From contig CARHSH010000001.1 in the NCBI GenBank assembly GCA_948989975.1, forward strand, positions 82,906 through 146,905: 64,000 nt of DNA, read 5' to 3'. The translations under genes were made by a program, and so were the position numbers. The DNA comes from an uncultured Lachnospiraceae bacterium (GTDB lineage: Bacteria > Bacillota > Clostridia > Lachnospirales > Lachnospiraceae). This document shows, piece by piece, positions 1 to 64,000 of the stretch. Numbering within the stretch: position 1 is the first letter of the stretch; every line of letters begins with the position of its first letter. Below the pieces are notes generated by a model. That model ran no database searches. It was not told the origin of the DNA and saw nothing but the letters and a program-made list of their open reading frames with translations.

Positions 1-668
1 CAAAAACGGCGCTGCAATATAGTTTTATCACGACAAAGGAGATGAAAAAAGGAATAGACGCCTTTTCTCAGGTTTTTCTCCAGAATAATTATTTATCCGG
101 CGCAATTTTAAGACGGGAGGCTTTTATGCGGCTTCCATTTGAAAAAATTAAAGAGGAGGCCAAAAGCAATGCGTATTATATTTCATATACGCATGAATGG
201 TGGTTTTGCTTTTTAAGTTTCGAAGGAGATTGCCGTTTGGATGGAGAATGTCTTGTTGCAGAAGGAGACTCTGTACGGGAGAAACAGGGGGAGCAGTACA
301 AAAAACGGGGAGAAGACGCATTGTCTGCCGGATATGATTCAGATGGGGGCCTGCAAAGTTATGCCACATATGAGAGCAGGCTGGAACAATTTAAAGGATA
401 CATTGAGTTTATTCACTATATTGAGGGAAAAGGCGGGGAAAATCTGGCGCAAAAAGGGGTTGCGCTTGCGATCAAAAAAACAATCAGTCTGATTAAATTG
501 GCGTATTTTGGATTTCATTATAAGACAGATGAGATTATGGAAGTATTGGACAAGTTTAGCAGGCTTTGCATATCAGCGGTGGAAGAATTTGCTTTTACTG
601 CGGAGGAGAAAGAGTCGCTGCTTCGGATATTGCTTCATCAAATTCAAAATGGTGGATGGGAAATATAA
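1..668 (+). CDS. C-terminal fragment of a paralog of the 966..2681 protein; gene is 5'-truncated by the window edge
   Basis: No in-frame stop between nt 3 and the annotated ATG at 42. The 208 aa align to the last ~210 aa of the 571-aa downstream product: FLQNNYLSGAILRREAF vs FLKQNYLSGLIFHREKF; YTHEWW vs YPHEWW; SYATYESRLEQF vs AYSTYESRLQQF. Confidence 0.5.
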   Translation, partial: KTALQYSFITTKEMKKGIDAFSQVFLQNNYLSGAILRREAFMRLPFEKIKEEAKSNAYYISYTHEWWFCFLSFEGDCRLDGECLVAEGDSVREKQGEQYKKRGEDALSAGYDSDGGLQSYATYESRLEQFKGYIEFIHYIEGKGGENLAQKGVALAIKKTISLIKLAYFGFHYKTDEIMEVLDKFSRLCISAVEEFAFTAEEKESLLRILLHQIQNGGWEI

Positions 669-760
669 CATTTTATTTTGTTCTAAAGTTTCTATAGGAA
701 ATATCCGATATATACATATAGCAGTGATTTTGGGCGTATTGTAAAAAACCCAAAAATCAA

Positions 761-770
761 GGGGGGGGGG
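761..770. repeat. Homopolymeric G10 tract in an intergenic region (candidate slipped-strand contingency repeat)
   Basis: Ten consecutive G at 761-770 in an otherwise AT-rich spacer between two paralogous GT-like genes. It lies 10 nt upstream of a 38-codon small ORF (780-896). Confidence 0.9.
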
Positions 771-893
771 ATAAACAGAATGAATAATTTTGCTTTGGAT
801 CGTTTTTCCAATTATATAAATAAAGAGTTTTGTATTGCCCTTCCGGGTGGTTTTGCAAAGAATCATTACTGGGCATCTATGATGCGTAAATAG

Positions 894-926
894 AAAGTTG
901 ACAGTTGTCAACTTTTTTGTTTTATA
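894..926 (+). terminator. Perfect palindrome AAAGTTGACAgTTGTCAACTTT followed by a T tract; intrinsic-terminator-like, and also carries TTGACA on both strands (possible operator or -35)
   Basis: 10-bp perfect inverted repeat centred on G904, followed by TTTTTTGTTTT. It sits 40 bp upstream of the 966 start codon. Confidence 0.4.
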
Positions 927-965
927 GAACACAAGTAAAATTAAGAAGGGGATGAGAGGCTTTTA

Positions 966-2681
966 ATGGAAAATAGAATATTAGATTATGCTTGTGAACA
1001 GTTTGAGAGCCGTAATTATTGTGAAGCGTTGGAAGCGTTTGTTTTAGCTTATATGAAAGGTTATGAGCCGGAATGGGTGATTGAAAACATTTATAATTGT
1101 TATGTGGCTTGTAATGAGCTGGAATTTCGCAATGCTTATGGAAAGTGTGGGGCAGAGGTAAGCTATGAGGATTGCGTGTTGGACTTTATGCCTTATAAAG
1201 AAGGGGAATATTATATTTTTGATAAAGAGCGAAAGCAATTTATTGGAAAGTTCTTAGTTTCAGAACTAAAGATGGTTTCATCAGAGGAAGCATTAAATGA
1301 AATCGAGTTTGGCGCGGTGGCGGAAGCGTTCCATTGGAATCTGAAGGAAGAATATCAACTGCTTGCGGCGGCAAAAGACAAGAAAGTGTATGCAGTCTGC
1401 CATGAAATCAATTATATTTCTTCCTTTTATAAAATACCGGAGTTAGAAGAATATAATAAAAATGTGAAATTGTTTCAGGATTTCAGTCAGTTTCAGCAAT
1501 ATTTCCATAAAAATACGGGAGTTTATCTGCCCCGGATTTTGTCAGGGGATTTAGAGAGTGTAAAAGAATTAAATGAAATAGTTGAAGCGGAACATCAATT
1601 TAGATTAACTCCGGAGGGACGCAATACAGATCACGTATTGCTTACGATTGGGATACCTTCACGGAATAGAGGGAATCTTTTGTTAAAACGGCTGGAAAAT
1701 CTGCGGAACATAAAACTGGATGCGGAAATTGAAATTGCAATTTCGAAAAACGGCGTGGATTTCTATCAGGAAGAATATGATCAAGTGAATCAGGCGCAGG
1801 ATTCCAGAATTTGTTATTATGATCATCATAAGGATTTGGTGGCGCCTGAGAATTGGCATTTTGTGGTAGAAATGGCGCATGGGAAGTTTGTATTGCTGGT
1901 TTCGGATGAAGATGACATTATTTTAGATTCTTTAGGGCATTATCTAAAGCTGATAACGGAGTATCCGCAAGCGAGTGTGATAAGGGCAAAGTCCTGCATA
2001 TTTTATTCACGTTTATCGGAAAGATTGTATGCGGAAGGGACGGATGCATTAAAAAAAGGATTTTTGAAGCAAAATTATTTGTCAGGGTTGATTTTTCACA
2101 GGGAAAAGTTTTTAAAGCAAAATTTGCTGCGGTTAGAAAAATTCCGGGAAGAGAATTTATATTATTGCCTGTATCCGCATGAGTGGTGGTGCGCCATTTT
2201 GTCAAAAAAAGGCGTTTATATGGAAGAACCGTTTTTGTTGGTTCAGGAACGTGAGTCTGTGATTCAGGAAGAAAACTCAAAGTATATTGAAAAAGGAGTG
2301 ATAGAAGAAGGGGAGCATATTGCAAAGGGAACAAGCCTGCCGGCGTATTCTACATATGAAAGCCGCTTACAGCAGTTTTTAGGCATGATGGAATTTGTGC
2401 GTTGGATTGCGGATGGGGATAAGGAGCTTGCTTTTTTTTGCGTTGCAAGTTGTATAAGTAAAATTTTATTTCTATTGCTGCTGGCAAGGGATAGGGGGTA
2501 TGAAGTCTCAAACTTTATGAATATAGTTGATAAATTTTGCAAAATGTCTATTGAAGCAATCCGTGAGTTTGATTTTTCTGAGGAACAGCAAGTGCAGTTA
2601 TTATCAATATTAAAAACAAGCGCAATAGAAACATATGGGCAAGAGAGGGAGATTTTTGAAAAAGAACAGAATGCAGGATAG
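966..2681 (+). CDS. Putative glycosyltransferase (GT-A-like domain with an SDEDD DxD-type motif), N-terminal helical region, C-terminal domain shared with ORF 1..668
   Basis: 571-aa ORF. Central segment LLTIGIPSRNRGNLLLKRLENL...FVLLVSDEDDII resembles the GT2 nucleotide-binding/DxD region. RBS AAGGGGATGAG lies upstream. Confidence 0.45.
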   Translation: MENRILDYACEQFESRNYCEALEAFVLAYMKGYEPEWVIENIYNCYVACNELEFRNAYGKCGAEVSYEDCVLDFMPYKEGEYYIFDKERKQFIGKFLVSELKMVSSEEALNEIEFGAVAEAFHWNLKEEYQLLAAAKDKKVYAVCHEINYISSFYKIPELEEYNKNVKLFQDFSQFQQYFHKNTGVYLPRILSGDLESVKELNEIVEAEHQFRLTPEGRNTDHVLLTIGIPSRNRGNLLLKRLENLRNIKLDAEIEIAISKNGVDFYQEEYDQVNQAQDSRICYYDHHKDLVAPENWHFVVEMAHGKFVLLVSDEDDIILDSLGHYLKLITEYPQASVIRAKSCIFYSRLSERLYAEGTDALKKGFLKQNYLSGLIFHREKFLKQNLLRLEKFREENLYYCLYPHEWWCAILSKKGVYMEEPFLLVQERESVIQEENSKYIEKGVIEEGEHIAKGTSLPAYSTYESRLQQFLGMMEFVRWIADGDKELAFFCVASCISKILFLLLLARDRGYEVSNFMNIVDKFCKMSIEAIREFDFSEEQQVQLLSILKTSAIETYGQEREIFEKEQNAG

Positions 2682-2687
2682 GAAGAT

Positions 2688-3569
2688 ATGAAAACGATAT
2701 TAATTTTAGGATCAACCGGATTTATAGGGAGAAATTTAAAGGAATGGTTTGAGAAAAAGAAACAGTACACGGTTTTATGTCCTAATCGCAAAGAACTGGA
2801 TTTGCTCGATGAAAATATGGCAGATTCCTTTTTGGCGGCGCATAAAATAGATGTGGTTTTTAATTGCGCAATATTTTCTCCAAAGTCGGAAATGGAAGAA
2901 TTGGAAGTGATTGAAAAGGATTTGCGTATGTTTCTGAACCTTGAAAAAAATAAAGATAAATTTGGCAAAATGTTTTATTTTGGCTCTGGGGCGGAATATG
3001 ATAAGACAAAGCCTATTGTACAAGTGAAAGAGACGGATATTGGGAAAAGCATTCCGAAAAGCAGATATGGCATGGTAAAATATGTAATTGGACAAATGAT
3101 AGATGGATCGGATAATATCTATAATATACGGATATGGGGACTGTTTGGGAAGTATGAAGACTGGTGGACGACATTTATATCGAATTGCTGTTGTAAAGCA
3201 ATTAAGGATTACCCAATTTCCATTCGAAAAGACACGTATTTTGATTATCTTTGGATAGAGGATTTTTGCAGAATTGCCGAATGGGCAGTTGGACATGAAT
3301 TTGAGAGCCATACATACCATGCAGGGAGCGGACGGCGTATCTTACTGTCAGAAATTGCAAAAATAGTAAGGGACGTCAGCGGCAGGGAATTAGACATTAT
3401 TATTTGCAATGAGGGGCTGGGCAATGAATATACGGCGGACAGCTCACGTCTGATGAAGGAATATGGAAAAGACTATGTTACCCCTATGGAAACGGCAATC
3501 AGGGAATTGTATACATGGTATGAAACGCATCCGGAAATTATCAGTATGCAGAAATTAATATATGGTTAA
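2688..3569 (+). CDS. NAD(P)-dependent sugar epimerase/reductase (SDR family)
   Basis: N-terminal GSTGFIG Rossmann motif. Length (293 aa) and composition are typical of dTDP-4-dehydrorhamnose reductase / GDP-fucose synthase-like enzymes. Confidence 0.55.
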   Translation: MKTILILGSTGFIGRNLKEWFEKKKQYTVLCPNRKELDLLDENMADSFLAAHKIDVVFNCAIFSPKSEMEELEVIEKDLRMFLNLEKNKDKFGKMFYFGSGAEYDKTKPIVQVKETDIGKSIPKSRYGMVKYVIGQMIDGSDNIYNIRIWGLFGKYEDWWTTFISNCCCKAIKDYPISIRKDTYFDYLWIEDFCRIAEWAVGHEFESHTYHAGSGRRILLSEIAKIVRDVSGRELDIIICNEGLGNEYTADSSRLMKEYGKDYVTPMETAIRELYTWYETHPEIISMQKLIYG

Positions 3570-3597
3570 AACTTTTAGAGATTGAGAGGAATTTAAA

Positions 3598-4599
3598 ATG
3601 AACGATATTTTTGAAAACAAGTCAGTGCTGATTACCGGAGGGACAGGTTCTTTGGGAAAGTATTTTACAAGATACATTCTGACGCATTTTAATCCGCATC
3701 GGGTAGTGATATTTTCGCGTGATGAATATAAACAGAGCATGATGAAACAGGAATTTGCGCAGTATGGGGATAAGCTGAGATTTTTTATCGGTGACGTGAG
3801 GGATAAAGACAGGCTTCTAAGGGCGTTCGACAGAGTGCAGATTGTAATTCATGCAGCAGCGATTAAACAGGTGCCGACTTGTGAATATAACCCGATAGAG
3901 GCTATTAGGACGAATATTAATGGGGCGATGAATGTCATTGACGCCGCGATTGACCGGAAGGTGGAGTGTGTTGTGGCGTTGTCAACGGACAAAGCGGTGA
4001 ACCCGGTAAACTTATATGGCGGAACAAAATTAGTTTCGGACAAGCTTTTTGTGGCGGCGAATGCCTATGCAAAAATTTCAGGGACAAAGTTTAGCGTTGT
4101 CCGGTATGGAAATGTGGCGGGCAGCAGGGGAAGCGTGATCCCGTTTTTTGAGAAACTTATGGCGGAAGGAAAGACAACGCTTCCGGTGACGGACGTGCGC
4201 ATGACGCGGTTTTGGATTGATTTGGAGCAAGGGGTTAAATTAATTTTAAAAGCTTTATATACGGCTGTTGGCGGCGAAGTTTTCGTTTCTAAAATACCTT
4301 CTTTTAAAGTGACGGATTTGGTAAAAGCCATGAATCCGGATGGTTCCATTGAGGAAGTCGGTATCCGTGAAGGGGAAAAGCTGCATGAAGTAATGATTAC
4401 AGATGTAGATTCAAGAAGGACGGTTGAATTAGGGGACTGTTATGTGATTATGCCGGAATTTTCATGGTATAAGCCAAATGAAGAAATAAAAGCGGGGAAA
4501 AAGCTTCCAGATGAATTTGTTTATAGTTCAGATAAAAATACGAGCTGGCTTTCTGTGGAACAGCTTCAAGAAAAATTAAAATTATATCGAAAGAAATAG
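3598..4599 (+). CDS. pseB: UDP-GlcNAc 4,6-dehydratase/5-epimerase (first step of pseudaminic acid biosynthesis)
   Basis: Collinear similarity to Campylobacter/Helicobacter PseB (FlaA1): ITGGTGSLGK, FFIGDVRDKDRL, LSTDKAVNPVNLYGGTKL, SVVRYGNVAGSRGSVIPFF, TRFWI. Confidence 0.85.
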   Translation: MNDIFENKSVLITGGTGSLGKYFTRYILTHFNPHRVVIFSRDEYKQSMMKQEFAQYGDKLRFFIGDVRDKDRLLRAFDRVQIVIHAAAIKQVPTCEYNPIEAIRTNINGAMNVIDAAIDRKVECVVALSTDKAVNPVNLYGGTKLVSDKLFVAANAYAKISGTKFSVVRYGNVAGSRGSVIPFFEKLMAEGKTTLPVTDVRMTRFWIDLEQGVKLILKALYTAVGGEVFVSKIPSFKVTDLVKAMNPDGSIEEVGIREGEKLHEVMITDVDSRRTVELGDCYVIMPEFSWYKPNEEIKAGKKLPDEFVYSSDKNTSWLSVEQLQEKLKLYRKK

Positions 4600-4609
4600 A
4601 GGGATTCAT

Positions 4610-6067
4610 TTGGAACGGTTTGAATTAACGGAAAAAACTAAACTATGGATTTACGGGGCAGCTTTTGGAGGAACGCTCTTATATGAAAAACTGCATAAGA
4701 ATCATTATCAGGTGGAAGGGTTTATAGATAAAAGGGCAGAGGAAATAGAGAGTTTATGCGGGCTTTCCGTCTATAGCGTAAAACAAGCCAAAGAACGTAT
4801 GGGACGTGGGCAGCTAACAGTCATTATTTCAGTGAAAAATGTGTTTGAACATAGCGGCATTGCCAGAGAGTTAATAAAAAATGGAATTACAAACATCATT
4901 TATAAGCCATATGCGGCTCTGAAAGGATTTGCAGACGAATCAGCAAAAGAAATGTTTGAGCTTCATAATCAGTTGATTGATTGCGGCTTTTGTAAGGGCG
5001 GCAGGTTTTGCAGGGCGGACGAAATAGAAAAGAATTGGGAAATCCCAAAAGAATATTTGCTGGCCAAAGATTCCAAAATGCAGACAGTTTTTCTGCCTCT
5101 GCCTATGCTGTTTGAAAACCAAAGCGTTACGGGCGGATATAAGGAACGGAATGTTTGTTTTTTATATCCGCATATACAATTCTTCCGGTATCTTCAAGGA
5201 GAAGCTGACGCTTCCTGCCAGCGCTATCTGGAGTATTGTGAGATGGCAGTGGAAGAATTGGATTCTTTTCAAGTTACGGAAGCGTGGAAAGAAAATGTGA
5301 TCCGAAACAGGGCAGATGTGTTTTACCAGATGAACCATGGGTTTTTGTTCCAGAAAGATTTTTTTGTCAGAAATTCGCCAGAGGCGGAATGGAATGAGGA
5401 CGGATACTTTAACTTGAAAAGCGGGAAGCACAGAGCGGCATTTTTTGCCGCCCGCCGTCAGATGTATATTCCCGTAAAGATCACTCATTCGGATGCAGAA
5501 AAATGGATTTCTGAGGATAGGGCAAATGAGGTGAAAAAAGAGCTTTTACAACAGGGCGTATTTGAATTAAAAGCTCCGGTTGAGCATCCATTTTTTTATC
5601 AGATGCCATGTACGGCAGAGAATTTTTTCTATGGCGTATGCTGCGCGTTGGCAGATGAACTCGGCGGGTTGTATTATCAAACGCCAATGGATCATGTATT
5701 GAAAGGCAAAAAGATATATTTGAATGTAGATGATTATGGGTTTGTCAGCCGTTTTTTCAGGAGAAGCGGGGCTATGGTATACGATGCCGATGAAAGGGAC
5801 CGGAAATTGAAAGAAGCGTTAGAAAGATTGTTTTCGCTTCATTTTGGAAGGCTTGTCGCCGCTCAGGAACATTACGACTTGGCGGTGTTTAAAACAGACT
5901 GCCCGCAAAATTTGAAGCAATGTCTGGAAACTATTTTGGCGGATCATTATTTTATCCTTGCCCCAGAGAGCATTTTGTTGGAAACTGAGTGGATAAAAAG
6001 AGTTTATTGTGGGGCTGCATGGGGAAAAAGCATGGTTTTGTGGCATTTGGAGAAATGTAATGTTTGA
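4610..6067 (+). CDS. Uncharacterised protein, paralog 1 of 3: NeuD/PglD-N-like Rossmann N-terminus plus central ParB/sulfiredoxin-like motif SGKHR
   Basis: 485 aa. N-terminus LWIYGAAFGG...YQVEGFIDKRAEE resembles the N-domain of NeuD/PglD acyltransferases. Motif FNLKSGKHRAAFFAARRQMYIPV resembles the ParB/Srx DGhHR-A-P signature. Homologous to 6060..7490 and 8555..9784. Confidence 0.5.
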   Translation: MERFELTEKTKLWIYGAAFGGTLLYEKLHKNHYQVEGFIDKRAEEIESLCGLSVYSVKQAKERMGRGQLTVIISVKNVFEHSGIARELIKNGITNIIYKPYAALKGFADESAKEMFELHNQLIDCGFCKGGRFCRADEIEKNWEIPKEYLLAKDSKMQTVFLPLPMLFENQSVTGGYKERNVCFLYPHIQFFRYLQGEADASCQRYLEYCEMAVEELDSFQVTEAWKENVIRNRADVFYQMNHGFLFQKDFFVRNSPEAEWNEDGYFNLKSGKHRAAFFAARRQMYIPVKITHSDAEKWISEDRANEVKKELLQQGVFELKAPVEHPFFYQMPCTAENFFYGVCCALADELGGLYYQTPMDHVLKGKKIYLNVDDYGFVSRFFRRSGAMVYDADERDRKLKEALERLFSLHFGRLVAAQEHYDLAVFKTDCPQNLKQCLETILADHYFILAPESILLETEWIKRVYCGAAWGKSMVLWHLEKCNV

Positions 6068-7490
6068 CATTCAAAAAGAGAGCAGGATAGTCCTTTACGG
6101 GCATTCGCAATTTGACATTGTGAAAGATAAATTCCGGGAACTAAAAGAACGTGGATATCAGGTGCTTGGATATATAGATCAAAGGGCAAAAGAGATTGAA
6201 ACGTATGTACAGGCGCCTTGTTGGACAGTAGAAGATTTTCCAGTTGGGCTAAAAGAACGTCAAGACATCGTAATTATATTGTTATTGCAAAATGCGCGGA
6301 TGCATGAGTCCATTGTATCTTCACTTTGCGGCAGGGGATTTAAAAAATTTTTATTTTTACCGGAAAAAGCGGATACATCTGAGAAAACATGTATGGTGCA
6401 AAAGTACAATGCCTTTATACGGTCAGAATATGATGAGTTGATGGGGATTCCTGAATGGGACAGCTTGTGTTTAAATTCTGTAAAAGGTGGAAAGCGGTTT
6501 TTGAAATGTGGAAAAGAACGCTGTACGCTTTTGGTTCCGGTGGAAATGCTGTTTCTTTATGAACAGGAGCAGTCTTTAGAAGAAAATATCGCGTTTGCAG
6601 AGGATTATCTGGAATTATTTGCGGTATTAGAAGGAAAGGCATTTGAATGCGGACGTTATTTTAATTTCATGGGAGCGGTGGAGAAGGAAGAAAAAGAAAA
6701 ATTACTGGCTGACCGTTTGGCGTTATATTGTTTGTGGGAACATTACAGACACTGCGATATAAATTATTTTATAGAAGCGGCTGCGCTTGTTTCATGGAAC
6801 CGGAGAGGATATTTTAATATTATTGACGGGCATCATAGAGTGATTTATCTGATGGCAAAGGGGTATAAGAAGATTCCCGTATCCATGCCGCTTAAAGATT
6901 ATGATAAGTGGATAGGAGAGGCAGATCAGGCATTGTCCGCTGCGCTGCGCAGATTGCGCGTCCCAATTCCACATCCGTTTTTTTTGAATGAAGAATGTAT
7001 CTATGAAACGCACTGGCAGAAAGTGATTCATTATTTATATGCGGCAGGACAAAGCAGGGACTGCAGGTTTGTGGAAATAGATACTTATATGGGATATTAT
7101 GCGGGGGCTTTCCAGAGAATTGTAAAAAAAGAAGCTCTGATAGTTTTAGAGAATGAGACGGATAAACGCTTATGTGAAAGTATGCAAAGGCTCATGCATC
7201 AAAAAATACCCATTTTGAACTATCCAGAAGTTATGTTTCGCGAAACCGATCTTGTCTATCTGAAATTGGCTGGAAATGAGGAAGCGTCTTTTATGCGTTT
7301 TATAAAGGACGTAACTGGACAGTGTATTTTGCTGGATATTCCTTGGGAAGAAGAAGGGAAGACGTTAAAAGAGGCTGTCCGCATTCTTGGGGGAGATTTG
7401 AAACAGATAGGCAGTTATCATAGAGATAAGGCGTATGGAATTTATGTGATTGAAAGGAGTGTTGGCAATTATGGCAGAGGTGACGACTAG
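6060..7490 (+). CDS. Uncharacterised protein, paralog 2 of 3 (NeuD-N-like plus ParB/Srx-like DGHHR)
   Basis: Start ATG at 6060 overlaps the stop of paralog 1 by 8 nt (RBS GGAGAAATG). Motifs: IVLYGHSQF...YQVLGYIDQRAKEIE; FNIIDGHHRVIYLMAKGYKKIPV. Confidence 0.5.
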   Translation: MFDIQKESRIVLYGHSQFDIVKDKFRELKERGYQVLGYIDQRAKEIETYVQAPCWTVEDFPVGLKERQDIVIILLLQNARMHESIVSSLCGRGFKKFLFLPEKADTSEKTCMVQKYNAFIRSEYDELMGIPEWDSLCLNSVKGGKRFLKCGKERCTLLVPVEMLFLYEQEQSLEENIAFAEDYLELFAVLEGKAFECGRYFNFMGAVEKEEKEKLLADRLALYCLWEHYRHCDINYFIEAAALVSWNRRGYFNIIDGHHRVIYLMAKGYKKIPVSMPLKDYDKWIGEADQALSAALRRLRVPIPHPFFLNEECIYETHWQKVIHYLYAAGQSRDCRFVEIDTYMGYYAGAFQRIVKKEALIVLENETDKRLCESMQRLMHQKIPILNYPEVMFRETDLVYLKLAGNEEASFMRFIKDVTGQCILLDIPWEEEGKTLKEAVRILGGDLKQIGSYHRDKAYGIYVIERSVGNYGRGDD

Positions 7491-8496
7491 AAGCCTTAAA
7501 AATGAAAGGACAATACTGCGGGACGTTGTCCCGGTGGACACGCCTTTTTTATTAGGCATATTTTTAGGCGATATATGTAATTTTAAATGTAAATACTGCA
7601 TTCAGTCTGCAGATGAATCCGTTGAGGAGAAAAAACAGTTAGTAAGGAAATTTTTAGAGTGGGAAACATTTCTTAAAATTGCAGATTCTGCAAAACAATT
7701 TCCGAAGAAAATTAAAACGGTATTGCTGACAAGCATCGGGGAGCCTTTACTGCATCCGGAAATTGTAAAGATGTTAGAGTATATGAACCGGATTGGGCTG
7801 GCGGATAACTATGAAATCATTACAAATGCATCTATGCTTTCTGTAGATTTGGGAAGACAATTAGTGGATGCAGGGCTTACAAGATTATGCGTTTCGCTTC
7901 AGGGGCTGACGGCGGAAAAATATAAAGACGTCTGCGGCGTAGAGATAGACTATGATGCATTTTACCAAAATTTAAAGAGTTTTTACGAATACAGCAGGGG
8001 AAAGTGCAGCGTACATATTAAGACAGTGGATCTTTCGTTAGAGGACGGTGAAGAAGACGCATTTCTAAAACTCTATGGTCCGATATGCGACACGATTTAC
8101 ATTGATAAAGTCGCTCCGGTGTTTAAAGGCGTAGATTATAGCGGCATTGTGCTTGACGGGGAGCCTTATACAGAAGATAAATACAGGCAAAATGCGGCTG
8201 TGTGCTGTAGTTCTATTTTTTATACATTGTATACGCTTGCGGACGGACGGATCGCTCCTTGTTGTGACCATCCGCAGCCGGTTATTTATGGGGACATTAA
8301 CCAGACTGGGCTTGTGGAAGCATGGTCTTCTGAAAATAGAAAACGGTTTTTAAGACAGCATTTGACCCATAAAAGATGCGAAAACGGCATTTGCGCACAG
8401 TGCGCCGCGCCGCTTGTAAGAGAGTTTGACAGTGATAAGTTAGATGGCTGTGAGGAAGCAATCTTGGCCCGTTTAGAGGGGGGTATTTTTCATTAA
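7471..8496 (+). CDS. Radical SAM enzyme with C-terminal SPASM/twitch-type Cys-rich domain
   Basis: CNFKCKYC (Cx3Cx2C) near the N-terminus. C-terminal cysteines CCSS...CCDHPQP...CENGICAQC. RBS GGAG sits 12 nt upstream of ATG 7471; the track's alternative start is TTG at 7450. Confidence 0.7.
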   Translation: MAEVTTRSLKNERTILRDVVPVDTPFLLGIFLGDICNFKCKYCIQSADESVEEKKQLVRKFLEWETFLKIADSAKQFPKKIKTVLLTSIGEPLLHPEIVKMLEYMNRIGLADNYEIITNASMLSVDLGRQLVDAGLTRLCVSLQGLTAEKYKDVCGVEIDYDAFYQNLKSFYEYSRGKCSVHIKTVDLSLEDGEEDAFLKLYGPICDTIYIDKVAPVFKGVDYSGIVLDGEPYTEDKYRQNAAVCCSSIFYTLYTLADGRIAPCCDHPQPVIYGDINQTGLVEAWSSENRKRFLRQHLTHKRCENGICAQCAAPLVREFDSDKLDGCEEAILARLEGGIFH

Positions 8497-8554
8497 CGAG
8501 AAGAAATTTAGTTTTCAAGATGCAGAAGAAGTTTATATATATGGCGCATCTTAT

Positions 8555-9784
8555 ATGGGTTCCGTCACAGGAAAAGCTTTGTTGGAAAATGGAAAGCGGA
8601 TATGTGGGTTTATAGACAAACGGGCAAAGGACATACGCCAATGCATCGGGTATCCGGTCTATGACATTGAGACATTGAAAAAGAAAGCGGGCAGACACGC
8701 TGTGATTTTTGTGGCGGTGAAAAATGTTTTTTATCATATGGACATTGCAGTGGAATTGTACGCAAATGGCTTTGAGAGAATTATATATAAGTCATGCCAT
8801 GCCATTCATGGAACGATGTCAGGGGAAGAACAGTTATTAGATAAGGCGTATGAACTGATATATAAAACAGGGGACATTCCGGATTTTGAGATACCTATTG
8901 TACTGCCAAAACAGGAATTTCAATGGACGCCAAGCAGGATTCTTTTAGAAACAGAGGAATATGTGACATTGAACGCGCCGTTAGAACAGATTTATACGGG
9001 AGTGACTGCGGCGAAATGGACAAATACGCCCGTTTTGTCATTAATTCCGTATATTGAACTGTTCCGTTATTTTGAAGGGGACAGCCAGTGCAGGCCAGAT
9101 GATTATATTGCGCTTTGTGAGGAAGGGGCGCGGAGTGAACAGATTGAAATAACGGATAGTTGGAAGCAATATGCGCTCGAAAACCGGTTTCATATTTTCG
9201 GGCAAATGCGGTGGCAGTATGAACATGAACCTGAGTTTTTTACCGTACAGGCGCCAGAGGCGGCATGGGACAAAAGGGGATATTTCCGCCTGCTGACCGG
9301 CAAGCACAGGATTTGTTTTTTGATTGCGATGGGAAAGACAAGCGCGCCGCTGAAAATTCGCAAAGACACATGGAGGGCGATCTGTGAAGATCCTAAATTA
9401 CATGAAATCCGCCAGATCTTAGAACGCAGCCCAAATGCGCAAATGCCGCTTCCGCACATTTATTTTCAGGGAAACCGGCAGTTTCATTGTATATTTTATC
9501 AAAAAAAGCTGAGAGAGATTTATTGGCAGATGTACAAAACCGGACAAATGTGTGGGCAGGAAAGAGAAACTTTAGAAATTCTCGATCAGACGCAGGACAG
9601 CGGATATTTTTCCCTGATATTTTCACAGATGGGCTTTTGCGTCTACAGGGATTTCAGGCTGTCTTCCGATAAGAATGAAATTTATCAGAAATTGGGAATG
9701 AAAATTTCAGAACGGGCAGATAGCGCTTCAAAAACGCGGATAAAGCTGGATGGGGAGGGAAATTTTCAAAATGAAAACGACTGA
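8555..9784 (+). CDS. Uncharacterised protein, paralog 3 of 3 (ParB/Srx-like TGKHR); N-terminal Rossmann motif partly lies upstream of the only in-frame ATG
   Basis: FRLLTGKHRICFLIAMGKTSAPL. The in-frame upstream codons encode EEVYIYGASY, which aligns to LWIYGAAFGG in paralog 1, but there is no ATG/GTG/TTG between the stop at 8474-8476 and ATG 8555. Confidence 0.45.
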   Translation: MGSVTGKALLENGKRICGFIDKRAKDIRQCIGYPVYDIETLKKKAGRHAVIFVAVKNVFYHMDIAVELYANGFERIIYKSCHAIHGTMSGEEQLLDKAYELIYKTGDIPDFEIPIVLPKQEFQWTPSRILLETEEYVTLNAPLEQIYTGVTAAKWTNTPVLSLIPYIELFRYFEGDSQCRPDDYIALCEEGARSEQIEITDSWKQYALENRFHIFGQMRWQYEHEPEFFTVQAPEAAWDKRGYFRLLTGKHRICFLIAMGKTSAPLKIRKDTWRAICEDPKLHEIRQILERSPNAQMPLPHIYFQGNRQFHCIFYQKKLREIYWQMYKTGQMCGQERETLEILDQTQDSGYFSLIFSQMGFCVYRDFRLSSDKNEIYQKLGMKISERADSASKTRIKLDGEGNFQNEND

Positions 9785-11315
9785 TTTAGAGTTTGAATAC
9801 AATGAGCGGGCAGACGGCTATATTTATGTGAATGAAGACAAGTTAGAAACAGAGGTAAAAGAATTGCTCCGGTCGGGAAAAGACGTTGAAGCGCTGCGCA
9901 TGAACGAAGAAATTTCAAGGGAGGCCTATCTGTGCCTTACAAAAAAACGGGAAGCTGTTTTAAAGTGGTACCATTTCAAAGAAGAATCTGAGATTTTAGA
10001 GATTGGAGCCGGATACGGGGAACTGACAGAATATCTTTGCCGCCACAGCAGGCATGTGACGAGTTATGAGAGGAAAACCGAGCGCGCCGACATTATTAAA
10101 ATGCGCTGCCAGCCATATGGGAATTTGGACTGCCATTCCGGTTTATTACAAGATATGCGTTGGCAAAAGACATATGATTATATATTTTTGCATGATATTT
10201 TAGCATTATCCCGAAAGTTTTTTAAAGGGGAAGATGCAAGCGTAGAGATGCTTAAGTTTTTGCTTCCATATCTTAAAGAAGACGGAAAATTTATCATAAC
10301 GGTTGAAAACCGTCTTGGGCTTAAGTATTTTGCCGGGGCGGCAGAAGAAATTTCCTCACAGTTTTTTTGGGGGCTTAATCTTTTTGACGAAGATGAAAGA
10401 GGCAGGACATTTTCAAGAAAAGAATTGGAACGGGTTCTGCAAAAAAGTGGTTTAGAAAATATAAATTGGTTTTATCCGTATCCTGATTTGGCATATCCGT
10501 TAGAGATTTATACAGATGAAGTCATGGATAAAATGGGATATGGGATCTCTATGCCGGATTATGAAATTGTTTCAGACCGTTATCAGTTTTTTGATGAGCA
10601 GAGAATGTTTTGGGCTTTAAGGAACGAGGGGATTGCAAATCGGTTTGTGAATGCGTTTTTTGTGGAATGTTCCAGAAAAGAATCCGGCAAACAGCTTTTA
10701 TTTGCGGATTTAAAAAATGGATTTACCATAAAGGAACAGACAGAACAAGGCTTTATAGACGGGAGTGGGAATCTTCTTCCTAAAGGGGAACGGCTCGATG
10801 TGTATCTGGCAGGAAAACTTCAGGAAACCGTGAATTGCAATCTGGGCGGCAAGAATCCATTTATATCTGAAATTTATGATGTGTTCCGTGAAATATATTT
10901 GTATTTACAGAAGTCTTTTTGCAGGATACAGGATTTCTATTATTCAGACGGCAAGATTGCGCTGCATGAACAAAAGCAAGAGAAAAAACCGGCGTCGGAG
11001 TATTGGCGCTGGGAATTGGTTTATGAATGGTATTTCAGGCATGTCATGTTTTACAGAAACGCAAAAAGAAGAATTTTGCTGGAAGATTTGCTGGAGATTG
11101 TACAGGTAAACACCGGGCATATTGCAGAATATTTGAAGGTTTGGAAAGATAAGTCAGAGAAGCATTATATTACGCCGAGATTGTCGCAGAATATGTTTGA
11201 TTTTGAAGCGGAAGCGGCAAAGGATGCGAGGTATTTTGGGCAGGAACTAATAAATAAAAGGACATTAAAAGATAAATTGGAAAGTATGTGGAGCATAGGC
11301 GGGGAAACGGAATGA
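9771..11315 (+). CDS. Class I SAM-dependent methyltransferase with ~300-aa C-terminal extension of unknown function
   Basis: LEIGAGYGELTEYL (motif I) and DYIFLHDIL. RBS GGGGAGGG upstream of ATG 9771. Overlaps the end of the preceding gene. Confidence 0.55.
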   Translation: MKTTDLEFEYNERADGYIYVNEDKLETEVKELLRSGKDVEALRMNEEISREAYLCLTKKREAVLKWYHFKEESEILEIGAGYGELTEYLCRHSRHVTSYERKTERADIIKMRCQPYGNLDCHSGLLQDMRWQKTYDYIFLHDILALSRKFFKGEDASVEMLKFLLPYLKEDGKFIITVENRLGLKYFAGAAEEISSQFFWGLNLFDEDERGRTFSRKELERVLQKSGLENINWFYPYPDLAYPLEIYTDEVMDKMGYGISMPDYEIVSDRYQFFDEQRMFWALRNEGIANRFVNAFFVECSRKESGKQLLFADLKNGFTIKEQTEQGFIDGSGNLLPKGERLDVYLAGKLQETVNCNLGGKNPFISEIYDVFREIYLYLQKSFCRIQDFYYSDGKIALHEQKQEKKPASEYWRWELVYEWYFRHVMFYRNAKRRILLEDLLEIVQVNTGHIAEYLKVWKDKSEKHYITPRLSQNMFDFEAEAAKDARYFGQELINKRTLKDKLESMWSIGGETE

Positions 11316-12178
11316 AAGAGTTGACAAAGGAGATTATCCAATATATCGGCGCGGTCAAAAAGGAGTATGAAAAGAGGTATCATATCCAGATTTTAATGTG
11401 GACAGTGAGAAAATCATTTCTGAGGGGCTTGGAACGAAAGACAAGTGATTTGGACGTTGTGTTTGTGTTCCAAAATTTAGATTCAAAGAAGAAAAAAATT
11501 ATCTTTGAGCGCGCAGACCGCAGAATTGAGCTGCAATGCTGGGACATACAGGATATATTGGAAATCATTGCTGAGAATAAAAGGCGATCTTTACAGGAAA
11601 AGAAGTTTTTCCCATACTATAAAAGCAATGAGTTGAAACATTATATTTTGGATTATTACCATGGCTTTTATGCCGGCTGGGATTCTGCGCTGATGAAAGA
11701 TGAGTATGGATTTTGCCAAAATTGCGGGAAACATATCTTTCATCTTTATGAACCGTTTGTTGTGGCAAATATGTTGTATTTGGATTTAAAAGGGCAGTGT
11801 AAACGCGTCGAAATGGGGTATTGGCTGTCTTTAAATGAATACATTAATGCTATCTGGTCAGGGTTAGCGGGGCTTCATGCGCTTTCAAATGGCAGGCCTT
11901 CCGATACGCAGATACGGTTTTTGGCGGAAACGTATCTGAACGGGGAGGAGGCCAAAATGCTACTAAGCTATGTTGCGCATTTTAAACAGACAGTCCAAAA
12001 GCAGAGTAATTACTGCAATATGGAAGCGTTAAACCAAATGCTTTTGGATCTTAAGCTTAGGTTGGAGAAAAAAATGAAACAGTTTAACATACAAGAGATT
12101 GACATAGAAAAAGAACTTTTGGATATTGAAGGTCAATTAAAGGAAATGAGGAATGTTTATGAAAATTCAAGTTGCTGA
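11312..12178 (+). CDS. Pol-beta-superfamily nucleotidyltransferase-fold protein
   Basis: RGLERKTSDLDVVFVF matches the G[SG]x9-13DxD nucleotidyltransferase signature. ATGA stop/start overlap with the upstream gene. Confidence 0.45.
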   Translation: MKELTKEIIQYIGAVKKEYEKRYHIQILMWTVRKSFLRGLERKTSDLDVVFVFQNLDSKKKKIIFERADRRIELQCWDIQDILEIIAENKRRSLQEKKFFPYYKSNELKHYILDYYHGFYAGWDSALMKDEYGFCQNCGKHIFHLYEPFVVANMLYLDLKGQCKRVEMGYWLSLNEYINAIWSGLAGLHALSNGRPSDTQIRFLAETYLNGEEAKMLLSYVAHFKQTVQKQSNYCNMEALNQMLLDLKLRLEKKMKQFNIQEIDIEKELLDIEGQLKEMRNVYENSSC

Positions 12179-13964
12179 TTATGTTGCGCAGTTTTTAATG
12201 GAAAAAGGAATTACGGATCTTTTTTCAGTAGTAGGCGGCGGCTCGATGTTTCTAAATGATGCGTTTGGGAGGGCAAAAGGCATACGCTGTATTTATAACC
12301 ATCATGAGCAGGCCTGCGCCATGGCGGCAGAAGCTTATTTTAAGTATAAAAACCAAATGGCGGCTGTCTGCGTGACGTCAGGGCCGGGCGGGACAAATGC
12401 TCTGACAGGGGTTCTTGGCGCATGGCAGGATAGCATCCCGTTATTTATTATTTCCGGACAGGTTCGTTATGAGACAACGGTAGACAGCGCAGGACTTTCT
12501 TTGCGGCAGTTTGGGGGACAGGAGCATCAAATTGTGGATACTGTCAAAAATATAACGAAGTATGCGGCAATGGTGAAAAAAGCGGAAGACGTCAGATGGC
12601 ATTTGGAAAAAGCGTATGATATGGCAATGGATGGAAGACGGGGGCCGGTTTGGCTGGATATTCCATTAAATGTGCAGAGCGCTGAAATTGAAACGGAATC
12701 GTTAAAAGGGTTTCAGAAACCTGAGAAAGACACAGAGAAGGCAAAAGGGTATGTAGATTCTATTTTGGAAGAATTAAAGAAGGCGGAACGGCCGTTAATC
12801 ATAGCGGGTTCCGCAGTCCGGACTTCCGGCGCGCAAGACGTTTTTCTCAGGCTGTTGGAACGGCTGCATATTCCGGTGACATATCCTCTGGTCGTGTCCG
12901 ATTTGGTAAGCAATGAGAATCGTCAGGCGGTAGGCTGTTTTGGAGGGGCAGGGACGAGAGCCGGAAATTTTGCAGTCCAAAATGCGGATTTACTGCTTGT
13001 GTTTGGATGCAGAATGGCATTTTCCCATATTGGGTTTAATTATGAAAAATTTTCTCCGGCTTCCAGAAAGATTGTAGTAGACATAGATGAGGCGGAACAG
13101 TCAAAACCCACGATGAAACGCGATATAAAAATATTGGCAGACGTACGGGATATACTTGAAGAAATGGAAAAGCGTGATTTATGCGGTATGCCTTCCTATC
13201 CAAAATGGAATGCGTATTGTCAGGAATTAAAGAAAAGATTTCCGATCTATCAAAAGCATCATGAAACAAGCGAAGATGGAAGGGTCAATCCTTATTTTAT
13301 GGCAAAAGCATTGTCGGATCGTATGGATGAACATGGCATTATCGCGCTTGGCAATAGTTCGGGATTAGATCCAAAACTTCAGTATGGCATAGAGAAACAA
13401 GGGGAACGGGTTATTTTAAATTGTAACTGCGGTTCTATGGGATACTGCCTTCCGGCAGGCATTGGCGCCGCGGCGGCTTCGGGCAGACGGGTGGTTGTAT
13501 ATACAGGGGACGGATGTATGCAGATGAACATACAGGAGCTTTTAACCATTTCTCACAATAAACTTCCGGTAAAAATCATTGTGCTGAATAATAAAGGATA
13601 TGGCGGAGTGGTCGCTACGCAGACTAATTTTTTCGATGGGCATCTGTGCGGCTGTACGGAGGAATCCGGCATCAGTATGCCGGACTTTGAAAAGCTTGCG
13701 TATGCGTATGGATTTCAATATGTCAGGGCCGAGAACCATGAGCAGGTAGAAAAGGCTTTGGATGCATTATTATGTGATGACGCCCCGGCAATATGTGAGG
13801 TGTATCAAGATATGATTCAGGGGATTGAACCTAGGGTTTCAAGCAGGAAGTTAGAAGATGGGACATTGGTTTCAACCGGAATTGATGACTTAGCCCCATT
13901 CCTTCCTTTAGAAGAATATGAGGCCTGCCAATATGAGAATTGGGTGAAAGGCGGAAAAGAATGA
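12153..13964 (+). CDS. Thiamine-diphosphate-dependent enzyme of the acetolactate synthase / YerE-like carboligase family
   Basis: 603 aa. N-terminal TPP-enzyme pyrimidine-binding domain (VVGGGSMFLND, CVTSGPGGTNALTG). C-terminal TPP-binding GDGCMQMN...LNNKGYGGV. Confidence 0.7.
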   Translation: MFMKIQVADYVAQFLMEKGITDLFSVVGGGSMFLNDAFGRAKGIRCIYNHHEQACAMAAEAYFKYKNQMAAVCVTSGPGGTNALTGVLGAWQDSIPLFIISGQVRYETTVDSAGLSLRQFGGQEHQIVDTVKNITKYAAMVKKAEDVRWHLEKAYDMAMDGRRGPVWLDIPLNVQSAEIETESLKGFQKPEKDTEKAKGYVDSILEELKKAERPLIIAGSAVRTSGAQDVFLRLLERLHIPVTYPLVVSDLVSNENRQAVGCFGGAGTRAGNFAVQNADLLLVFGCRMAFSHIGFNYEKFSPASRKIVVDIDEAEQSKPTMKRDIKILADVRDILEEMEKRDLCGMPSYPKWNAYCQELKKRFPIYQKHHETSEDGRVNPYFMAKALSDRMDEHGIIALGNSSGLDPKLQYGIEKQGERVILNCNCGSMGYCLPAGIGAAAASGRRVVVYTGDGCMQMNIQELLTISHNKLPVKIIVLNNKGYGGVVATQTNFFDGHLCGCTEESGISMPDFEKLAYAYGFQYVRAENHEQVEKALDALLCDDAPAICEVYQDMIQGIEPRVSSRKLEDGTLVSTGIDDLAPFLPLEEYEACQYENWVKGGKE

Positions 13965-14872
13965 AACTTTGTTTAGGGACTGTCCAACAGGGATTGGAAT
14001 ATGGGATTAATAATAAGTATGGAAAGCCTTCAAAAGAGTATAGCCAAAAAATCTTTTACGAAGCGGTAAAGCATGGGATTACAATGTTTGATACGGCAAG
14101 GGCATATGGAGATGCAGAATTGCTTTTGGGGGAATATTTAAAAGAACATGGGAATCGAAATGAAATCAAGATCATATCAAAACTCCGTCCGAACATACTA
14201 GAAGGTTGTAAGGATATATACGATACGATATGCCGGGAATGTGAAGGCACTTTAAAGCGGATAGGCGTAGAATCCTTAGACGGATATTTGCTCCATACGC
14301 CGGAGTACATCCGAGATCCCAAAGTCGTTTCGGCTCTTTTAAAATTAAAGGAGGAGGGATATGCTTCGCATATAGGCGTATCCATTTACAATATAGAAGA
14401 CGGGGACGTTGCAATCAATACGGGGGCAGTTGACTATATACAGCTTCCTTTTAGCATATTTGACCAGCGCGGAAAAAACAGCGGATTTCTCCGGCGGGCA
14501 AAAGAAGCCAAAATTACGGTATTTGCAAGAAGCATATTTTTGCAGGGATTGTATTTTATGGATGCGGGCAGTCTGCCGGAAAAAGTGAAACGGGCAGAGC
14601 CTATGCTGCGGAACTGGGAGCTGATTTTAGAGGAGCGTCACGCCAATCGGGAAGAAGTCTTAATTGAATTTGTGAAACAGTCCAAAGAGATTGATTATCT
14701 TGTGTTTGGAGTAGACACAGTGGAACAGTTACAAAGAGATATTTCTGTATTCGAAAGCGAAAGTAAATTAGATGAAACTATTTGGAACATAATCGGTGAA
14801 AAATTTTCCGATGTGGAGGAAAGCATTATAATACCAAGTTTATGGGCGAAACAAGAAAGGAAGGGAAAATGA
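13961..14872 (+). CDS. Aldo/keto reductase family oxidoreductase
   Basis: FDTARAYGDAE, LDGYLLH, IGVSIYN: AKR signatures. ATGA overlap with the TPP enzyme. Confidence 0.7.
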   Translation: MKLCLGTVQQGLEYGINNKYGKPSKEYSQKIFYEAVKHGITMFDTARAYGDAELLLGEYLKEHGNRNEIKIISKLRPNILEGCKDIYDTICRECEGTLKRIGVESLDGYLLHTPEYIRDPKVVSALLKLKEEGYASHIGVSIYNIEDGDVAINTGAVDYIQLPFSIFDQRGKNSGFLRRAKEAKITVFARSIFLQGLYFMDAGSLPEKVKRAEPMLRNWELILEERHANREEVLIEFVKQSKEIDYLVFGVDTVEQLQRDISVFESESKLDETIWNIIGEKFSDVEESIIIPSLWAKQERKGK

Positions 14873-15571
14873 TGGGAGCAAAAAACATTTTTTTAACGAC
14901 AGAAGGGGACGCATGGTATAGGAGAAACCGTGAAAAGTTAGAAGAAGAAAGTGGATTTTCGGCGGTGGATTTAATGATTGATTTTCTAAATAGACAAAAA
15001 AAATCTCTGGGGGGGGGTAAATGGCTTTTCGTGGGATAAGCTGAATATTTTGGAAATCGGGTGTAGTTATGGATATAATCTGGCAAAGTTTTGCGAATCA
15101 TTTTCTTGTCAATGTTATGGAATTGAACCGTCAAAAGAAGCGGTAGAAGATGGAAATAGAAGATATAAGGATCTGCCAATTCAATTAACTCAGGGAACAG
15201 GGGATCTTTTGCCGTATGAGGCGGAATCTATGGATGTGGTTATAATGGGATTTTGCATGTTGTGGATGGAGCGGAAAGACATATTGCAGGCATACGCGCA
15301 AGCAGACAGAGTTTTGAAAACAAATGGGATTATGATGGTTTATGATTTTGATGCGAAAATGCCATATCTTAGGGATAATATCCATAATAGAGAAGTGTTT
15401 ACATATAAAATGGATTATGCGCAGCCGTTCATGGCTTTTCCAAACTATTATTTAATGGATAAGACCGTATTTTGCCATATGGGAAATTTTTTTGACAAAA
15501 GAATACAGGAAAGAATATCTTTGCAGATTTTATATAAAGAGTCTTTGGAGGATGCGTATAGGAAAGGATAA
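14869..15571 (+). pseudogene. Class I SAM methyltransferase (paralog of 15598..16293) split into 65-aa and 173-aa pieces by a +1 frameshift at a G9 tract; candidate phase-variable (currently OFF) gene
   Basis: Upstream frame gives MMGAKNIFLTTEGDAWYRRNREKLEE...FLNRQKKSLGGGKWLFVG*. The +1 frame directly after the G tract gives VNGFSWDKLNILEIGCSYGY, collinear with the intact paralog (MNGFAWERFKILEVGCSYGY). Removing one G (G8) restores a single ORF. Confidence 0.7.
15009..15017. repeat. Homopolymeric G9 tract inside a coding sequence (slipped-strand mispairing site)
   Basis: ctgGGGGGGGGtaaatgg. The paralog carries aagagcggtatgggaatgaatgg at the equivalent site, i.e. no homopolymer. Confidence 0.9.
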
Positions 15572-15597
15572 AGGACCAGAGAAAGGCAGGCGGTAAA

Positions 15598-16293
15598 GTG
15601 GAGGCAAAGGAGATATTCTTAACGACAGAAGGGGACGCATGGTATAGAAGAAACCGTGAAAAACTGGAAGAAACAAAAAATTTTATTGCGGCAGAGATAA
15701 TCATAGAATTTTTAAACAGACAAAAGAGCGGTATGGGAATGAATGGCTTTGCATGGGAGCGTTTTAAGATTTTAGAAGTCGGATGCAGTTATGGTTATCA
15801 TTTGGCAAAGTTTTGTGAAGCGTTTCCCTGCCAGTGCTATGGAATTGAGCCGTCAAAAGAAGCGGTGGAAGACGGCAGTCATAAATATAAAGGCCTGCCT
15901 ATGCAGTTAGTTCAGGGGACAGGTGATTCTCTGCCATATGAAGCGGAATCTATGGATATTGTCATTATGGGGTTTTGTATGTTTTGGATGGATAGAAATC
16001 ATCTGCTGCAGGCGTATGCGGAAGCGGACAGGGTCTTAAAACCAAAGGGATTGCTTATAATTTATGATTTTGACACGAAGCTTCCCTATGTCAGAGACAA
16101 TGCGCACAGTAAAGATGTGGATACATTTAAAATGGATTATGCAAAAGCGTTGACGGCTCTGCCGCATTATTACTTAATGGATAAAACGGTGTTTTGCCAT
16201 AAAGGAAATTATTTTGATGAAGATATACAGGAAAGGATTTCCATGCAGATTCTTTATAAGGAGGATTTCAAAGATGCATATATCAGAGGGTGA
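15598..16293 (+). CDS. Class I SAM-dependent methyltransferase (intact paralog)
   Basis: LEVGCSYGYHLAKF, DIVIMGFCMFWMDR, LKPKGLLIIYD. ~60% identical to the frameshifted copy. Confidence 0.65.
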   Translation: MEAKEIFLTTEGDAWYRRNREKLEETKNFIAAEIIIEFLNRQKSGMGMNGFAWERFKILEVGCSYGYHLAKFCEAFPCQCYGIEPSKEAVEDGSHKYKGLPMQLVQGTGDSLPYEAESMDIVIMGFCMFWMDRNHLLQAYAEADRVLKPKGLLIIYDFDTKLPYVRDNAHSKDVDTFKMDYAKALTALPHYYLMDKTVFCHKGNYFDEDIQERISMQILYKEDFKDAYIRG

Positions 16294-17065
16294 ACGGCCG
16301 GATGTTTTGATTATGATACAGGCGAGGACGGGGTCTTCTAGGCTGGCGAATAAAGTTCTGCATAAAATAAAAGGAATCACGGTATTGGAACATGTGATTA
16401 ACCGGATGCAAAAGTGTGAAAATGCGGACGAAGTGATTGTTGCGACAACTGTTGAACAAAATGATTTAGAGATTGTAAAAATTTGCGCAGAAAAAGGCGT
16501 GCGGGTTTATTGCGGTTCAGAACAGGATGTGCTTGACAGGTATTATCAGGCGGCGCGTTTATTTGGACGGGACGGGGAAAAACATATTGTGAGAATTACA
16601 GCGGATTGCCCTATGCACGATTTTAGGATTGTAGACAGGGTAATTAAAGAGCATTTTGCCCATCATGCAGATTATACCTCTAATGCTGAGAGTGAGACAT
16701 TCCCAGATGGGTTAGATGTGGAAGTCTTTCGGTTTGAGGCATTAGAACAGGCATGGCGGGAAGCCAAATTGGCATCGGATCGTGAGCATGTGACGCAATA
16801 TATCAGAAGATGTGAAACAATGACGAAATATTCCGTAGAAAGCGCGGTTAATTACAGAGAGGAACGCTGGACGCTTGATGAGCCGGAAGACGAAGCGTTT
16901 ATAAAAGAAATTTTTGACAGGTTATATGAGAAAGACCCATTCTTTGGAATGGAGCAGGTATTGGAGACGGAACGAAAAGAGCCGGAATTAAAGAAAATAA
17001 ATGCCGCTTTAATTCGAAATGAAGGGTTATTGAAATCATTAGACCGGGATTATATTGTGAAATAA
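16274..17065 (+). CDS. pseF: CMP-nonulosonate (acylneuraminate/pseudaminate) cytidylyltransferase, CTP_transf_3 family
   Basis: IQARTGSSRLANKVL...VATT at the N-terminus (SpsF/NeuA/PseF family). Start ATG 16274 overlaps the upstream stop. It lies within a pse gene run. Confidence 0.6.
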   Translation: MHISEGERPDVLIMIQARTGSSRLANKVLHKIKGITVLEHVINRMQKCENADEVIVATTVEQNDLEIVKICAEKGVRVYCGSEQDVLDRYYQAARLFGRDGEKHIVRITADCPMHDFRIVDRVIKEHFAHHADYTSNAESETFPDGLDVEVFRFEALEQAWREAKLASDREHVTQYIRRCETMTKYSVESAVNYREERWTLDEPEDEAFIKEIFDRLYEKDPFFGMEQVLETERKEPELKKINAALIRNEGLLKSLDRDYIVK

Positions 17066-17078
17066 GGAGGGGTAAAGT

Positions 17079-18389
17079 ATGGGAAAATCCCAAAAACTTT
17101 ATCAAAGGGCGAAATCAATGATTCCGGGCGGGACGCAGTTACTGAGCAAGCGCCCTGAAATGTTTTTGCCGGAATACTGGCCGGCATATTATAAGAAGGC
17201 AAAAGGATGCTATGTATGGGATCTGGATGACCGTAAATATATGGATGCAAGTTATATGGGAATAGGCGCGAATGTCCTTGGATATGCAGATGAGGATATA
17301 GATCTTGCCGTTGAATGGGCCATTTCTAACGGGAGTATGTGTACATTAAATGCGCCGGAAGAAGTGGCTTTGGCGGAAAAAATTATAGAATTACATCCGT
17401 GGGCAACGCAGGTCAGATATGCAAAAACAGGCGGTGAAGCATTGGCGGTTGCAGTCCGCATTGCGCGGGCATATGCAAAAAAGGACATTATTTTATTTTG
17501 TGGGTACCATGGCTGGAGTGATTGGTATCTGGCCGCAAATTTAAGTGAGGATTCGGCGCTGGACGGTCATTTGATTCAGGGATTAGAGCCGGCGGGCGTA
17601 CCGCGGGGATTGGCGCAGACAGCGTTTCCATTCCGTTATAATGACATAAACAATTTTTTAGAGCTTATTGAAACATACAAAGGGAGGATTGCGGCAGTCG
17701 TTTTAGAGCCGATTCGGAATATTTATCCGAAAAATGATTTCTTGCAGACTGTCCGGGAAGTGACGAAAAGAGAGGATATTGTCTTGATAGCGGACGAGGT
17801 GTCTGCCGGATTCCGTTTGAATTGCGGAGGGGCGCATCTTACATTAGGATTTGAACCGGATATGGCAGTGTTGGCGAAGGCGTTAGGCAACGGGTATCCG
17901 ATGTCTGTTATTTTTGGGAAAGCCGGATATATGGAATCTGCGCAGAGCACATTTATCAGCAGCACTTACTGGACGGAACGGACGGGACTTTGCGCGGCGC
18001 TGGCCGTTATCAAAAAATACCAAGCGGAGCATGTAGAAAAACATCTTGACAGAATAGGGAAGATGGTTTTAGAGGGCTGGAAAGATGCGGCAAACCAATA
18101 TGGGGTACAGATAAAGCTTTCCGGCATACCGCCGCTGGCCCACTTTGAATTTGAATTGGACAGCCCGCTTGCATACAATACTTACTTTACGCAAGAAATG
18201 TTGAAAAAAGGATTTTTGGCAACGAATGCGTTTTATGCGTCGTATGCGCATAAGGAAACGGATATTTTGGAATATTTGAATGCGGCAAACCAAGTGTTTC
18301 GGCAAATATCGGAAATTACAGCATCGTCAGATATTATGCGGCATTTAGACGGCCCATTGCGCCAGACCGGATTTCAAAGGCTTACCTGA
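17079..18389 (+). CDS. Class III (PLP-dependent) aminotransferase, glutamate-1-semialdehyde aminomutase-like
   Basis: 436 aa. SMIPGGTQLLSKRPE, YAKTGGEALAVAVRIARAY, LIADEVSAGFR: typical AT-III motifs. Confidence 0.65.
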   Translation: MGKSQKLYQRAKSMIPGGTQLLSKRPEMFLPEYWPAYYKKAKGCYVWDLDDRKYMDASYMGIGANVLGYADEDIDLAVEWAISNGSMCTLNAPEEVALAEKIIELHPWATQVRYAKTGGEALAVAVRIARAYAKKDIILFCGYHGWSDWYLAANLSEDSALDGHLIQGLEPAGVPRGLAQTAFPFRYNDINNFLELIETYKGRIAAVVLEPIRNIYPKNDFLQTVREVTKREDIVLIADEVSAGFRLNCGGAHLTLGFEPDMAVLAKALGNGYPMSVIFGKAGYMESAQSTFISSTYWTERTGLCAALAVIKKYQAEHVEKHLDRIGKMVLEGWKDAANQYGVQIKLSGIPPLAHFEFELDSPLAYNTYFTQEMLKKGFLATNAFYASYAHKETDILEYLNAANQVFRQISEITASSDIMRHLDGPLRQTGFQRLT

Positions 18390-18413
18390 CACTAGAAGTA
18401 GGAGAAAGGGAAT

Positions 18414-19454
18414 ATGGAAATGAAAATGTATCAGCTTATGAAAGAGCGCGCCTATGTAATTGCGGAAATGTCGGCAAATCATGCGGGCTCGAAAGAAACC
18501 GCGGTAAAACTAATTCATGCAGCGAAAATGGCGGGAGCGGACTGTGTGAAAATACAGACTTACACGGCGGATACGATGACGTTAGATTGTGATAACGCAT
18601 ATTTTCATATTGGAGATGGGACATGGAAAGGCGATACACTGTATTCTTTGTATGAAAAAGCGTATATGCCATGGGAATGGCAGGCGGAATTAAAGGAGGT
18701 CACAGAGACATTAGGCATGGATTTTTTGTCCACTCCATTTGATAAGACGTCGGTGGATTTTTTGGAAAGCCTTGACGTGGCGGCGTATAAGATTGCATCG
18801 TTTGAGCTGACAGATCTTCCGCTGATTCAGTATGTGGCATCGAAAGGAAAACCGGTGATTCTGTCGACGGGCATGGCGGAGTTGTATGAAATAGACGAAG
18901 CTGTAAAAACAATCCAGAGGGAACATAATTCTCAAATTATTTTAATGCACTGCGCAAGCGCGTATCCGGCGATTACAGAGGATATGAATTTGTATACAAT
19001 GCAAAATTTAAAAGAGATTTATCAAGTTCCGGTCGGGCTGTCCGATCATTCCATGGGTTCTGTCGGAGCCATTACAGCGGTGGCGTTAGGCGCGCAAATT
19101 ATTGAAAAACATTTTTGCCTTGACCGGGCCATTGAAACGCCGGATTCCTCATTTTCCATGAACCCTGCTGAGTTTCGGCAGATGGTATGTGACATACGGC
19201 AGGCGGAAAAAGCGTTAGGATTGGTCCGGTATGGGGTGAAAAGCCAAGAAAATCCAAATCTTGGCTTTAGGAGGTCTATTTTTGTCACCCAAGACATTAA
19301 AAAGGGGCAGAAGCTGACAGAAGAAAATATCCGGGTGATTCGGCCGGGATATGGGGCGCCTCCTAAATTTTATGGGGAAGCCTTGGGACAGACGGCTTTA
19401 AGTGACCTGAAAAGAGGCACACCTCTTAAGATTTCGGATATAGGAAGTGTGTAA
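18414..19454 (+). CDS. pseI: Pseudaminic acid synthase (NeuB family)
   Basis: Collinear with PseI: IAEMSANHAGS, VKIQTYTADTMTLD, YKIASFELTDLPLIQYVA, GLSDHS, IEKHFCLDR. Confidence 0.8.
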   Translation: MEMKMYQLMKERAYVIAEMSANHAGSKETAVKLIHAAKMAGADCVKIQTYTADTMTLDCDNAYFHIGDGTWKGDTLYSLYEKAYMPWEWQAELKEVTETLGMDFLSTPFDKTSVDFLESLDVAAYKIASFELTDLPLIQYVASKGKPVILSTGMAELYEIDEAVKTIQREHNSQIILMHCASAYPAITEDMNLYTMQNLKEIYQVPVGLSDHSMGSVGAITAVALGAQIIEKHFCLDRAIETPDSSFSMNPAEFRQMVCDIRQAEKALGLVRYGVKSQENPNLGFRRSIFVTQDIKKGQKLTEENIRVIRPGYGAPPKFYGEALGQTALSDLKRGTPLKISDIGSV

Positions 19455-19469
19455 AAAGAGGGGCGGCTT

Positions 19470-20474
19470 ATGAAAAAAAGAGTGTATATCCGGGCGGACA
19501 TGAACCCTCAAATAGCGACCGGCCATATCAGGCGCTGCCTTGCAATTTCAGACGCGGTCAGGGAACTTGGGGGAGAGGCGGTTTTTTTGACGGCGGATTT
19601 TAATGCAAAACGGCTGTTAGAAGAACATGGGCTAAGATATTATGTTTTAAACAGCAGATGGGATAGGATGCAAGATGAATTAGAGACATTGTATCAGATA
19701 ATCCAGAAAGAAAATATAGATACATTATTAATTGACAGTTATCAGGTTACAAAAAAGTATTTGGAAAATCTTAAGAAAGCTGTTAAAATTGTATTGCTGG
19801 ATGATTTATTTTTGTTTGATTATCCGGCAGACGAAATCATATGTTACGCAAATTACTGCCATCAGTTTCCCTATGATAAAAAAAGATATGAAAACTTATA
19901 TTTGGGCATGGACTATACACCCCTGCGGCGTGTGTTTTGGAAGCCCGAAAAGAAGGAAATCCGAAAAGAAATCAGGCGGGTTTTGGTCTGTTCCGGCGGC
20001 AGTGATATGTTTGGGGCGATAGAAACGATAGTGGGGAAATTAAAAGATCGGTATGAGTGTATCGATGCAGTTTGCGGATTGTATTCTGATTCGTATGAAA
20101 AGCTGTTGGAAACTTATGGAGGATATAAAAATATCCGAATCGTAAAAGACGTAAAAGATATTGAAACTTATATGCTTCAGGCAGATGTGGCAATTTCTGC
20201 GGGCGGGACTGCGTTGTATGAATTATGCGCAGTTGGCGCGCCGGCCATTTCTTATGCAATAGCGGACAACCAGCTTAAAAATGTTATGCAGTTTGAAAAA
20301 GACGGTCTCATTTCATATGCCGGGGACATACGGCGGGAAGATATTAGTGAAAACGTTTTAACTTATTTAGAGAAATATGAGAGCCAAACGACGCGCAGCG
20401 AATTGTCACGGAAAATGCAAAGCGCTGTTGATGGAAAGGGCGCGGTTAGGATTGCAAAGGCTCTCATGGAATAG
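19470..20474 (+). CDS. pseG: UDP-2,4-diacetamido-2,4,6-trideoxy-beta-L-altropyranose hydrolase
   Basis: N-terminal IRADMNPQIATGHIRRCLAISDAV matches the PseG (GT28-like) GxGHxxR motif. 334 aa. Confidence 0.7.
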   Translation: MKKRVYIRADMNPQIATGHIRRCLAISDAVRELGGEAVFLTADFNAKRLLEEHGLRYYVLNSRWDRMQDELETLYQIIQKENIDTLLIDSYQVTKKYLENLKKAVKIVLLDDLFLFDYPADEIICYANYCHQFPYDKKRYENLYLGMDYTPLRRVFWKPEKKEIRKEIRRVLVCSGGSDMFGAIETIVGKLKDRYECIDAVCGLYSDSYEKLLETYGGYKNIRIVKDVKDIETYMLQADVAISAGGTALYELCAVGAPAISYAIADNQLKNVMQFEKDGLISYAGDIRREDISENVLTYLEKYESQTTRSELSRKMQSAVDGKGAVRIAKALME

Positions 20475-20483
20475 AAGCAGGTG

Positions 20484-21611
20484 ATGAAAATGTATATTCC
20501 ATATGGAAAGCAGTTTATAGATGAAGAAGATATAGCGGCAGTGGTTGAGACGCTGAAAAGCGATTGCATTACGACAGGCCCTAGGATAGCGGAGTTTGAG
20601 CAGGCTGTGTGTGAGTATACAGGGGCGAAATACGCGGTGGCGGTTTCGAGTGGAACGGCGGCTCTGCATATTGCCTGTCTGGCGGCAGGCATAGGAAAAG
20701 ATGACGAAGCAGTTACGTCTCCGATGACATTTGCGGCATCTGCAAATTGTGTGTTGTATTGTGGGGGAAGGCCTGTTTTTGCGGACATTAAACCAGATAC
20801 CTATAACTTAGATCCGAATGACGTTAGAAGGAAAATAACGAATAAGACGAAAGCGGTCATTGCGGTAGATTATACAGGGCAGCCGTGTGAGTTGGAAGAA
20901 TTAAAACAAATTGCAAAAGAACGTCAGTTGTATTTGATTGAAGATGCGGCTCATGCCATAGGGGCGGAATACAAGGGCAGGCGGGTAGGCTCAATTTCTG
21001 ATATGACGACATTCAGCCTGCATCCGGTTAAACATATTACGAGCGGAGAGGGCGGCATTGTAACGACAAATAATAAGGAACTCTATAAAAAATTGATTTT
21101 ATTCCGGAATCATGGTATAACAAGAGAGAGAGAAGCTATGACGAAAATGGAAGGCGGCTGGTATTACGAACAGTTAGATTTGGGGTATAATTACCGGATT
21201 ACTGATTTTCAGTGCGCGCTTGCCGCATCACAGCTTAAAAAATTAGATCGGTTTATACAAAAAAGGACGGAACTTGCCGGACGCTATGAGTATGCGTTTC
21301 AAGATATGGAAGATGTCGTTTGCCCGTATCAAAAAGAAGGATGCAAAAACAGTTGGCATTTATATGTGATACAGGTGAAAAACAGGGCAGAGACATTCCG
21401 GAAAATGAGAGAAGCCGGGATTGGCGTAAATGTGCACTATATTCCGGTTTATAAGCATCCGTATTATCAGAGCCTTGGATATGGAAATGTAGAATGTAAA
21501 AATGCAGAATCGCTATATCAGCATATTATCAGTTTGCCTCTCTATTATATGCTTACATATGAACAGCAGGATTATGTGATTGGGCAGTTAAAGAAAATTT
21601 TAATGGGATAA
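20484..21611 (+). CDS. pseC: UDP-4-amino-4,6-dideoxy-N-acetyl-beta-L-altrosamine transaminase (DegT/DnrJ/EryC1 family)
   Basis: TTGPRIAEFEQAVCEYTGAKYAVAVSSGTAALHIA, AVDYTGQPCELEEL, LIEDAAHAIGAEYKGRRVGS, FSLHPVKHIT. Confidence 0.8.
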   Translation: MKMYIPYGKQFIDEEDIAAVVETLKSDCITTGPRIAEFEQAVCEYTGAKYAVAVSSGTAALHIACLAAGIGKDDEAVTSPMTFAASANCVLYCGGRPVFADIKPDTYNLDPNDVRRKITNKTKAVIAVDYTGQPCELEELKQIAKERQLYLIEDAAHAIGAEYKGRRVGSISDMTTFSLHPVKHITSGEGGIVTTNNKELYKKLILFRNHGITREREAMTKMEGGWYYEQLDLGYNYRITDFQCALAASQLKKLDRFIQKRTELAGRYEYAFQDMEDVVCPYQKEGCKNSWHLYVIQVKNRAETFRKMREAGIGVNVHYIPVYKHPYYQSLGYGNVECKNAESLYQHIISLPLYYMLTYEQQDYVIGQLKKILMG

Positions 21612-21621
21612 GGGGCATTTT

Positions 21622-22074
21622 ATGGAAGGTTATTTGAAAGCGGCGGAAGAATCAGATATGGATATTTTGTTTGAATGGGCGAATGACCCCATTGTCCGCC
21701 AAAATTCTTTCCATTCAGAAAGAATACTTTATGAGGATCATAAGAAATGGTTTTATGGCATATTAGAGGGCAGTGGATGCAGGCAATATATTTATATTTG
21801 TAATAATGAAAAAATCGGACAGGCGCGTATTACAGTAAACGGATTTGAAGCAGAAATTTCGTATAGCATATGTCCGCAAAAAAGAAATCAGGGGCATGGG
21901 GCAAAGTTATTACAGTTAATCTATCGGCAAGTGAAAGAGGAGTTTCCTCAGATTCGGAAATTGATAGGAAAAGTCAAACCAGAAAATATTGCGTCTGCCA
22001 AAGCGTTTCTTCATGCAGGTTATGGGGAGCAGTATTCTGTTTATGAAAGGCAGATGGAGTTACAGGCAGAGTAA
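21622..22074 (+). CDS. pseH: GNAT N-acetyltransferase (UDP-4-amino-altrosamine N-acetyltransferase)
   Basis: 150-aa GNAT fold (QGHGAKLL) placed immediately after pseC, as in pse loci. Confidence 0.65.
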   Translation: MEGYLKAAEESDMDILFEWANDPIVRQNSFHSERILYEDHKKWFYGILEGSGCRQYIYICNNEKIGQARITVNGFEAEISYSICPQKRNQGHGAKLLQLIYRQVKEEFPQIRKLIGKVKPENIASAKAFLHAGYGEQYSVYERQMELQAE

Positions 22075-22155
22075 AATATTGGAAAAACGGAACCGTTTTC
22101 GGCAAATATGTGGTAAGGTGAGAGACGAAAATAGGAGAAAAGCAGAGGTGTCTAA

Positions 22156-22935
22156 ATGAAAGTGATTATTTTGGCAGGCGGGCTGCCAAGCACATTAATT
22201 GAAGAAGATGAAAAAATGCCGAAACCTATGGCGGAAATTGGCGGAAGGCCGATGCTTTGGCACATTATGAAACAATATTCGCATTATGGCTACAATGAAT
22301 TTATTATTTGCACCGGTTATAAGGGTGACGTGATCAAAGAGTATTTTATGAATTTTTATATCTATCAATCTGACATCACGGTAGATTTACAGACGAATGC
22401 CGTAAAACTGCATAGAAAACAAACGGAAGATTGGAAAGTGTCTATTATAGATACGGGATTGTCTTCTTCTATTATTGATCGCTTGTATATGATACGGGAT
22501 TATATTGAGCAGGAAGCCGCGCTGGTTTCTTATGGAGACTGCCTTTCAGATATCAACATTGCGAAAATGGCAGAAGAACATAAGCTCCACAAAAAAGCCG
22601 CGACATTTGCCGTCGCGCATCCAACTGGGAGAAATGAGATTCTGCCGATGAATGACATTGGGGAATATCAAAGTTTACAGCAAAGCGGAATAAAGGAAGA
22701 TGCGTGGGTAAACGCCTGCAATATGATTTTAGAGCCACAGGCGTTTGATTATATAGGAAACAGCATAAAACAGTCTATGCCCCTGCCCTTGATTGACTGT
22801 CTGGCGAATCAAGGGGGGATACATATATACCGCCATAGTGGTTTTTGGTCTCCGGTTGAGACGGTAAGGGATAAAACTTGGCTGGAAGGTTTGTGGGCTC
22901 AGGGACAAGCGCCGTGGAAGGTTTGGGATGACTAG
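22156..22935 (+). CDS. Glucose-1-phosphate cytidylyltransferase (RfbF/DdhA-like)
   Basis: MKVIILAGGL...KPMAEIGGRPMLWHIMKQYSHYGYNEFIICTGYKGDVIKEYFMNF. Confidence 0.75.
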   Translation: MKVIILAGGLPSTLIEEDEKMPKPMAEIGGRPMLWHIMKQYSHYGYNEFIICTGYKGDVIKEYFMNFYIYQSDITVDLQTNAVKLHRKQTEDWKVSIIDTGLSSSIIDRLYMIRDYIEQEAALVSYGDCLSDINIAKMAEEHKLHKKAATFAVAHPTGRNEILPMNDIGEYQSLQQSGIKEDAWVNACNMILEPQAFDYIGNSIKQSMPLPLIDCLANQGGIHIYRHSGFWSPVETVRDKTWLEGLWAQGQAPWKVWDD

Positions 22936-22980
22936 CCAAAGGTTAGGTCTATGCACAATACATAAAAGGAGGGCTGAAAA

Positions 22981-24042
22981 TTGAGTATATTGGATTTTTA
23001 CCGGGATAAAACTGTTTTAGTCACGGGCCATACCGGATTTAAAGGAAGCTGGCTGTGCGTGATGCTTCAAATAGCAGGCGCAAATGTAGTGGGTTATGCG
23101 TTAAAGCCGGAAAGGGAATCACTGTATGCGTTATCAAAAGCGGGCGGGCAGATGGAGTCCGTTGAAGGAGATATCCGTGATTTGAAACATTTAAAGTCTG
23201 TATTCCGGCAATATCAGCCAGAGCTTGTATTCCATTTAGCGGCGCAGCCTATTGTACGGACAAGTTATGAAGATCCTGTTTTTACTTATGAAACAAACGT
23301 AATGGGAACTGTCAATTTGTTAGAGAGCGTAAGAACAGTTTCAAGCGTTGCTGCAGTTTTAAATGTCACAACCGATAAAGTTTATGAAAACAGGGAATGG
23401 GAGTGGGGCTACCGTGAAACAGATCCGTTAGACGGATATGATCCTTACTCAAACAGCAAATCCTGTTCGGAATTGGTAACGCACAGCTACAAGAAATCTT
23501 TTTTCGGTTCCATGGGAACCGCAGTTTCTACGGCAAGGGCAGGAAATGTCATTGGCGGAGGGGATTTTGCGAAAGACCGGATTATTCCGGACTGCATACG
23601 GGCGGCAATGGAAGGGAAAGAAATTGTAATCCGCAACCCATACTCGATACGTCCGTTCCAGCATGTGTTAGAGCCGCTTGGCGCCTATTTAATGATTATG
23701 GAACAGCAGGCGCGCTTTCCGGAAAAACAGGGATATTATAATGTGGGGCCGGAGGAAGGAGACTGCATTACAGTAGGCGCATTAGCGGATTTGTTTTGTG
23801 AAGAATGGAAAGACGGCGCATCTTGGAAAAATATTTGTGACGAAGGCCCTCACGAAGCGGCCTATTTAAAACTGGACTGTTCTCACATAAAACATAACAT
23901 CGGCTGGAAACCCCGCTGGAATATCCAAAAGGCAGTGGAAAAAACGGTGGAATGGACAAAGGCATACCAGTCGCATGGAGACGTCAGGGCGTGTATGGAA
24001 CGCCAGATTCATGAATTTTACAAAGGAAGAACAGCGATATGA
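22981..24042 (+). CDS. CDP-glucose 4,6-dehydratase (RfbG/DdhB-like)
   Basis: VLVTGHTGFKGSWL, YSNSKSCSELV, extended SDR. TTG start. Confidence 0.75.
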   Translation: MSILDFYRDKTVLVTGHTGFKGSWLCVMLQIAGANVVGYALKPERESLYALSKAGGQMESVEGDIRDLKHLKSVFRQYQPELVFHLAAQPIVRTSYEDPVFTYETNVMGTVNLLESVRTVSSVAAVLNVTTDKVYENREWEWGYRETDPLDGYDPYSNSKSCSELVTHSYKKSFFGSMGTAVSTARAGNVIGGGDFAKDRIIPDCIRAAMEGKEIVIRNPYSIRPFQHVLEPLGAYLMIMEQQARFPEKQGYYNVGPEEGDCITVGALADLFCEEWKDGASWKNICDEGPHEAAYLKLDCSHIKHNIGWKPRWNIQKAVEKTVEWTKAYQSHGDVRACMERQIHEFYKGRTAI

Positions 24043-24812
24043 AAGTAGTCATTTTAGCGGGCGGAAAAGGGACGAGAATCAGTGAGGAGTCAAGGCTGCG
24101 TCCAAAACCAATGGTGGAAATTGGCGGAAAACCAATCCTTTGGCACATTATGCGCCAATATGCCGCATATGGATTTTGCGAGTTTATTATTTGCTGTGGC
24201 TATAAAGGGCATATGATAAAAGAATATTTTGTCAATTATTACCGGAATAACAGCCAAATCGAAATTAGCCTGAAAAACCAGCAAGCGCAGGTGTTAGTGA
24301 AAAACAGCGAGCCATGGAAAGTGACATTGGTGGATACGGGACTTGAAACGCTGACCGCCGGCAGGATATTAAAGGTGAGGGACTATATCGGAGACGAGCC
24401 GTTTTTTCTGACGTATGGAGACGGCGTGTCCAATGTAAATATCCATGAGTTGTTGAAATTCCATAAGGAGCAAAAGAAAACCGTAACGATATCAACGACA
24501 CAGCCGGAAGGCAGGTTTGGGGCATTACAGCTCGATGGATCGGGGACGCAGATTCTTGGGTTTAAGGAAAAAGCAAGGGCGGATCAAGCTTGGGTCAACA
24601 TTGGTTTTATGGCGTTAGAGCCGTCCGTTTATCCATATTTGGGCGATGGAAACGAAATGTTAGAAGCCCTTCCGTTTGAGCGGTTAGCCAGAGACGGACA
24701 AATGGCGGCATATAAACATACCGGATTTTGGTCTCCGATGGACAATATCCATGACAGGGAATATTTGGAAAAACTATGGAACAGCGGCAGTGCGCCTTGG
24801 AGGGTAGGATAG
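24039..24812 (+). CDS. Glucose-1-phosphate cytidylyltransferase, second paralog
   Basis: MKVVILAGGKGTRISEESRLRPKPMVEIGGKPILWHIMRQYAAYGFCEFIICCGYKGHMIKEYFVNYY. ATGA overlap with the upstream gene. Confidence 0.75.
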   Translation: MKVVILAGGKGTRISEESRLRPKPMVEIGGKPILWHIMRQYAAYGFCEFIICCGYKGHMIKEYFVNYYRNNSQIEISLKNQQAQVLVKNSEPWKVTLVDTGLETLTAGRILKVRDYIGDEPFFLTYGDGVSNVNIHELLKFHKEQKKTVTISTTQPEGRFGALQLDGSGTQILGFKEKARADQAWVNIGFMALEPSVYPYLGDGNEMLEALPFERLARDGQMAAYKHTGFWSPMDNIHDREYLEKLWNSGSAPWRVG

Positions 24813-24828
24813 AAAGGATAGGGGTATT

Positions 24829-26172
24829 ATGTTTGAACAGAAAACAGAAGCAGAGGCAAGGGAAGAAATTCTTACAATGGTGACAGAGTATTGCAAAACA
24901 TTTCATATGACCCAAAAGGAATATCAGGAAGGAGACAGGATTTCGTATGCCTCCCGCGTATATGATGAAGCGGAAATGTGGAATCTTGCAGACAGCGCAT
25001 TGGAATTTTGGCTGACTTCCGGCAGGTATACCGAGCGGTTTGAAAAAGAATTCGCAGAGTATATCGGCGTATCTTACTGTTCTCTCGTTAATTCCGGCTC
25101 GTCCGCGAATCTGCTTGCGTTTATGGCTCTTACGTCTCCGTTATTAAAAGAAAGGCGCATATGCCGCGGCGATGAAATTATTACGGTGGCGGCAGGATTC
25201 CCGACGACGGTCACGCCCTATCTGCAATATGGCGCAGTCCCTGTTTTTTTGGATTTAACGGTTCCGCAGTATAATATCGATACGGAACAATTAGAGCGGG
25301 CATTGTCAGATAAGACAAAGGCAGTGATGATTGCGCATACACTTGGGAATCCATTTGATTTAAAAACGGTAAAAGAATTTTGTGAGAAACATACGCTATG
25401 GCTGATAGAGGACAACTGCGATGCGCTGGGAAGCGAATATTGTTTGGATGGAGTTTGGAAAAAAACAGGCAGTGTGGGGGATATAGGAACCAGCAGTTTT
25501 TACCCGCCGCATCATATGACGATGGGGGAAGGCGGGGCGGTTTATACTGACAACCCGCTTTTACATAAAATTATCCGTTCGATGCGCGATTGGGGGCGGG
25601 ATTGTATGTGCCCGTCCGGTCAGGATAATCTATGTGGGCATCGGTTTGATAAACAGTATGGCGAATTGCCATTAGGCTATGACCATAAATATGTATATTC
25701 CCATTTTGGCTATAATTTAAAAGCGACTGATATGCAGGCGGCAATCGGCTGCGCCCAGCTTCAAAAACTGCCGGAATTTACGAAACAAAGGAGAGCAAAT
25801 TTTAAGCGGTTAAAGGAGCGGTTATCGGATTTGCAGGATAAACTGATTTTGCCGGAAGCGTGTCCGGATTCAAACCCGTCATGGTTTGGTTTTTTAATTA
25901 CCTGTAAAGAAGGCGTGGATAAAAATCAAATCGTTTCTTATTTAGAAGAACATGGCGTACAGACCAGAATGTTATTTTCCGGAAACTTAACGAAACAGCC
26001 TTGTTTTGATGAATTGCGTAAGTCAAAAGAGGGCTACCGGATTGTGGATACGCTGAAACAGACAGACATTATTATGGAAAGAAGTTTTTGGATTGGCGTA
26101 TATCCCGGAATGACGGATAAGAAGATTGACGCTATGGCAAAACTGTTAAAGGAAGCGGTGGCGTCCATTTGA
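24829..26172 (+). CDS. CDP-6-deoxy-D-xylo-4-hexulose 3-dehydrase (E1; RfbH/DdhC-like, PMP-dependent)
   Basis: 447 aa DegT-like enzyme with the N-terminal extension typical of RfbH. VNSGSSANLLAF, LIEDNCDALGSEY, YPPHHMTMGEGG. Confidence 0.7.
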   Translation: MFEQKTEAEAREEILTMVTEYCKTFHMTQKEYQEGDRISYASRVYDEAEMWNLADSALEFWLTSGRYTERFEKEFAEYIGVSYCSLVNSGSSANLLAFMALTSPLLKERRICRGDEIITVAAGFPTTVTPYLQYGAVPVFLDLTVPQYNIDTEQLERALSDKTKAVMIAHTLGNPFDLKTVKEFCEKHTLWLIEDNCDALGSEYCLDGVWKKTGSVGDIGTSSFYPPHHMTMGEGGAVYTDNPLLHKIIRSMRDWGRDCMCPSGQDNLCGHRFDKQYGELPLGYDHKYVYSHFGYNLKATDMQAAIGCAQLQKLPEFTKQRRANFKRLKERLSDLQDKLILPEACPDSNPSWFGFLITCKEGVDKNQIVSYLEEHGVQTRMLFSGNLTKQPCFDELRKSKEGYRIVDTLKQTDIIMERSFWIGVYPGMTDKKIDAMAKLLKEAVASI

Positions 26173-26212
26173 CAGGCATTCTATCCATAGGCGGGAAGGA
26201 ATTAAAAGAAAA

Positions 26213-26872
26213 ATGAATGATATTATCCTAATCGGCTCTGGAGGCTGTATGCGGGAGCTGGTCTGGCAGATACAGCAGTTGAACGGGGAATGCCGTGTAT
26301 GGAATATTTTAGGCTATGTTGACAAAGCCGATCGGTCCGGCGTTTCCGACATAAAAGTTTCCGGCCAGAGCATTCCCTATCTTGGCGGAGATGACTTCCT
26401 TTTACGCCGGACCGAACAGACGAATGCCGCTATATGTGTCGGGAATCCTTCCTTACGGAAAAAAATTGCCAAGAACATACAGAAAAACCCGCATATCTGT
26501 TTTCCTAATTTAATTTTAGGCAATGTAAAAATCTGCTCTGACGTACAAATCGGGAAAGGCTGTATTATCAGTATGGACGCCCGTATTTCTACGAATGTTG
26601 CATTGGGGGATTTTGTTTTTTTAAATATGGGAAGCGGGATCTGCCATGACGGAAAAATTGGAAATTATGTCACATTAAGCCCAGATGTGCGTCTTGCCGG
26701 AAACGTAACCGTGGAAGAAGGCTGTGACATTGGCATGGGAGCAAAGATTATACAGGGCAGGCATATCGGTGCAAATGCAGTGATCGGGGCAGGAAGCGTC
26801 GTCATCACTGACATAGCGGCTGGCTGCATGGCGGCCGGCGCGCCGGCAAAGGAGAAGAAGAAAAAAATATGA
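26213..26872 (+). CDS. NeuD/PglD-family hexapeptide sugar N-acetyltransferase (LegH-like)
   Basis: IILIGSGGCMRELVWQI...ILGYVD N-domain, plus left-handed beta-helix repeats (GNVTVEEGCDIGMGAKIIQGRHIGANAVIGAGSVV). Confidence 0.7.
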   Translation: MNDIILIGSGGCMRELVWQIQQLNGECRVWNILGYVDKADRSGVSDIKVSGQSIPYLGGDDFLLRRTEQTNAAICVGNPSLRKKIAKNIQKNPHICFPNLILGNVKICSDVQIGKGCIISMDARISTNVALGDFVFLNMGSGICHDGKIGNYVTLSPDVRLAGNVTVEEGCDIGMGAKIIQGRHIGANAVIGAGSVVITDIAAGCMAAGAPAKEKKKKI

Positions 26873-27858
26873 GCGTCACTATTATCGCCGAAGCAGGCGT
26901 AAACCATAATGGCAGTTTCACGCTTGCGAAGAAAATGGCAAAAGCCGCAAAAGATTCCGGAGCGGATTATGTCAAGTTCCAAACATTTAAACCGGAAAAT
27001 TTAGTTTCAAAATATGCCGCAAAAGCTGATTACCAAAAAGCATCTGGCAGTCAGGACGAAAACCAGTTGCAAATGTTAAAAAAGCTTGCCTTAACGGAAC
27101 AGGATTTTTTGGCATTAAAGCGGTACTGTGAAAGCATCGGGATCGGATTTTTGTCTACACCGTTTGATTTGGACAGCATAGAATTTCTAGATACCATAGG
27201 CATGGATTTCTGGAAATTGCCGTCTGGGGAAATTACAAATTATCTTTATTTAGAAAAAATTGCAAAGACGAAGAAAAAAATCGTTTTGTCCACGGGCATG
27301 TGTGAGATTTCAGAAATTCGGGACGCTATAACTGTTTTGAATAAAAACGGCGCAGCGGATCTTACGCTTTTGCATTGCAATACGGAATACCCGACGCCTT
27401 TTGCAGACGTAAATTTGCTCGCTATGCATCATTTAAAACGGGAATTTCAAATGCCTGTCGGATATTCTGACCATACGATTGGCATTGAAGTCCCCATTGC
27501 CGCCGCCGCGCTTGGCGCAGTTGTAATAGAAAAGCATTTTACGCTTGACAGAAATATGGAAGGCCCGGATCAGAAAGCCAGCTTAGAGACCAAAGGGCTT
27601 CGTCAAATGATACGCGCAATCCGCAATATAGAACGCAGCATGGGCGATGGTTATAAACGCCGCTCGCCTTCCGAAGAAAAAAACCTTGCCGCCGCCAGAA
27701 AAAGTCTTGTCGCAAAACGCGCGATCCGCAAAGGAGAGCTTTTTACAGCGGAGAACCTGACTGCAAAACGTCCGGGAAATGGGATAAGCCCGATGAAATG
27801 GAACGAAGTTTTAGGCATGGCGGCCGAAAAAGATTATGAGGTGGACGAACTGATATGA
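26869..27858 (+). CDS. legI: N-acylneuraminate/legionaminate synthase (NeuB family)
   Basis: IIAEAGVNHNGS, YVKFQTF, GYSDHT, IEKHFTLDR. Sits within the leg-type gene run. Confidence 0.75.
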   Translation: MSVTIIAEAGVNHNGSFTLAKKMAKAAKDSGADYVKFQTFKPENLVSKYAAKADYQKASGSQDENQLQMLKKLALTEQDFLALKRYCESIGIGFLSTPFDLDSIEFLDTIGMDFWKLPSGEITNYLYLEKIAKTKKKIVLSTGMCEISEIRDAITVLNKNGAADLTLLHCNTEYPTPFADVNLLAMHHLKREFQMPVGYSDHTIGIEVPIAAAALGAVVIEKHFTLDRNMEGPDQKASLETKGLRQMIRAIRNIERSMGDGYKRRSPSEEKNLAAARKSLVAKRAIRKGELFTAENLTAKRPGNGISPMKWNEVLGMAAEKDYEVDELI

Positions 27859-29006
27859 AAAAAATTGCAGTGGTTACAGCGACGCGGGCAGAATATGGGA
27901 TCTTGCGGCCTTTACTGGAACGTTTGGAAAAAGAGCCGGAATTTCAGCTTTTACTTTATGTAACGGGAACCCATCTGGTTTCCCAATACGGAAATACACA
28001 GACAGAAATAGAAGCTGACGGCATAGCGGTTCACAGAAAAATCCCAATCTTAGAAAGCGGGAACACGCCATATGCGGTGTCCCTGACAATGGCAAACGCA
28101 ATCCGTGGATTTGCGGATGCGTTTGCGCAGGATAAACCCGATTTTTTAGTGGTCTTAGGAGATCGTACAGAATTGCTTGGGATATGCAGCGCGGCTATGA
28201 ACGAACGAATCCCAATCGCCCATCTGCATGGCGGGGAATTGACCGAAGGGGCTGTAGACGATTGCGTCCGCCATGCCGTCACGAAAATGAGTTACCTGCA
28301 TTTTGCGGCGGCGGAGCCTTACCGGCAGCGGATTATCCAGATGGGGGAAGCGCCGGAACGCGTATTTAACGTTGGCGCGCTTGGCGTGGAAAATACATTA
28401 AACGTTCCGCTTTTCAGCCGTGAAGAACTTTGTGAAGAAATCGGGATTCCTGCTAATCTCAGGTATGCAGTCGTTACCTTTCACCCAGTTACATTAGAAG
28501 CGGAATGCGCCGTTGAACAGACGAAAGCATTGTTAGATGCGATTCAGGAAGAAAACCAATTTTTCTATCTGATTACAAAAGCGAACGCAGACGTCGGCGG
28601 TGAAATAGTCAATACATTGTGTGAACAGTTCGCAAAACAAAACAGCCATGTGAAACTGACTGCTTCGCTTGGCATGAAGCGTTATTTAAGCGCAGTCAAA
28701 TACAGCGCATTCGTACTGGGCAATTCATCAAGTGGAATTATTGAAGCTCCCGCGCTTGGCGCGCCTGCCGTCAACATTGGGAACCGCCAGAAAGGAAGGC
28801 TTATGGCGGATACTGTAATTTCCTGTGGAAATACAAAAGATGAAATAGCGGCCGCTATGAAAAAAGCCATTCGGACGGAACGGAAAAAATCCATTCTCTA
28901 TGGAAGCGGGGGAACTTCTGAGAAAATAATAAAAACGCTTAAAGAAGTGTTACAGGGCGGGAACATAAATCTGGAAAAACAGTTTTACGATTGGAGAATG
29001 AAATGA
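27855..29006 (+). CDS. legG: Hydrolysing NDP-GlcNAc 2-epimerase (NeuC/LegG family)
   Basis: KIAVVTATRAEYGILRPLL, VLGDRTE, HLHGGE. Confidence 0.75.
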   Translation: MKKIAVVTATRAEYGILRPLLERLEKEPEFQLLLYVTGTHLVSQYGNTQTEIEADGIAVHRKIPILESGNTPYAVSLTMANAIRGFADAFAQDKPDFLVVLGDRTELLGICSAAMNERIPIAHLHGGELTEGAVDDCVRHAVTKMSYLHFAAAEPYRQRIIQMGEAPERVFNVGALGVENTLNVPLFSREELCEEIGIPANLRYAVVTFHPVTLEAECAVEQTKALLDAIQEENQFFYLITKANADVGGEIVNTLCEQFAKQNSHVKLTASLGMKRYLSAVKYSAFVLGNSSSGIIEAPALGAPAVNIGNRQKGRLMADTVISCGNTKDEIAAAMKKAIRTERKKSILYGSGGTSEKIIKTLKEVLQGGNINLEKQFYDWRMK

Positions 29007-29689
29007 AGCAAATCGCAGTCATTCCGGCAAGAAGCGGCTCGAAGGGATTGAAAGATAAAAACATTAAAGTCTTAAACGGAAAACCAATGATGGCGTATAC
29101 CATAGAGGCGGCATTAAACTCCAAATTATTTGACTGCGTCCACGTTTCTACAGACAGCGCGCAGTACGCTTCCATAGCAAAACAGTATGGCGCAGACGTT
29201 CCTTTTTTACGGGATAAGGAGCTGGCAGATTCAAAAGCCAGCACATGGGACGCCCTTCGGGATGTCATTCAAAAGTATAAAGAAGCAGGGCGGGAATTTG
29301 ACGCTGTGACGCTGTTACAGCCTACGTCTCCGTTAAGGAGCGCTGCAGACATTAGGGAAGCGCACTGCATTTTTCAGGAGAAAAACGCTGATTCCGTCGT
29401 AAGCGTCTGTCAAATGGAGCACCCAATACAGATTTGCAATACACTTGGAGAAAACGGCTCTCTCTATCAGTTTCTTGACAGCAACCGAATCGGAGCAAGG
29501 CAGGATCAGGCTGTTTACTACCGTATCAATGGCGCAATTTATATTTTGAAATTATGGATGCTTTTGGAAAAAGAAAATATTTATAATAAAAACTCATACG
29601 CATATATTATGAGTAAAGCGCATTCGGTCGATATTGATGATTATTTAGATTTTAAATTGGCGGAAATTCTGGCAAAGGAAAATTTCTAA
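29003..29689 (+). CDS. legF: CMP-N-acylneuraminate/legionaminate cytidylyltransferase
   Basis: QIAVIPARSGSKGLKDKNI, LLQPTSPLR. ATGA overlap with the upstream gene. Confidence 0.75.
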   Translation: MKQIAVIPARSGSKGLKDKNIKVLNGKPMMAYTIEAALNSKLFDCVHVSTDSAQYASIAKQYGADVPFLRDKELADSKASTWDALRDVIQKYKEAGREFDAVTLLQPTSPLRSAADIREAHCIFQEKNADSVVSVCQMEHPIQICNTLGENGSLYQFLDSNRIGARQDQAVYYRINGAIYILKLWMLLEKENIYNKNSYAYIMSKAHSVDIDDYLDFKLAEILAKENF

Positions 29690-29766
29690 GAGAATCGAGC
29701 GCGTATGCCGATATAAAAGGCAGAGACCTATCAGGGAGGATATGGAACAAACATGGAGGTTGCCCT

Positions 29767-30840
29767 ATGAATGCAGAAAAATTGATGTCATTTTTAATCT
29801 CCCCCGATCATACTGTGGTAGAAGCTATGCAGAAAATCGACAGTAACGCGAGGGGAATTTTATTTGCGGCAGATGAGAGCCGGAAATTATTAGGCGTTGT
29901 GACGGATGGAGATATCCGCAGATGGCTGATTAAAACGGGAGAATTAAAAGGTTCTATAGAAAGCGTGATGAACCGCAGCCCGAAAACCATACGTCCGGAT
30001 AAAGTTTCCGCTTCCAGAGAATACATGGAAAAATTAGTGATTACGGCGCTGCCTGTCGTAAACGAAAGCGGGATTATCTGCGATGTTATATTTCGGGAGC
30101 CAAAGGAAGGCGGATGCATCAAACGGAAAGGCCATTTGGATAGCGTTTCCGTTGTAATTATGGCGGGAGGAAAAGGGACAAGGCTGTATCCTTTTACAAA
30201 AATACTTCCGAAACCGCTTATTCCGATCGGGGATATTCCAATAATGGAACGTATTATAAATAAATTCCGCGAGTTTGACGTCAAAGATTTCTATGTTACG
30301 GTGAATTACAGGAAAAATATGATTAAATCATATTTTTCGGAAATCAGCTCGGACTATTCGATCTCTTATGTAGAAGAAGACAAGCCGCTTGGAACGGCGG
30401 GAAGCCTTGGGCTGATTCCGGCAAATTTTGAAAAACCGTTTCTGATTACAAATTGCGATATTTTAATCCATGCGGATTATAGCGATATATACCGCCATCA
30501 CATAGAATCTGGAAATGAACTTACAATAGTAACTGCTTTAAAAAATATTGTAGTTCCATATGGCGTGATACATTCAGGAGAAAATGGAGGAATCGAGCGG
30601 CTTGAAGAAAAGCCGAAGCTTTCTTATTTTGTTAATACCGGAATGTATATTTTAAATCCGGATATACAACATGAAATTCCGCAAGAAACATTTTTCCATA
30701 TGACTGATTTGGCGGATAAATTGTTAAAAGAAAACCGGAAAGTGGGTATGTACCCTATCAGCGAAGATTCCTTTTTGGATATGGGGGAATTTGAGGAAAT
30801 GCGCCGTATGGAAGAAAAATTAAATATGAAGACGGAATAA
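29767..30840 (+). CDS. CBS-domain plus sugar-phosphate nucleotidyltransferase (PtmE-like GlcNAc-1-P guanylyltransferase)
   Basis: N-terminal tandem CBS region, then VIMAGGKGTRLYPFTKILPKPLIPIG. Confidence 0.65.
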   Translation: MNAEKLMSFLISPDHTVVEAMQKIDSNARGILFAADESRKLLGVVTDGDIRRWLIKTGELKGSIESVMNRSPKTIRPDKVSASREYMEKLVITALPVVNESGIICDVIFREPKEGGCIKRKGHLDSVSVVIMAGGKGTRLYPFTKILPKPLIPIGDIPIMERIINKFREFDVKDFYVTVNYRKNMIKSYFSEISSDYSISYVEEDKPLGTAGSLGLIPANFEKPFLITNCDILIHADYSDIYRHHIESGNELTIVTALKNIVVPYGVIHSGENGGIERLEEKPKLSYFVNTGMYILNPDIQHEIPQETFFHMTDLADKLLKENRKVGMYPISEDSFLDMGEFEEMRRMEEKLNMKTE

Positions 30841-30866
30841 GCAGGAGGAAAAAGGAGGCATTTAAT

Positions 30867-31847
30867 ATGAAGAAAGCGCTTGTAACAGGTGCGGACGGGT
30901 TTATCGGGAGCCATTTGACGGAAAGCCTTTTAGAAAAAGGCTATCAGGTAAAAGCATTTGTTTATTATAATTCATTTAATAACTGGGGGTGGCTGGATAC
31001 GCTGCCCAAAGAGAAGTTAAGCCAGATTGAAATTTTTTCAGGCGACGTCAGAGATCCGAATGGCGTGCGGGAAGCGATGAAAGGCGTAGATTTGGTATTT
31101 CATTTAGCAGCGCTTATCGCAATCCCATTTAGCTACCATTCTCCGGATTCTTATGTGGATACGAATATTAAGGGGACACTAAACGTTTTGCAGGCGGCAA
31201 GGGAGCTAAACACGGAGCGTCTGCTTGTCACGTCCACTTCAGAAGTGTATGGAACTGCGCAGTATGTTCCTATTGACGAAAAGCATCCGTATCAGGGGCA
31301 GTCGCCATATTCCGCGACCAAAATTGGGGCAGACCGTCTGGCAGAGAGTTTTTACCGCAGTTTTAAGCTTCCGGTGACGATTGTGCGCCCATTTAACACA
31401 TACGGGCCAAGACAGTCTGCAAGAGCGGTGATCCCAACGATTATTACCCAGCTTTTGGCGGGGAAAGATGAGATCAAACTGGGTTCTTTGGCCCCGACAA
31501 GAGATTTCAACTATGTCAAAGACACTGCGGCAGGCTTTCTTGCAATCGCTAAATCCCAAAAAACGATCGGCGAAGAAATCAATATAGCGACGCAACAGGA
31601 GATTTCCATTGGAGATTTGGCAAACGAAATTATTTCTCAAATCCGTCCGTCCGCTAAAATCATTTGCGATGAAGCAAGGCTGCGGCCTGAAAAAAGCGAA
31701 GTCAACCGTTTGCTTGGCTCAAATGAAAAAATTATGCGGCTCACGGACTGGAAACAGCAATACACGTTTGCCCAAGGGATTTCCGAAACCATTGAATGGC
31801 TCCGCCATCATATGGATGCTTATAAAACAGATATTTATAATGTATAG
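30867..31847 (+). CDS. legB: NAD-dependent GDP-GlcNAc 4,6-dehydratase (LegB-like)
   Basis: ALVTGADGFIGSHL, YSATK, extended SDR. Placed before a DegT aminotransferase, as in leg loci. Confidence 0.65.
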   Translation: MKKALVTGADGFIGSHLTESLLEKGYQVKAFVYYNSFNNWGWLDTLPKEKLSQIEIFSGDVRDPNGVREAMKGVDLVFHLAALIAIPFSYHSPDSYVDTNIKGTLNVLQAARELNTERLLVTSTSEVYGTAQYVPIDEKHPYQGQSPYSATKIGADRLAESFYRSFKLPVTIVRPFNTYGPRQSARAVIPTIITQLLAGKDEIKLGSLAPTRDFNYVKDTAAGFLAIAKSQKTIGEEINIATQQEISIGDLANEIISQIRPSAKIICDEARLRPEKSEVNRLLGSNEKIMRLTDWKQQYTFAQGISETIEWLRHHMDAYKTDIYNV

Positions 31848-31859
31848 GGGAGAAATGTT

Positions 31860-33047
31860 ATGAGCCGTTATATACCATTGTCTATTCCGAATTTTGAAGG
31901 AAATGAAAAAAAATATGTTCTCGATGCAGTTGAACAAGGCTGGGTTTCTACGGGAGGGGCGTATATTACAAAACTTGAACGGATGCTGGCGGATTATCTG
32001 CATACGGAGGAGGCTGCCGCCTGTCAAAGCGGCACAAGCGGGATACATCTTGCGTTAATAGAATGTGGGGTTTTGCCGGGCGACATGGTTTTAGTTCCGA
32101 CTCTAACATTTATTGCGGCTGTGAATCCGGTGCGTTACCAGTTTGCAGAGCCTGTGTTTTTGGACTGTGATAAGAGTCTGTGCGTCGACCCTGTCAAACT
32201 GCGTCAATTTTGCGAACAAGAGTGTACGTTAAAAGAAAACCGCCTTGTCCATAATCTGACCCAAAAAACCGTAAAAGCGCTGATCGTTGTGCATGTTTTT
32301 GGAAATTTTGCCGATATGGAAGCGATTATGGAAATAGCGGAAACGTACCATATTAAAGTGATTGAAGATGCGACGGAAAGTTTGGGAAGCCGGTACGAAA
32401 AGGGGCGTTTTGCCGGAAAGTATGCTGGCGCGATAGGGGATTTCGGTGTATTCTCCTTCAATGGAAATAAAATTATTACAACGGGCGGGGGCGGCGCAGT
32501 CACTGCAAAAAATGCGGAAACAGTCCGCCATATCCGCTATCTGTCCACACAGGCAAAAGATGATCCGCATTTTTATATACATGATGAAGTCGGTTATAAC
32601 TACCGCATGACGAACTTACAAGCGGCGCTTGGAGTGGCGCAAATGGAAAAATTAGAAGAATTTATTGAGCGGAAGCATAAAAATTATGAGCTGTACCGTG
32701 AATTGTTTTCTGATTTTGCATATGGGAAACTGCTTGGGTTCCGTGAAGACACGTATTCCAATCAGTGGTTTTATGCGTTAGAGTTAAATGGAAAACTAAA
32801 GTTTCCGCTTCGGAATCTGATTGAACGGCTGGAGACTTTCGGCGTGCAGACAAGAGCAGTCTGGGGGCTGATTCACAGGCAAAAGCCGTATCAGAATTGC
32901 CTTGCCTATGAAATGGAACGGGCGCCTTATTATAGCGGCTGTATTTTAAATCTGCCTTGCAGTACGCAAATTACAGAAGAAGAAATCCGTTATGCGGCGC
33001 AGACCATACAAAGAGAAATAGAATCATGGAGGATAACAGATGATTGA
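31860..33047 (+). CDS. legC: DegT/DnrJ/EryC1/StrS aminotransferase (LegC-like)
   Basis: 395 aa. GWVSTGGAYITKLERMLADYL, VIEDATESLGSRY. Confidence 0.7.
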   Translation: MSRYIPLSIPNFEGNEKKYVLDAVEQGWVSTGGAYITKLERMLADYLHTEEAAACQSGTSGIHLALIECGVLPGDMVLVPTLTFIAAVNPVRYQFAEPVFLDCDKSLCVDPVKLRQFCEQECTLKENRLVHNLTQKTVKALIVVHVFGNFADMEAIMEIAETYHIKVIEDATESLGSRYEKGRFAGKYAGAIGDFGVFSFNGNKIITTGGGGAVTAKNAETVRHIRYLSTQAKDDPHFYIHDEVGYNYRMTNLQAALGVAQMEKLEEFIERKHKNYELYRELFSDFAYGKLLGFREDTYSNQWFYALELNGKLKFPLRNLIERLETFGVQTRAVWGLIHRQKPYQNCLAYEMERAPYYSGCILNLPCSTQITEEEIRYAAQTIQREIESWRITDD

Positions 33048-33402
33048 AAATAGAGATGAGCAAAAAGAGGCATTGGAAGTTTTGCTTGGGTTTAATGAAC
33101 GTTTGGTGAAAAACATGAAATTAGTTGCAAAGGAGTTAAAAGACGGAAGGTTAGACGATACCGAAGCGTTTTTAAATGACATTACGCAAGCGATGAATTG
33201 GGAGATTCAAGTTGTCAATGGGACGTTGGATTTGCTGAATGAAGGAAAAGAGCGTCTGGATAAAGTAAGATTTAATGAGAAGATCCAAGCGTTAAGCGGC
33301 GCAATCGCATCCAAAGACGACAAACAAATGGCGGAAACGTTTCTGGAGGCTGTTTCTGTGTTTGAGGAGCTTGGCGCTGCGGCGAAAGAGGTTGTTTCCT
33401 AA
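33040..33402 (+). CDS. Hypothetical 120-aa protein (acidic, helical) overlapping the legC stop
   Basis: RBS GGAGGATAACAGATG. No recognisable motif. Confidence 0.35.
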   Translation: MIENRDEQKEALEVLLGFNERLVKNMKLVAKELKDGRLDDTEAFLNDITQAMNWEIQVVNGTLDLLNEGKERLDKVRFNEKIQALSGAIASKDDKQMAETFLEAVSVFEELGAAAKEVVS

Positions 33403-33433
33403 GTAAATAATGATAGAATCGGATAAGTATTAG

Positions 33434-33487
33434 AAATAGCGTATTTTATTTATATTTTGATAAATAAAATACGCTATTTTTTTCTCG
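33434..33487 (+). terminator. Rho-independent terminator ending the glycan island
   Basis: AAATAGCGTATTTTATttatattttgATAAAATACGCTATTT followed by TTTTTT. Confidence 0.7.
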
Positions 33488-33656
33488 TGATTTAGAAAAG
33501 TTTAAAAATGTTTTCTGAAATTTATAGAATACAACTTACAGTTTTCTTAATTCTTTAAAAAAAACGAAATATTTTACCATATATGGAAGTATATATTAAG
33601 TTAAAAATAGTAAAATTATGCTAAAAAAATATATTGAATACGAAAGGATAATCAGT

Positions 33657-33899
33657 ATGAAAGAACAAAAGATAGTGGCTGAAAGAATTAAGTATCTGTG
33701 TGAACAGGAAGGGATTTCTTATTACGAATTGTCTTATAAAGCTGCAGTGCCGATTACAACATTGATGCATATTATTAATTGTTCCACAAAAAATCCCGGA
33801 ATATTTACAATTATCAAAGTGTGCAATGGATTAAATGTAACGATACAGGAGTTTTTCAATTCGAAAGAATTTATTGATATTGAGTATGAACCGGAATAA
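33657..33899 (+). CDS. XRE-family helix-turn-helix transcriptional regulator
   Basis: AERIKYLCEQEGISYYELSYKAAVPITTLMHI: a Cro/C1-type HTH. ~80 aa. Confidence 0.55.
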   Translation: MKEQKIVAERIKYLCEQEGISYYELSYKAAVPITTLMHIINCSTKNPGIFTIIKVCNGLNVTIQEFFNSKEFIDIEYEPE

Positions 33900-33989
33900 T
33901 GTGTTCGGGAAAGGGAAGTTTTTAAGTCGTTTTTATTGTATTTGACAGATGTTTTGGCATATGCTATTCTTGTCATAGAAAAACTGCAT

Positions 33990-34280
33990 AAGAATCTTCA
34001 GGGCAGGGTGACTTTGCAAAGCAGGGGATTCCCTACCGGTGGTAAAGCCCACGAGCCGCAAGGCATGATTCGGTGACTCTTATCAAACGGCAAAAGCCGG
34101 ATAAGCGGGATTCCGAAGCCGACAGTATAGTCTGGATGAAAGAAGGTAAATGTCGTATCGTTTTTAGGCGCTTCCTGTATGCCATTTGGCTTTAAAAGAC
34201 GGCATATATAAGACGAGGGACATGGTTTGCATTGTGGGAGAACCGGCTCTGAAATAGATTGTTTCAGCGCCGGTTTTTTG
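33990..34280 (+). promoter_or_regulatory. FMN riboswitch (RFN element) with terminator-type expression platform, upstream of ribD
   Basis: Aptamer core tcttcaGGGCAGGGTGa...CCGGTGGTAAAGCCCACGAGCC...CCGAAGCCGACAGTATAGTCTGGATGAAAGAAGG. Terminator CCGGCTCTGAAAtagattgTTTCAGCGCCGG followed by TTTTTT. Confidence 0.85.
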
Positions 34281-34381
34281 ATGGCAGAGTTTTTGCGCAA
34301 GCCAGAGTTTTTGCGCAAGCCAGAGTTTTTTTGACAGGGCAGTGTTTTTTGGGGATTGAAAAAGGGAAGGGAAGTGACAAG

Positions 34382-35482
34382 ATGGAAGATAGGGACTATA
34401 TGCGGATTGCAATAAAAGAAGCAAAAAAGGGAGAAGGCTTTACGAATCCAAATCCGATGGTTGGGGCCGCGCTTGTGAAAGACGGGCGGGTAATTGGCAA
34501 GGATTTCCACCATAGATACGGTGGATTCCATGCTGAGCGGAATGTAATTTTAAATTGCAGGGAGCCTGTGGAGGGAGCAAAACTTTATGTGACATTAGAG
34601 CCATGCTGTCATTATGGAAAAACGCCGCCCTGTACGGATATTATCATTGAAAGTGGCATTCGGGAGGTGTATATTGGCTCAATGGACCCAAATCCGCTTG
34701 TCGCGGGAAAAGGCGTAAAGCAGTTAAAAAAGCATGGCATAAAAGTTGTGACGGGCGTTTGCGAAGCGGAGTGCCTAGAACTTAACCGCGTGTTTTTTCA
34801 TTATATAAAACATAAAACGCCCTATGTTATCATGAAATATGCGATGACGGCTGATGGGAAAATTGCGACGCGGACGGGAAAGTCAAAGTGGATTACTTCA
34901 GAAGCTGCCAGAGGACGCGTTCAGGAAAGCCGCCATAAATATATGGGGATTATGGCAGGGGTTGGCACTGTGCTTTTGGACAATCCGAGATTAACGTGCA
35001 GATTGGAAGGGAAAAGAAGTCCGGCGCGGATTATTTGCGATACGCATCTGCGGACGCCGCTTACGGCAGAAGTGGTACAGACGGCGCGTGAGATTCCGAC
35101 AATTCTTGCAACGGCAGAAACAGACAGTAAAAAGATGGAGCCTTATCAGGCAAAGGGGGTTCAGATGCTTGCCGTTCCCTTAGAAGGGGAAAGACTGGAT
35201 TTAAAAATCTTAATGCAAAAATTGGGCGAACAGGGGATCGACAGTATATTGTTGGAAGGCGGGGCAATACTGAATTATAGCGCATTAAAAAGCGGGATTG
35301 TCCATGCGGTTGAGATGTACATTGCGCCGAAACTGTTTGGCGGGACACAAGCGAAAACGCCCGTGGAAGGGCTTGGCGTAGAACTGCCGGATCAGGCGTT
35401 TCAACTGTGTGATCCAAAGATTTCCCAGATCGGGGAGGATATTTTAATTGAATGGAAGGTGGGTGTATGTTTACAGGAATAA
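34382..35482 (+). CDS. ribD: Bifunctional diaminohydroxyphosphoribosylaminopyrimidine deaminase / 5-amino-6-(5-phosphoribosylamino)uracil reductase
   Basis: MRIAIKEAKKGEGFTNPNPMVGAALV...HAERN deaminase motifs; C-terminal reductase domain. Confidence 0.85.
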   Translation: MEDRDYMRIAIKEAKKGEGFTNPNPMVGAALVKDGRVIGKDFHHRYGGFHAERNVILNCREPVEGAKLYVTLEPCCHYGKTPPCTDIIIESGIREVYIGSMDPNPLVAGKGVKQLKKHGIKVVTGVCEAECLELNRVFFHYIKHKTPYVIMKYAMTADGKIATRTGKSKWITSEAARGRVQESRHKYMGIMAGVGTVLLDNPRLTCRLEGKRSPARIICDTHLRTPLTAEVVQTAREIPTILATAETDSKKMEPYQAKGVQMLAVPLEGERLDLKILMQKLGEQGIDSILLEGGAILNYSALKSGIVHAVEMYIAPKLFGGTQAKTPVEGLGVELPDQAFQLCDPKISQIGEDILIEWKVGVCLQE

Positions 35483-36105
35483 TAGAAGAAATCGGCACAG
35501 TGCGGAGGATTGGATCGGGCAGAATCCATATTCGGGCAAAAACGGTTTTAGAAGGCGTGAAAATTGGGGACAGTATTGCCGTTAATGGGGTTTGCCTGAC
35601 GGTGACGGAATTGGGCGCGGATTTTTTTGCCGCAGACGTTATGCCGGAGACTTTTCAGAGAAGCTCTTTGGGAAAGCTTAAGACGGGAAGCGGCGTGAAT
35701 TTAGAGCGGGCGATGGCGGCGGACGGACGGTTTGGCGGGCATATTGTTTCCGGACATATTGATGGGACGGGGAAAATCCAGTCTATTACAAAAGACGGGA
35801 ATGCGGTCCGTTACCGGATTGACACATCGAAAGAGCTTTTGCGTGGGATTGTGGAAAAAGGGTCGGTGGCTGTAGACGGCATTAGCTTAACAGTTGCCGC
35901 AGTGGCATCGGATTGGTTTGAACTTTCGGTGATTCCCCATACGCTTCATGAGACGGTTTTGGAGAAGAAACGGATAGGGGAAATTGTGAATCTGGAAAAT
36001 GATATGATCGGAAAATATGTAGAGCGGCTGTTGTCTTTGAATCAGGAAGAAGAAAAAAAGCCGTCTGCGTTGACAAAAGAATTTTTGCTTCGGGCAGGAT
36101 TTTAG
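35467..36105 (+). CDS. ribE: Riboflavin synthase alpha subunit
   Basis: [10 protein letters not shown]...[11 protein letters not shown]; two lumazine-binding repeats. Confidence 0.85.
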
Positions 36106-36116
36106 GAGGGAAAAAC

Positions 36117-37322
36117 ATGCAGGCATTTAGTTCGGTGAAAGAAGCGTTAGAAGATTTAAGGCAGGGAAAAATTATTCTTGTCACAGATGATGAGGATAGG
36201 GAAAATGAAGGGGATTTTATTTGCGCGGCGGAATTTGCGACGACGGAAAATGTTAATTTTATGGCGGTGCATGGCAAAGGGCTGATTTGTATGCCGATGG
36301 GGAAGGCGCTTGTGGAAAAATTAATGCTTCCGCAAATGGTTTCGAATAACACGGATAACCATGAAACGGCGTTTACGGTTTCGATTGATGCGGTGGAAAC
36401 GACGACAGGGATTTCAGCGAAAGAGCGTGGGATTACCGCCAGAAAGTGCGTCGATGAAAACGCCGTTCCTGAGGATTTCAGAAGGCCGGGGCACATGTTT
36501 CCGCTTTTAGCGAAAAAGAACGGCGTGCTGGAGCGTAACGGGCATACGGAAGCGACAGTCGATTTGATGCGGCTTGCGGGATTAAAGGAATGCGGCTTGT
36601 GCTGTGAAATTATGCGGGAAGACGGAACGATGATGCGGACAGAGGAATTGATGGGTCTTGCGAAAGAATTTCAAATTAAGATGATTACGATTCAGGCAAT
36701 TCAGGAATACAGGAAAGTGCATGAAAAGCTGGTAGAGGAAGTTGCAATTACGAAAATGCCGACGCGTTATGGGGAGTTTTTGGCGCATGGGTATGTCAAC
36801 CGCTTAAATGGAGAGCATCATGTGGCATTGGTAAAAGGAGAGATTGGAGACGGAGAGCATTTGCTTTGCCGCGTCCATTCGGAGTGCTTGACGGGCGATG
36901 CGTTTGGCTCGATGAAGTGTGACTGTGGGCAGCAGCTTCAATCGGCGATGAAGCAAATTGAAAAAGAAGGCCGTGGGATTTTGCTTTATCTGCGGCAGGA
37001 GGGCCGCGGGATTGGGCTTATCAATAAACTTCGGGCGTATGAATTGCAGGATCGGGGAATGGATACGGTGGAAGCGAATTTGGCGCTGGGCTTTGAGGAG
37101 GATTTGCGGGAGTATTATATTGGGGCGCAGATTCTCAGGGATTTGGGCGTAAAAAGTTTGCGGCTTTTGACAAATAATCCGAAGAAGATTGACGGCCTTT
37201 CGGAGTTTGGGCTTAGCATTGAACAAAGAGTGCCGATTCAGATGGAGCTGACGCCGTTTGATGCGTATTATATGAGGACGAAGAAGAAGAAGATGGGGCA
37301 TATGTTGGAGGGGGAGTTTTAG
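36117..37322 (+). CDS. ribBA: Bifunctional 3,4-dihydroxy-2-butanone-4-phosphate synthase / GTP cyclohydrolase II
   Basis: [14 protein letters not shown], CxCGQ zinc motif in the C-terminal half. Confidence 0.85.
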
Positions 37323-37333
37323 CGGACGCTGCC

Positions 37334-37459
37334 CAGCAGATACAATTTTCCGCTGGGAGCGCTTTTGCTTGTTGACGCTCGCAGCGGCGCTAAGACGCCA
37401 AAATACGGCGTCTAAGAGCCGGCGGCGTCAAGAATCCCTGCGGCTAATTGTATCTGCTG
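37334..37459. repeat. Nested inverted-repeat (multi-stem) element in the ribBA-ribH spacer
   Basis: Outer arms CAGCAGATACAATT / AATTGTATCTGCTG. Inner stems TTGACGC/GCGTCAA, CGCAGCGGCG/CGCCGGCGGCG, AGACGCC-aaaatac-GGCGTCT. Confidence 0.6.
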
Positions 37460-37705
37460 TTCATCTGGCATTGGGGGACGGTAGGTTTGGTGGGCATTAA
37501 TGGGTATTGGGTTAGGGAGGAATTTCATGTTGGAAAGCGGGGGCTTGTGTTTGAAGCGCAGTGTAGTGGGGGTTGAATAATGGAGAATTGGACTATGGCA
37601 GGTTTAGTTTTGGGAAACTGGCTGGTTTTATCTGCTGTTTAACGGGGGATTGACGGACGGTAGGTTTAGGCAGCTGTAAAATAATAGTTAAGGAGATGGA
37701 ATGAG

Positions 37706-38173
37706 ATGAATGTATTTGAGGGAAAGATTGTTGCGAAGGATATTAGAATTGGGATTGTGGTGGCTAGGTTTAATGAGTTTATTACGGATAAGCTTCTGGG
37801 GGGAGCGGTTGACGGGCTTAAGAGGCATGAAGTGTCTGAGGATTTGATTGATGTGGCTTGGGTTCCGGGAGCGTTTGAGATTCCGTTGGCGGCGAAGGCT
37901 ATGGCGGAAAGTGGAAAGTATGATGCGGTGATTTGTCTTGGCGCGGTGATTCGGGGGGCGACTTCACATTATGATTATGTTTGTAGTGAGGTTTCGAAGG
38001 GAGTCGCTCAGGTGGCGCTTCAGTCGGGGCTTCCGGTGATGTTTGGCGTGTTGACGACGGATACGATTGAGCAGGCGATTGAGCGCGCAGGAAGCAAGGC
38101 TGGCAATAAGGGATTTGACTGTGCGACGGGCGCGATTGAGATGATTAATTTGCTGCGGGGGATTCGCGGTTAG
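37706..38173 (+). CDS. ribH: 6,7-dimethyl-8-ribityllumazine synthase
   Basis: [21 protein letters not shown]...WVPGAFEIP. Confidence 0.85.
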
Positions 38174-38187
38174 TGGGTGTTTGGAAA

Positions 38188-38240
38188 TGAAATCAGGCAT
38201 TCTTTTGCTTTTGGGCAGGAGGATGCCTGATTTATTTTTG
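38188..38240 (+). terminator. Rho-independent terminator after ribH
   Basis: AATCAGGCATtcttttgcttttgggcaggaGGATGCCTGATTT followed by ATTTTT. Confidence 0.6.
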
Positions 38241-38270
38241 GGTTTATTGTAAACTTATTTTTGTGATTGG

Positions 38271-38299
38271 TTGACAATCTGGAAGGGGTATTATAGAAT
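38271..38299 (+). promoter_or_regulatory. Sigma-A-type promoter for the biotin operon (TTGACA-N17-TAGAAT)
   Basis: ttgacaatctggaaggggtattatagaat. Confidence 0.45.
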
Positions 38300-38336
38300 T
38301 GGAAATGGATATTATGGAGGGGAGGGGTATGGGACG

Positions 38337-40256
38337 ATGGGTTTATCGTTTTATAGTGTGAAAATGAGGGCAAGTGAACAGGGAAAGCATATTTCAGGGG
38401 CGGAGCGTCTTGTTTTGGAGCGGGAAGTGGACGTTTGCGTGGAGCAGATGCTTGGGCGTGGGCGGAATCATTCGAAGGGGAAGGCGGATTTGCTGAATAT
38501 TAAAATGGAAAAGATTGAGGAGAATGAGATTTTATATTTGGATACACTTCCGGTTTCTACGGTTGAAGTGAAGGATTTCAGAGACGGGCTTAAGGAAGTC
38601 AGAAATTGTTTGTTGGAATTGGGGATTGTGAACGTAGAGGGGATCTTGGGGCGTTTGCCGGAAACGTATGCGATGCGTGGGGCTATGTTGTTAGATGTGG
38701 ATACGCTGAAACGGTTAGAGCCGGACAGGGAGCGTGGGGTTAGGGCTACTTATATGGACGGAGTAAGGACGGGGGAAGCTGTTTTTACGAAGGGGAAACA
38801 TCATTTTCAAGAGGCGGTTGTGCTGGCGGCGAAGGTGGCGAATGCGCCGAATATTATTGGGGAAATTTGTATTTCGGACGATCCGGATTATGTGGCGGGG
38901 TATGTCGCATCGAAGGTGTTTGGGTATCGGCGGATTACGAAAGTGAAGGAAGCTGGAAGTGAATTGGGCGGGAGGATTTTTTTGTATCGGGGGCGGGAGG
39001 AGGATGTGGCGGAGACGGTTGGCTTTTTGGAGCATCAGGCTGTGCTTGTGAGGAATGCGCCGGAACTTTTTTCGAGGAACCATAGCGAGGGGAAGTTTGG
39101 GTTTCTTAATGAGGAGCTTAAACGTCTGCGGGAGGATTTTTTATTTCGGAGTATGAAGACTATGCAGTCTGCGCAGTCCTCGTCGGTTTTATGTGATGGA
39201 AGGCGTGTGCTTTTGCTTGCTTCAAATCATTATTTGGATTTGGCCCGCCGTAAGGATGTGAAGGAGTCTGCGGAGCGGGCGCTTGACTTGTATGGAACGG
39301 GTTCGGGAGGTTCGCGGCTTACGACGGGCAATACGGTTCTGCATGAAAAATTGGAAAGCAGGATTGCAGAGTTTAAAGGGGAGGAGTCTGCGCTGCTGTT
39401 TAATTCGGGGTATGTTGCGAATCTTGCCGCAATTTCTGCGCTTATGGGAAAAGGGGACGTGATTTTCAGTGATGAATTAAATCATGCGAGCATTATTGAC
39501 GGCTGCCGTCTAAGCGGGGCGGAGATTGTAATATACCGGCATAATGATATGAGGGATTTGGAGCAAAAGCTGGCCAAGTGTCCGTTTCGGAGGGGGCTTG
39601 TGGTGAGTGATGCGGTGTTTAGCATGGACGGGGATATTTTAAATCTGCCGGAGTTTGCGCAGCTTGCGGATCGGCATCAGGCGTTGTCGATGGTAGATGA
39701 GGCGCATTCGACGGGAGTGATTGGAAGGACGGGGCGTGGGATTGTGGAGCATTATCATGGCGTATGCAGGCCGGATATTTTGATGGGGACGCTTAGTAAG
39801 GCGATTGGCAGTGAAGGCGGGTTTGTTTGTGGGAGCAGGGCACTGACGGAATTTTTAAGGCACAAGGCTCGGGGGTTTGTCTTTTCCACTTCACTTTCTC
39901 CGGCTGTGGCGGCGGCTTCAATTCAGGCGCTTGAGGCATTGGAGGAGAATCCGCAGTTGGTTTTAAGGCTTAGGGAAAATGTGTTGTTTTTTTGTGGCTG
40001 TTTACGCGAGGGAGGGATTTTGGCTGATTCAAAAAGCGCGGTGATACCGATTATGATTGGAGACGAGAAAAAGGCGATTGAGATTTCGGAGGAGCTTTTT
40101 TCGGAAGGGTATTTTATCCCTGCAATTCGTTACCCTACAGTGAAAAGAGGGAGCGCAAGATTGCGGGCGGCGCTTATGTCGGAACATTCGAAAAAAGATC
40201 TTAGGGAAGCGGCAGAAGCAATTTTGAGAGTGTGCGGAAAATATGGGATTGTATGA
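38337..40256 (+). CDS. bioWF: Fused 6-carboxyhexanoate-CoA ligase (BioW) / 8-amino-7-oxononanoate synthase (BioF)
   Basis: N-terminus FYSVKMRASEQGKHISGAERL matches BioW (B. subtilis FYSVRMRAS...HISGGERL). C-terminal half is a class II aminotransferase with the BioF-type PLP-lysine region (GTLSKAIGSEGGF). Confidence 0.7.
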   Translation: MGLSFYSVKMRASEQGKHISGAERLVLEREVDVCVEQMLGRGRNHSKGKADLLNIKMEKIEENEILYLDTLPVSTVEVKDFRDGLKEVRNCLLELGIVNVEGILGRLPETYAMRGAMLLDVDTLKRLEPDRERGVRATYMDGVRTGEAVFTKGKHHFQEAVVLAAKVANAPNIIGEICISDDPDYVAGYVASKVFGYRRITKVKEAGSELGGRIFLYRGREEDVAETVGFLEHQAVLVRNAPELFSRNHSEGKFGFLNEELKRLREDFLFRSMKTMQSAQSSSVLCDGRRVLLLASNHYLDLARRKDVKESAERALDLYGTGSGGSRLTTGNTVLHEKLESRIAEFKGEESALLFNSGYVANLAAISALMGKGDVIFSDELNHASIIDGCRLSGAEIVIYRHNDMRDLEQKLAKCPFRRGLVVSDAVFSMDGDILNLPEFAQLADRHQALSMVDEAHSTGVIGRTGRGIVEHYHGVCRPDILMGTLSKAIGSEGGFVCGSRALTEFLRHKARGFVFSTSLSPAVAAASIQALEALEENPQLVLRLRENVLFFCGCLREGGILADSKSAVIPIMIGDEKKAIEISEELFSEGYFIPAIRYPTVKRGSARLRAALMSEHSKKDLREAAEAILRVCGKYGIV

Positions 40257-40275
40257 TTAGAAAGGGTGTGAAACT

Positions 40276-40956
40276 ATGGGGAAAGGGCTTTTTATTACGG
40301 GCACTGGCACAGATGTTGGAAAGACATATGTTTCCGCTTTGATTGTAAAAAAACTGCGGGACGCTGGTTTTCGCAGTGGCTATTTTAAAGCGGCGGCCAG
40401 CGGCAGCCAAAGAACCCAAAGTGGTCTGGCGCCGGAAGATGCGGAATATGTAAAGGCTGTTGCGGGGATTGGCGGGAAGCTGTCTGAAATGGTTCCATAT
40501 GCGTATGAACATGCGTATTCTCCGCATTTGGCGGCTCAGATTGAGGGGAATCCGGTGGAAATGGACGTTGTCTGTGGGAAATATGAAGCTATGTTGGAAC
40601 GGTATGAGTATGTGACTGTGGAAGGCAGTGGAGGAATTGTCTGTCCGATTCGTTTTGACACGCAGGTGATTTTACTGGAAGATGTGATAAAGAAACTGAA
40701 CCTTGGCGTTTTGGCTGTTGCAGATTCAGGGCTTGGGGCGATTAATCGGAGTGTCTTGACGGTGAGTTATTTAAGGAGCAGGGAAATAGAGGTGAAGGGG
40801 ATTGTATTGAATCGTTTTCGGGACAGCATTGTGGAAATGGATAATAGGAAGATGATCGAGTATCTGACAGGCGTTCCGGTAGTGGCTGCCTTGCGTGAAG
40901 GTGAAATGTGTCTGGATATTGGGATAGAGAGGCTGGCGGGATTTTATGACGAATGA
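40276..40956 (+). CDS. bioD: Dethiobiotin synthetase
   Basis: LFITGTGTDVGKTYVSALI P-loop; 226 aa. Confidence 0.8.
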   Translation: MGKGLFITGTGTDVGKTYVSALIVKKLRDAGFRSGYFKAAASGSQRTQSGLAPEDAEYVKAVAGIGGKLSEMVPYAYEHAYSPHLAAQIEGNPVEMDVVCGKYEAMLERYEYVTVEGSGGIVCPIRFDTQVILLEDVIKKLNLGVLAVADSGLGAINRSVLTVSYLRSREIEVKGIVLNRFRDSIVEMDNRKMIEYLTGVPVVAALREGEMCLDIGIERLAGFYDE

Positions 40957-41422
40957 ACGGGGGGATTCGGTTAAAAAACTTGTAACGGACGGTATGCTGG
41001 CGGCGGTTCTGCTGGTTACGGGAATGTTTAAAATCCCATCGTTTCTACCGGGCGCGGAATTTCAGATTTCGGCTCCGTTTGCGGTGGCGGTTGCAAAGAT
41101 TTTGGGATTTAAAAGGTATCTTATGATTGGCCTTGCGGCAAGTGTCTGTGGGTTTGCGGTTGGCGCGCAAAATTTGTTAAATATCATGGTTGCCATGGTT
41201 TACAGAGTTGTAGTTGGACTTTTGCTGGATCTGTTTCCAGACAGCAAAGCCGCGGTGGCGCTTTGCGGGCCTTGCGGCACGTTTGTTTCCAGACTTTTGC
41301 TGGCGCAGGTTTTGGGCGTTGACTGGGTTCTGTTGGTTTTGTATGCGCTTCCGGGCATGGCGTTTACGGCGGTTTTGGCTCCGGTGTTTATAAAAGCGGG
41401 AAGGAGGTTTGGTTTGCAATGA
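40946..41422 (+). CDS. Small polytopic membrane protein embedded in the bio operon (possible BioY-like/ECF S-component)
   Basis: 158 aa, ~5 predicted hydrophobic segments. Start overlaps the bioD stop. Confidence 0.35.
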   Translation: MTNERGDSVKKLVTDGMLAAVLLVTGMFKIPSFLPGAEFQISAPFAVAVAKILGFKRYLMIGLAASVCGFAVGAQNLLNIMVAMVYRVVVGLLLDLFPDSKAAVALCGPCGTFVSRLLLAQVLGVDWVLLVLYALPGMAFTAVLAPVFIKAGRRFGLQ

Positions 41423-42774
41423 AGATGCAAGAGGATTTTGCAAAGAGGGATTTAAGGCATATTTGGCATCCATGTTCGCAGATGAAGGATTATGAAGAAC
41501 TTCCCCCAATGATTATTGATCATGGGAAGGGCGTTTATTTATACGATGTGAACGGAAAGGAGTATATGGATATTGTAAGCTCTTGGTGGTGTAATCTGCT
41601 GGGGCATTGTAATCCTAAGATAAATGAAAGCATAAAACGGCAGTTGGACAAGTTAGAGCATGTGATTTTCGCAAATTTTTCACATGAACCGGCGATCCGG
41701 CTTTGTGAGGAATTAAAAGAGGAGCTTCCGGAAGGATTAGAAAAATTCCATTTTTCGGACAATGGTTCTGGGGCGGTGGAGTGCGCGCTTAAGATGGCGT
41801 TTCAATACCAGTATCAGACGGGGAATCCGCAGAAGAAAAAGTTTATGTGCTTTACGGATGCGTATCATGGAGAGACGATTGGGGCGCTGTCTGTCGGATG
41901 CATGGATTTGTATGCAAAAATTTATCAGCCGATGCTTATGGATACGATTCGGGTACAGGCGCCGGACTGTTACCGCTGCCCTTTTGGGTTAAACAGGGAT
42001 TGTTGTAATGCGGAGTGTTTTGTATATGCAGAAGAAGCGTTTGAACGGTATGGGAACGAGGTCTGCGCAATGATTGTGGAGCCGCTGCTTCAGGGCAGCG
42101 CGGGCATGAGGATTTACCCGCCTGTATATTTAAAGAAATTAAGGGAGCTGTGCAATCAGTATCACACGCTTTTAATTGCAGATGAGATTGCGACCGGATT
42201 TGGAAGAACCGGAAAAATGTTTGCATTTTCCCATGCGCAGGTCAGCCCAGACATTATGTGTATTTCGAAAGGGCTTACGGGCGGGTATCTGCCCATGGCG
42301 ATAACGGTTACAACGGATAGGGTTTATCAGGCGTTTTACGCAGATTATAATGAAGGAAAGGCATTTTTGCACAGCCATACCTATAGTGGGAATCCGCTGG
42401 GGTGTTCTGCGGCTCTGGCGGTATTGGATATTTTCCGTACAGAGCCGGTTTTGGAACGCGCGGCAAAACGCGCGGCATACTTGGGGAAAAGGCTTTTGGA
42501 GGAGTTCGGCGAATCTGTGAATATCGGGGAAATCCGCCACATCGGTTTGATTCATGCGATGGAGCTGACGCCAGACCGCAGGACGAAAGCGCAATATCCG
42601 GCAGAATTTAGGGCAGGGTATCAAGTGTATCAAAAGGCATTAGAAAAGGGGCTGATTTTAAGGCCGCTTGGGAATGTGATTTATTTTAATCCGCCGCTTG
42701 TGATAAATGAAGATGAGATTGACAGGGCGGTTCGGGTGTGTAAGGAATGTTTGGCGTTTTTGCATAGGTTTTAG
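41419..42774 (+). CDS. bioA: Adenosylmethionine-8-amino-7-oxononanoate aminotransferase
   Basis: Class III AT: IWHPCSQM, FSDNGSGAVECALKMA, LLIADEIATGFGRTGKMFA. Confidence 0.85.
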   Translation: MKMQEDFAKRDLRHIWHPCSQMKDYEELPPMIIDHGKGVYLYDVNGKEYMDIVSSWWCNLLGHCNPKINESIKRQLDKLEHVIFANFSHEPAIRLCEELKEELPEGLEKFHFSDNGSGAVECALKMAFQYQYQTGNPQKKKFMCFTDAYHGETIGALSVGCMDLYAKIYQPMLMDTIRVQAPDCYRCPFGLNRDCCNAECFVYAEEAFERYGNEVCAMIVEPLLQGSAGMRIYPPVYLKKLRELCNQYHTLLIADEIATGFGRTGKMFAFSHAQVSPDIMCISKGLTGGYLPMAITVTTDRVYQAFYADYNEGKAFLHSHTYSGNPLGCSAALAVLDIFRTEPVLERAAKRAAYLGKRLLEEFGESVNIGEIRHIGLIHAMELTPDRRTKAQYPAEFRAGYQVYQKALEKGLILRPLGNVIYFNPPLVINEDEIDRAVRVCKECLAFLHRF

Positions 42775-42789
42775 GGAAAAGTTGAAATA

Positions 42790-42831
42790 TTTACTGTAAT
42801 CTTTGGATAAATCTGTTATAATGTGAGTATC
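42790..42831 (+). promoter_or_regulatory. Promoter with extended -10 (TGTTATAAT)
   Basis: tttactgtaatctttggataaatcTGtTATAAT lies 27 bp upstream of the 42858 start. Confidence 0.4.
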
Positions 42832-42857
42832 ATTATTTACAGATTGGAGGACTTTAA

Positions 42858-43781
42858 ATGAACAAACCGGTATTGGTTGTGATGGCGGCTGGCATGGGCA
42901 GCCGTTATGGAGGATTAAAGCAGATGGACCCGATGGACGATGCGGGACATGTTATCTTGGATTTTTCGGTTTATGATGCGATGTTGGCGGGGTTTGAAAA
43001 AGTGATTTTCATTATTAAAAAGGAAAATGAGGCTGTTTTCAAAGAGTGCGTCGGCGATCGCATTGCAAAGCGTATTCAGGTGGAGTATGCGTATCAGGAG
43101 CTTACAGCGCTTCCGGAAGGGTTTGAACTGCCGGAGGGAAGGCAGAAGCCGTTTGGCACAGGACATGCGGTTTTATGTTGTAAAGATAAGGTTGACGGGC
43201 CGTTTGCCGTGATTAATGCAGATGATTTTTATGGGCGTCATGCGTTTGAAGTGATTTATAAATATTTAAGCGGGGAAAAAGACGGGGATAAATATCATTA
43301 TGTAATGGTAGGCTACATCATGGAAAATACGCTGACGGAAAACGGGCATGTGGCAAGAGGGGTTTGTAAAATTGATGACGATGGGCATCTTGTGGAAATC
43401 CATGAACGCACCCGTATAGAAAAAAGAGGCGCGCAAACGGCATATACGGAGGACGATGGCGCTTCTTGGGTGACGATTCCGGAAGGAAGCATTGTTTCTA
43501 TGAATATGTGGGGCTTTGAAGCGAATTTGATGGACGAACTTAAGAAAGGGTTTCCGGCGTTCTTAGAGGAGAACCTTGCGAAAAACCCGCTGAAATGTGA
43601 ATATTTCCTGCCGTCAGCCGTTCAGAAGCTTATGGAGGAAGATAAGGCGGAAGTTACGGTTTTGAAATCGGAAGACCGCTGGTATGGCGTGACTTATAAA
43701 GAGGATAAAGAGACAGTTATGCAGGCGATAGCGGATTTTAAGGCGAATGGCGTTTATCCGAAATATTTATGGGAAGAATAG
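42858..43781 (+). CDS. Sugar-1-phosphate nucleotidyltransferase family protein
   Basis: VLVVMAAGMGSRYGGLKQ: a nucleotidyltransferase G-rich loop. Confidence 0.55.
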   Translation: MNKPVLVVMAAGMGSRYGGLKQMDPMDDAGHVILDFSVYDAMLAGFEKVIFIIKKENEAVFKECVGDRIAKRIQVEYAYQELTALPEGFELPEGRQKPFGTGHAVLCCKDKVDGPFAVINADDFYGRHAFEVIYKYLSGEKDGDKYHYVMVGYIMENTLTENGHVARGVCKIDDDGHLVEIHERTRIEKRGAQTAYTEDDGASWVTIPEGSIVSMNMWGFEANLMDELKKGFPAFLEENLAKNPLKCEYFLPSAVQKLMEEDKAEVTVLKSEDRWYGVTYKEDKETVMQAIADFKANGVYPKYLWEE

Positions 43782-43793
43782 GGGGAGAATGCA

Positions 43794-44867
43794 ATGGATA
43801 AGAAACAACTCGTAATGCAGTTTCAAGTGGAACAGGAAGTGGCATCAGTGGAGCCGTATGGGAGCGGCCATATTAACCATACATATTTGGCGCAGATGTC
43901 GGAAGGCAAAAAATATATTTTACAGGGGATTAATACGACGATATTTAAAGATACGGATCAACTAATGGAAAATATATTAAATGTGACTTCTTACCTGCGT
44001 AAAGAGATTGAACGGACGGGCGGCGATCCCAAAAGGGAGACGCTCACAGTGGTTTTAACAAAGGACGGGAAATCTTATTTTACCGATGAAGACGGCGGCA
44101 AGTGGCGTGTGTATGAATTTATTGAAGGCGCGCAGACTTTTGATGCAGTTGAGAGCGACGAGGATTTTTATCAGAGCGCCGTTGCGTTTGGCAAGTTTCA
44201 GGCTATGCTTGCAAACTTTCCAGCGGACACGCTGCATGAGACGATTCCGCAGTTCCATGATACGGCAAAGCGGTACCGCGATTTTGAGAAAGCGGTAGAA
44301 GCGGACGTGAAAGGGCGCGCCGCAAAGGTAGAAAAGGAAATCGCGTTTGTGCGCGAGCATAGCGGCGAGGTTTCCATGCTTCATGACATGCTTGCAAAAG
44401 GGGAGCTTCCGCTCCGCGTGACGCATAACGATACGAAGTTAAATAATATTATGATAGATGCGGACAGCCATAAGGCGATTTGCGTTATTGATCTGGATAC
44501 GGTTATGCCGGGGCTTTCGGCGCATGATTTTGGCGATGCGATTCGGTTTGGCGCCAATACGGCGGCAGAAGATGAGCCGGACACTTCAAAAGTTTCCCTG
44601 TCTTTGAAATTGTTTGAGATTTATGTAAAAGGATTTCTGGAGGGATGCGGCGGCAGATTGACGGAAAATGAAATTAAAGCGCTTCCGATGGGGGCGAAGA
44701 TGATGACGTTAGAGTGCGGTATGCGGTTCCTTGCGGATTATCTGGAAGGTGACGTTTATTTTAAGACCTCGCGTGAAGATCATAATCTTGACCGTTGCCG
44801 GACGCAGTTTGCGCTGGTCGCCGATATGGAAAAGAAATGGCAGCGGATGTGTGAGCTTTGTAAATAG
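43794..44867 (+). CDS. APH-family phosphotransferase, likely anomeric sugar (N-acetylhexosamine/MurNAc-type) 1-kinase
   Basis: VEPYGSGHINHTY, HNDTKLNNIM, VIDLD (Brenner/APH motifs). Paired with a nucleotidyltransferase, as in NahK/AmgK-MurU-type salvage. Confidence 0.5.
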   Translation: MDKKQLVMQFQVEQEVASVEPYGSGHINHTYLAQMSEGKKYILQGINTTIFKDTDQLMENILNVTSYLRKEIERTGGDPKRETLTVVLTKDGKSYFTDEDGGKWRVYEFIEGAQTFDAVESDEDFYQSAVAFGKFQAMLANFPADTLHETIPQFHDTAKRYRDFEKAVEADVKGRAAKVEKEIAFVREHSGEVSMLHDMLAKGELPLRVTHNDTKLNNIMIDADSHKAICVIDLDTVMPGLSAHDFGDAIRFGANTAAEDEPDTSKVSLSLKLFEIYVKGFLEGCGGRLTENEIKALPMGAKMMTLECGMRFLADYLEGDVYFKTSREDHNLDRCRTQFALVADMEKKWQRMCELCK

Positions 44868-44899
44868 GAGAGACGACGGAAAAGAACGGGAGGGAGCAG

Positions 44900-45625
44900 A
44901 TGAGACTGCTGTTTATACGGCATGGAGAGCCGGATTATGAAAAGGATTCTCTGACAGAAAAGGGATTTCGGGAAGCGGAATATTTGGCAGAGTATCTTGC
45001 TGATGTAAAAATCGACGCATGTTATGTTTCGCCGCTTGGAAGGGCAAAAGATACGGCTGCCCCGACCCTTTTGAAAAAGCAGATGACGGGCGTGGAATGC
45101 CAGTGGCTGGAAGAATTTCCGGCCAAGGTAGTTCGTCCCGACAAAGGATTTCCGATAAATTGCTGGGATTTTCTGCCTCAGGACTGGACGGGGGTAAATG
45201 AGTATTATGACAAGAGCCTTTGGGCAAAAACGGAATTGATGGAAGAAGGAAATGTCGCCCAGATTTACCAGAATGTGACGCAGGAGTTTGACGGGCTGCT
45301 TGCAAAACATGGATATGCGCGGGAAGGCAATATCTATCGCGTTGAACGGGCAAACCGTGACACGATCGCGTTTTTCTGTCATTTCGCATTGGAATGTGTA
45401 TTGTTAGGGCATTTAATTGGAGCTTCTCCTATGGTATTATGGCATGGATTCTGCGCCGCGCCTTCTTCTGTGACGACAGTGTTTACGGAAGAACGCAGGG
45501 AGGGCGTGGCTTCTTTCCGGATTAGCAGGTTTGGGGATATTTCGCATCTCTTTGTGAAAGGGGAAGAACCGTCATTTTATGCGAGGTATTGCGAGACGTT
45601 TGACAGTGATGAGAAGCGCGATTAA
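44900..45625 (+). CDS. Histidine phosphatase (phosphoglycerate-mutase-like) family protein
   Basis: RLLFIRHGE catalytic RHG motif. Confidence 0.7.
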   Translation: MRLLFIRHGEPDYEKDSLTEKGFREAEYLAEYLADVKIDACYVSPLGRAKDTAAPTLLKKQMTGVECQWLEEFPAKVVRPDKGFPINCWDFLPQDWTGVNEYYDKSLWAKTELMEEGNVAQIYQNVTQEFDGLLAKHGYAREGNIYRVERANRDTIAFFCHFALECVLLGHLIGASPMVLWHGFCAAPSSVTTVFTEERREGVASFRISRFGDISHLFVKGEEPSFYARYCETFDSDEKRD

Positions 45626-46067
45626 GGCAGAGTTAAAAAACAGCTCGAAAGGAAGATGAGTCATGGAAATAAGTTATTCCAAGCAGACAGAATGTCTCCT
45701 GAAAAAACAAAATGAAGCGAACAGGAAACAGCTAATAAAAGGCATTCAGGAATTTCGCTGTTGCTGCATGAAAAAATTAAAGGAATAACTTGAAAACGAG
45801 CGGAATCTGAATGAAATCAGACAGGCAATCTTTGATGTGATTGACGACATTTCACCGTCTAAAATGAAAGAATGTTATCAGTTCGTGGAACGGCAAATAT
45901 CGGTTTCGTGGGAGGATCTGAAAGAGGAAGAAGCGGATTCAGAAGACATTCAGATGTTAGAAGCGATGAAAAACGATCCAGACTGCAATGTGTTTACAAA
46001 GGCTTATGAGATAAATTGGGAGTGAGCCTTTGAGAGATTTCTAATAAAATTCAAACAGGCATAAAAA

Positions 46068-46102
46068 ATCGAGGTATAAAATTCCTTCACTTACAGATAC
46101 TA
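46068..46102 (+). promoter_or_regulatory. Possible forespore-sigma (sigma-G/F-like) promoter for spoVT
   Basis: GGTATA-N19-ATACTA lies ~40 bp upstream of the spoVT start. The match is loose. Confidence 0.25.
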
Positions 46103-46142
46103 CTACCACACAGTAGAAAATGTAAATGGAGGAATTTTTCAT

Positions 46143-46691
46143 ATGAAAGCAACAGGAATTGTGCGTAGAATAGACGATTTGGGAAGGGTGGTTGTTCCAA
46201 AAGAAATCCGCAGGACATTGAGGATTCGAGAAGGGGATCCACTTGAAATTTTTACGGACAGGCAGGGGGAAATTATCTTAAAAAAATATTCACCGATTGG
46301 GGAGCTAGGACAGTTTGCAGGGCAGTATGCGGAGAGCCTTTCCCAGACAACCGGAAATCTGGTCTGCATTACGGACAGGGACCATGTCGTCGCTGTAGCG
46401 GGCAATGGAAAAAAAGAATTTGACGGTAAACCGTTAAGCAAGCAGATGGAGGGCATTATTGAAAACCGGGCGGACTTTGTTGCAAATAAAGATGATGATT
46501 CGTTTGTAAAAATTACGTTAGACGACACGGGGGAGCAGTGTTCTCAGGCAGTGGCGACAATAATCTGTCAGGGAGACGCGATTGGCGCAGTTGTCATTTC
46601 TGATAAGAACGAAAAACGGCAGATGGGAGATACGGAACATAAGCTGGCGATTACGGCAGCGGGCTTTTTGGGGAGACAGATGGAGCAGTAG
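46143..46691 (+). CDS. spoVT: Stage V sporulation protein T (AbrB-type swapped-hairpin plus GAF domain regulator)
   Basis: MKATGIVRRIDDLGRVVVPKEIRRTLRIREGDPLEIF...ILKKYSPIGEL is almost identical to Bacillus SpoVT. 182 aa. Confidence 0.9.
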   Translation: MKATGIVRRIDDLGRVVVPKEIRRTLRIREGDPLEIFTDRQGEIILKKYSPIGELGQFAGQYAESLSQTTGNLVCITDRDHVVAVAGNGKKEFDGKPLSKQMEGIIENRADFVANKDDDSFVKITLDDTGEQCSQAVATIICQGDAIGAVVISDKNEKRQMGDTEHKLAITAAGFLGRQMEQ

Positions 46692-46692
46692 A

Positions 46693-46730
46693 ACCTTGAA
46701 AGTAAGGTTGCTTTATTTTGGCAAAAAGGG
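46693..46730 (+). terminator. Terminator hairpin after spoVT
   Basis: AACCTTgaaagtAAGGTT then gcTTTATTTT. Confidence 0.5.
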
Positions 46731-46770
46731 TAGAATAATCAAAAATACAATGTGATAAAAAGGAAGCCAT

Positions 46771-48798
46771 ATGAGCCGTAAAAAGAAAAAGAAAAAATAC
46801 CGTGTGTTTTGGTTTTTTGCAAAACTTCAGTTTGTTCTGATGCTTTTGGTAGCCGCCGCCCTAGGCTACTATTATTATGGAGGATATGCCGTACAGGTTC
46901 AGAAGATGAAAGCGGAAGCTGTGCGGTTTGTGCGCGGGTCGACAGAAGCCACGTTTTGCGTGGCTCAGACCAGCGTTGTGTATGACAAAGACGGAAATAC
47001 GATTTCAACGTTAAAAGGGGAAAAAGACGTTTACTATCTGCCATATGAGGATATTCCGTCTGATGCATGCGCCGCTATCGTAAGCATAGAAGATAAAAAA
47101 TTTTATCAGCATAATGGAATTGATTACCGGGCGATTTTCCGCGCGGCAAGAGCCGCGATTGAAAACGGAGAAGTGACACAGGGCGGGAGCACGATAACAC
47201 AGCAGCTTGCAAGGACGATTTTTTTGACACAGGATCGGACATGGCAGAGAAAAGTCGAGGAAATGTTTATTGCAACAGAGCTGGAAAAAAAGTACAGTAA
47301 AAATAAAATCCTAGAATTTTATCTGAATAATATATATTTTGGCAATGGTTATTATGGGATTCAGGCGGCGAGCAGAGGATACTTTAATGCAGACGTGAAT
47401 GACTTGGATTTGTCACAAATTGCGTTTTTATGCGCCATTCCCAATAATCCGACGCTTCATGACCCGCTGACGAATATGCAAAACACGTTAGGGCGCAGAG
47501 ACCGCATTCTTTTAAATATGTATGAAGACGGGAAAATTTCAAAAGGCGCGTACCTGATGGCAAAATCGGAGGAAATCACATTAAACCGGCCAGAGCATAC
47601 AAAAAATAACTATGTGGAGACGTATACATATTATTGCGCAATACGTCTGTTAATGGAACGGGAAGGCTTTGTTTTTCAGACAGAATTTAAAAATGACGAA
47701 GAAAAAAGCCTGTATGATACGCGTTATAGTGATTTGTATGCGGAATGCCAGAAAAAACTGTTTACAGCGGGCTACCGCATCTATACGTCAATGGATTTAA
47801 AATTACAGGAACTTCTTCAAAAGACAATAGATGAAAAACTCTCCGGTTTTACAGACGTAAATGAAGAAGGCGTATTTAAACTACAAGGAGCAGGCGTCTG
47901 CATAGAGAATGAGACAGGATATGTCAGGGCAATCGTCGGGGGCAGAAGCCAAGACTTTGCGGGATATACGTTAAACCGGGCATATCAAAGCTATAGGCAG
48001 CCAGGAAGCGCAATTAAGCCGATACTAGTGTATACGCCGGCGTTGGAACAGGAATATACGCCGGATTCGATTGTAGTGGACGAACCGATTGAAGAAGGCC
48101 CGTCGAATGCAGACGGAAGTTATAGTGGAGAGATGACGCTGCGTTCTGCGCTGGCCCGTTCGAAAAACACGATTGCATGGAAACTATTAGAGGAGATAAC
48201 GCCAAAAAAAGGACTCTCTTATTTAAAAGCAATGAAATTTTCGCGGATTGCAGACGAAGACGAGCGGCTTACGTCAGCTTTAGGAGGATTGACAAACGGA
48301 GTGTCCCCAGTCGAACTTACAGCGGCTTACGCAACGCTTGAAAACGACGGAAAATACCGCGCTCCAACCTGCATCATAAAAATTACAGATGCCGACGGCA
48401 ACGAAATTCTCTCCACTTCACAAGAAGAAACAAACATCTATAAAACAACTGCTGCCCGCATGGCGACGAATATGCTTGTTACGGCAATAACGGAAGGAAC
48501 CGGCAGAGGGCTTGGCGTAACGGGAATGCCGTCCGCAGGAAAAACAGGGACGACGAATGACAATAAAGACGGTTGGTTTGCAGGGTATACGCGTTATTAT
48601 ACGACAAGTGTCTGGGTCGGCTACGATATGCCGGAAAAACTTCCCGGTTTATCTGGATCTTCCTATCCGGGGGAGATATGGCGCAGTTTCATGGAAACCT
48701 GCCATGCCGGACTGCCGGCGCTTGAGTTTTTGCCTTATGTAGATGTGGAAATGGATTTGTACCAGAAGATACGGCAGGATGCCCTAGGAGAACAATAA
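46771..48798 (+). CDS. Class A penicillin-binding protein (transglycosylase/transpeptidase, PBP1A-like)
   Basis: N-terminal TM anchor; GT51 motifs (EDKKFYQHNGID, GGSTITQQLAR); transpeptidase SAIKP, SKN, KTGT. Confidence 0.85.
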   Translation: MSRKKKKKKYRVFWFFAKLQFVLMLLVAAALGYYYYGGYAVQVQKMKAEAVRFVRGSTEATFCVAQTSVVYDKDGNTISTLKGEKDVYYLPYEDIPSDACAAIVSIEDKKFYQHNGIDYRAIFRAARAAIENGEVTQGGSTITQQLARTIFLTQDRTWQRKVEEMFIATELEKKYSKNKILEFYLNNIYFGNGYYGIQAASRGYFNADVNDLDLSQIAFLCAIPNNPTLHDPLTNMQNTLGRRDRILLNMYEDGKISKGAYLMAKSEEITLNRPEHTKNNYVETYTYYCAIRLLMEREGFVFQTEFKNDEEKSLYDTRYSDLYAECQKKLFTAGYRIYTSMDLKLQELLQKTIDEKLSGFTDVNEEGVFKLQGAGVCIENETGYVRAIVGGRSQDFAGYTLNRAYQSYRQPGSAIKPILVYTPALEQEYTPDSIVVDEPIEEGPSNADGSYSGEMTLRSALARSKNTIAWKLLEEITPKKGLSYLKAMKFSRIADEDERLTSALGGLTNGVSPVELTAAYATLENDGKYRAPTCIIKITDADGNEILSTSQEETNIYKTTAARMATNMLVTAITEGTGRGLGVTGMPSAGKTGTTNDNKDGWFAGYTRYYTTSVWVGYDMPEKLPGLSGSSYPGEIWRSFMETCHAGLPALEFLPYVDVEMDLYQKIRQDALGEQ

Positions 48799-48806
48799 AT
48801 CCGAAC

Positions 48807-49036
48807 GCCAAACAGAGCGCCGGGTATTCTGTCGGCGAAGTGTTCAGGGATTAAGGAGTTCTAAAGTATCCCATGTTTTATGCCGGTGACGGACGAAACC
48901 GCTCTAAAAGCGCCGTCCATGGCGCATTAGAGCTTCCGCAGACATCGTGTCTGCGGATTTCTGTTTGTTGAAGGGATACTTAAGAACTCCTAAATCCCAT
49001 CACAAGGCGCCAACAGAATACCCGGCGCTCTGTTCG
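48807..49036. repeat. Palindromic module IR1 (two ~66-bp inverted arms around a ~100-bp loop that itself contains a perfect 9-bp hairpin)
   Basis: Arms CGCCAAACAGAGCGCCGGGTATTCTGTCGGCG...GGGATTAAGGAGTTCTAAAGTATCCC and its near-perfect reverse complement at 48973-49036. Loop hairpin CCGCAGACAtcgTGTCTGCGG. Confidence 0.85.
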
Positions 49037-49470
49037 TCTGGTAGTTGGGGGTGGAACGTATGAGAGAGTTGGAAGTTGAAGAAAGAAGAAAGTTACGCTT
49101 TCAAGTCCTAAAGTTCATTAAAGGCGCCAATAGGAAACCCGGCGCTCTGTTCGTTTGGTAGTTGGGGGTGGAACATATGAGAGAGTGGAAGTTGAAGAAA
49201 GAAGAAAGTTACGCTTTCAAGTCCTAAAATTCATTAAAGGCGCCAATAGGAAACCCTGCGTTTTGTTGGTCTGGTAGTTGGGTGTGGAACATATGAGAGA
49301 GTGGAAGTTGAAGAAAGAAAATATGTGCGCATTAAAGACCTAAATTCCATCAAAGGCGCCAATAGAAAACCCAGCTCTAAGTTGGTCTGGTAGTTGGAGG
49401 CTGGAACGTATGATAAGGCGCTGATAGAATCTACGGCGCTCAGTTTGTCTGGTAGTAGTTAGGGAGTGAA
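49004..49470. repeat. Four tandem direct repeats of ~116 bp (copies 1-3 ~85-90% identical, copy 4 degenerate)
   Basis: Unit: AAAGGCGCCAATAGGAAACCCGGCGCTCTGTTCGTTTGGTAGTTGGGGGTGGAACATATGAGAGAGTGGAAGTTGAAGAAAGAAGAAAGTTACGCTTTCAAGTCCTAAAATTCATT. Unit starts at 49004, 49120, 49236, 49352. Confidence 0.85.
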
Positions 49471-49611
49471 ACGTATGAAAACGTGGCGATTTTTAAAGAG
49501 GTGAAAAGTTAAACAAAAATCCTAAAAACCTACACATCTATATTTATGTAGATATACCAAAACAAAAAGAAACAAAGCCAAAACCCTATCGGGCAGCCAG
49601 TAACGTAGTCA

Positions 49612-49824
49612 GGGGGTGGCGCTTGGCGGGTGGCGTTATGATTGGATTTAGAACTTCTTAACAGTCACATTTCGATTCAGGAATCCGCGAACAGGACGTT
49701 CGCGGAAGCTCCATTCACGCCATGGACGGCGTGTATGGAGCGGTTCCGTCCGTATTCAAGATAGCTGCGGGACTGTTTAGAAGTTCTTAATCCATGAATA
49801 AGTCACCCGCCAAGCGCCACCCCA
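49612..49824. repeat. Palindromic module IR2, an inverted (reverse-complement) copy of the IR1 module
   Basis: Arms GGGGGTGGCGCTTGGCGGGTG...GAACTTCTTAACAGTC and complement at 49763-49824. The loop's reverse complement aligns to the IR1 loop (ACGGACG-AACCGCTC...CGCCGTCCATGGCG...GAGCTTCCGC...GCGGATT). Confidence 0.8.
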
Positions 49825-49852
49825 TGACGGACACATTTATTTAATTATGGAT

Positions 49853-49881
49853 TGACATTAACCCCCCACAATTTTATACTT
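49853..49881 (+). promoter_or_regulatory. Sigma-A promoter TTGACA-N17-TATACT for glcK
   Basis: ttgacattaaccccccacaattttatact. The spacer contains a C6 run. Confidence 0.55.
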
Positions 49882-49914
49882 AAAGTCAGAATAAAAGAAA
49901 AGGAGAAGGCATAT

Positions 49915-50853
49915 ATGAAAAAATATGGTTTTGGCGTAGACATTGGCGGGACGACCTGTAAGATTGGACTGTTCGAGACGACAGGGGGGCTTGTGGAAAA
50001 ATGGGAAATTCCCACAAGAAAAGAAAATAATGGAGAAAATATCCTTCCGGACGTTGCGGCGTTTATAACGGCGAAAATGGTGGAAAAGGATATTTTAAAA
50101 GGAGACATTCAGGGAATTGGAATTGGGGTTCCGGGGCCTGTGACTGGGGAAGGCGTTGTATTAAAATGCGTCAACTTGGGCTGGGATGTGATTAATGTTG
50201 CAAAGGATATGGAAGAACGGACGGGCTTTACCGTAAAAGTCGGCAATGACGCAAATGTGGCTGCGCTTGGCGAAATGTGGCAGGGCGGCGGCAAAGGATA
50301 TACGAATGTTGTAATGATTACGCTTGGGACCGGAGTGGGCGGCGGCGTAATCGTTGATGGAAAAGTTGTCAGTGGAAATAAAGGAGCCGGCGGGGAAATC
50401 GGGCATATTATTGTCAATGAGAATGAGACGGAATCTTGTGGATGTGGACAGAAAGGCTGTTTGGAGCAGTATGCATCCGCAACTGGGATTGTCCATATGG
50501 CAGAGCGTAAGTTAGAGGAATCGGAGAAGAAAAGCCAGCTTCGTGAGATTAAGCCGTTGACGGCAAAAGATATTTTTGACGCGGCAAAAGGGGGCGACGC
50601 CTTAGCCGATGAAATTGTGGAAGATATGACTAAGATATTAGGCGGGGCGCTTGCAAATGTTGCCCGTGTCGTAAATCCTGAGACTTTTGTAATTGGCGGC
50701 GGCGTGTCGAAAGCAGGCAGCATTATTACGGAGCGTGTCAAAAAATACTATGACGCCAAGTCGTTTAATGCGTGTCTGGACGCTCATTTTGACCTTGCAA
50801 CTTTGGGAAATGATGCAGGAATTTACGGTTGTGTGCGTATGATTTTAGAATAA
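49915..50853 (+). CDS. glcK: ROK-family glucokinase
   Basis: GFGVDIGGTTCKIGLFE; ROK Cys motif ...CGCGQKGCLEQYAS. RBS AAGGAGAAGG. Confidence 0.85.
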   Translation: MKKYGFGVDIGGTTCKIGLFETTGGLVEKWEIPTRKENNGENILPDVAAFITAKMVEKDILKGDIQGIGIGVPGPVTGEGVVLKCVNLGWDVINVAKDMEERTGFTVKVGNDANVAALGEMWQGGGKGYTNVVMITLGTGVGGGVIVDGKVVSGNKGAGGEIGHIIVNENETESCGCGQKGCLEQYASATGIVHMAERKLEESEKKSQLREIKPLTAKDIFDAAKGGDALADEIVEDMTKILGGALANVARVVNPETFVIGGGVSKAGSIITERVKKYYDAKSFNACLDAHFDLATLGNDAGIYGCVRMILE

Positions 50854-50862
50854 AGACAGATA

Positions 50863-50907
50863 CGACGTGAGCCAACGGCAGTTCGTTTGGCGCACGTCGT
50901 TTTTTTA
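50863..50907. terminator. Bidirectional intrinsic terminator between glcK (+) and the convergent minus-strand gene
   Basis: ACGACGTGagccaacggcagttcgtttggcgCACGTCGT followed by TTTTTTT. The minus-strand stop (TAA) at 50905-50907 overlaps the T-tract. Confidence 0.65.
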
Positions 50908-52119
50908 GACAGTTGTATTTCGTCCATTGACGATTGCGTGTTCATTTTCTTCCATAGGAATAACGATACATTTTCTTCCATTAATGATTTGGGATTGGAT
51001 TTGCTGTTCTTTTTCCGGTTTTACACGCAGGATTACGTCGTATGTTTTTGTGTTTCCAAGCTGTTCTTCTAGGGCGGCAACCTTTTTTACTAAGTCTTTC
51101 TGCTGGCGGAGTTTGGAGCCGGCAAGGGCGGCTTTGCTGTCCATTAGGTTTTCTAAAAGGGGCGTTTCGTCTTGAAATTCTTCACGGTAAGAAGAAGCGA
51201 TGACTTCTGCGGCTGTCTTTGGCATATCGGATTCTTCCATTAGTTTTCCAATGTCATCTGCGCTTAAGCGCGCCGGATCTTTTTGCGTTGCGTCTTCGTC
51301 TGGCTCTTGCCCTGCGGCAAAGTCTGAGAGTTCCTGCTGGATTTCATTAAAGGCTTCCGTGGATTTTTCCTCATCGCCGCCAAAGGCTTTCTGGACAATC
51401 GACTGAAACGCTTGTTTTTGTTCGGCGGCAGTGCGTCTTGCAACACAGCCTAAAGCGCCTTCCATGAATTCTGTATGCGGTTCTTTCGGGTTTTTATGAT
51501 AGGTCATTACTGCATGGATATCTGAACTTCTGTCGGTAAATGCCGGAAATAGAAAGCCGCTTTCCGGCGCGCCAACAACCCAGTCGCGGACTCTTGCGCC
51601 AATGCGGTTTTCGTCCGAGCGGTACCCAAGCGCAGGCTTGCTTAAGCTGACCGGGCAAATGGCGCAGAGCAGATATTCATAGACTTCTTCGGATTCGTCC
51701 AGACTGTTTTTGTCTTTTGTCTTTATGATGATGTCATATGCATCATGAAAAATCAAAATAAGGTAATTTCCGGCATATTCGTAATTGTCAATGATTAAAT
51801 CGTAGAACCGCTCTAAGAGATCCGGATTTTTCAGCGCGCTGCTTTTTAATGCGGAGAGAAAATGCTGCCGTCCCCCGACGGCTTCTTCTTCCAGTGGAAA
51901 TTCCAGTTCTAAAAGCTGGTTTCCAATTACGCCGGAGAGGGCTTTTCTTGCAATTTCCAAATATTTGTAAAATTCTTCTTCGTCTAAATTGAGAAAAGTT
52001 TCTTCCAGCTTTACAATTCGGTTTCGTTCTCCGTCAACGTAACAGCCACACATGCGTGTAAAGGTGCAGGCGTCTTTTTTCAGACGGCGTTTAAGTTCTA
52101 ATACTTCTGATTTATTCAT
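50905..52119 (-). CDS. Conserved hypothetical protein (DUF4317-like)
   Basis: N-terminus MNKSEVLELKRRLKKDACTFTRMCGCYVD. Strong RBS GGAGG 8 nt upstream of ATG 52119. Confidence 0.5.
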   Translation of the reverse strand: MNKSEVLELKRRLKKDACTFTRMCGCYVDGERNRIVKLEETFLNLDEEEFYKYLEIARKALSGVIGNQLLELEFPLEEEAVGGRQHFLSALKSSALKNPDLLERFYDLIIDNYEYAGNYLILIFHDAYDIIIKTKDKNSLDESEEVYEYLLCAICPVSLSKPALGYRSDENRIGARVRDWVVGAPESGFLFPAFTDRSSDIHAVMTYHKNPKEPHTEFMEGALGCVARRTAAEQKQAFQSIVQKAFGGDEEKSTEAFNEIQQELSDFAAGQEPDEDATQKDPARLSADDIGKLMEESDMPKTAAEVIASSYREEFQDETPLLENLMDSKAALAGSKLRQQKDLVKKVAALEEQLGNTKTYDVILRVKPEKEQQIQSQIINGRKCIVIPMEENEHAIVNGRNTTV

Positions 52120-52124
52120 AAGAT

Positions 52125-52793
52125 TTACCTCCAAGCCGATTTATTTTTATTGCGTATGATTTTATTAATATCTTCCTGTCTGCCAATGACAATCAGGTTT
52201 TCCCCGTTTTGGAAGACATAATCTGCGTTCGGCATGATTTTTGTCTGGTCGTCGACTTTTACCCCGATAATGCTTAAGTGGTATTTTGTGCGGAAATTTA
52301 CTTCAAGAATCGTTTTGCCGATCCATTCTTTTAGCGGAGAAATTTCACATATGGAATATCCGTCCGTCAGGTTAAAATAATCCAGAATACTGTCTGAGCT
52401 TAACTGAACGGCAAGTTTTTCTGCGATGTCCCGATCCGGAAAGATCACTTTGTCCGCTCCGTTACGCAACAGGAATTTGGCGTACAAGTCCCGGTTTGCT
52501 TTGCTGACCACCCGTTTGGCTCCTAAGTCTTTTAATTGGCTTGTGATTTCAAGGCTGTCTTGAAAAGAATCCCCGATACATACGACGCAGATGTCGAAAT
52601 TCGAAACGCCAAGGCTTTCAAGCACTTTTGCATTTGCGCAGTCGCCTATTTTTGCGCTTGTGACATAAGGAAGCAGGTCTTCTAACTGTTCTTCGCATTT
52701 ATCTACAATCATAATCTCATTATTTAATTTTGATAAATTCATACATAAATGAGAGCCGAAATGGCCTGTCCCGATAATTAATATGGATTTCAT
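52125..52793 (-). CDS. ktrA: K+ uptake system regulatory subunit (RCK/TrkA-N domain, KtrA-like)
   Basis: ILIIGTGHFGSHL Rossmann; 222 aa. Confidence 0.8.
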   Translation of the reverse strand: MKSILIIGTGHFGSHLCMNLSKLNNEIMIVDKCEEQLEDLLPYVTSAKIGDCANAKVLESLGVSNFDICVVCIGDSFQDSLEITSQLKDLGAKRVVSKANRDLYAKFLLRNGADKVIFPDRDIAEKLAVQLSSDSILDYFNLTDGYSICEISPLKEWIGKTILEVNFRTKYHLSIIGVKVDDQTKIMPNADYVFQNGENLIVIGRQEDINKIIRNKNKSAWR

Positions 52794-52821
52794 AATGGTT
52801 CCTCCTGAAACTAAAATTTGG

Positions 52822-54165
52822 TCAGCCGACGTTTATTTTTTCAGCGGGCTGCATAATATGCGCGATTTTCTTTTTGTCTGTAAAGGACATGGCAAAAGAT
52901 AAGCTTCCGACACGGCCTAAATACATCAGCAAGATAAGGATTAGCAGGGCGGGCGTTTGAAGCTGTGTCGTCAGTCCGGCGGACATGCCGACTGTCCCGA
53001 TTGCAGAAAACACTTCCAGCAAAACGTCTATGCCGTTTAAGTTTTGCAGCGCGCAGATAGCAATCGCGGATAGTGTGGCAAGCGTTAAGTTTGTACAAAA
53101 AATAGCGGAAGATTTTCGGAGCGCATCGTCTTCAATGCGTCTGCCAAATACATTATAGCCGACGGAACGCGTCAGGTTTGCTTTGATGTAGATAAAAAGC
53201 GCGACAACGGAAGTGACTTTAACCCCGCCTGCCGTAGATCCGGAGCCTCCGCCGATAAACATTAGGACAATCGTAAGCAGTTTTCCGGCTTGCGTCATGT
53301 CGCTTACTTCAATCGAGTTAAATCCCGCAGTCCTTGGCGTTACGGCGCAGAACATGGAATTTAACAGTTTTTCCGTCTGTGTCATGTTGGCAAACAGATT
53401 GTTGCGTTCCATAAAATAAAAAGCGGCTGCGCCGCAAAAAAGCAGCGCCGCAGTAGCGGTAAGGACAATTTTAGTATGCAGGGAGTAATGGCGGAACTTT
53501 AGCCTGTGTTCATATAAATCGTTCCAGACATAGAAACCTATGCCGCCAATTATGATTAAGAGCATAATTGTAATCATCACGACTGGATTGCTGTGATAGC
53601 CAGTCAGGGACGAGAAGGGGGAATATTTTCCCATTAAGTCAAACCCTGCGTTGCAAAATGCGGAAACGGAGTGGAAGATACCATAATAAATTCCGGCCGC
53701 GACTCCGGTTTTTGGAATAAAACATAAAGAAAGTATGGCAGCTCCGGTTAGTTCAAACAGGAGCGTTCCTATAAGGATGCGTTTCGTCAGACGCACTAAG
53801 CCCCTTAGTTCAATGACATTAAAACTTTCCCGTAACAGACCCCGTTCGCTAAGGCCGATTTTCTTTCGGAGAATCATAGAGACGGAGATGCCAAGAGTGA
53901 TAAATCCAAGACCGCCGATTTGGATTAAGAATAAAAGCACAACCTGCCCAAATATCGTCCAGTGCGTAAAGGTGTCTGCGACAATCAGGCCGGTTACGCA
54001 TGTGGCGCTGGCAGATGTGAATAACGCTGTTAAAAAGGAGGTGTGTTCTCCGGATTTTGTTGCGAACGGAAGCATTAAAAGGAAGGCGCCTATAAAAATG
54101 ATAATGCAAAAGCCGCCTGCGATAAGCTGCATTCCTGACAGCCGTTTGGCTATTTTTGATAACAT
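52822..54165 (-). CDS. ktrB: K+ transporter membrane subunit (TrkH/KtrB family)
   Basis: 447 aa polytopic protein with repeated selectivity-filter-like GFxT/GxG segments (CVTGLIV, CNAGFD, TAGF, GTVGMSAGLT). Confidence 0.8.
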   Translation of the reverse strand: MLSKIAKRLSGMQLIAGGFCIIIFIGAFLLMLPFATKSGEHTSFLTALFTSASATCVTGLIVADTFTHWTIFGQVVLLFLIQIGGLGFITLGISVSMILRKKIGLSERGLLRESFNVIELRGLVRLTKRILIGTLLFELTGAAILSLCFIPKTGVAAGIYYGIFHSVSAFCNAGFDLMGKYSPFSSLTGYHSNPVVMITIMLLIIIGGIGFYVWNDLYEHRLKFRHYSLHTKIVLTATAALLFCGAAAFYFMERNNLFANMTQTEKLLNSMFCAVTPRTAGFNSIEVSDMTQAGKLLTIVLMFIGGGSGSTAGGVKVTSVVALFIYIKANLTRSVGYNVFGRRIEDDALRKSSAIFCTNLTLATLSAIAICALQNLNGIDVLLEVFSAIGTVGMSAGLTTQLQTPALLILILLMYLGRVGSLSFAMSFTDKKKIAHIMQPAEKINVG

Positions 54166-54263
54166 GATATTTTTTCCTTTCTGAAAGGCTTCCCCTTATT
54201 TTAGGAATAGTTTTTGCATCTGTCAAGACGGATGCCGTTTAAAGTTTCATTTGGCAGAGGATT

Positions 54264-55010
54264 TTACTGTTTATGGGATTGATTGTGCTTTTTATCGTGG
54301 TGGTGGCAGCGGGTTTCTTTGGAAGGAGCGTTTTCGCCGTCCGTGGTTTCGTTCTGCTCATGCTCGCAGGTAAGCTCATGGATTGTGGAAATATCCATAT
54401 GTTTACAGTCTTCAGGCGTGACGCCGCTGTCATATTGGCTTAATTGGAGGTATGCGTAATACTTGCCGAAAGAAAGTCCGTAACTGTGCGCGTCCTCTAC
54501 GATTTCTATATCAGCGCGGATATGCTGGCATTCATGGCTTAGGTGGTTCGAACAGGCTTTCATTCTCCGGTTTAAGCCCCGTTGCGTTTTTTCCTCAGCA
54601 ACCGTTAAAACAAGCTCCGCTTCATCAGATAAAAAGGTTTGCATCGTTTCATTTTCAATAATTTCATGGACAGCCGTTGTGTCGCGTTTTCCTTTTAAGG
54701 AAAGAGTTTCTAATATTTTTCTGCCTTCCGCATTGAATGCCGTTGCAGAAACGACGCGGCCAAAGCGGTTTAAGGAAAGTTCTATAGAGGGATTGACGTC
54801 AATGCTGATATATGAGACGGGCGTTTTTGTCCATGAATATCCTGTAATTCCGATGGCCAGAAGCAGCGCAGCGCAGGCGGCGGCAAATGTCTTTTGGAAA
54901 CGTGTCCGCTTTTTTTTCTGATTGTTTTCTGTAATAAATTGCTTCGTTGATTCAATTAAATGTTCGTCTGCTTTTATGTGGTCAAATGCGTCGCGTATGT
55001 CATTCGCCAA
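54264..55010 (-). CDS. Membrane anti-sigma factor with His-rich C-terminal tail
   Basis: Single TM segment (AAACAALLLAIGITGYSW). Tail CHHHDKKHNQSHKQ. TTG start overlaps the sigma gene end. Confidence 0.55.
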   Translation of the reverse strand: MANDIRDAFDHIKADEHLIESTKQFITENNQKKKRTRFQKTFAAACAALLLAIGITGYSWTKTPVSYISIDVNPSIELSLNRFGRVVSATAFNAEGRKILETLSLKGKRDTTAVHEIIENETMQTFLSDEAELVLTVAEEKTQRGLNRRMKACSNHLSHECQHIRADIEIVEDAHSYGLSFGKYYAYLQLSQYDSGVTPEDCKHMDISTIHELTCEHEQNETTDGENAPSKETRCHHHDKKHNQSHKQ

Positions 55011-55527
55011 TTCCTTCCCCTCCCGTCTTTTCTTGATAATATTTTGCCGCTGAAGGGCAGTCTTTTAAACAGTCTTTTAACAGCCGCCGCCCTCTTGATA
55101 ATAAGGAATAAACCGTATTTTCTTTTTTTCCAAGAATGGCTCCGATTTCAGCGGCGGAATATCCTTCATAATAGTGCAGGTAGATCGGATTTTTATATTT
55201 TTCCGGCAAAGAAAGCACAGCTTCTAATACGTCCCTAAAATCTTCCGGAATCTCGGCTTCCAGTTCCGTTATCGTTTCCAAAGGAAGGGTATTTCGGCGG
55301 AAAAAGTTTCTCAAGTCGTCTTTGCAGGCGTTAATGGCAACACGCAGAAGCCATGCTTTTTCATGTTCGCTGTCACGAAAAGGCGCATCATACATCATAT
55401 ATTTCATAAATACTTTTTGGAACACATCTTCCGTGTCTTCACGGTTTTTCAGATAATAAAAGCAGATACGCCGCACCATGTCCGCATAGGTTTCCACTGC
55501 GCGGCATACCTCTTGTTCGCTTCGCAT
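55000..55527 (-). CDS. ECF-type RNA polymerase sigma-70 factor
   Basis: Region 2 (FQKVFMKYM...WLLRVAINACKD) and region 4 HTH (YSAAEIGAILGKKENTVYSLLSRGR). Confidence 0.8.
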   Translation of the reverse strand: MRSEQEVCRAVETYADMVRRICFYYLKNREDTEDVFQKVFMKYMMYDAPFRDSEHEKAWLLRVAINACKDDLRNFFRRNTLPLETITELEAEIPEDFRDVLEAVLSLPEKYKNPIYLHYYEGYSAAEIGAILGKKENTVYSLLSRGRRLLKDCLKDCPSAAKYYQEKTGGEGIGE

Positions 55528-55675
55528 CGTAATCCCCACCTTCCCGCAAACGGTAAAAAAAGAAACCCTCTCTTGCCATAGTATACCTTTTTACTGCAAA
55601 TCACAAAAAAAAAGGCAATGATGGAAAAATTTAATTCCATACACCGCCTTTTACGCTAAAATAGCTGTCTGAAAC

Positions 55676-56038
55676 TTAATGATGTTTAGAAGTATGATGT
55701 TTTTTCCCATTTGCATGGGTGGTGTGATGTTTTGTACAGTATTTTTTGCAGTTTGTTTTCTTTTTGTGGTATTTATCGTGATATTCGCAGTAGGCGCCTT
55801 TCTTTTTGGTCTGTCCATAGTATTTGCAGTTTGCGCCCTGTTTATGGTTTTTTTCGTGGTAAGCGCAGTAAGTCCCCTGCTGGCTGTTGTTGGACGTGTT
55901 GGAATAGCAGCCGGAATTGTTGTGGTGATTTCCGCCCGAATGGCCATGCGCCCAAACAGGCGCTGCAAAACTGCCTGAGAGCAAAACTGACGCGAATAAA
56001 ACGAGAACTGCTTTTTTTAGGTTCCGAAAAGATTTCAT
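55676..56038 (-). CDS. Secreted His/Cys/Tyr/Lys-rich small protein (putative metal-binding)
   Basis: Signal peptide MKSFRNLKKAVLVLFASVLLSGSFAAPVWA. Mature ~90 aa with imperfect repeats GTYCAYHEKNHKQ / GAYCEYHDKYHKK / NCKKYCTKHH and His-rich ends. RBS AGGAGG. Confidence 0.6.
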   Translation of the reverse strand: MKSFRNLKKAVLVLFASVLLSGSFAAPVWAHGHSGGNHHNNSGCYSNTSNNSQQGTYCAYHEKNHKQGANCKYYGQTKKKGAYCEYHDKYHKKKTNCKKYCTKHHTTHANGKKHHTSKHH

Positions 56039-56219
56039 TTGTCTCCTCCTTTTGATTTTGATGCTGTTTTTTCCTCTACATAAGTAATACGATTGAAAAA
56101 GAAAAATCCTTGCAAAAAAATCAATCGCTATTAAAATTTTGGAATCTGCGCTATACTGAATAAAAGAACTCTCCTTTTCAAATACTGATAGGAAAAACAG
56201 ACCAGAGGGAAAGGGGATT

Positions 56220-56990
56220 TTGGAGATGGAAAAAAAATGCACACTTTTCTTTGTGCCGGCAATGATATTAGCCGCGGCGGCCGGATGCGGGACAAAGACG
56301 CCGGATAATGCCGGTGTAGATACAAACCGTCCGCAGAATACGCAGGCGGTTCATGGGACGGAGACGGAAATTGCAGTAGATACGGAACATACAAGCCAGC
56401 TTCAGTTAGGCAATGCAGTCGAGATACCGGAAGGATTTGAAGGGCGGATTGCGGAAGAAGAAGCGCATCGGGAATTAGAGCAGGCGATCGCCAAATATTG
56501 CGGCATAAGGGAAGAAGATTTTGAAAAGACGCGTTATTATTATAATTATGTTGACTTAAATGAAGATGGGCAAAATGAAATACTTGCTTTTGTGTTCGGG
56601 CAGGACGTCCCGCAGATACAGGGAAATGTTTTGTTATGGCTAAATGAGGAACGGGGAAGCCTATCAAAAGATTCTGTGCGCCAGTCGTTTGAACAGGTTG
56701 GAACTCCGGTGTATATCAGCAGCCAGAAGACAGAGGGCTACAGGAATTTAATTTTAACGGAAAATACGCAGACAGTGTCTGTATTAAAAGAACAGGGGAC
56801 AGAGCCGGTTTCCATCGGACAGAGCTATCGGGAGCTTACTTATACCGGAGAGAAGTATCAGGAGTTGGAAGAAGGGGCCACATTAGACGATATCCGTGAT
56901 AAAAAAGGGACGGCGATATTCACAAATCCTATAGAAAGCGGTTTGGCAAATGAAAATTGCCATATTTTGGGAGAAGCTATTCGAAAATAA
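56220..56990 (+). CDS. Putative lipoprotein
   Basis: MEMEKKCTLFFVPAMILAAAAGCGT: signal peptide with lipobox-like AAGC. Confidence 0.5.
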   Translation: MEMEKKCTLFFVPAMILAAAAGCGTKTPDNAGVDTNRPQNTQAVHGTETEIAVDTEHTSQLQLGNAVEIPEGFEGRIAEEEAHRELEQAIAKYCGIREEDFEKTRYYYNYVDLNEDGQNEILAFVFGQDVPQIQGNVLLWLNEERGSLSKDSVRQSFEQVGTPVYISSQKTEGYRNLILTENTQTVSVLKEQGTEPVSIGQSYRELTYTGEKYQELEEGATLDDIRDKKGTAIFTNPIESGLANENCHILGEAIRK

Positions 56991-57009
56991 GAAAAAAGGG
57001 GGACTTATT

Positions 57010-58500
57010 ATGTTGAGACAGTATGAGACACGCAGGTATCAAATGCCGCAAGAGGAGATTAAGGCGTTAGTCAGGGAGAAACGGGCGGAGCTTGTCCGCC
57101 AGCAGCTTTTAATTAAAGAGCAGGCGCTTCCGGTTTTTGTGTTAGTGGAAGGCTGGGGAGCTTCCGGCAAAGGCACCTTAATTGGCAATTTAATCGAAGA
57201 TTTAGATCCGAGGTTTTTCCATGTGAAAAAAATGAATGCGCCGACTGAGGAAGCGAAGCGCCATCCGTTTTTATGGCGGTACATGGAAGTTATGCCGGCG
57301 GCAGGGCAGTTTCTGTTTCTAAATTCCGGCTGGTTAAGTGAGACGGCAGATGCAATGGCGGATAACAAGATAGACGACGTTTCTTTAGAGCAGAGGTTAA
57401 GGCAAATCCGTATTTTTGAGCGTCAGTTAAAAGACAACGGTTATCTTGTTGTAAAATTGTTTTTACAGATTCCGCCAGAGGAACAAAAACAGCGGATAGA
57501 GAAATTGATGGAAGATAAGGATACAAAATGGCGGGTGTCTGAAAAAGATCTGCTTCAAGTAAAGAAGCGGGAAAAATACGAGAAGCTCTACGACAGGCTG
57601 TTAGAAGCGACGAATACCGGATACGCGCCGTGGAATATTGTCGACGCCGCAGACAAAAAACAGGCTCTGCTTCAGGCGCTTCATATTTTAACGATTCAAA
57701 TTAATCAGGCGGAAGTAAACAGAAAGGCGCTTCCGGAAATCTTGTACAAAGACTATCCGCTGCTTAAAATGCCAAAGCTTTCCGAAGTTCCGTTGAACCA
57801 GAGCTTGTCGAGGGAAGAATATGAGGTCCGGTTAAAAGAACTGCAAAAGAAGCTGAAAAAGCTCCATAATAAAATTTACCGCAAAAAGATCCCTGTGATC
57901 ATTGCTTACGAAGGCTGGGACGCCGCTGGAAAAGGCGGGAATATTAAGCGGCTGGCAAGCGCGCTCGACCCAAGGGGGTTTGAAGTTTATCCAATCGCAT
58001 CTCCGGAACCGCATGAAAAATCGCGTCATTACCTCTGGCGGTTTTACCACAGGCTCCCTAAAAGCGGGCATATTGCAATTTTTGACCGCACATGGTACGG
58101 CAGGGTGATGGTAGAGCGGATTGAAGGGTTTTGTTCGGAAAATGATTGGAAACGGGCATATAATGAAATTAATGAATTTGAAAAAGAATTGACGGATTGG
58201 GGCGCGGCAGTCATTAAATTCTGGGTGCATATAGATAAAGAGACACAGCTTGCCCGTTTTACCGAACGGCAGAATACGCCGGAAAAGCAGTGGAAAATCA
58301 CGGACGAGGACTGGCGGAACCGTGAGAAATGGGACGTATATGAAACAGCCATTGACGAAATGATTGAGAAAACTTCAACGGAAAATGCGCCATGGTTTAT
58401 TATTCAGTCAAATAATAAATATTATGCAAGGCTTCAGGCAATTCAGATTGTAATTGATGAAATTGAGAAACGGCTGGCTTTGCCGCCGCGTAAAAAATAA
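57010..58500 (+). CDS. ppk2: Two-domain polyphosphate kinase 2 family protein (polyphosphate:AMP/ADP phosphotransferase type)
   Basis: Two PPK2 Walker-A motifs: EGWGASGKGTLI and EGWDAAGKGGNI. Confidence 0.8.
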   Translation: MLRQYETRRYQMPQEEIKALVREKRAELVRQQLLIKEQALPVFVLVEGWGASGKGTLIGNLIEDLDPRFFHVKKMNAPTEEAKRHPFLWRYMEVMPAAGQFLFLNSGWLSETADAMADNKIDDVSLEQRLRQIRIFERQLKDNGYLVVKLFLQIPPEEQKQRIEKLMEDKDTKWRVSEKDLLQVKKREKYEKLYDRLLEATNTGYAPWNIVDAADKKQALLQALHILTIQINQAEVNRKALPEILYKDYPLLKMPKLSEVPLNQSLSREEYEVRLKELQKKLKKLHNKIYRKKIPVIIAYEGWDAAGKGGNIKRLASALDPRGFEVYPIASPEPHEKSRHYLWRFYHRLPKSGHIAIFDRTWYGRVMVERIEGFCSENDWKRAYNEINEFEKELTDWGAAVIKFWVHIDKETQLARFTERQNTPEKQWKITDEDWRNREKWDVYETAIDEMIEKTSTENAPWFIIQSNNKYYARLQAIQIVIDEIEKRLALPPRKK

Positions 58501-58996
58501 TGGTATTTCAGAAACAGTTAGAAAAGCCACGGCTGGGATTCAAGCGGCGTAAGTAATGATAAATTGAAAAAAGGACGTATTGAGTATGATTGACTTGAAA
58601 GATAAGAACGCCTGTCCTGTTTTAGAGGAAATAGGGCAATATGTCAATAATCCTGTTTTATGCAATTTTGTTCAGAAATAAAAACTACATATAAATGTAA
58701 GGGTCTGATAGAATTTAGTTCCTGCAGTTGGGAAAAGGCTGGAATGTTAAGTTCAAGAAAGCGGGAGGATTTATGAACAAACCAAAGAGGGGAATGGGCA
58801 AAAGTGGCTGATGGCTGATTTAGAAGATAAAGAAAGTTTATATCAAGATATTCTTCGTTTAATCCAAATTCGGCGGAATAGCTGAACAGGGGGAGCCTGT
58901 TTTAAAGTTTAAAAAATGATTTTCAAAAAATTCTGGAAATTTGCTTCAAGTATAGTATAATAGGAGATGGTAAGGAGAAGAAAGCGAGGTACTAAT

Positions 58997-61036
58997 ATGA
59001 AGAAGAAAAACCAAATGGAACGCCAGAAACTTACAAAAAAGAAAAAACAGCAGTCTTCAGAAAAGACGACGATCCAAAGGGAAATCAAACTGCATATCGT
59101 CCGTCTGAGCGCCATATCACTGGCGGTTATGGGTTTGTTGTCCGGTATATTGAATTACATATCGACTATGAGTACCCTGCAGAAAACGTTAGTGGAAGAA
59201 GCGGAGACTTCAGCGGAAGTTGTGGAGCATACGCTCCGCGCTGAAATTAATCTTGTGGAAATTATTGGGACGATTGCCCGCCTGAGCAATGAAGAAATTC
59301 CGGCAGAACAGCGCCAGACGCTTTTAGAAGGCTACCGCAATCATTATAATTGGCAGTCGATTATGATTACAGATGAAAAAGGAGTTGACAGGTTAGGATC
59401 CGGAAAGGATATTTCGGGGGAGGCCTATTTTAAAGATGGAATGGAAGCGAAATCGGTAATCTCTGATCCGTTTTGTGATTCCGTTACAGGCCAAATGCTG
59501 TTAGCGGTTACAGTTCCCCTTTGGGAAAACGGTGTGCAAAACACAGCTACAGTCGGGGTGGTGACAGTTACATTTGATGCATCGAAGTTATCGGATATTG
59601 TGTCAGAGATTAACGTCAGCAAGAATGGAAACGCATTTGTCATTGATGCGCAAGGAAGGTTTATTGGGCATCCAGATCATACGTTGGTGACGTCGGAGAC
59701 GAATTACATAAAAGACAGCAGCCATTCCGCAGGAAAAAGCCTTGCAAAAATAGAATCCAAGATGATTACGGGAGAAAAAGGATTTGGAAAGTATCGGGAA
59801 GGAATTGACACAAAAATTGTAGCGTATGCCCCGATTGAGTTAAATGGCTGGAGTTTAGCGGTTTATGCGCCTTTTATGGATTTTATGAGCTTATCCGTTT
59901 TAAGCGTGGCGCTTATTATAATTGTGCTTATTGTTTCCGTTTATGTGGGCGCGAGAATTGCGAAATGGGTTGGCTCGTCAATAGGCGAACCGATCAGCGA
60001 ATGCGCGGAAAGGCTGAAGCTTTTGGCAGAGGGAGACTTGGACGCTCCGATTCCGGTCATACATACGGACGACGAAACTTTAATTTTGGCGGATTCGACG
60101 CGGACGATTGTAGAAGGCTTGCGTGACATTATCGGAGATGCGGCGTACGTGTTAAGAGAAATGGCGCAGGGGAACTTTGACGTTAAAACTGTCATTGGCG
60201 ATGAAGCGTATGTGGGGGCATTCCGCGAGCTGATTCTTTCTATGAGGACGTTAAACATAGATTTAAGCAATACGCTGAGAGAAATCAATGAAGCGTCATC
60301 TCAGGTTGACGCCGGAGCGTCCCAGATGGCGGACAGCGCGCAGAGCCTTGCAGTCGGGGCGACGGAGCAGGCAGGAGCGGCGGAAGAATTGCTAGCCACT
60401 GTAACTGACGTGACAAATCATGTAGAAGAAAATGCAAGGGCTACTGATGAAGCGCATGAACAGGCAAAGGCCATGGCGTTAGTGGCAAAAGCAAGTCAGG
60501 ATAAGATGCAGGAACTGACGGGGGCGATGAGAAAAATTGAAGATACTTCCAAGCAGATCGGCAATATTATAGAAAATATTGAAGACATTGCCTCACAGAC
60601 TAACCTGCTTTCCTTAAATGCCGCGATTGAAGCGGCAAGAGCCGGAGAAGCGGGAAAAGGATTTGCAGTTGTAGCGGATCAGATCCGTAAACTTGCGGAG
60701 CAGAGCGCAGAATCTGCAGTGGATACGAGAAAATTAATAGAAGCGTCGATTGCAGAAGTAGCGGTTGGCGGCAGGATAACAAAAGATACGGCAGATCATC
60801 TTGACAATGTGATGCAGGGATTAGATGAAATACTGCTTGTAATTAGCGACGTGCGGATGGCATCGGATAAACAGGCGGTCGCAATTAAAAACATTGAACA
60901 GGGAGTTGCTCAGATTACATCTGTCGTAGAGAACAATTCCGCGGCCGCAGAAGAATCTTCCGCAACCAGTGAAGAACTTTCGGCGCAGTCAGAAAGCTTA
61001 AATTCTCTGGTAAACCGTTTTCAATTAAGAAAGTAA
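58997..61036 (+). CDS. Methyl-accepting chemotaxis protein (periplasmic Cache-type sensor, TM, HAMP, MCP signalling domain)
   Basis: Signalling-domain core [36 protein letters not shown]. Two TM segments flank a ~270-aa extracytoplasmic domain. Confidence 0.85.
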
Positions 61037-61094
61037 GTTAGGCATTGCGTGACAAAAACGAAACAGTAGGCTGGTTTTTTCCGGTTTATGCTGG

Positions 61095-61128
61095 AAACCG
61101 CCCGTTATTGGCAGTAACGGGCGGTTTT
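61095..61128. terminator. Bidirectional intrinsic terminator
   Basis: AAACCGCCCGTTAttggcagTAACGGGCGGTTTT. Confidence 0.8.
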
Positions 61129-61130
61129 AT

Positions 61131-62234
61131 TTATGATATGTTTTTATTGATAAAAAATTCGATGCACGCTTTTGTCTGTTGATATTCTTCATACTTCATA
61201 TAGTATTCCATAAGCTTAAAGTCAGGCGTTTCGTCCGTTTTTACGGGCAGTATAATTTTTTCCCGTAAAATTCGCTTGTCGTTAAGTTCTCTGTTAAAAC
61301 TGTATTTCTCCGCAATTCTATTGATAACGGCGGCAAGAAAGAGATATACGTATTTTGAAAAACTGGTATTTTCCAGTATTGTGACATGGTCGCTTGCAAC
61401 AAATGTGAACGGCTGGTAAAAGCAGGCTCCTATGCTTCCGCTGTTTGCTAAAGTTAAGCAGTTTTCAAAGATTCTAACGCCGTTTGTATTCCTAATAAAA
61501 GCATCTACGCCATTATTCGTTTCAGTAGAAGAAATATAAGGCATGTTGCCCGTGATATGATCTGCTTTTTTTAAACGTTTTCCTCTTTTAATTTTGGGGA
61601 ATATGTCGTGTAGATGAAATTCTCTCCATTCCGTAGGTAGCATTTGTTTTTTTACTGTTTCGTTTGTTTGGGCAAAGGATTGTAGTATTTGTTTTTTCAG
61701 ATGCGTTTCCTGCTGCCTCATACATATTTCCATAAACGTTATATTTGGCGAACCCGCAGGATCTGCGGGAAGAAGTATTTTTAGCCCTTCTGTCCGTCCA
61801 CAGCAATTATTTCCATATGAAAATTTAACAGACTGCATATTTATCATAGTACAGATAAACATTAATGAATTTTTGGGGATTGCATTTTTTGAGACGAGCG
61901 CCTTTACCCTTGTAGAGATATAAAAATCACTTGCCTGAACCGTTGCGAAAAAGTTTCCCCTGTCTGCCAGACTAATTGTTGTTTGGTGGCAAAAAAGTTT
62001 TTGGCGGCTGATTGGGGCAGTGTATGCCGCTATGCCGTTGTTTCCTTTGCTATGGCTGATAATTGGAATGTTTCCTTTGGTAATTTTAGACATAATTAAA
62101 TCTTTGCCCGTATAAACCGTAAAGAGTTCCCCTATAGTAAATTCTTTCCATACACAACGTACGGCGTTTTCAGTCGCCCTCCTTTCCGTCAGTGGTTTTC
62201 TGCTTCGATTCCCGAAATAAACAGCCTCTGCCAT
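61131..62234 (-). CDS. hsdS: Type I restriction-modification specificity subunit (two target-recognition domains)
   Basis: 367 aa. Duplicated TRD-flanking motifs (FTIGELFTVYTGKDL...; EWREFHLHDIFPKIKRGKRL...). Confidence 0.75.
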   Translation of the reverse strand: MAEAVYFGNRSRKPLTERRATENAVRCVWKEFTIGELFTVYTGKDLIMSKITKGNIPIISHSKGNNGIAAYTAPISRQKLFCHQTTISLADRGNFFATVQASDFYISTRVKALVSKNAIPKNSLMFICTMINMQSVKFSYGNNCCGRTEGLKILLPADPAGSPNITFMEICMRQQETHLKKQILQSFAQTNETVKKQMLPTEWREFHLHDIFPKIKRGKRLKKADHITGNMPYISSTETNNGVDAFIRNTNGVRIFENCLTLANSGSIGACFYQPFTFVASDHVTILENTSFSKYVYLFLAAVINRIAEKYSFNRELNDKRILREKIILPVKTDETPDFKLMEYYMKYEEYQQTKACIEFFINKNIS

Positions 62235-63990
62235 GGGTTATCATATTTACTTGAAAAGTCAGAAAGTCTGCCATAGTATTTGAAAATGCATCTGCTTTTG
62301 GTATTTCATCATTGAAATAGTAGAACGAGTGAAGCCATTCGTCATCTGCCTGCGTCTGCGCCATTACCATAAATTTATTTTCTGCTGGGGCATGGTATCG
62401 GAAACAGGAGATTAAATGCGCTCTTTTTTCTTTTGCGCGTTCGGTTTCCACAAGTCCGATATGTTTATTCATTACAAATCCATCATCTTCAAAATTGATA
62501 AATTTACAAAATTTTTCTTTTGGGTGAGGTTTATGAGCTGTAAATATTGCGATACAAGGATTCGTTCCTACCCTGTAAAAAGTTTCTTTATTTAGCGTAA
62601 TTACGCCTTCTAAGGTATGGTTTTGTAGAATTGCCGCTTTTGTTTCCTTGTCTTCTTTTGTTTTGCCAACCATGGCTGACTGTGGGACAATCACACATAC
62701 CCTGCCATTTACAGCCATGGAATCCAATAAATGCTGAATAAACCGGATTTCCGACAAATGAGACGTTTCTTTGTTTTTGGCCTGTGAATATGGAGGATTC
62801 ATGAAACCGACGGAATAGTTGTTTTTTCTCAATTTTTCAGGGTCACATAATAAAAAATCTGTGCAAATTAAATTGCTTTTTCCATCGCCGCGAAGGATCA
62901 TATTTGTTGTGGCAATCGAAAACATATCTTCACGCACTTCTATTCCATGTAACTGTTCTTTTTTTATCCGGTTTTTTTGTGAATCATCAGAATCATGGGA
63001 AAGGCTTAACATTTTTGCCATTGCCGCTATCAGGAATCCGCCTGTGCCACAGCAGGGATCAAACACAATGTCTTCTGCCTGTAAATCAACCAAATCACAA
63101 AATAATTCTGTAATATGCCGCGGCGTTAAGACTACTCCAAGGCTTTGCCCATCTCCGCCGCTATAACGGATAAATTCGCCATAAAAACGTCCTAAAACAT
63201 CTTCTGGAGTATTTGCGATGACTGGCTGTAAAATATGCTGATGTATGTATTCCGTAAAGAATTTTAAGGGCGTTTTTCCTAAACGTTTGTCTAAGGCGTT
63301 TAATTTTACTCTATCTTTTATTAATGTAAATTGATTCAGGATTTGTTCTTTTTTTTGTGAGGGCTGAACTTTTACACGTTCCATATGATCCGATAGTGCA
63401 TCATATATTTTATCCCCATCTGTTTTAATCGTATCTCCGTTTAGTTGATCTGGATGAAAATTTTTTTCGCATAAAGCGAGCAAAACCGCTGATACAATCA
63501 GTGGTTTCTCGCTGTCGCCAAGCTGGCCATAATTTCTTAAATGTTCGTGAAGTTCTGCCGATTTTTTTAGTATAGTTTCAAGTTCTTCGGCTTCTTTTGG
63601 GATTTCTTCTAAAACCTGTTCATGGTAATATTGATCTATATTTTTTTCATTGAAATTTTCAAAATTTTCCAATTCAGGAAGCAGAACGTAGCCACCATTT
63701 TTGTCTACAAAAATAGGACGTATTTTGTGCCGCTTTTCATCTCCCGAACAGCCGAAAGCAAATGCTTTTTGAAAAGAAGTGTATTTTAGAATATGCTTTG
63801 CATAGTGGAGGGTGCCGTTTTCGGCAAACTCACAGATAGCTTTTGTGTCTTCTGACAGTTTGCCGTTTTCATAGAGCGCCTGCTGTTGGGGCGTGGCTTT
63901 ATCTTCAATCACGAGAATAAAATCGTTTACCATTGCCGTAAATTCTGGATAACCAGCTTTTTTATTTCCCCGTTTTGATGCAGTTTTCAA
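62170..63990 (-). CDS. hsdM: Type I restriction-modification N6-adenine DNA methyltransferase subunit
   Basis: FDPCCGTGGFL (motif I) and FMNPPYS (motif IV, NPPY). Start lies 10 nt from the window end, so the N-terminus may be incomplete. Confidence 0.8.
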   Translation of the reverse strand: MKTASKRGNKKAGYPEFTAMVNDFILVIEDKATPQQQALYENGKLSEDTKAICEFAENGTLHYAKHILKYTSFQKAFAFGCSGDEKRHKIRPIFVDKNGGYVLLPELENFENFNEKNIDQYYHEQVLEEIPKEAEELETILKKSAELHEHLRNYGQLGDSEKPLIVSAVLLALCEKNFHPDQLNGDTIKTDGDKIYDALSDHMERVKVQPSQKKEQILNQFTLIKDRVKLNALDKRLGKTPLKFFTEYIHQHILQPVIANTPEDVLGRFYGEFIRYSGGDGQSLGVVLTPRHITELFCDLVDLQAEDIVFDPCCGTGGFLIAAMAKMLSLSHDSDDSQKNRIKKEQLHGIEVREDMFSIATTNMILRGDGKSNLICTDFLLCDPEKLRKNNYSVGFMNPPYSQAKNKETSHLSEIRFIQHLLDSMAVNGRVCVIVPQSAMVGKTKEDKETKAAILQNHTLEGVITLNKETFYRVGTNPCIAIFTAHKPHPKEKFCKFINFEDDGFVMNKHIGLVETERAKEKRAHLISCFRYHAPAENKFMVMAQTQADDEWLHSFYYFNDEIPKADAFSNTMADFLTFQVNMITHGRGCLFRESKQKTTDGKEGD

Positions 63991-64000
63991 GGCATCCTGT

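Follow-up and report, generated by a model that had tools for sequence, protein, structure and literature searches.

A length-variable poly-G tract in the leader of a candidate flagellin-glycosylation operon of a gut Lachnospiraceae bacterium

A poly-G tract ahead of a glycosyltransferase (GT)-like gene in an uncultured Lachnospiraceae bacterium, of an 'Eubacterium sp.' MAG lineage, differs in length between assemblies of the same locus; its length is heritable and changes faster than point mutation. The tract occupies the Shine-Dalgarno (SD) position of a short leader open reading frame (ORF), between a putative σ28-type promoter and a terminator-like hairpin. Our preferred reading, to which we assign a probability of roughly 45% as a whole, is that it is a hypermutable SD within a σ28 leader/attenuator, which would head a flagellin-glycosylation (pseudaminic/legionaminic-type) island of a gut Lachnospiraceae and tune the expression of that operon in a graded manner. 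A sharper version, in which the poly-G as a mutable SD would heritably set the gain of a ribosome-dependent element, attenuator or mRNA stabiliser, gating the 32-kb flagellin-glycan operon, is tentative and less probable.

Results

Leader anatomy and gene neighbourhood

The whole stretch of DNA analysed, here called the window, is 64 kb long. The features discussed below are as follows.

42 to 668, + strand: 3′ part of the upstream GT-like paralogue, 208 aa (from the ORF list)
684 to 711, + strand: putative σ28 (FliA/SigD)-type promoter, with −35 TAAAGTTT at 684–691 and −10 CCGATAT at 705–711
761 to 770, + strand: hypermutable, length-polymorphic poly-G tract, G10 in the window, placed where the leader ORF would have its SD
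780 to 893, + strand: leader ORF, 37 codons plus a TAG stop at 891–893 (from the ORF list)
838 to 844, + strand: CCCUUCC, predicted pairing partner of the G tract (partition function)
892 to 917, + strand: terminator-like hairpin, 11-bp stem and AGUU loop (pattern scan and folding)
944 to 2681, + strand: SD (AAGAAGGGGA) and GT-like gene with a GT2 domain (Pfam Glycos_transf_2), 571 aa
14869 to 15571, + strand: SAM-methyltransferase gene with a G9 tract at 15009–15017, phase-OFF in the window

The window has a G+C content of 43.4%, with G making up 26.7% of the given strand, and is thus not markedly AT-rich, contrary to how the genome had been described. The GT-like gene opens a series of + strand genes, some 32 kb long, that reaches to about 33 kb, and its homologues (44–49% identity) adjoin flagellin genes in genomes of Roseburia, Agathobacter and Eubacterium. 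PseB, PseC, PseG and PseI, all scoring above NCBIfam cutoffs, are encoded 3′ of the GT gene, as is a second NeuB-type pathway, and the ~33 kb around the leader hold pseudaminic and legionaminic-type sugar pathways. The proteins that were looked up each occur in 449–843 public assembly blocks.

The upstream paralogue is 561 aa at full length in other assemblies (L001, 4014–5699). Its SD is GAGGGGG, and the region 5′ of it carries a σ28-like −10 (TCCGATAT), which would leave that gene a leader no longer than ~33 nt. G-rich SDs (GGGG, AGGGG) are usual for the other genes of the operon. Searching the intergenic region with blastn and nhmmer against the window and all loci returned no repeat or mobile-element copies, the matches being the same locus in conspecific assemblies only, and a DNA pattern that fixed both flanks exactly and let the gap vary gave 0 matches in JGI metagenome contigs.

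Length polymorphism of the poly-G tract

The G10 at 761–770 is present as described in the original prediction and exceeds every other G run in the window, the G9 at 15009–15017 being the sole other run of at least seven. It is separated from the ATG by nine nt, where ten had been given. Under a first-order model, 0.6 runs of at least nine G are expected and the probability of two is about 0.12; base composition alone is weak evidence against chance. The G9 and G10 tracts are outliers of the empirical run-length series, which counts 51 G5 runs, six G6 runs (fewer than expected) and no G7 or G8.

The decisive evidence that the tract is a real repeat is its length polymorphism between assemblies. 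Six length classes occur among 25 independent assemblies, namely 9 G (two assemblies), 10 G (ten), 11 G (six), 12 G (four), 14 G (two) and 15 G (one). The intergenic haplotype is identical apart from the tract in 15 of the 25, and tract length is usually the sole intergenic difference between assemblies. Two pairs show this most closely: L001 and L002 carry 14 and 15 G, and L026 and L027 carry 10 and 11 G, each pair with 0 SNPs in 4.1–4.3 kb. Sets sharing a haplotype also agree, L003, L019 and L031 all having 10 G and L041–L043 all having 11 G. The tract has been kept uninterrupted in three haplotype lineages despite changes at its very edges (A760T, loss of A771). This comparison across related strains, proposed as a check when the tract was first noted, bears out the suggestion of a contingency-type repeat: the locus combines a slippable homopolymer (about 7–8 nt or more) with length differences among near-identical strains.

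Some contigs break or turn chimeric at the tract (L029, L033, L034 and L039); the breaks in L029, L033 and L034 are only suggestive as a sign of within-clone switching. Two coding contexts for the tract were considered and rejected. A longer + strand ORF would lack a start codon, none being found from the in-frame stop at 684 as far as the ATG at 780, while stops close the remaining frames at once. A minus-strand ORF of 119 aa (573–932) crosses the tract and overlaps the end of the upstream gene; G14 or G15 would break its frame, and it is not a called gene in any fetched assembly.

The second G tract, at 15009 in the methyltransferase gene, had been pointed out together with the first, and it is a genuine ON/OFF switch that works by frameshift within the gene. 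With G9, the product is 56 aa, and with G8 or G11 it is 233/234 aa and the methyltransferase domain is complete. When every predicted product was looked up by exact sequence, public assemblies gave 20 contigs with G7, 59 with G8, 321 with G9, 45 with G10 and seven with G11, so that both ON and OFF alleles are represented.

A putative σ28 promoter upstream of the tract

The motif at 684–711, written as TAAAGTTT-N12-TCCGATAT, fits the Roseburia/Eubacterium σ28 consensus TAAA-N15–17-CCGATAT (PMC3720852), its TAAA and CCGATAT lying 17 nt apart. It is the sole match in the window to TAAAGTTT-N10–13-CCGATA, for which 0.02 matches are expected by chance, and it is unchanged in every assembly covering it. 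The σ28 motif is also found 5′ of flagellin genes in eight related loci and 5′ of the glycosylation operon in four. The promoter is probably used by σ28, with a predicted transcription start near 718–721. The tract, ~50 nt 3′ of the −10, would accordingly be placed by this promoter within the transcribed leader, at about +42 to +51 from the predicted start. Between the hairpin and the GT start, a pattern scan found no good σA promoter, and the + strand array therefore probably relies on read-through.

The leader ORF and the hairpin

The small ORF was originally given as 38 codons at 780–896; it exists and has 38 codons with the stop included, and its end is at 893. It is predicted as a gene in public assemblies and is probably translated, while its peptide sequence is under no constraint. 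Thirteen of the 37 positions vary, against 14 of 571 in the neighbouring GT, and the nine positions varying inside the 90% cluster already exceed the GT rate of about 16/571 (Fisher P = 4e-6). The cluster holds eight protein variants, to which the L021 variant is added, and the nucleotide substitutions in the ORF are nine nonsynonymous and 0 synonymous. The peptide had no tblastn match in 14 related loci, and a public record look-up of variant P0003 returned no entry. A conserved peptide gene, as which the ORF might have been taken, is not what these data describe. The distance from the 3′ edge of the tract to the start codon is fixed across lengths, so SD function could be length-independent.

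The hairpin that follows had been reported as a perfect 22-bp palindrome. The 22-mer at 894–915 instead has two complementary arms of 10 nt (AAAGTTGACA and TGTCAACTTT) around a GT centre that is not self-complementary. A T-run, TTTTTTGTTTT (913–923), begins within the 3′ arm and extends 6 nt past the stem, and the folding energy with flanks is −12.5 kcal/mol. The stem is AT-rich, with only three G–C pairs, and its 5′ arm holds a perfect TTGACA (898–903). Because the stem runs from 892 to 917 and the TAG lies at 891–893, the stop of the leader ORF overlaps the hairpin foot. About seven one-sided stem substitutions in five haplotypes/species all keep pairing (100% of 55 cells paired, versus 38–66% with partners slid). 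The structure is consistent with termination at this point, and in the predicted ensemble the terminator forms with a probability of about 0.85, with no competing helix that uses its arms.

Folding also predicts that CCCUUCC at 838–844 pairs with the tract, with a probability of 0.85–0.96 from G7 to G18. This element is unchanged in all haplotypes and is likewise complementary to the SD of the GT gene (GAAGGGG). By partition function, the leader ensemble showed no dependence on tract length from G7 to G18, and a length-dependent refolding that exposes the GT SD is not supported on that ground. A long-range pairing of 825–843 with 946–964, seen in one MFE structure, was also discarded, its probability being just 0.02–0.10. 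For a G-quadruplex, also considered, G11 or more would be needed for two tetrads and G15 for three. A model in which tract length sets SD strength was discarded as well: the predicted duplex with the anti-SD, assumed to be of Bacillus type, plateaus at −16.2 kcal/mol from G10 up, and the spacing to the AUG is constant. Rfam, at gathering and permissive thresholds, assigned no family to 640–1000, a Phe_leader match (E = 4.9) being attributed to chance.

Homologous leaders in related species

The leaders L016 and L014, from two related species, have a σ28 promoter, then an SD and a short ORF, then a terminator-like hairpin. Their SD segments (TTCAGGGAGGAAG and TTCAAGGAGGAAG, respectively) contain a canonical GGAGG, onto which MAFFT aligns the window's ATCAAGGGGGGGGGG. 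The L016 hairpin is clearly homologous to that at 892–917. In both leaders the ORF stops ~35 nt 5′ of the hairpin, and occlusion of the terminator at the stop codon is therefore not conserved. In L016, a σA-like promoter, TTGGCA-18-TATCAT (10/12 matches), overlaps the hairpin, so the genes downstream may not need read-through. A degenerate hairpin pattern gave 21 matches in JGI metagenome contigs, among which L061, from the L016 species, is the only true homologue; the remainder were unrelated terminators or operators.

The leader/attenuator that had been proposed ahead of the GT gene is thereby upheld in its layout of short ORF and terminator-like hairpin, which recurs in two related species; the stop–hairpin spacing differs there. 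The order of elements in the window, a short ORF with an SD-like tract, a hairpin with a T-run and then a structural gene, is that of a leader-peptide attenuator, in which the ORF would be translated and the hairpin would terminate transcription.

Discussion

Proposed mechanism

We propose that RNA starting at ~718–721 from the 684–711 promoter would carry an SD and a short ORF whose peptide is free to drift, followed by an intrinsic-terminator hairpin with its foot over the ORF stop, and then by the GT gene, with the long sugar operon behind it. In the species of the window, the SD would have been replaced by a poly-G repeat, whose slippage at replication would leave sister lineages with 9 to 15 G. 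Repeat length may then set either translation of the leader ORF or binding of the leader RNA, with a graded and heritable effect on expression. On reaching the end of the leader ORF, a ribosome would lie over the hairpin's 5′ arm, and leader translation would thus set how much transcription, or stable mRNA, passes the hairpin into the operon. In Bacillus subtilis, RNA polymerase outruns the ribosomes, which makes ribosome-coupled attenuation less likely in Firmicutes.

Alternative explanations

As the fold and SD-duplex models are flat from G10 to G15, silent variation is a serious rival, though we consider it on balance unlikely. A G-rich SD would here have grown by slippage, all lengths of ~9 or more would work, and length would drift neutrally. 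The constancy of SD-duplex energy and spacing from G10 to G16 and the insensitivity of the leader ensemble to length fit such a repeat well, as does a broad length distribution that peaks at 10 and gives no hint of selected classes. G-rich SDs are, moreover, normal in this operon, including the GAGGGGG of the upstream paralogue, and the intergenic region evolves 4–6 times faster than the flanking genes, suggesting weak constraint. Against neutral drift stands the scarcity of comparable runs: save for that at 15009, other G runs of at least seven are absent from the 64 kb and G6 is already depleted, which indicates that expansions of this kind are as a rule not tolerated. The island holds just one further long tract, and that one is a functional switch; the leader tract has stayed uninterrupted in three lineages, and length mattered in every studied leader G-repeat (PMC8295292, PMC7302503).

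The region from 684–711 to 892–925 could alternatively encode a stand-alone σ28 RNA of ~200 nt, either an sRNA or a small-protein mRNA, and the tract would modulate that RNA only. The GT operon would then be driven by a weak σA-type promoter, with its −35 TTGACA in the hairpin, and/or by transcription running on from the upstream paralogue. We hold this to be improbable. A promoter–terminator spacing of about 200 nt is the anatomy of an sRNA gene, the peptide is unconstrained, and σ28-dependent sRNAs have precedent in E. coli (PMC10578931); the σA-like promoter over the homologous hairpin in L016 and the perfect TTGACA at 898–903 in that of the window are compatible with separate expression of the operon. 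Yet the window offers only poor candidate −10s, TTTATA at 17 nt and TATAGA at 19 nt, and no promoter was called there by the scan, no Rfam family was matched, and a strong canonical SD and ATG are conserved in the leaders of relatives, which favours translation over a pure sRNA.

Binding of the G repeat by a trans-acting partner, either the C/U-rich loop of an sRNA or an RNA-binding protein, for instance CsrA, with length deciding between repression and activation, is more improbable still. The anatomy recalls the tlpB-hp0102 operon of H. pylori, with its variable 6–16 G in the 5′ UTR of a glycosyltransferase operon, and 9–15 G spans the range over which the sRNA RepG turns from repression to activation; the tract is also set in a CsrA-site-like context, CAAGG...GGAU. 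The two TwoAYGGAY RNAs of the window, however, have loops that contain G and are not C/U-rich, and the likeness to a CsrA site amounts to no more than an SD-like motif.

A phase-variable promoter, as the original prediction had it, in which the tract alters −35/−10 or activator-site spacing in the manner of porA, fim or hif, would suit an intergenic tract 5′ of a surface-glycan gene, its usual setting, but appears already contradicted by the anatomy and is hardly credible: the tract begins 50 nt past the −10 of the only convincing promoter, no −35/−10 pair brackets it, and the leader ORF starts directly 3′ of it. Sequencing or assembly artefacts are an equally remote explanation, for although long G runs are error-prone in Illumina reads and assemblers, and contigs are broken or chimeric at the tract (L029, L033, L034, L039) with coverage down to 3–7x in some, the differences reach 6 nt, separate assemblies that share a haplotype give exactly the same length (three G10, three G11), and the methyltransferase tract varies in a similar way across about 450 contigs produced by different pipelines.

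Comparison with known systems

Leader-peptide or ribosome-mediated attenuators are represented by pyrBI and ampC in E. coli and by ermC-type leaders in Firmicutes. The locus described here shares with them the order of promoter, SD with short ORF, intrinsic terminator and structural genes. With the ORF stop over the terminator foot, the 5′ arm would be hidden by a ribosome that terminates there. The locus departs from the classical cases in having no regulatory codons and no evident antiterminator helix, and its relatives do not share its stop–hairpin distance. Where the classical input is a metabolite or antibiotic, the variable input here would be a mutable SD.

Among leader G-repeats, the nearest parallel is tlpB-hp0102, where a repeat of 6–16 G is the target of RepG and gives graded, length-dependent control (PMC8295292). 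Both are strain-variable G repeats (here 9–15) in the 5′ leader of a glycosyltransferase-containing surface-glycan operon. The present tract differs in lying at the SD of a leader ORF, 5′ of a terminator hairpin, in a Gram-positive commensal and behind a putative σ28 promoter. RepG pairs with the tlpB repeat in trans, whereas the only partner predicted here, within the 64-kb window, is the cis element CCCUUCC at 838–844. In M. catarrhalis uspA1, an upstream tract of 8–12 G gives graded high or low mRNA levels (PMC7302503), and it too is a G(n) tract 5′ of an ORF and outside the coding sequence. However, uspA1 encodes an adhesin in another organism, with no leader ORF or terminator described.

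In the pseudaminic/legionaminic flagellin glycosylation island of C. jejuni, G/C homopolymers are concentrated, most of them intragenic frameshift switches and a minority intergenic (PMC3068675, PMC8355987, PMC6321876). The methyltransferase tract matches these intragenic switches fully. Campylobacter is an epsilonproteobacterial pathogen without classical mismatch repair, whereas the host of the window is a Lachnospiraceae commensal. Phase variation driven by repeats is known chiefly from mucosal pathogens without full mismatch repair; its occurrence in a Gram-positive commensal, within a module of the same function as in Campylobacter, points to convergent evolution. Our literature search found no report of poly-G contingency loci in Lachnospiraceae.

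Host recognition is directed in large part at the flagellins of Lachnospiraceae such as Roseburia and Eubacterium, which are also antibody targets. The TLR5 activity of Lachnospiraceae flagellins, from Roseburia and Eubacterium, is documented (PMC3720852). The flagellar sugar coat of this commensal may be variable in the Campylobacter manner. Were the mutable SD to prove true, it and the frameshift tracts of this and related islands would mean that flagellated gut Lachnospiraceae of the Roseburia/Eubacterium/Agathobacter group vary the glycans of their immunodominant flagellins through a phasome of the Campylobacter kind. Heritable and fast-reversible variation of flagellin sugars would add a layer to host–commensal interaction and would help to account for strain heterogeneity in metagenomes. 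A repeat standing in for an SD 5′ of a terminator would, if true, also be an unusual coupling of mutation to post-initiation control. In related islands, in-ORF tracts of G7–G9 are found, two of them out of frame.

Tract length and its variation

The run of ten G residues at 761–770 is present on reading the sequence, and lies ahead of a GT-like gene among the following features (window coordinates):

684–711, + strand: sigma-28-type promoter motif TAAAGTTT-N12-TCCGATAT (pattern match)
761–770, + strand: G10 tract (read from the sequence)
780–893, + strand: leader ORF with an ATG start, 37 aa MNNFALDRFSNYINKEFCIALPGGFAKNHYWASMMRK and a TAG stop at 891–893 (ORF list)
892–917, + strand: predicted RNA hairpin, 11-bp stem and 4-nt loop (pattern scan)
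894–915, + strand: inverted repeat, two 10-nt arms (read from the sequence)
966–2681, + strand: GT2-domain protein of 571 aa, hereafter GT (domain match)

The small ORF of the original prediction is thus present as 37 codons plus stop, ending at 893 and not 896, and its perfect 22-bp palindrome proves to be two 10-nt arms around a GT dinucleotide centre. A T-run, TTTTTTGTTTT, follows the hairpin, starting at 913, already within the 3′ arm; hairpin plus flanks have a predicted folding energy of −12.5 kcal/mol. The description of the genome as AT-rich also fails, the window being 43.4% G+C, with G at 26.7% on the given strand because nearly all genes lie on the + strand. The window holds 51 runs of G5, six of G6, none of G7–8, one of G9 (15009–15017) and one of G10, and a first-order model gives P ~0.12 for two such runs. 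Both tracts are outliers against the empirical run-length decay alone; composition by itself is not the argument.

The same locus was gathered from many independent assemblies via exact-protein look-ups of neighbouring genes. In the first pair compared, the window and the conspecific locus L001, 400 bases were identical save for four added G. The comparison across strains that had been proposed revealed lengths of 9–15 G in 25 assemblies (9 G in two, 10 G in ten, 11 G in six, 12 G in four, 14 G in two and 15 G in one), and this range occurs within one intergenic haplotype common to 15 assemblies. L001 (14 G) and L002 (15 G), like L026 (10 G) and L027 (11 G), have no SNPs in flanks of 4.1–4.3 kb, and independent assemblies of the same haplotype are concordant (10 G in L003, L019 and L031; 11 G in L041–L043). 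Because zero-SNP pairs differ and same-haplotype assemblies agree, the length variation is heritable, reproducible and faster than point mutation, and is not assembly noise. An uninterrupted tract is retained in three haplotype lineages despite altered abutting bases (A760T; A771 lost or replaced).

Low-coverage or short contigs end in or beside the tract, or turn chimeric there (L029 1–60, L033 1–5, L034 1–15, L039 1–40), which is consistent with either heterogeneity within samples or reads of poor quality at the repeat. L039 itself begins with a long poly-C artefact.

The intergenic region is also divergent: 13 of 297 positions differ between 669–965 and L026 2206–2500, against 0.1–1.0% in the flanking genes of the same two lineages (GT 12/1716; pseB 1/1002). 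The changes are concentrated at 715–716, just past the −10, around the tract and at the Shine-Dalgarno (SD) sequence of GT (956–957, GA to AG). We regard the hypervariability and the anatomy as solid. In lineage 2 (L026–L028, the equivalent of window 758–782), A760T produces a new ATG that ends on the tract's first G; with G10 this opens a four-codon mini-ORF (MGGG*), and with G11 it shares the frame of the leader ORF (MGGGVNR-MNNF...). This new ATG has no SD ahead of it.

A predicted sigma-28 leader with the tract at a Shine-Dalgarno position

The pattern TAAAGTTT-N10-13-CCGATA has one match in the whole window against 0.02 expected by chance; a looser version was not significant, and a pattern scan called no sigma-70-like promoter in 669–950. 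In eight related loci the same motif precedes flagellin genes by 40–430 nt, their products starting M(A)MVVQHN..., and in four it precedes the glycosylation cluster's first gene. It agrees with the sigma-28 consensus of Roseburia/Eubacterium flagellin genes (TAAA, 15–17 nt, CCGATAT; PMC3720852). With the −10 so placed, the tract falls ~50 nt downstream of it, within the predicted transcribed leader, and this anatomy rules out a promoter-spacer model; the phase-variable promoter first envisaged is not supported. The upstream paralogue of GT (L001 3960–4016) has its own sigma-28-like −10 (TCCGATAT), a ~33-nt leader and a GAGGGGG SD, so the ~220-nt leader carrying tract, ORF and hairpin is specific to the second paralogue.

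Long leaders follow the equivalent promoter in two relatives:

L016 5385–5720: leader region in Eubacterium sp. 14-2
L014 5466–5750: leader region in a rabbit-gut MAG

In both, the order is promoter, small conserved hairpin (GCAGCATGGAAGCTGC), GGAGG SD with a short non-conserved ORF, terminator-like hairpin with T-run, and glycosylation genes. Canonical SD plus ATG read TTCAGGGAGGAAGTCATG (L016) and TTCAAGGAGGAAGCATCATG (L014), and the ORFs of 28 and 14 codons, respectively, encode peptides unrelated to that of the window. Because MAFFT aligns the window's ATCAAGGGGGGGGGGAT onto these SDs, and G-rich SDs are usual in this operon, the poly-G is assigned to the SD position of a conserved leader ORF.

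The peptide itself is not conserved. No homologue was found by tblastn among 14 related loci, eight protein variants occur in the 90% cluster besides that of L021, and 13 of 37 positions vary; for the adjacent GT the figure is 14 of 571. Setting the nine positions that vary within the cluster against about 16/571 for GT gave a Fisher P of 4e-6. None of the nine nucleotide substitutions seen, six of them in L021 and three in the L026 lineage, is synonymous, and the stop changes from TAG to TAA with its position unchanged. If the ORF matters, it would therefore be the act of translation that counts, not the product, which is the usual pattern for leader ORFs.

Homology between the L016 hairpin, AAGAAGTTGGCATTTGTCAGCTTTTTT, and that of the window, AGAAAGTTGACAGTTGTCAACTTTTTT, is evident by inspection. 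Across five haplotypes or species every stem substitution retains a standard pair (55/55 cells paired, against 38–66% in a slid-partner control); variation is one-sided in 6 of the 11 pairs and two-sided in none. We take this as moderate support for a helix under constraint.

The downstream glycosylation island

From 966 to about 33 kb, a + strand array encodes PseB, PseC, PseG and PseI above NCBIfam equivalog cutoffs, along with PseF/PseH-like enzymes, methyltransferases, and radical-SAM and TPP enzymes. It contains two nonulosonic-acid synthases:

18414–19454: PseI-type synthase, with PseB/C/G
26869–27858: NeuB/Leg-type synthase

The second is accompanied by a UDP-GlcNAc 2-epimerase, PglD-like acetyltransferase, LegC-type aminotransferase, CBS-nucleotidyltransferase and cytidylyltransferase. 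From its gene content, 3598–33047, which holds both synthases, is identified as a combined pseudaminic plus legionaminic-type island, alike in this dual content to the C. jejuni flagellar locus. GT homologues (44–49% identity) occur in Roseburia faecis, Eubacterium sp. 14-2, Agathobacter, Lachnobacterium and other Lachnospiraceae, 2–4 kb downstream of flagellin genes in the relatives; conspecific proteins carry the NCBI name ‘Eubacterium sp.’ MAG.

The window also contains a chemotaxis receptor gene, an FMN riboswitch directly past the island (33990–34151, +; 82 bits) and two full-length TwoAYGGAY RNAs 630 nt apart (48840–49005, −, and 49636–49801, +; 135 and 120 bits).

Possible consequences of tract length

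For the proposed regulatory consequence, our preferred reading, to which we give a probability of roughly 0.45, is that tract length provides graded, heritable tuning of the operon via leader-ORF translation. Transcription from the sigma-28 promoter would start at about 719, the poly-G would serve as a very strong SD, and ribosomes would translate the leader ORF as far as a stop codon that overlaps the terminator foot; read-through into the operon, or mRNA stabilisation, would depend on that translation and be set by tract length. The predicted SD duplex is −16.2 kcal/mol for the poly-G versus −11 to −13 for the relatives' canonical SDs (16S tail assumed Bacillus-type). In the predicted ensemble, the tract pairs with CCCUUCC (838–844) at P ~0.9, and the terminator forms at P ~0.85. 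Taken over its full length, the leader has modest structure (z = −2.4). Graded effects of a leader G-repeat have precedents in H. pylori and in Moraxella; in M. catarrhalis uspA1, mRNA changes ~21-fold between 8–10 G and 11–12 G (PMC7302503).

Three rivals arise from flat models, an unconserved stop–hairpin abutment and a promoter in L016. Neither fold nor SD-duplex models show length dependence within G10–G15: the predicted fold ensemble does not change between G7 and G18, and SD-duplex energy and spacing level off from G10 up. The stop codon does not abut the hairpin in L016 or L014, and in L016 a sigma-A-like promoter (TTGGCA-18-TATCAT) overlaps the hairpin and could drive the genes beyond. 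Length variation might be silent at an SD with a fixed edge, which we consider rather unlikely. Less probable again is a stand-alone sigma-28 small transcript. A trans factor acting on the tract, in the manner of RepG on the H. pylori tlpB-hp0102 leader (repression at 7–12 G, activation at 14 G or more; PMC8295292), is very doubtful.

A methyltransferase switch and tracts in related islands

The second G tract, correctly placed by the original prediction in a methyltransferase gene, shifts the frame:

14869–15571, + strand: SAM-methyltransferase gene with G9 at 15009–15017, OFF here (ORF reading)

G9 cuts the ORF off at 56 aa, and G8 or G11 would give a product of 233/234 aa in which the Methyltransf_11/25 domain is complete. 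Exact look-up of each predicted product in the public collection, with two alternative start calls summed, counted 20 contigs with G7, 59 with G8, 321 with G9, 45 with G10 and 7 with G11, so that ~15% are in frame. As read from sequence, this is a textbook intragenic ON/OFF switch. An A8 run (14996–15003) precedes the tract by 5 nt.

Poly-G contingency loci, a minority of them intergenic, are classic in Campylobacter Pse/Leg flagellin-glycosylation islands (PMC8355987, PMC3068675). No account of variation driven by repeats in the corresponding Lachnospiraceae islands turned up in full-text literature searches, and a recent Clostridium survey of flagellar Pse glycosylation brings up phase variation solely via C. 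jejuni. New here are the host group, Gram-positive gut commensals; the position of the repeat, which sits ahead of a terminator and stands where the SD of a conserved sigma-28 leader ORF would be; and the evidence, drawn from hundreds of public contigs, that a glycan-modifying methyltransferase exists in both ON and OFF alleles.

Related Lachnospiraceae islands carry G7–G9 tracts within ORFs, two of them out of frame as sequenced, which suggests a clade-wide glycan ‘phasome’:

L017 13685
L015 8454, 9034 (out of frame; its 399-aa product requires G7 or G10) and 10597
L010 9293
L004 17549
L005 678
L013 10536

Judged by eye from reconstructed sequences, the host protein of the L005 G7 reads as Maf-like (DUF115-type) and that of the L010 G8 as an FkbM-like methyltransferase. 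The L017 G9, which terminates an epimerase ORF, is possibly a second case of a tract at an SD position: a GT2 gene has a candidate ATG 7 nt beyond it, though another ATG, with an SD of its own, follows.

Follow-up and report, generated by a model that had tools for sequence, protein, structure and literature searches.

In Campylobacter jejuni and Campylobacter coli, a locus of about 50 genes adjoining the flagellin genes (Cj1293-Cj1342) contains homopolymeric G tracts that switch glycan-modifying genes (PMC3068675, PMC13130089). It combines a pseudaminic acid (Pse) pathway (PseB, C, H, G, I, and F) with a GDP-route legionaminic acid (Leg) pathway (PtmE and LegB, C, H, G, I, and F) and a family of Maf-type transferases for cytoplasmic O-glycosylation. 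The flagellar glycosylation islands (FGIs) of the Gram-positive Clostridium butyricum, C. botulinum, and C. sporogenes, situated amid flagellar genes, are predicted to encode either CMP-Pse and CMP-Leg or a combination of Pse with a 3,6-dideoxyhexose; besides Maf and its small co-encoded partner GlfM, they contain GT2 enzymes other than Maf as candidates for transfer to flagellin, and the main text of that survey uses the term "phase variation" once only (PMC13317340). In the Maf/GlfM flagellin sialyltransferase systems of Shewanella and Kurthia, maf adjoins flagellin and a small conserved open reading frame (ORF), with GlfM generally encoded downstream of maf (bioRxiv 10.1101/2023.12.03.569772). 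The yersiniose A pathway of Yersinia pseudotuberculosis (DdhA-D, YerE, and YerF), like those of the related acyl-branched sugars erwiniose and caryophyllose, proceeds from glucose-1-P cytidylyltransferase through CDP-glucose 4,6-dehydratase and a 3-dehydrase (E1) to a ThDP carboligase whose substrate is the 4-keto-3,6-dideoxy sugar and then a reductase; CDP-4-keto-3,6-dideoxyglucose is the natural acceptor of YerE (PMC9306805).

We analyzed a 64,000-nucleotide stretch (the window) from an uncultured, common gut Lachnospiraceae bacterium, in which sugar biosynthesis genes occupy positions 2688 to 33402. Our preferred reading, to which we give a probability of about 0.8, is that they belong to an FGI, next to a flagellin gene, that attaches several rare sugars to the flagellar filament and in which homopolymers switch some of the genes. 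The island resembles the Campylobacter locus in size, in adjoining flagellin, in its Pse and Leg genes, in its Maf-type transferase, and in its homopolymeric G tracts; unlike that locus, it resides in a member of the Bacillota, has one Maf rather than a maf family and GT-A enzymes from a different family, adds CDP-dideoxyhexose genes with YerE-like enzymes as well as heptose, transketolase, and radical-SAM genes, and has two of its G tracts outside coding regions, in leader-ORF/terminator units. It shares with the Clostridium FGIs its setting among flagellar genes, the predicted Pse, Leg, and dideoxyhexose, and Maf and GT2-type candidates, but is much larger, and ThDP (YerE-type), radical-SAM, and heptose genes are unmentioned in the Clostridium survey. 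The pairings already predicted in that 2026 survey weaken the original prediction's view that the combination of sugars is unusual (PMC13317340).

Genomic context of the island

As originally described, every long ORF spanning positions 2688 to 33402 lies on the + strand, and the ATGA or overlapping junctions at 11312, 13961, 14869, 24039, 27855, and 29003 are real. The gene count of about 33 is corrected to about 30, and the island is larger than the 31 kb first given: glycan genes extend about 23 kb past the left end of the window. An upstream walk on metagenomic contig ERZ14651291 NODE_17, which is contiguous with the window at 99.96 to 99.985% identity and matches 12.7 kb of it at 99.96%, showed that they continue unbroken until a gene for a Maf/MptE-like transferase (PF01973) is reached, followed by a conserved short ORF and then by one or more flagellin genes; past these lie fliS, fliD, flaG, csrA, and fliW. 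Since this flagellar cluster precedes window position 1 by about 22 kb on one and the same contig of 231 kb, positions 2688 to 33402 are the distal half of a ~56-kb, ~51-gene FGI.

In window orientation, the gene order is fliW-csrA-flaG-fliD-fliS, a GT-B-like glycosyltransferase, flagellin (one or two copies), orf113, maf, and heptose genes; next come a poly-G leader, a TIGR04372 glycosyltransferase (526 aa), radical-SAM enzymes, a split transketolase, an HldE-like enzyme, and a B12-radical-SAM enzyme; then a divergent module of Epi295, TPP594, a radical-SAM enzyme, an SDR, a GT2, and an acetyltransferase; and finally GT561, a poly-G leader with GT571, and the genes of 2688 to 33402. The upstream heptose enzymes, split transketolase, and radical-SAM enzymes had been missed. 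A chemoreceptor gene in the window indicates a motile lifestyle. In a related human-gut locus (L016), flagellin and Maf are embedded amid homologues of CDP-dideoxyhexose, heptose, and Pse genes (G1P-cytidylyltransferase, RfbH, CDP-Glc dehydratase, HldE, GmhA/B, and PseB/H/I/G).

Heptose and 3,6-dideoxyhexose or yersiniose are classically constituents of polysaccharides (PMC9306805; PMC4753412), and the best fold matches of GT571 are wall teichoic acid glycosyltransferases (see below); both would suit a classical capsule, O-antigen-like, or teichoic-type locus whose assembly and export genes lie elsewhere and whose proximity to flagellin is incidental. We regard this as highly improbable. Wzx, Wzy, Wzz, ABC, and priming-transferase domains are absent from 2688 to 33402, and from about -29 kb to +64 kb there is no Wzx, Wzy, Wzz, ABC transporter, priming transferase, or polytopic membrane protein; hydrophobic segments number at most one per protein throughout the island, and no integral membrane protein is encoded from flagellin to the rib operon. 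Maf and flagellin, moreover, lie within the island, its operons are preceded by SigD-type promoters, and L016 has flagellin amid the same gene set. The original prediction's report of missing exporter and priming genes is thus borne out (adjacent Wzx/Wzy and a priming transferase were sought and are absent), and its proposal of flagellin O-glycosylation gains support from flagellin and Maf at the upstream end of the glycan genes and from the absence of membrane proteins; the S-layer that it offered as an alternative found no support.

Nonulosonic acid genes

Families were assigned at the equivalog level by judging scores against NCBIfam cut-offs, which are exceeded by PseB, PseC, PseG, PseI, LegB, LegC, the NeuD-family acetyltransferase, NeuB, and NeuC.

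3598-4599, + strand: PseB, UDP-GlcNAc 4,6-dehydratase, inverting (508 bits; cut-off, 408)
16274-17065, + strand: CTP_transf_3 cytidylyltransferase (KdsB/SpsF-like), candidate CMP-nonulosonate synthetase
17079-18389, + strand: class III aminotransferase, glutamate-1-semialdehyde aminomutase-like
18414-19454, + strand: PseI, pseudaminic acid synthase (469 bits; cut-off, 340)
19470-20474, + strand: PseG, UDP-sugar hydrolase (170 bits; cut-off, 154)
20481-21611, + strand: PseC aminotransferase (495 bits; cut-off, 424)
21622-22074, + strand: GNAT acetyltransferase, PseH candidate (38 bits; below the cut-off of 93)
26213-26872, + strand: NeuD/PglD-family N-acetyltransferase (LegH role)
26869-27858, + strand: NeuB-type synthase (LegI role; N,N'-diacetyllegionaminate synthase in one source)
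27855-29006, + strand: NeuC-type hydrolysing 2-epimerase (LegG role)
29003-29689, + strand: CMP-nonulosonate synthetase (LegF role; PseF model, 191.6 bits, just short of the 205.7 cut-off)
29767-30840, + strand: CBS plus sugar-1-P nucleotidyltransferase (PtmE-like)
30867-31847, + strand: LegB 4,6-dehydratase (518 bits; cut-off, 475)
31860-33047, + strand: LegC aminotransferase (448 bits; cut-off, 420)

The Pse and Leg routes had been called complete, which is overstated. For Pse, four steps (PseB, C, G, and I) hold, whereas the assignments of PseH, a low-scoring GNAT protein, and of PseF, the neighboring cytidylyltransferase being KdsB/SpsF-like and not PseF-like, are weak. For Leg, LegB, LegC, the NeuD, NeuB, and NeuC families, and the PtmE-like protein hold, and the cytidylyltransferase falls short of the cut-off of the PseF model.

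CDP-dideoxyhexose genes and YerE-like enzymes

2688-3569, + strand: Epi293, RmlD/epimerase-type SDR, 46% identical to its upstream paralogue Epi295; candidate 4-keto or branch reductase
12159-13964, + strand: TPP603, YerE-like ThDP-dependent carboligase, 42% identical to upstream TPP594
13961-14872, + strand: aldo/keto reductase, candidate acyl-branch reductase (YerF-like role)
22156-22935, + strand: second glucose-1-P cytidylyltransferase-like protein (283 bits; slightly below the cut-off of 300)
22981-24042, + strand: CDP-glucose 4,6-dehydratase (436 bits; cut-off, 278)
24039-24812, + strand: glucose-1-phosphate cytidylyltransferase (358 bits; cut-off, 300)
24829-26172, + strand: RfbH/DdhC-type CDP-6-deoxy-4-keto-hexose 3-dehydrase, E1 (710 bits; cut-off, 423)

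The dehydratase, cytidylyltransferase, and RfbH of the CDP-4-keto-3,6-dideoxyhexose route are therefore above their cut-offs and, together with a carboligase and a candidate reductase, match the enzyme series of the Yersinia pathway; in contrast to Yersinia, however, the usual partner of E1, an E3 reductase (DdhD/AscD type), is encoded nowhere in the island. The best PDB match of TPP603 is the YerE-like enzyme JanthE (340 bits, versus 236 for AHAS), far ahead of acetolactate synthases. Two such YerE-like enzymes, TPP603 and TPP594, had been overlooked, and they suggest that the dideoxyhexose would be turned into branched-chain, yersiniose-type sugars. Also unlike the Yersinia pathway, the two enzymes are divergent, each is paired with radical SAM/SPASM and RmlD-like proteins, and the predicted product would modify a protein (flagellin) and not LPS.

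Probable tailoring genes

4610-6067, + strand: unk485, first of three paralogues of an uncharacterized family
6060-7490, + strand: second unk485-family paralogue (476 aa as called)
7471-8496, + strand: radical SAM/SPASM enzyme, paralogue of upstream rSAM337
8555-9784, + strand: third unk485-family paralogue (409 aa)
9771-11315, + strand: class I SAM methyltransferase (514 aa) with a long C-terminal extension
11312-12178, + strand: 288-aa protein with a weak nucleotidyltransferase (NTP_transf_2) match
14869-15571, + strand: SAM methyltransferase gene, OFF in the window through a frameshift
15598-16293, + strand: intact paralogous SAM methyltransferase (231 aa)

In unk485, an N-terminal PglD_N/C2185-like Rossmann domain is followed by a central domain with an invariant G-x-H-R and a C-terminal methyltransferase-like fold.

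Glycosyltransferases and the proposed acceptor

42-668, + strand: GT561 (3' end), 561-aa protein paralogous to GT571 (42% identity); its 5' part lies upstream of the window
966-2681, + strand: GT571, soluble glycosyltransferase of GT-A fold (GT2-type) that has an SDED (DXD-type) motif and whose C-terminal part is a four-helix bundle
33040-33402, + strand: last island gene, 120-aa protein without a family match (NCBI name, "molecular chaperone"); possible flagellin or transferase adaptor

GT571 is a candidate flagellin or glycan-extending transferase; its closest structural relatives, RmlT, TarS, and TarP, are wall teichoic acid glycosyltransferases that do not act on proteins, which counts against the flagellin reading. 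Its model differs from the Clostridium candidates in having the four-helix bundle instead of a TPR array, and, by analogy, the helical-bundle adaptor concept of Maf/GlfM may extend to this bundle. As in the Maf/GlfM systems, maf adjoins flagellin and a small conserved ORF; this ORF (orf113, 31% identical to its L016 equivalent) lies upstream of maf, however. Unlike the Maf of those systems, the 632-aa Maf has a long C-terminal helical region and may therefore be autonomous.

That one Maf copy faces two nonulosonic acids also counts against the flagellin reading, and would fit a shared island in which only the flagellin-proximal part serves flagellin and another part (the window's branched-sugar modules, for instance, or its Leg block) acts on a different surface structure (spore crust/exosporium, S-layer, or secreted proteins). 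The window genes lie 25 to 56 kb from flagellin, a further point against the flagellin reading, and some modules may act on a different acceptor; the organism has the sporulation regulator gene spoVT, and the sps genes of Bacillus subtilis use legionaminic acid synthesis in forming the spore crust. Yet no S-layer, spore-coat, or other acceptor gene occurs in or beside the island, the entire block is co-directional and tightly coupled, and the window operon begins with a SigD-type promoter resembling that of flagellin, and we judge such a division improbable.

684-711, + strand: SigD/sigma-28-type promoter motif TAAAG-N16-TCCGATAT, sole match in the window
780-893, + strand: leader ORF of 37 codons (MNNFALDRF...MMRK)
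892-917, + strand: terminator-like hairpin followed by a U run, beginning at the leader ORF stop codon (dG, -12.6 kcal/mol; z, -4.0)

Such motifs precede flagellin, orf113-maf, and both long glycosyltransferase operons (upstream and in the window); in L091 the motif has 3 matches (0.3 expected), a number reached by 0 of 100 shuffles.

From these data we infer the sugars and their acceptor as follows. The SigD-type promoters would co-express the sugar operons with flagellin, and soluble cytoplasmic enzymes would produce CMP-pseudaminic acid, CMP-legionaminic acid, a modified NDP-heptose or higher sugar, and a CDP-4-keto-3,6-dideoxyhexose that the two YerE-like enzymes and reductases probably convert to C4-branched, yersiniose-type sugars. 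Methyltransferases, radical-SAM enzymes, and unk485-family proteins probably tailor these sugars. Maf, perhaps with orf113, would transfer the nonulosonic acids to flagellin Ser/Thr before export, and GT-A and GT-B enzymes would attach the others.

Homopolymer tracts

761-770, + strand: poly-G tract 3, G10 here, 9 nucleotides 5' of the leader ORF start; G9, G13, and G14 in other samples
15009-15017, + strand: poly-G tract 4, G9 here (OFF); G8 (ON) or G10 (OFF) in other samples

Two G tracts had been placed within 2688 to 33402; the second of those listed lies there, and the first is upstream of it. Comparison between assemblies otherwise 99.97 to 100% identical revealed what had been missed: four poly-G tracts and one poly-A/T tract vary in length. 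Two G tracts toggle reading frames. In the methyltransferase gene, a tract of G8 or G11 reopens a 233-aa frame that is colinear with the gene after it, and 24 long contigs divide into 3 with G8 (ON), 18 with G9 (OFF), and 3 with G10 (OFF); the B12-radical-SAM gene is intact with G9 and split with G8. The other two lie within the SigD-type leaders of glycosyltransferase operons, where they would have a regulatory effect.

The lengths come from consensus short-read assemblies, which are error-prone at long G runs, and G9 runs occur at chance level in the G-skewed window sequence (3 observed versus 1.16 expected; 14 of 100 shuffles reach 3), so that the significance of the tracts lies in their polymorphism and not in their occurrence. 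Errors of sequencing or assembly, or differences fixed between strains, could thus mimic reversible phase variation, a reading that retains a small but real probability. Against it, the indels between these assemblies are confined to homopolymers and affect 4 of 4 G tracts but only 1 of 49 A/T tracts of at least 7 nucleotides. The same states also recur across numerous assemblies of independent origin (515 blocks list the G9 fragment, 727 the OFF product, and 959 the neighboring gene; among blocks with contigs of at least 10 kb, 482 list the OFF product versus 578 for the neighboring gene), and the tracts occupy typical contingency positions, the 5' part of coding regions or the leaders of transferase genes. 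Under phase variation, the hypermutable homopolymers would switch individual tailoring and transferase genes, and a clonal population would therefore show mixed flagellar glycoforms. We found no description of Campylobacter-like contingency tracts in Lachnospiraceae in the literature. Other, related Lachnospiraceae islands also carry G8 to G10 tracts in glycan genes, one of which splits a PseH-like gene.

Extent, host, and borders of the island

The window is a Clostridia-type chromosome segment (GC content, about 0.42; strong positive GC skew) that also encodes SpoVT and a chemoreceptor. Exact matches to its proteins are labelled "MAG: Eubacterium sp." (HFI81 locus tags) and were found across hundreds of metagenome assemblies; the host is a common uncultured gut Lachnospiraceae bacterium. 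By walking upstream along the metagenomic contig ERZ14651291 NODE_17 (99.96 to 99.985% identity to the window), we found that the island extends far beyond the window start. A tblastn search with an approximate Bacillus subtilis Hag query recovered no flagellin from the window or from the 20 kb preceding it; a flagellin gene was first reached at the third walking step. This gene lies on the same contig as the sugar genes, about 22 kb before window position 1. From this flagellin to the last island gene (p120, 33040 to 33402), the island spans about 56 kb and about 51 genes. Within the originally recognized sugar block (2688 to 33402), all long open reading frames (ORFs) do lie on the plus strand and the start/stop overlaps claimed for it are real; we found about 30 genes rather than the predicted ~33.

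Gene order of the island and its borders, going upstream from the window start and then at the right end
First upstream of the window: GT561, a paralogue of the GT-A glycosyltransferase gene GT571 (window 966-2681)
Next upstream of GT561: divergent operon of Epi295, TPP594, rSAM337, SDR310, GT2_323, and an acetyltransferase
Upstream of the divergent operon, plus strand: operon of a poly-G leader, a TIGR04372-family glycosyltransferase (174 bits), rSAM353, split transketolase N and C subunits, rSAM369, an HldE-like kinase/nucleotidyltransferase, and a B12-radical-SAM enzyme
Upstream of the B12-radical-SAM operon: GmhA, GmhB, and an SDR
Upstream of the GmhA/GmhB/SDR genes: Maf (PF01973, 632 aa), a 113-aa ORF, and flagellin
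Beyond flagellin: a Glyco_trans_1_2 protein, a 158-aa ORF, FliS, FliD, FlaG, CsrA, and FliW
Right border: an XRE-type gene, followed by an FMN riboswitch (33990-34151) and the ribD-ribE-ribBA-ribH operon (34259-38173)

The number of flagellin genes varies between near-identical strains, with one 370-aa gene in locus L091 (13577 to 14689) and two tandem 372-aa genes in locus L092 (13577 to 16035). A scan of genome contigs with the B12-radical-SAM protein as the query recovered a single Lachnospiraceae MAG (72% identical), and a scan of metagenome contigs with the protein SDR327 recovered relatives of up to 86% identity, which provided useful loci for comparison.

The island is a predicted flagellar glycosylation island

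The original prediction had suspected a flagellar glycosylation island (FGI) and had proposed a search of the flanks for flagellin. This reading is supported by the gene content: flagellin, fliS, fliD, flaG, csrA, and fliW adjoin the sugar genes on one contig, and the 632-aa PF01973 protein, a candidate Maf, is encoded two genes from flagellin and is 35% identical to the flagellin-adjacent Maf of a related human gut locus (L016), in which flagellin and Maf sit between homologues of the heptose, pseudaminic acid (Pse), and CDP-dideoxyhexose genes. The alternative, a classical polysaccharide locus, would be marked by export and priming genes, and the reported lack of these was borne out, as Pfam, NCBIfam, and hydropathy scans found no lipid-carrier priming enzyme, flippase, polymerase, or exporter in the island. 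No island protein has more than one hydrophobic segment, and an island without membrane proteins fits glycosylation in the cytoplasm before export.

Predicted sugar pathways

The Pse route had been described as complete. PseB, PseC, PseG, and PseI indeed score above their equivalog cutoffs, but the PseH candidate is a weak GNAT match (38 bits versus a cutoff of 93 bits) and the cytidylyltransferase next to the Pse genes resembles KdsB/SpsF and not PseF (PseF model, 20 bits). The predicted GDP-type legionaminic acid (Leg) route held up, with LegB, LegC, NeuD-family, NeuC, and NeuB proteins above cutoffs, a CBS-nucleotidyltransferase protein that is PtmE-like, and a CMP-transferase. Likewise, the CDP-sugar genes are present as claimed, namely, a CDP-glucose 4,6-dehydratase, a glucose-1-phosphate cytidylyltransferase with a paralogue, and RfbH/E1 (710 bits); DdhA, DdhB, and DdhC equivalents all score above cutoffs. 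No E3 (DdhD) of the ferredoxin-NADP-reductase type was found in the island or the window, and the full DdhA-DdhD set is thus not encoded here; some E1 homologues rely on general cellular reductases.

These CDP-sugar genes could make a plain dideoxyhexose, as was originally proposed, or could feed further enzymes. The island encodes two thiamine diphosphate (ThDP) enzymes, TPP603 (12159 to 13964) and its upstream paralogue TPP594 (42% identity), whose best solved relative is the YerE-like enzyme JanthE (PDB code 8rph; E = 1.6e-100; 340 bits), ahead of their best acetolactate synthase match (236 bits). YerE couples pyruvate to CDP-4-keto-3,6-dideoxy-D-glucose, and the branch is then reduced by YerF (PMC9306805). 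This acceptor is the predicted product of the island's RfbH. An aldo/keto reductase gene directly follows TPP603, the RmlD-like reductases Epi293 and Epi295 accompany the two ThDP modules, and each module also has one radical SAM/SPASM paralogue. From the YerE-like matches, the RfbH product as the acceptor, and the adjacent reductases, we infer that the CDP-dideoxyhexose genes serve to make one or two yersiniose-type sugars with a C4-acyl branch and not a plain dideoxyhexose.

A further cassette, consisting of GmhA/GmhB, an SDR (64 to 86% identical), the HldE-like kinase/nucleotidyltransferase, two radical SAM/SPASM enzymes, and the split transketolase, probably directs the synthesis of a modified heptose or higher sugar by an uncharacterized pathway. 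This conserved cassette is found repeatedly on metagenomic contigs, among them contigs of human gut, freshwater, and marine origin (loci L011 to L090, e.g., L025, L032, L037, L041, L053, and L055).

Candidate transferases and tailoring enzymes

There are six candidate transferases in the island: GT571, GT561, GT2_323, the TIGR04372 protein, the Glyco_trans_1_2 protein, and Maf. The window additionally encodes three paralogues of an uncharacterized family, here called unk485.

Members of the unk485 family in the window
4610-6067, plus strand: first paralogue
6060-7490, plus strand: second paralogue
8555-9784, plus strand: third paralogue

The family comprises about 250 uncharacterized proteins from Lachnospiraceae, Roseburia, and Treponema. 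Its AF2 model (pLDDT, 90) has a PglD_N/C2185-like Rossmann domain, a central domain with an invariant G-x-H-R motif, and a methyltransferase-like C-terminal fold. A structural search found no full-length relative of the model, and a PDB sequence search with the family profile recovered only marginal matches to the N-terminal Rossmann domain. Nothing in the model resembles a glycosyltransferase; we treat these proteins as candidate tailoring enzymes. PDB sequence searches with GT571 and p120 gave no match, and p120 has no detectable similarity to FliS, Maf, or the 113-aa ORF beside maf.

Homopolymeric tracts vary in length between near-identical genomes

Assemblies from different samples are 99.97 to 100% identical over 6.7 to 21.7 kb, and their indels fall only at homopolymers. 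Two G tracts had been reported inside the sugar block; one of them (15009 to 15017) lies there, and the other (761 to 770) is upstream of it.

Length-variable homopolymers of the island
Tract 1, within the 37-codon leader ORF that precedes the TIGR04372 glycosyltransferase gene: G9, G10, or G11, changing the leader frame
Tract 2, B12-radical-SAM gene: G9, intact; G8, split
Tract 3, window 761-770, 9 nt ahead of the 37-codon leader ORF that precedes GT571: G9, G10, G13, or G14
Tract 4, window 15009-15017, methyltransferase gene: G8, intact (233 aa); G9 and G10, frameshifted
A/T run, GT2_323: T8, intact; T7, split

The island carries candidate contingency loci for phase variation: homopolymers reaching at least 8 nt in coding regions or leaders, several of them frame-switching, with lengths that are polymorphic among near-identical genomes. 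In a control set of 53 homopolymers of at least 7 nt common to at least two samples, all four G tracts varied, as against 1 of the 49 A/T tracts. The occurrence of G9 runs was not enriched beyond chance relative to shuffled sequences, and the argument for contingency therefore rests on length polymorphism. Tract 4 is G9 in the window, so the methyltransferase is OFF there; G11 would also restore its 233-aa frame. Among 24 long contigs, this gene was ON in 3, with G9 in 18 and G10 in the other 3; in index blocks with contigs of at least 10 kb, the neighboring gene was recovered in 578 blocks, as against 482 for the OFF product and 429 for a G9-specific fragment.

Related Lachnospiraceae islands have G8 to G10 tracts of their own within glycan genes, some of them out of frame in the sampled assembly.

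G tracts in related loci
L016, 17388: G8, splitting a PseH-like gene
L025, 1792 and 4467: G10, one at codons 4 to 7 of a protein with an unk485/C2185-like N terminus (judged by eye)
L039, 20626: G10, HldE-like gene, out of frame
L006, 14552: G9, glycan gene

Poly-G leaders and SigD-type promoters

Both intergenic G tracts (tracts 1 and 3) have the same layout, in which a SigD-type promoter is followed by the poly-G tract, a 37-codon leader ORF, a terminator-like hairpin starting from the leader stop codon (ΔG, -12.6 and -13.3 kcal/mol; z, -4.0 and -2.9), and a glycosyltransferase gene. DNA alignment of the two regions was not convincing; they have the layout in common and not the sequence. In tract 1, a length of G9 or G12 places the end of the leader at the hairpin foot, G10 lets the leader run through the hairpin, and G8 or G11 stops it about 50 nt short of the hairpin. 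Because tract length sets where the leader ends, ribosome position could decide whether transcription terminates. The tract would thereby control how far toward the terminator ribosomes travel, or how frequently they get there, amounting to phase-variable attenuation.

The SigD/sigma-28-type motif (TAAA-N14-17-CCGATA) lies upstream of the operon of maf and the 113-aa ORF and of both long glycosyltransferase operons, and the flagellin promoter has the same motif with one mismatch (GACGATAT). Its only match in the 64-kb window (684 to 710) is just ahead of the window operon, and L091 has three matches versus 0.3 expected. This distribution of motifs further supports the FGI reading. A scan for the sigma-70 consensus near the G tracts was not informative. 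An extra exact match, TAAA-N17-GCCGATA, occurs on the opposite strand within the TIGR04372 gene (L007, 3282 to 3308, minus strand; equivalent to L091, 7728 to 7754, plus strand); it may be a chance occurrence or an antisense promoter facing the gmhA operon.

Relationship to known systems and a proposed mechanism

The closest known system is the flagellar glycosylation locus of Campylobacter jejuni, which comprises about 50 genes and has Pse, Leg, and Maf together with poly-G contingency genes (PMC3068675). The sugar combination had been thought unusual and is by itself not new, as Pse plus Leg, or Pse plus a 3,6-dideoxyhexose, has been predicted for Clostridium FGIs (PMC13317340). We found no literature description of such an island in Lachnospiraceae, of YerE-type, radical-SAM, and transketolase modules in an FGI, or of homopolymer contingency tracts in the FGI of a Gram-positive commensal, and no literature on how Lachnospiraceae flagellins are glycosylated or on phase variation by homopolymers in this family.

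In the mechanism that we propose, at least five hypermutable homopolymers would independently toggle the methyltransferase, the B12-radical-SAM enzyme, GT2_323, and two glycosyltransferase operons, generating combinatorial flagellin glycoforms. The glycans would include branched octoses of the YerE type and a heptose that transketolase and radical-SAM enzymes have modified, none of which are known on flagellins. Taken jointly, Campylobacter-like contingency in a prevalent gut commensal, an attenuator device not described before, and sugars not known from flagellins make a tentative reading, to which we give a probability of roughly one in three.

In the gut, Lachnospiraceae flagellins are a major target of both the innate and the adaptive immune responses of the host. 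The island suggests that an abundant commensal coats its filament with rare sugars in an unusually complex combination and varies them stochastically, a strategy known from the pathogen Campylobacter. This would have consequences for how commensal flagella are recognized by the immune system, for variation in phage receptors, and for heterogeneity between strains in metagenomes. The island also forms a compact source of candidate rare-sugar enzymes (two YerE-like carboligases, four radical SAM/SPASM enzymes, one B12-radical-SAM enzyme, a split transketolase, and the unk485 family), and the poly-G leader attenuator is a possible new regulatory layout.

Other features of the window

Several features outside the island were observed in the window.

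38271-40256: first ORF of a biotin operon (661 aa), a fusion of BioW (6-carboxyhexanoate-CoA ligase) and a BioF-like aminotransferase
42858-45625: nucleotidyltransferase, APH-family kinase, and histidine phosphatase genes side by side, unrelated to the island
48840-49005, minus strand, and 49636-49801, plus strand: two divergent full-length TwoAYGGAY RNA motifs (135 and 120 bits)
49004-49413: a 116-bp tandem repeat (3.5 copies)
61131-63990, minus strand: type I restriction-modification HsdS-like specificity and N6-methylase genes, at the right end of the window

The nucleotidyltransferase and APH-family kinase resemble a MurU/AmgK-type sugar-recycling pair. The tandem repeat is flanked by the TwoAYGGAY pair, which lies between the PBP1A gene and a ROK kinase gene.

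Follow-up and report, generated by a model that had tools for sequence, protein, structure and literature searches.

The locus raises the question of what three related proteins, every copy of which is annotated as 'hypothetical protein', do between PseB and the PseI/G/C genes of an uncultured Lachnospiraceae bacterium. The window that we analyzed is a 64-kb stretch of its DNA, for which the initial annotation had described three tandem paralogs of an undescribed protein. The open reading frames are present, and the N-terminal (IYGA...GFIDKRAxEI) and central motifs (paralog A, YFNLKSGKHRAAFF..IPV; paralog B, YFNIIDGHHRVIYL..IPV; paralog C, YFRLLTGKHRICFL..APL) are common to all three, as had been noticed. 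The paralogy is real, although slightly more diverged than the 25-35% identity first estimated, as BLASTP measured 22-28%: 24% over 416 columns for A-B (E 5e-28), 28% over 383 columns for A-C (E 9e-40) and 22% over 368 columns for B-C (E 8e-16). The three homologous genes are not strictly tandem, as a gene for a radical SAM/SPASM enzyme lies between B and C. A literature search found no published description of the protein family. The genes and segments considered here are listed below; PseB forms the upstream edge of the inserted module.

3598..4599, + strand: PseB, UDP-GlcNAc 4,6-dehydratase, inverting (TIGR03589, 508.4 bits against a cutoff of 407.75)
4610..6067, + strand: paralog A, A-type subunit, 485 aa, TTG start
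4610-4924: paralog A N-domain (aa 1-105)
5057-5617: paralog A ParB/Srx-like domain, predicted, with helical insert (aa ~150-336)
5423..5434, + strand: paralog A P-motif (Box II, GxxR), G272-K273-H274-R275
5618-6064: paralog A methyltransferase-like C-domain (aa 337-485)
6060..7490, + strand: paralog B, B-type subunit by its signature, 476 aa, ATG at 6060
6828-6839: paralog B DGHHR motif
7450..8496, + strand: radical SAM/SPASM enzyme (Pfam Radical_SAM E 7.3e-18, SPASM E 2.8e-08)
8492..9784, + strand: paralog C, extra A-type-derived copy (annotated ATG 8555, 409 aa; start at 8492 probable)
9296-9307: paralog C TGKHR motif
9750..11315, + strand: MT521, 521-aa class-I SAM methyltransferase (Pfam Methyltransf_23; KsgA-like motif alignment)
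11288..12178, + strand: Pol-beta-superfamily nucleotidyltransferase-like protein, 296 aa (NTP_transf_2 E 0.0018; RlaP cluster c3, 48.3 bits)
12153..13964, + strand: YerE-like ThDP-dependent carboligase (best PDB match JanthE, 8rph, E 1.6e-100, versus 6e-69 for AHAS)
13940..14872, + strand: aldo-keto reductase (NCBIfam KidO/AKR matches)
26213..26872: genuine PglD-type enzyme with Hexapep matches

Sequence comparison indicates that the branch consists of two ancient subtypes, an A-type carrying SGKHR (paralogs A and C) and a B-type carrying DGxHR (paralog B), and the three genes are, rather than equivalent copies, an ancient A-type/B-type pair with an extra A-type copy. The paralog B gene begins 8 nt inside the end of paralog A, and its 476-aa counterpart P0239 is 99% identical to it. 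We collected 38 loci by A-type motifs, mostly from Lachnospiraceae; they hold 41 A-type and 36 B-type genes, with both subtypes in 34 loci and the two side by side in 29, counts that represent non-independent samples because most come from one bacterial family and were retrieved through the A-type. Orthologs of paralog C were found only in the window and in loci L001 and L003, where the radical SAM/SPASM gene also holds the same position, and the ortholog locus order is flagellin-Maf-GT2-PseB-A-B-radical SAM-C-methyltransferase-nucleotidyltransferase-ThDP enzyme.

Based on homology and structure prediction, A, B and C form an unannotated branch of a wider three-domain glycan-tailoring protein family, in which a PglD_N/C2185-like Rossmann N-domain is followed by a ParB/Srx-fold domain and a class-I methyltransferase fold. 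The full predicted model of a family protein has a pLDDT of 92.4 and a pTM of 0.89, and its central domain is interrupted by helices inserted between residues ~186 and 247. Nine residues (Y15, G16, D40, R42, H81, F252, G272, H274 and R275) do not vary among 69 family members, and of these G272, H274 and R275 stay invariant after methyltransferase-bearing outgroup proteins are added; the alignment of homologs thus upheld the conservation of the GxHR arginine. Among A-type proteins, a large number of polar residues outside the P-motif are nearly invariant (K76, N77, E80, H81, H188, C210, W226, N229, N233 and R234). The 'extra Cys-containing segments' described earlier do not form a conserved Cys cluster, as conservation is limited to C210 (100% of A-type) and C334 (76%).

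The likeness of the N-terminal segment to NeuD/PglD was borne out, as it is a PglD_N-type Rossmann domain and homologs score above the PglD_N gathering threshold. The Gly-rich loop and GFIDd motif of this Rossmann-like domain are shared with the PglD/NeuD N-acetyltransferases (PF17836). The Hexapep left-handed beta-helix, which carries the acetyl-CoA site, has no match in A, B or C, and the family members are therefore not acetyltransferases. The N-domain (PF22674/PglD_N-like) is also fused to many different enzymes, among them FkbM methyltransferase, radical SAM, pyruvyl transferase, GT1/GT4 and sulfatase-type enzymes, encoded in the same kind of loci as the family.

Structural models place the central domain in the ParB/Srx (ParB-CTPase fold) superfamily of alpha/beta folds, as had been proposed from the motif: the top Foldseek ranks are Srx, PadC, Noc, KorB, SbnI, SerK and ParB. 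Specifically, the Box II GxxR P-motif is present and aligns with the DGVHR of SbnI, the sole match in a PDB profile search (E 0.11, 54 residues around the P-motif, spanning DG.HR...PV). In the Box I region, a short helix (251-254) and a DFFxRNAP loop, with the invariant F252, precede a beta-strand at the expected place; the loop resembles the GFFKP and EFFLPTS loops of ATP binders cited in a 2025 survey of the fold (PMC12704722). A counterpart of Box III was not identified in the family. None of the curated ParB-type models (Pfam ParBc, ParBc_2 and PFIN; NCBIfam SbnI and SerK) recognizes a family member above threshold; the matches to PFIN (17 of 36 members, best 18 bits against a cutoff of 27), ParBc_2 (at most 14 bits against 23.6) and the NCBIfam SbnI and SerK models (about 12-14 bits against cut-offs of 350-380; E 0.021 and 0.066) are all sub-threshold. 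The fold relatives Srx, SerK and SbnI carry out ATP-driven phosphoryl transfer. Neither nucleotide binding by the ParB-CTPase fold nor its nucleotide specificity is predictable from sequence, and AlphaFold3 does not predict the specificity either (PMC12704722).

The family differs from each of these relatives. The canonical ParB, KorB and Noc clamps contain an HTH and a dimerization domain, whereas Pfam detects neither an HTH nor a ParB C-terminal dimerization domain in A, B, C or their homologs, and the flanks are Rossmann and methyltransferase folds. Srx, a protein repair enzyme with one domain, has its catalytic Cys in GCHR, at a position that is Lys in A and C, His in B and variable across the B-type. 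SbnI (Staphylococcus, PDB 5uje/5ujd) and SerK (Thermococcus, PDB 5x0b) are free serine kinases; their C-terminal substrate domain is missing from the A/B/C family, which adds the N-terminal Rossmann domain, the helical insertion, the methyltransferase-fold C-domain and the A/B pairing.

The ~150-aa C-terminal region, previously considered to be of no recognizable family, is by predicted structure and homology a class-I SAM-methyltransferase fold whose glycine loop has decayed in this branch. More distant relatives belong to a Paenibacillus/Fontibacillus/Methylorubrum 'class I SAM-dependent methyltransferase' family (for example WP_152403578.1; P0320-P0388), which is homologous to paralog A over the ParB/Srx-like and C-domains (28% identity, E 5e-21) and shares PVELLFT, PH..L, WN..GYFN..DGHHR, IPV and HP.F with A/B/C; P0359, P0361 and P0367 of this group also bear an N-terminal C2185-like domain. 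The C-domain of these proteins retains DIGxxxGYY...GA.VtGvE.D, LLTVFYH and WESG and is recognized by Pfam methyltransferase models, and their ParB-like part is likewise unannotated. They too are encoded in glycan loci, but as single genes that lack A/B pairing. The same domain order, a ParB-fold followed by a class-I methyltransferase, occurs in ParB-CTPase-fold/SAM-methyltransferase fusions that bind ATP, a property abolished by mutating the GxxR Arg to Ala (PNAS 2025, PMC12704722). However, those fusions are detectable by Pfam ParB models and mostly phage- or DNA-related, while the A/B/C family escapes all such models and combines an N-terminal Rossmann domain and a helical insert with a decayed SAM site and a location in glycan loci. 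The match to WbdD, the E. coli O9a antigen-capping kinase-methyltransferase, is limited to the generic methyltransferase fold, and the WbdD kinase has a protein-kinase-like rather than a ParB/Srx fold.

This SAM-methyltransferase ancestry leaves room for residual methyltransferase activity or a pure adaptor role. In the former case, A and B would still be SAM-dependent enzymes whose C-terminal fold methylates a sugar or substituent, and the ParB/Srx-like domain would only bind the nucleotide handle of an NDP- or CMP-sugar, or allosteric ATP, as in other ParB-methyltransferase fusions. We consider this unlikely, though worth weighing, as conservation is lowest in the C-domain (mean column conservation 0.30, against 0.52 for both the N-domain and the ParB/Srx domain), which is entirely missing from 9 of 36 B-types. 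Moreover, where outgroup relatives have the motif I SAM loop DIGCNIG, A reads NVDDYG, B reads EIDTYMG and C reads LDQTQDSG; GxGxG is absent from the C-domain, and the motif I pattern E/DxGxGxG is not conserved across the family. Separate intact methyltransferases are also encoded nearby. MT521, whose motif I (ILEIGAGYG) is intact and which is extended by a long C-terminal segment, is one of these, and its fusion to A-type members in P0180 and P0195 (34% identity, E 1e-44) links it functionally to the family.

A role for the proteins as non-catalytic pseudoenzyme adaptors would accommodate this fusion and the decayed methyltransferase site. In such an arrangement the N-domain and ParB/Srx domain would hold an activated sugar or dock MT521, the radical SAM enzyme and the nucleotidyltransferase, organizing a multi-enzyme assembly. 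The joining of the N-domain to many different enzymes in similar loci and the fast divergence of B-type sequences also favor it, but the many near-invariant A-type polar residues outside the P-motif look more like those of an active site than like a docking surface, and we regard the adaptor role as improbable.

The genomic context places the family in flagellin/glycan islands, as all 38 loci contain sugar genes with operon-like packing. It is not specific to Pse: it tracks YerE-like ThDP, CDP-dideoxyhexose and NulO genes. A Pol-beta-type nucleotidyltransferase of either kind is present in 29 of the 38 loci, mostly directly downstream of the A/B pair, and the 296-aa gene of the window sits where an RlaP-type nucleotidyltransferase follows the pair in most loci. 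The YerE-like ThDP enzyme is the commonest non-family neighbor (20-25 loci; 25 of 38 by one count), CDP-3,6-dideoxyhexose genes occur in about 14-15 loci and NeuB-type synthases lie near the family in about 16. JanthE, the best match of the ThDP enzyme, is itself YerE-like (PMC12188165); the aldo-keto reductase, also found in L001 and L038, is possibly its reductase partner. The suggested tie to the Pse/Leg pathway was not sustained, as only 4 of ~30 loci also contain true Pse genes and the ThDP enzyme, CDP-dideoxyhexose genes and Pol-beta nucleotidyltransferase are more constant partners. That the proteins activate or amidate a substituent of a pseudaminic/legionaminic acid intermediate in an NTP-dependent manner thus appears quite improbable, even though the window genes lie between PseB and PseI/G/C, NeuB-type synthases recur and the Srx, SerK and SbnI chemistry would suit activation; amidation specifically has no pointer.

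The same context effectively refutes a DNA-binding, partition or defense identity. That ParB-like proteins of this type reside in a glycan island by chance would rely on the likeness of the fold to those of ParB, KorB, Noc and Osa and on AbiH/AAA_15-type genes just downstream in a single locus, L038; the flanking HTH and ParB C-terminal domains are not detected, searches of PADLOC and PHROGs gave no matches and no relatives were found in 2.9 million viral contigs, making this reading hardly credible.

We propose that the family proteins probably act as a heteromeric enzyme that tailors sugars in a nucleotide-dependent way. Gene adjacency suggests hetero-oligomerization of A and B; the catalytic subunit would be A. 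The ParB/Srx pocket may bind ATP or CTP, like SerK, SbnI and Srx; alternatively, it may hold the cytidine-nucleotide handle of a CDP- or CMP-sugar. The pair would modify an activated flagellin-glycan sugar by a phosphoryl- or nucleotidyl-transfer-type reaction, acting jointly with the neighboring nucleotidyltransferase, methyltransferase and radical SAM enzymes. Taken as a whole, this account, from three-domain branch through A/B hetero-oligomer and nucleotide-bound pocket to flagellin-sugar tailoring, is tentative, and we put its chances a little below even. A narrower version is doubtful but conceivable: A/B would be an unrecognized two-subunit ParB/Srx-fold enzyme class, derived from a sugar methyltransferase that lost SAM binding, which phosphorylates with ATP/CTP or otherwise activates a nucleotide-linked sugar or substituent and passes the product to the Pol-beta-type nucleotidyltransferase. 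If correct, this version would give gut Lachnospiraceae flagellin glycans a new type of decoration and glycan biosynthesis its first ParB/Srx-fold catalyst.

Finally, the true start of paralog C almost certainly lies upstream of ATG 8555, as the conserved strand-loop 'VYIYGAS' is encoded in-frame 5' of this codon. Translation probably begins at ATT 8492, giving 430 aa; this codon overlaps the stop of the radical SAM gene (cATTaa) and lies 8 nt downstream of a Shine-Dalgarno sequence, GAGGGGGG, and the L003 ortholog has the same ATTAA arrangement.

Three proteins in the window, referred to here as A, B and C, belong to a family predicted to combine a Rossmann N-domain, a ParB/Srx-like central domain and a methyltransferase-fold C-domain. 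The ORF calls are as follows.

A: 4610..6067, + strand, 485 aa
B: 6009/6060..7490, + strand, 476 aa from the ATG at 6060
C: 8555..9784, + strand, 409 aa from the ATG

All three are listed as 'hypothetical protein' in a public MAG annotation (Eubacterium sp., MCI9426215.1, MCI9426212.1). BLASTP comparisons reveal 24% identity between A and B (E 5e-28), 28% between A and C (E 9e-40) and 22% between B and C (E 8e-16), and judged from these sequences their paralogy is real but old. The N-terminal segment and central motif that the initial annotation described as shared are indeed found in A, B and C, but the copies are not tandem throughout: A and B overlap by 8 nt, whereas B and C are separated by a radical-SAM/SPASM gene (rSAM, 7450..8496). 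In a 69-member family alignment the residues Y15, G16, D40, R42, H81, F252, G272, H274 and R275 (numbered as in A) are invariant, including the arginine of the GHHR motif, and the blocks KNVFEH and FNLxSGKHR are more than 90% conserved. The 'Cys-containing segments' noted earlier reduce to two conserved cysteines, C210 and C334, which rules out a metal-binding Cys cluster.

Used alone as a query, A returned no significant match in Pfam, NCBIfam or PDB sequence searches, and structure was therefore needed. Foldseek placed Srx, PadC, Noc, KorB, SbnI, SerK and ParB at its top ranks, with weak E-values of 0.06 or higher, and the structure-based ranking for the central domain listed Osa and Spo0J lower down. 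Profile searches point in the same direction below threshold: the sole PDB match of the central-domain profile is SbnI (E 0.11, with the alignment spanning DG.HR...PV), weak matches to PFIN (Osa family) come from 17 of 36 members, and weak matches to the SbnI and SerK NCBIfam models and to ParBc_2 come from B and from B-type members (defined below), respectively. The family's central domain lies outside every Pfam and NCBIfam model, and ParB-type models were reached only below threshold. For the N-domain, some homologs surpass the PglD_N gathering score of 23.4 bits (31.3 and 31.7 bits, Pfam). The G-x-H-R block of the family corresponds to the Box II 'GxxR' P-motif, which defines nucleotide binding in the ParB-CTPase fold (PMC12704722). 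The ParB/Srx fold proposed in the initial annotation is accordingly upheld by predicted structure and motif invariance rather than by membership in a curated model, and we hold the predicted fold assignments of the family with high confidence. An acetyltransferase was ruled out by the absence of a hexapeptide domain. Across related glycan loci (L015, L020, L036, L041, L042 and others) the PglD_N/C2185-like (PF22674) Rossmann domain behaves as a promiscuous module, its fusion partners being FkbM methyltransferases, radical-SAM enzymes, pyruvyl transferases, GT1/GT4 glycosyltransferases and a sulfatase-type enzyme.

The C-terminal region, previously thought to be of no recognisable family, is a decayed methyltransferase, as judged by homology to annotated SAM-methyltransferases. 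A plasmid-encoded Paenibacillus 'methyltransferase domain-containing protein' aligns with residues 177-390 of A (28% identity, E 5e-21, tblastn). Its homologs, which match Pfam Methyltransf_23/25/11, go by the name 'class I SAM-dependent methyltransferase'. Such methyltransferase-annotated homologs come from Paenibacillus, Fontibacillus, Bacillus, Methylorubrum, Hyphomicrobiales and Planctomycetia, and some of them (P0359, P0361 and P0367) also carry an N-terminal C2185-like/PglD_N-like domain. In a joint alignment with this outgroup, P163, G272, H274, R275 and P323 remain invariant; the outgroup C-domains retain DIGxxxGYY...GA.VtGvE.D, LLTVFYH and WESG, whereas the glycine-loop position reads NVDDYG in A, EIDTYMG in B and LDQTQDSG in C. 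The homology and the joint alignment argue that the family descends from ParB-like/methyltransferase proteins, and the SAM site appears to have been given up. Residual SAM-methyltransferase activity is a rival reading that has the annotated homologs on its side; set against it are the altered glycine loop, the complete loss of the C-domain from 9 of 36 B-type proteins, and the lower mean column conservation of the A-type C-domain (0.30, versus 0.52 for both the N-domain and the ParB/Srx domain). Selection is now focused on the N-domain together with the ParB/Srx domain and its helical insert (186-247: PH, Y..YC, T..WK.NVI.NR). The family illustrates how a methyltransferase domain decays while an accessory nucleotide-binding domain turns into the conserved core.

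The family was surveyed in 34 loci from species-representative genomes and several from metagenome assemblies, with simple ORF calling and protein clustering. These loci, mostly from Lachnospiraceae, were obtained with A-type peptide patterns, and the co-occurrence counts drawn from them, here and below, are phylogenetically correlated. The 77 family members in 38 loci divide cleanly into two types. The A-type (A and C) bears the signature YGA/D.R/KNVFEH/H188/C210/W226/N229/N233/R234/SGKHR, near-identical at every locus, whereas the B-type, with its DG[HLMNQ]HR motif, is far more variable. Both types are present in 34 of the 38 loci, the exceptions including two contigs shorter than 4 kb, and they adjoin in 29 (25 in B-A order, four in A-B order). 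C, an extra copy derived from the A-type, was recovered solely from the window and its two closest relatives, L001 and L003; the arrangement is therefore not one of three equivalent copies, but of an A-type/B-type pair with an addition. A word-based homolog search from B found just eight proteins because the B-type diverges too fast. In an exhaustive profile search, cluster representatives numbered 549 with a cut-off of E <= 1e-30 and 1,445 with E <= 1e-3.

The locus of a 52%-identical ortholog reads flagellin, small ORF, Maf, GT2, epimerase, PseB, A, B, rSAM, C, MTase, NTase, ThDP, AKR, MTase and cytidylyltransferase. On this gene order the window belongs to a flagellin glycosylation island; flagellin and Maf themselves, upstream in the ortholog locus of L001, would fall just outside the window. 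Three activated-sugar pathways lie in this single island (window 3598-33047), which ends near 33,047, ahead of riboflavin and biotin genes.

Pse pathway: PseB 3598, PseI 18414, PseG 19470, PseC 20481, GNAT 21622
CDP-3,6-dideoxyhexose pathway, 22156-26172: CDP-glucose 4,6-dehydratase and RfbH set
Leg/Neu-type NulO pathway: PglD-type acetyltransferase 26213, NeuB-type synthase 26869, 2-epimerase 27855, PseF-like cytidylyltransferase 28991, CBS-NTP transferase 29767, dehydratase 30867, aminotransferase 31860

PseB, PseI, PseG and PseC all exceed their equivalog cut-offs; the cytidylyltransferase at 16214 is KdsB-like and falls under every NCBIfam cut-off. The initial annotation suggested that the family modifies a Pse/Leg intermediate, for example by NTP-dependent activation or amidation of a substituent, a rival reading that fits these genes of the window, but true Pse genes occur near the family in only four loci, and on the co-occurrence counts a Pse-specific role is rejected. 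The more frequent neighbors are a Pol-beta-superfamily nucleotidyltransferase (29 of 38 loci, mostly immediately downstream of the A/B pair), either RlaP (PF10127, 48 bits) or the 296-aa NTP_transf_2-like protein of the window (11288..12178), SDR dehydratases or epimerases (28 of 38) and a ThDP enzyme (25 of 38). NeuB-type synthases and rSAM/SPASM enzymes are each found in 16 of 38 loci, and RfbF, RfbH and CDP-dehydratase in about 14-15 of 30. In two proteins outside the window (P0180 and P0195, 1,064-1,068 aa), a homolog of the adjacent 521-aa methyltransferase (9750..11315) shares one polypeptide with an A-type protein (34% identity, E 1e-44), a Rosetta-stone link which implies that the two act together.

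A DNA-binding ParB or a defence role was ruled out by context and domain content. Nor does anything point to a defence or phage role: PADLOC and PHROGs gave no match for A, B or C, and a viral-contig scan contained no relatives. At one locus (L038, 12564-17341) an A-type/RlaP pair is followed directly by AAA_15/AAA_21, DUF4062 and AbiH-type genes with a defence-like look, which probably mark the edge of a glycan island and not a functional link.

In the mechanism that we propose, A and B would assemble into a heteromer in which A is the catalytic subunit. The co-occurrence pattern of the two types argues for an obligate hetero-oligomer, which we rate as an even call. A is proposed as catalytic because of its near-invariant N-domain site (YGA, D40/R42, KNVFEH), the helical-insert residues and K273-H274-R275, features that speak against the rival of a non-catalytic adaptor. 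A nucleotide would be bound in the ParB/Srx pocket, and the complex, working alongside the nucleotidyltransferase, methyltransferase and radical-SAM enzymes encoded next to it, would catalyze a step of the phosphoryl- or nucleotidyl-transfer type on an activated flagellin-glycan sugar. That the family is a nucleotide-dependent enzyme of glycan tailoring seems reasonably probable; phosphoryl transfer specifically is a tentative and rather doubtful refinement. Activated phospho-substituents are commonly built by a kinase and then a nucleotidyltransferase, as in LicA/LicC. The enzymatic precedents in this fold (Srx, SerK and SbnI) are all ATP-dependent phosphotransferases (PMC12704722). Alternatively, the pocket could bind the cytidine-nucleotide handle of a CDP- or CMP-sugar, which fits both the canonical CTP preference of ParB and the nearby CDP-hexose and CMP-NulO genes.

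Flagellins of gut Lachnospiraceae, the hosts of this family, are prominent immune antigens, and to our knowledge their glycans are chemically uncharacterised. Cultivable carriers of the family are Lachnospiraceae bacterium 10-1 (L032) and strain CE91-St56 (AP025576, L014). The conserved set of A/B, nucleotidyltransferase, YerE-like ThDP enzyme and radical-SAM enzyme points to sugar chemistry of an unusual kind, perhaps with acyl branches or phospho-substituents. The ThDP enzyme of the window ('acetolactate synthase-like', 12153-13964) finds its best PDB match in JanthE (E 1.6e-100), a sugar-branching carboligase of the YerE-like kind, and it co-occurs with an aldo-keto reductase and with CDP-glucose 4,6-dehydratase, RfbF and RfbH genes (window 13940-14872, 22156-26172), which suggests that the flagellin glycan contains an acyl-branched 3,6-dideoxyhexose resembling yersiniose, or a different branched sugar made by a ThDP enzyme. 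Fusions of a ParB fold with a methyltransferase are in themselves already known, and the wider family is annotated as methyltransferases. Our literature search found no paper linking a ParB-like protein with pseudaminic, legionaminic, nonulosonic-acid or flagellin-glycan pathways; these genes go unmentioned in a 2026 Clostridium Pse paper, and a 2025 survey of the ParB-CTPase fold makes no mention of sugar, flagellar or PglD contexts (PMC12704722). So far the fold has been described in DNA-segregation clamps, sulfiredoxin, a pair of serine kinases and, more recently, various fusion proteins, and its presence in at least about 550 sequence clusters of flagellin/surface-glycan loci would extend it into glycobiology, with the invariant GxHR arginine (R275 in A, R260 in B) as the obvious first mutagenesis target.

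The start of C is anomalous. A conserved 'VYIYGAS' element is encoded in frame upstream of its annotated ATG, and a canonical start codon for this conserved N-terminus is absent (window 8477-8560). The true start is probably the ATT at 8492, which overlaps the rSAM stop (cATTaa) and is preceded by the strong Shine-Dalgarno sequence GAGGGGGG; the L003 ortholog (~7884) has an identical ATTAA arrangement and an N-terminal peptide of equal length. The public 409-aa annotation of C is thus probably too short. In L001 (~13790-13940) there is a TAATG start whose frame differs from that of the main ORF by a single unit of a (TA)8 tract. At 8534-8542 the window carries a shorter tract, (TA)4-5, and the loss of one TA unit would bring an ATG at 8520, at present out of frame, into the frame of C. 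The anomaly may reflect a non-canonical start, phase variation, or both.

Two class-I methyltransferase genes, 15050..15571 and 15598..16293, are tandem, close paralogs (window 14873-16293). The former is without its N-terminal ~58 residues and has stop codons upstream where the N-terminus is expected, so it is a truncated or decaying duplicate. A 208-aa ORF (42-668) looks like the C-terminal half of the 571-aa GT2 glycosyltransferase at 966-2681, and by their common blocks (YLSG..R...F, HEWW and SYATYESRL..F) it is judged a second, cut or partial, GT2 copy. A promoter/terminator scan gave counts near shuffled expectation. Over positions 1-20000 every 1-kb segment shows a very strongly positive GC skew on the + strand (0.21-0.38), which also carries nearly all of the genes; this is consistent with a co-oriented operon block on the leading strand of a Firmicute.
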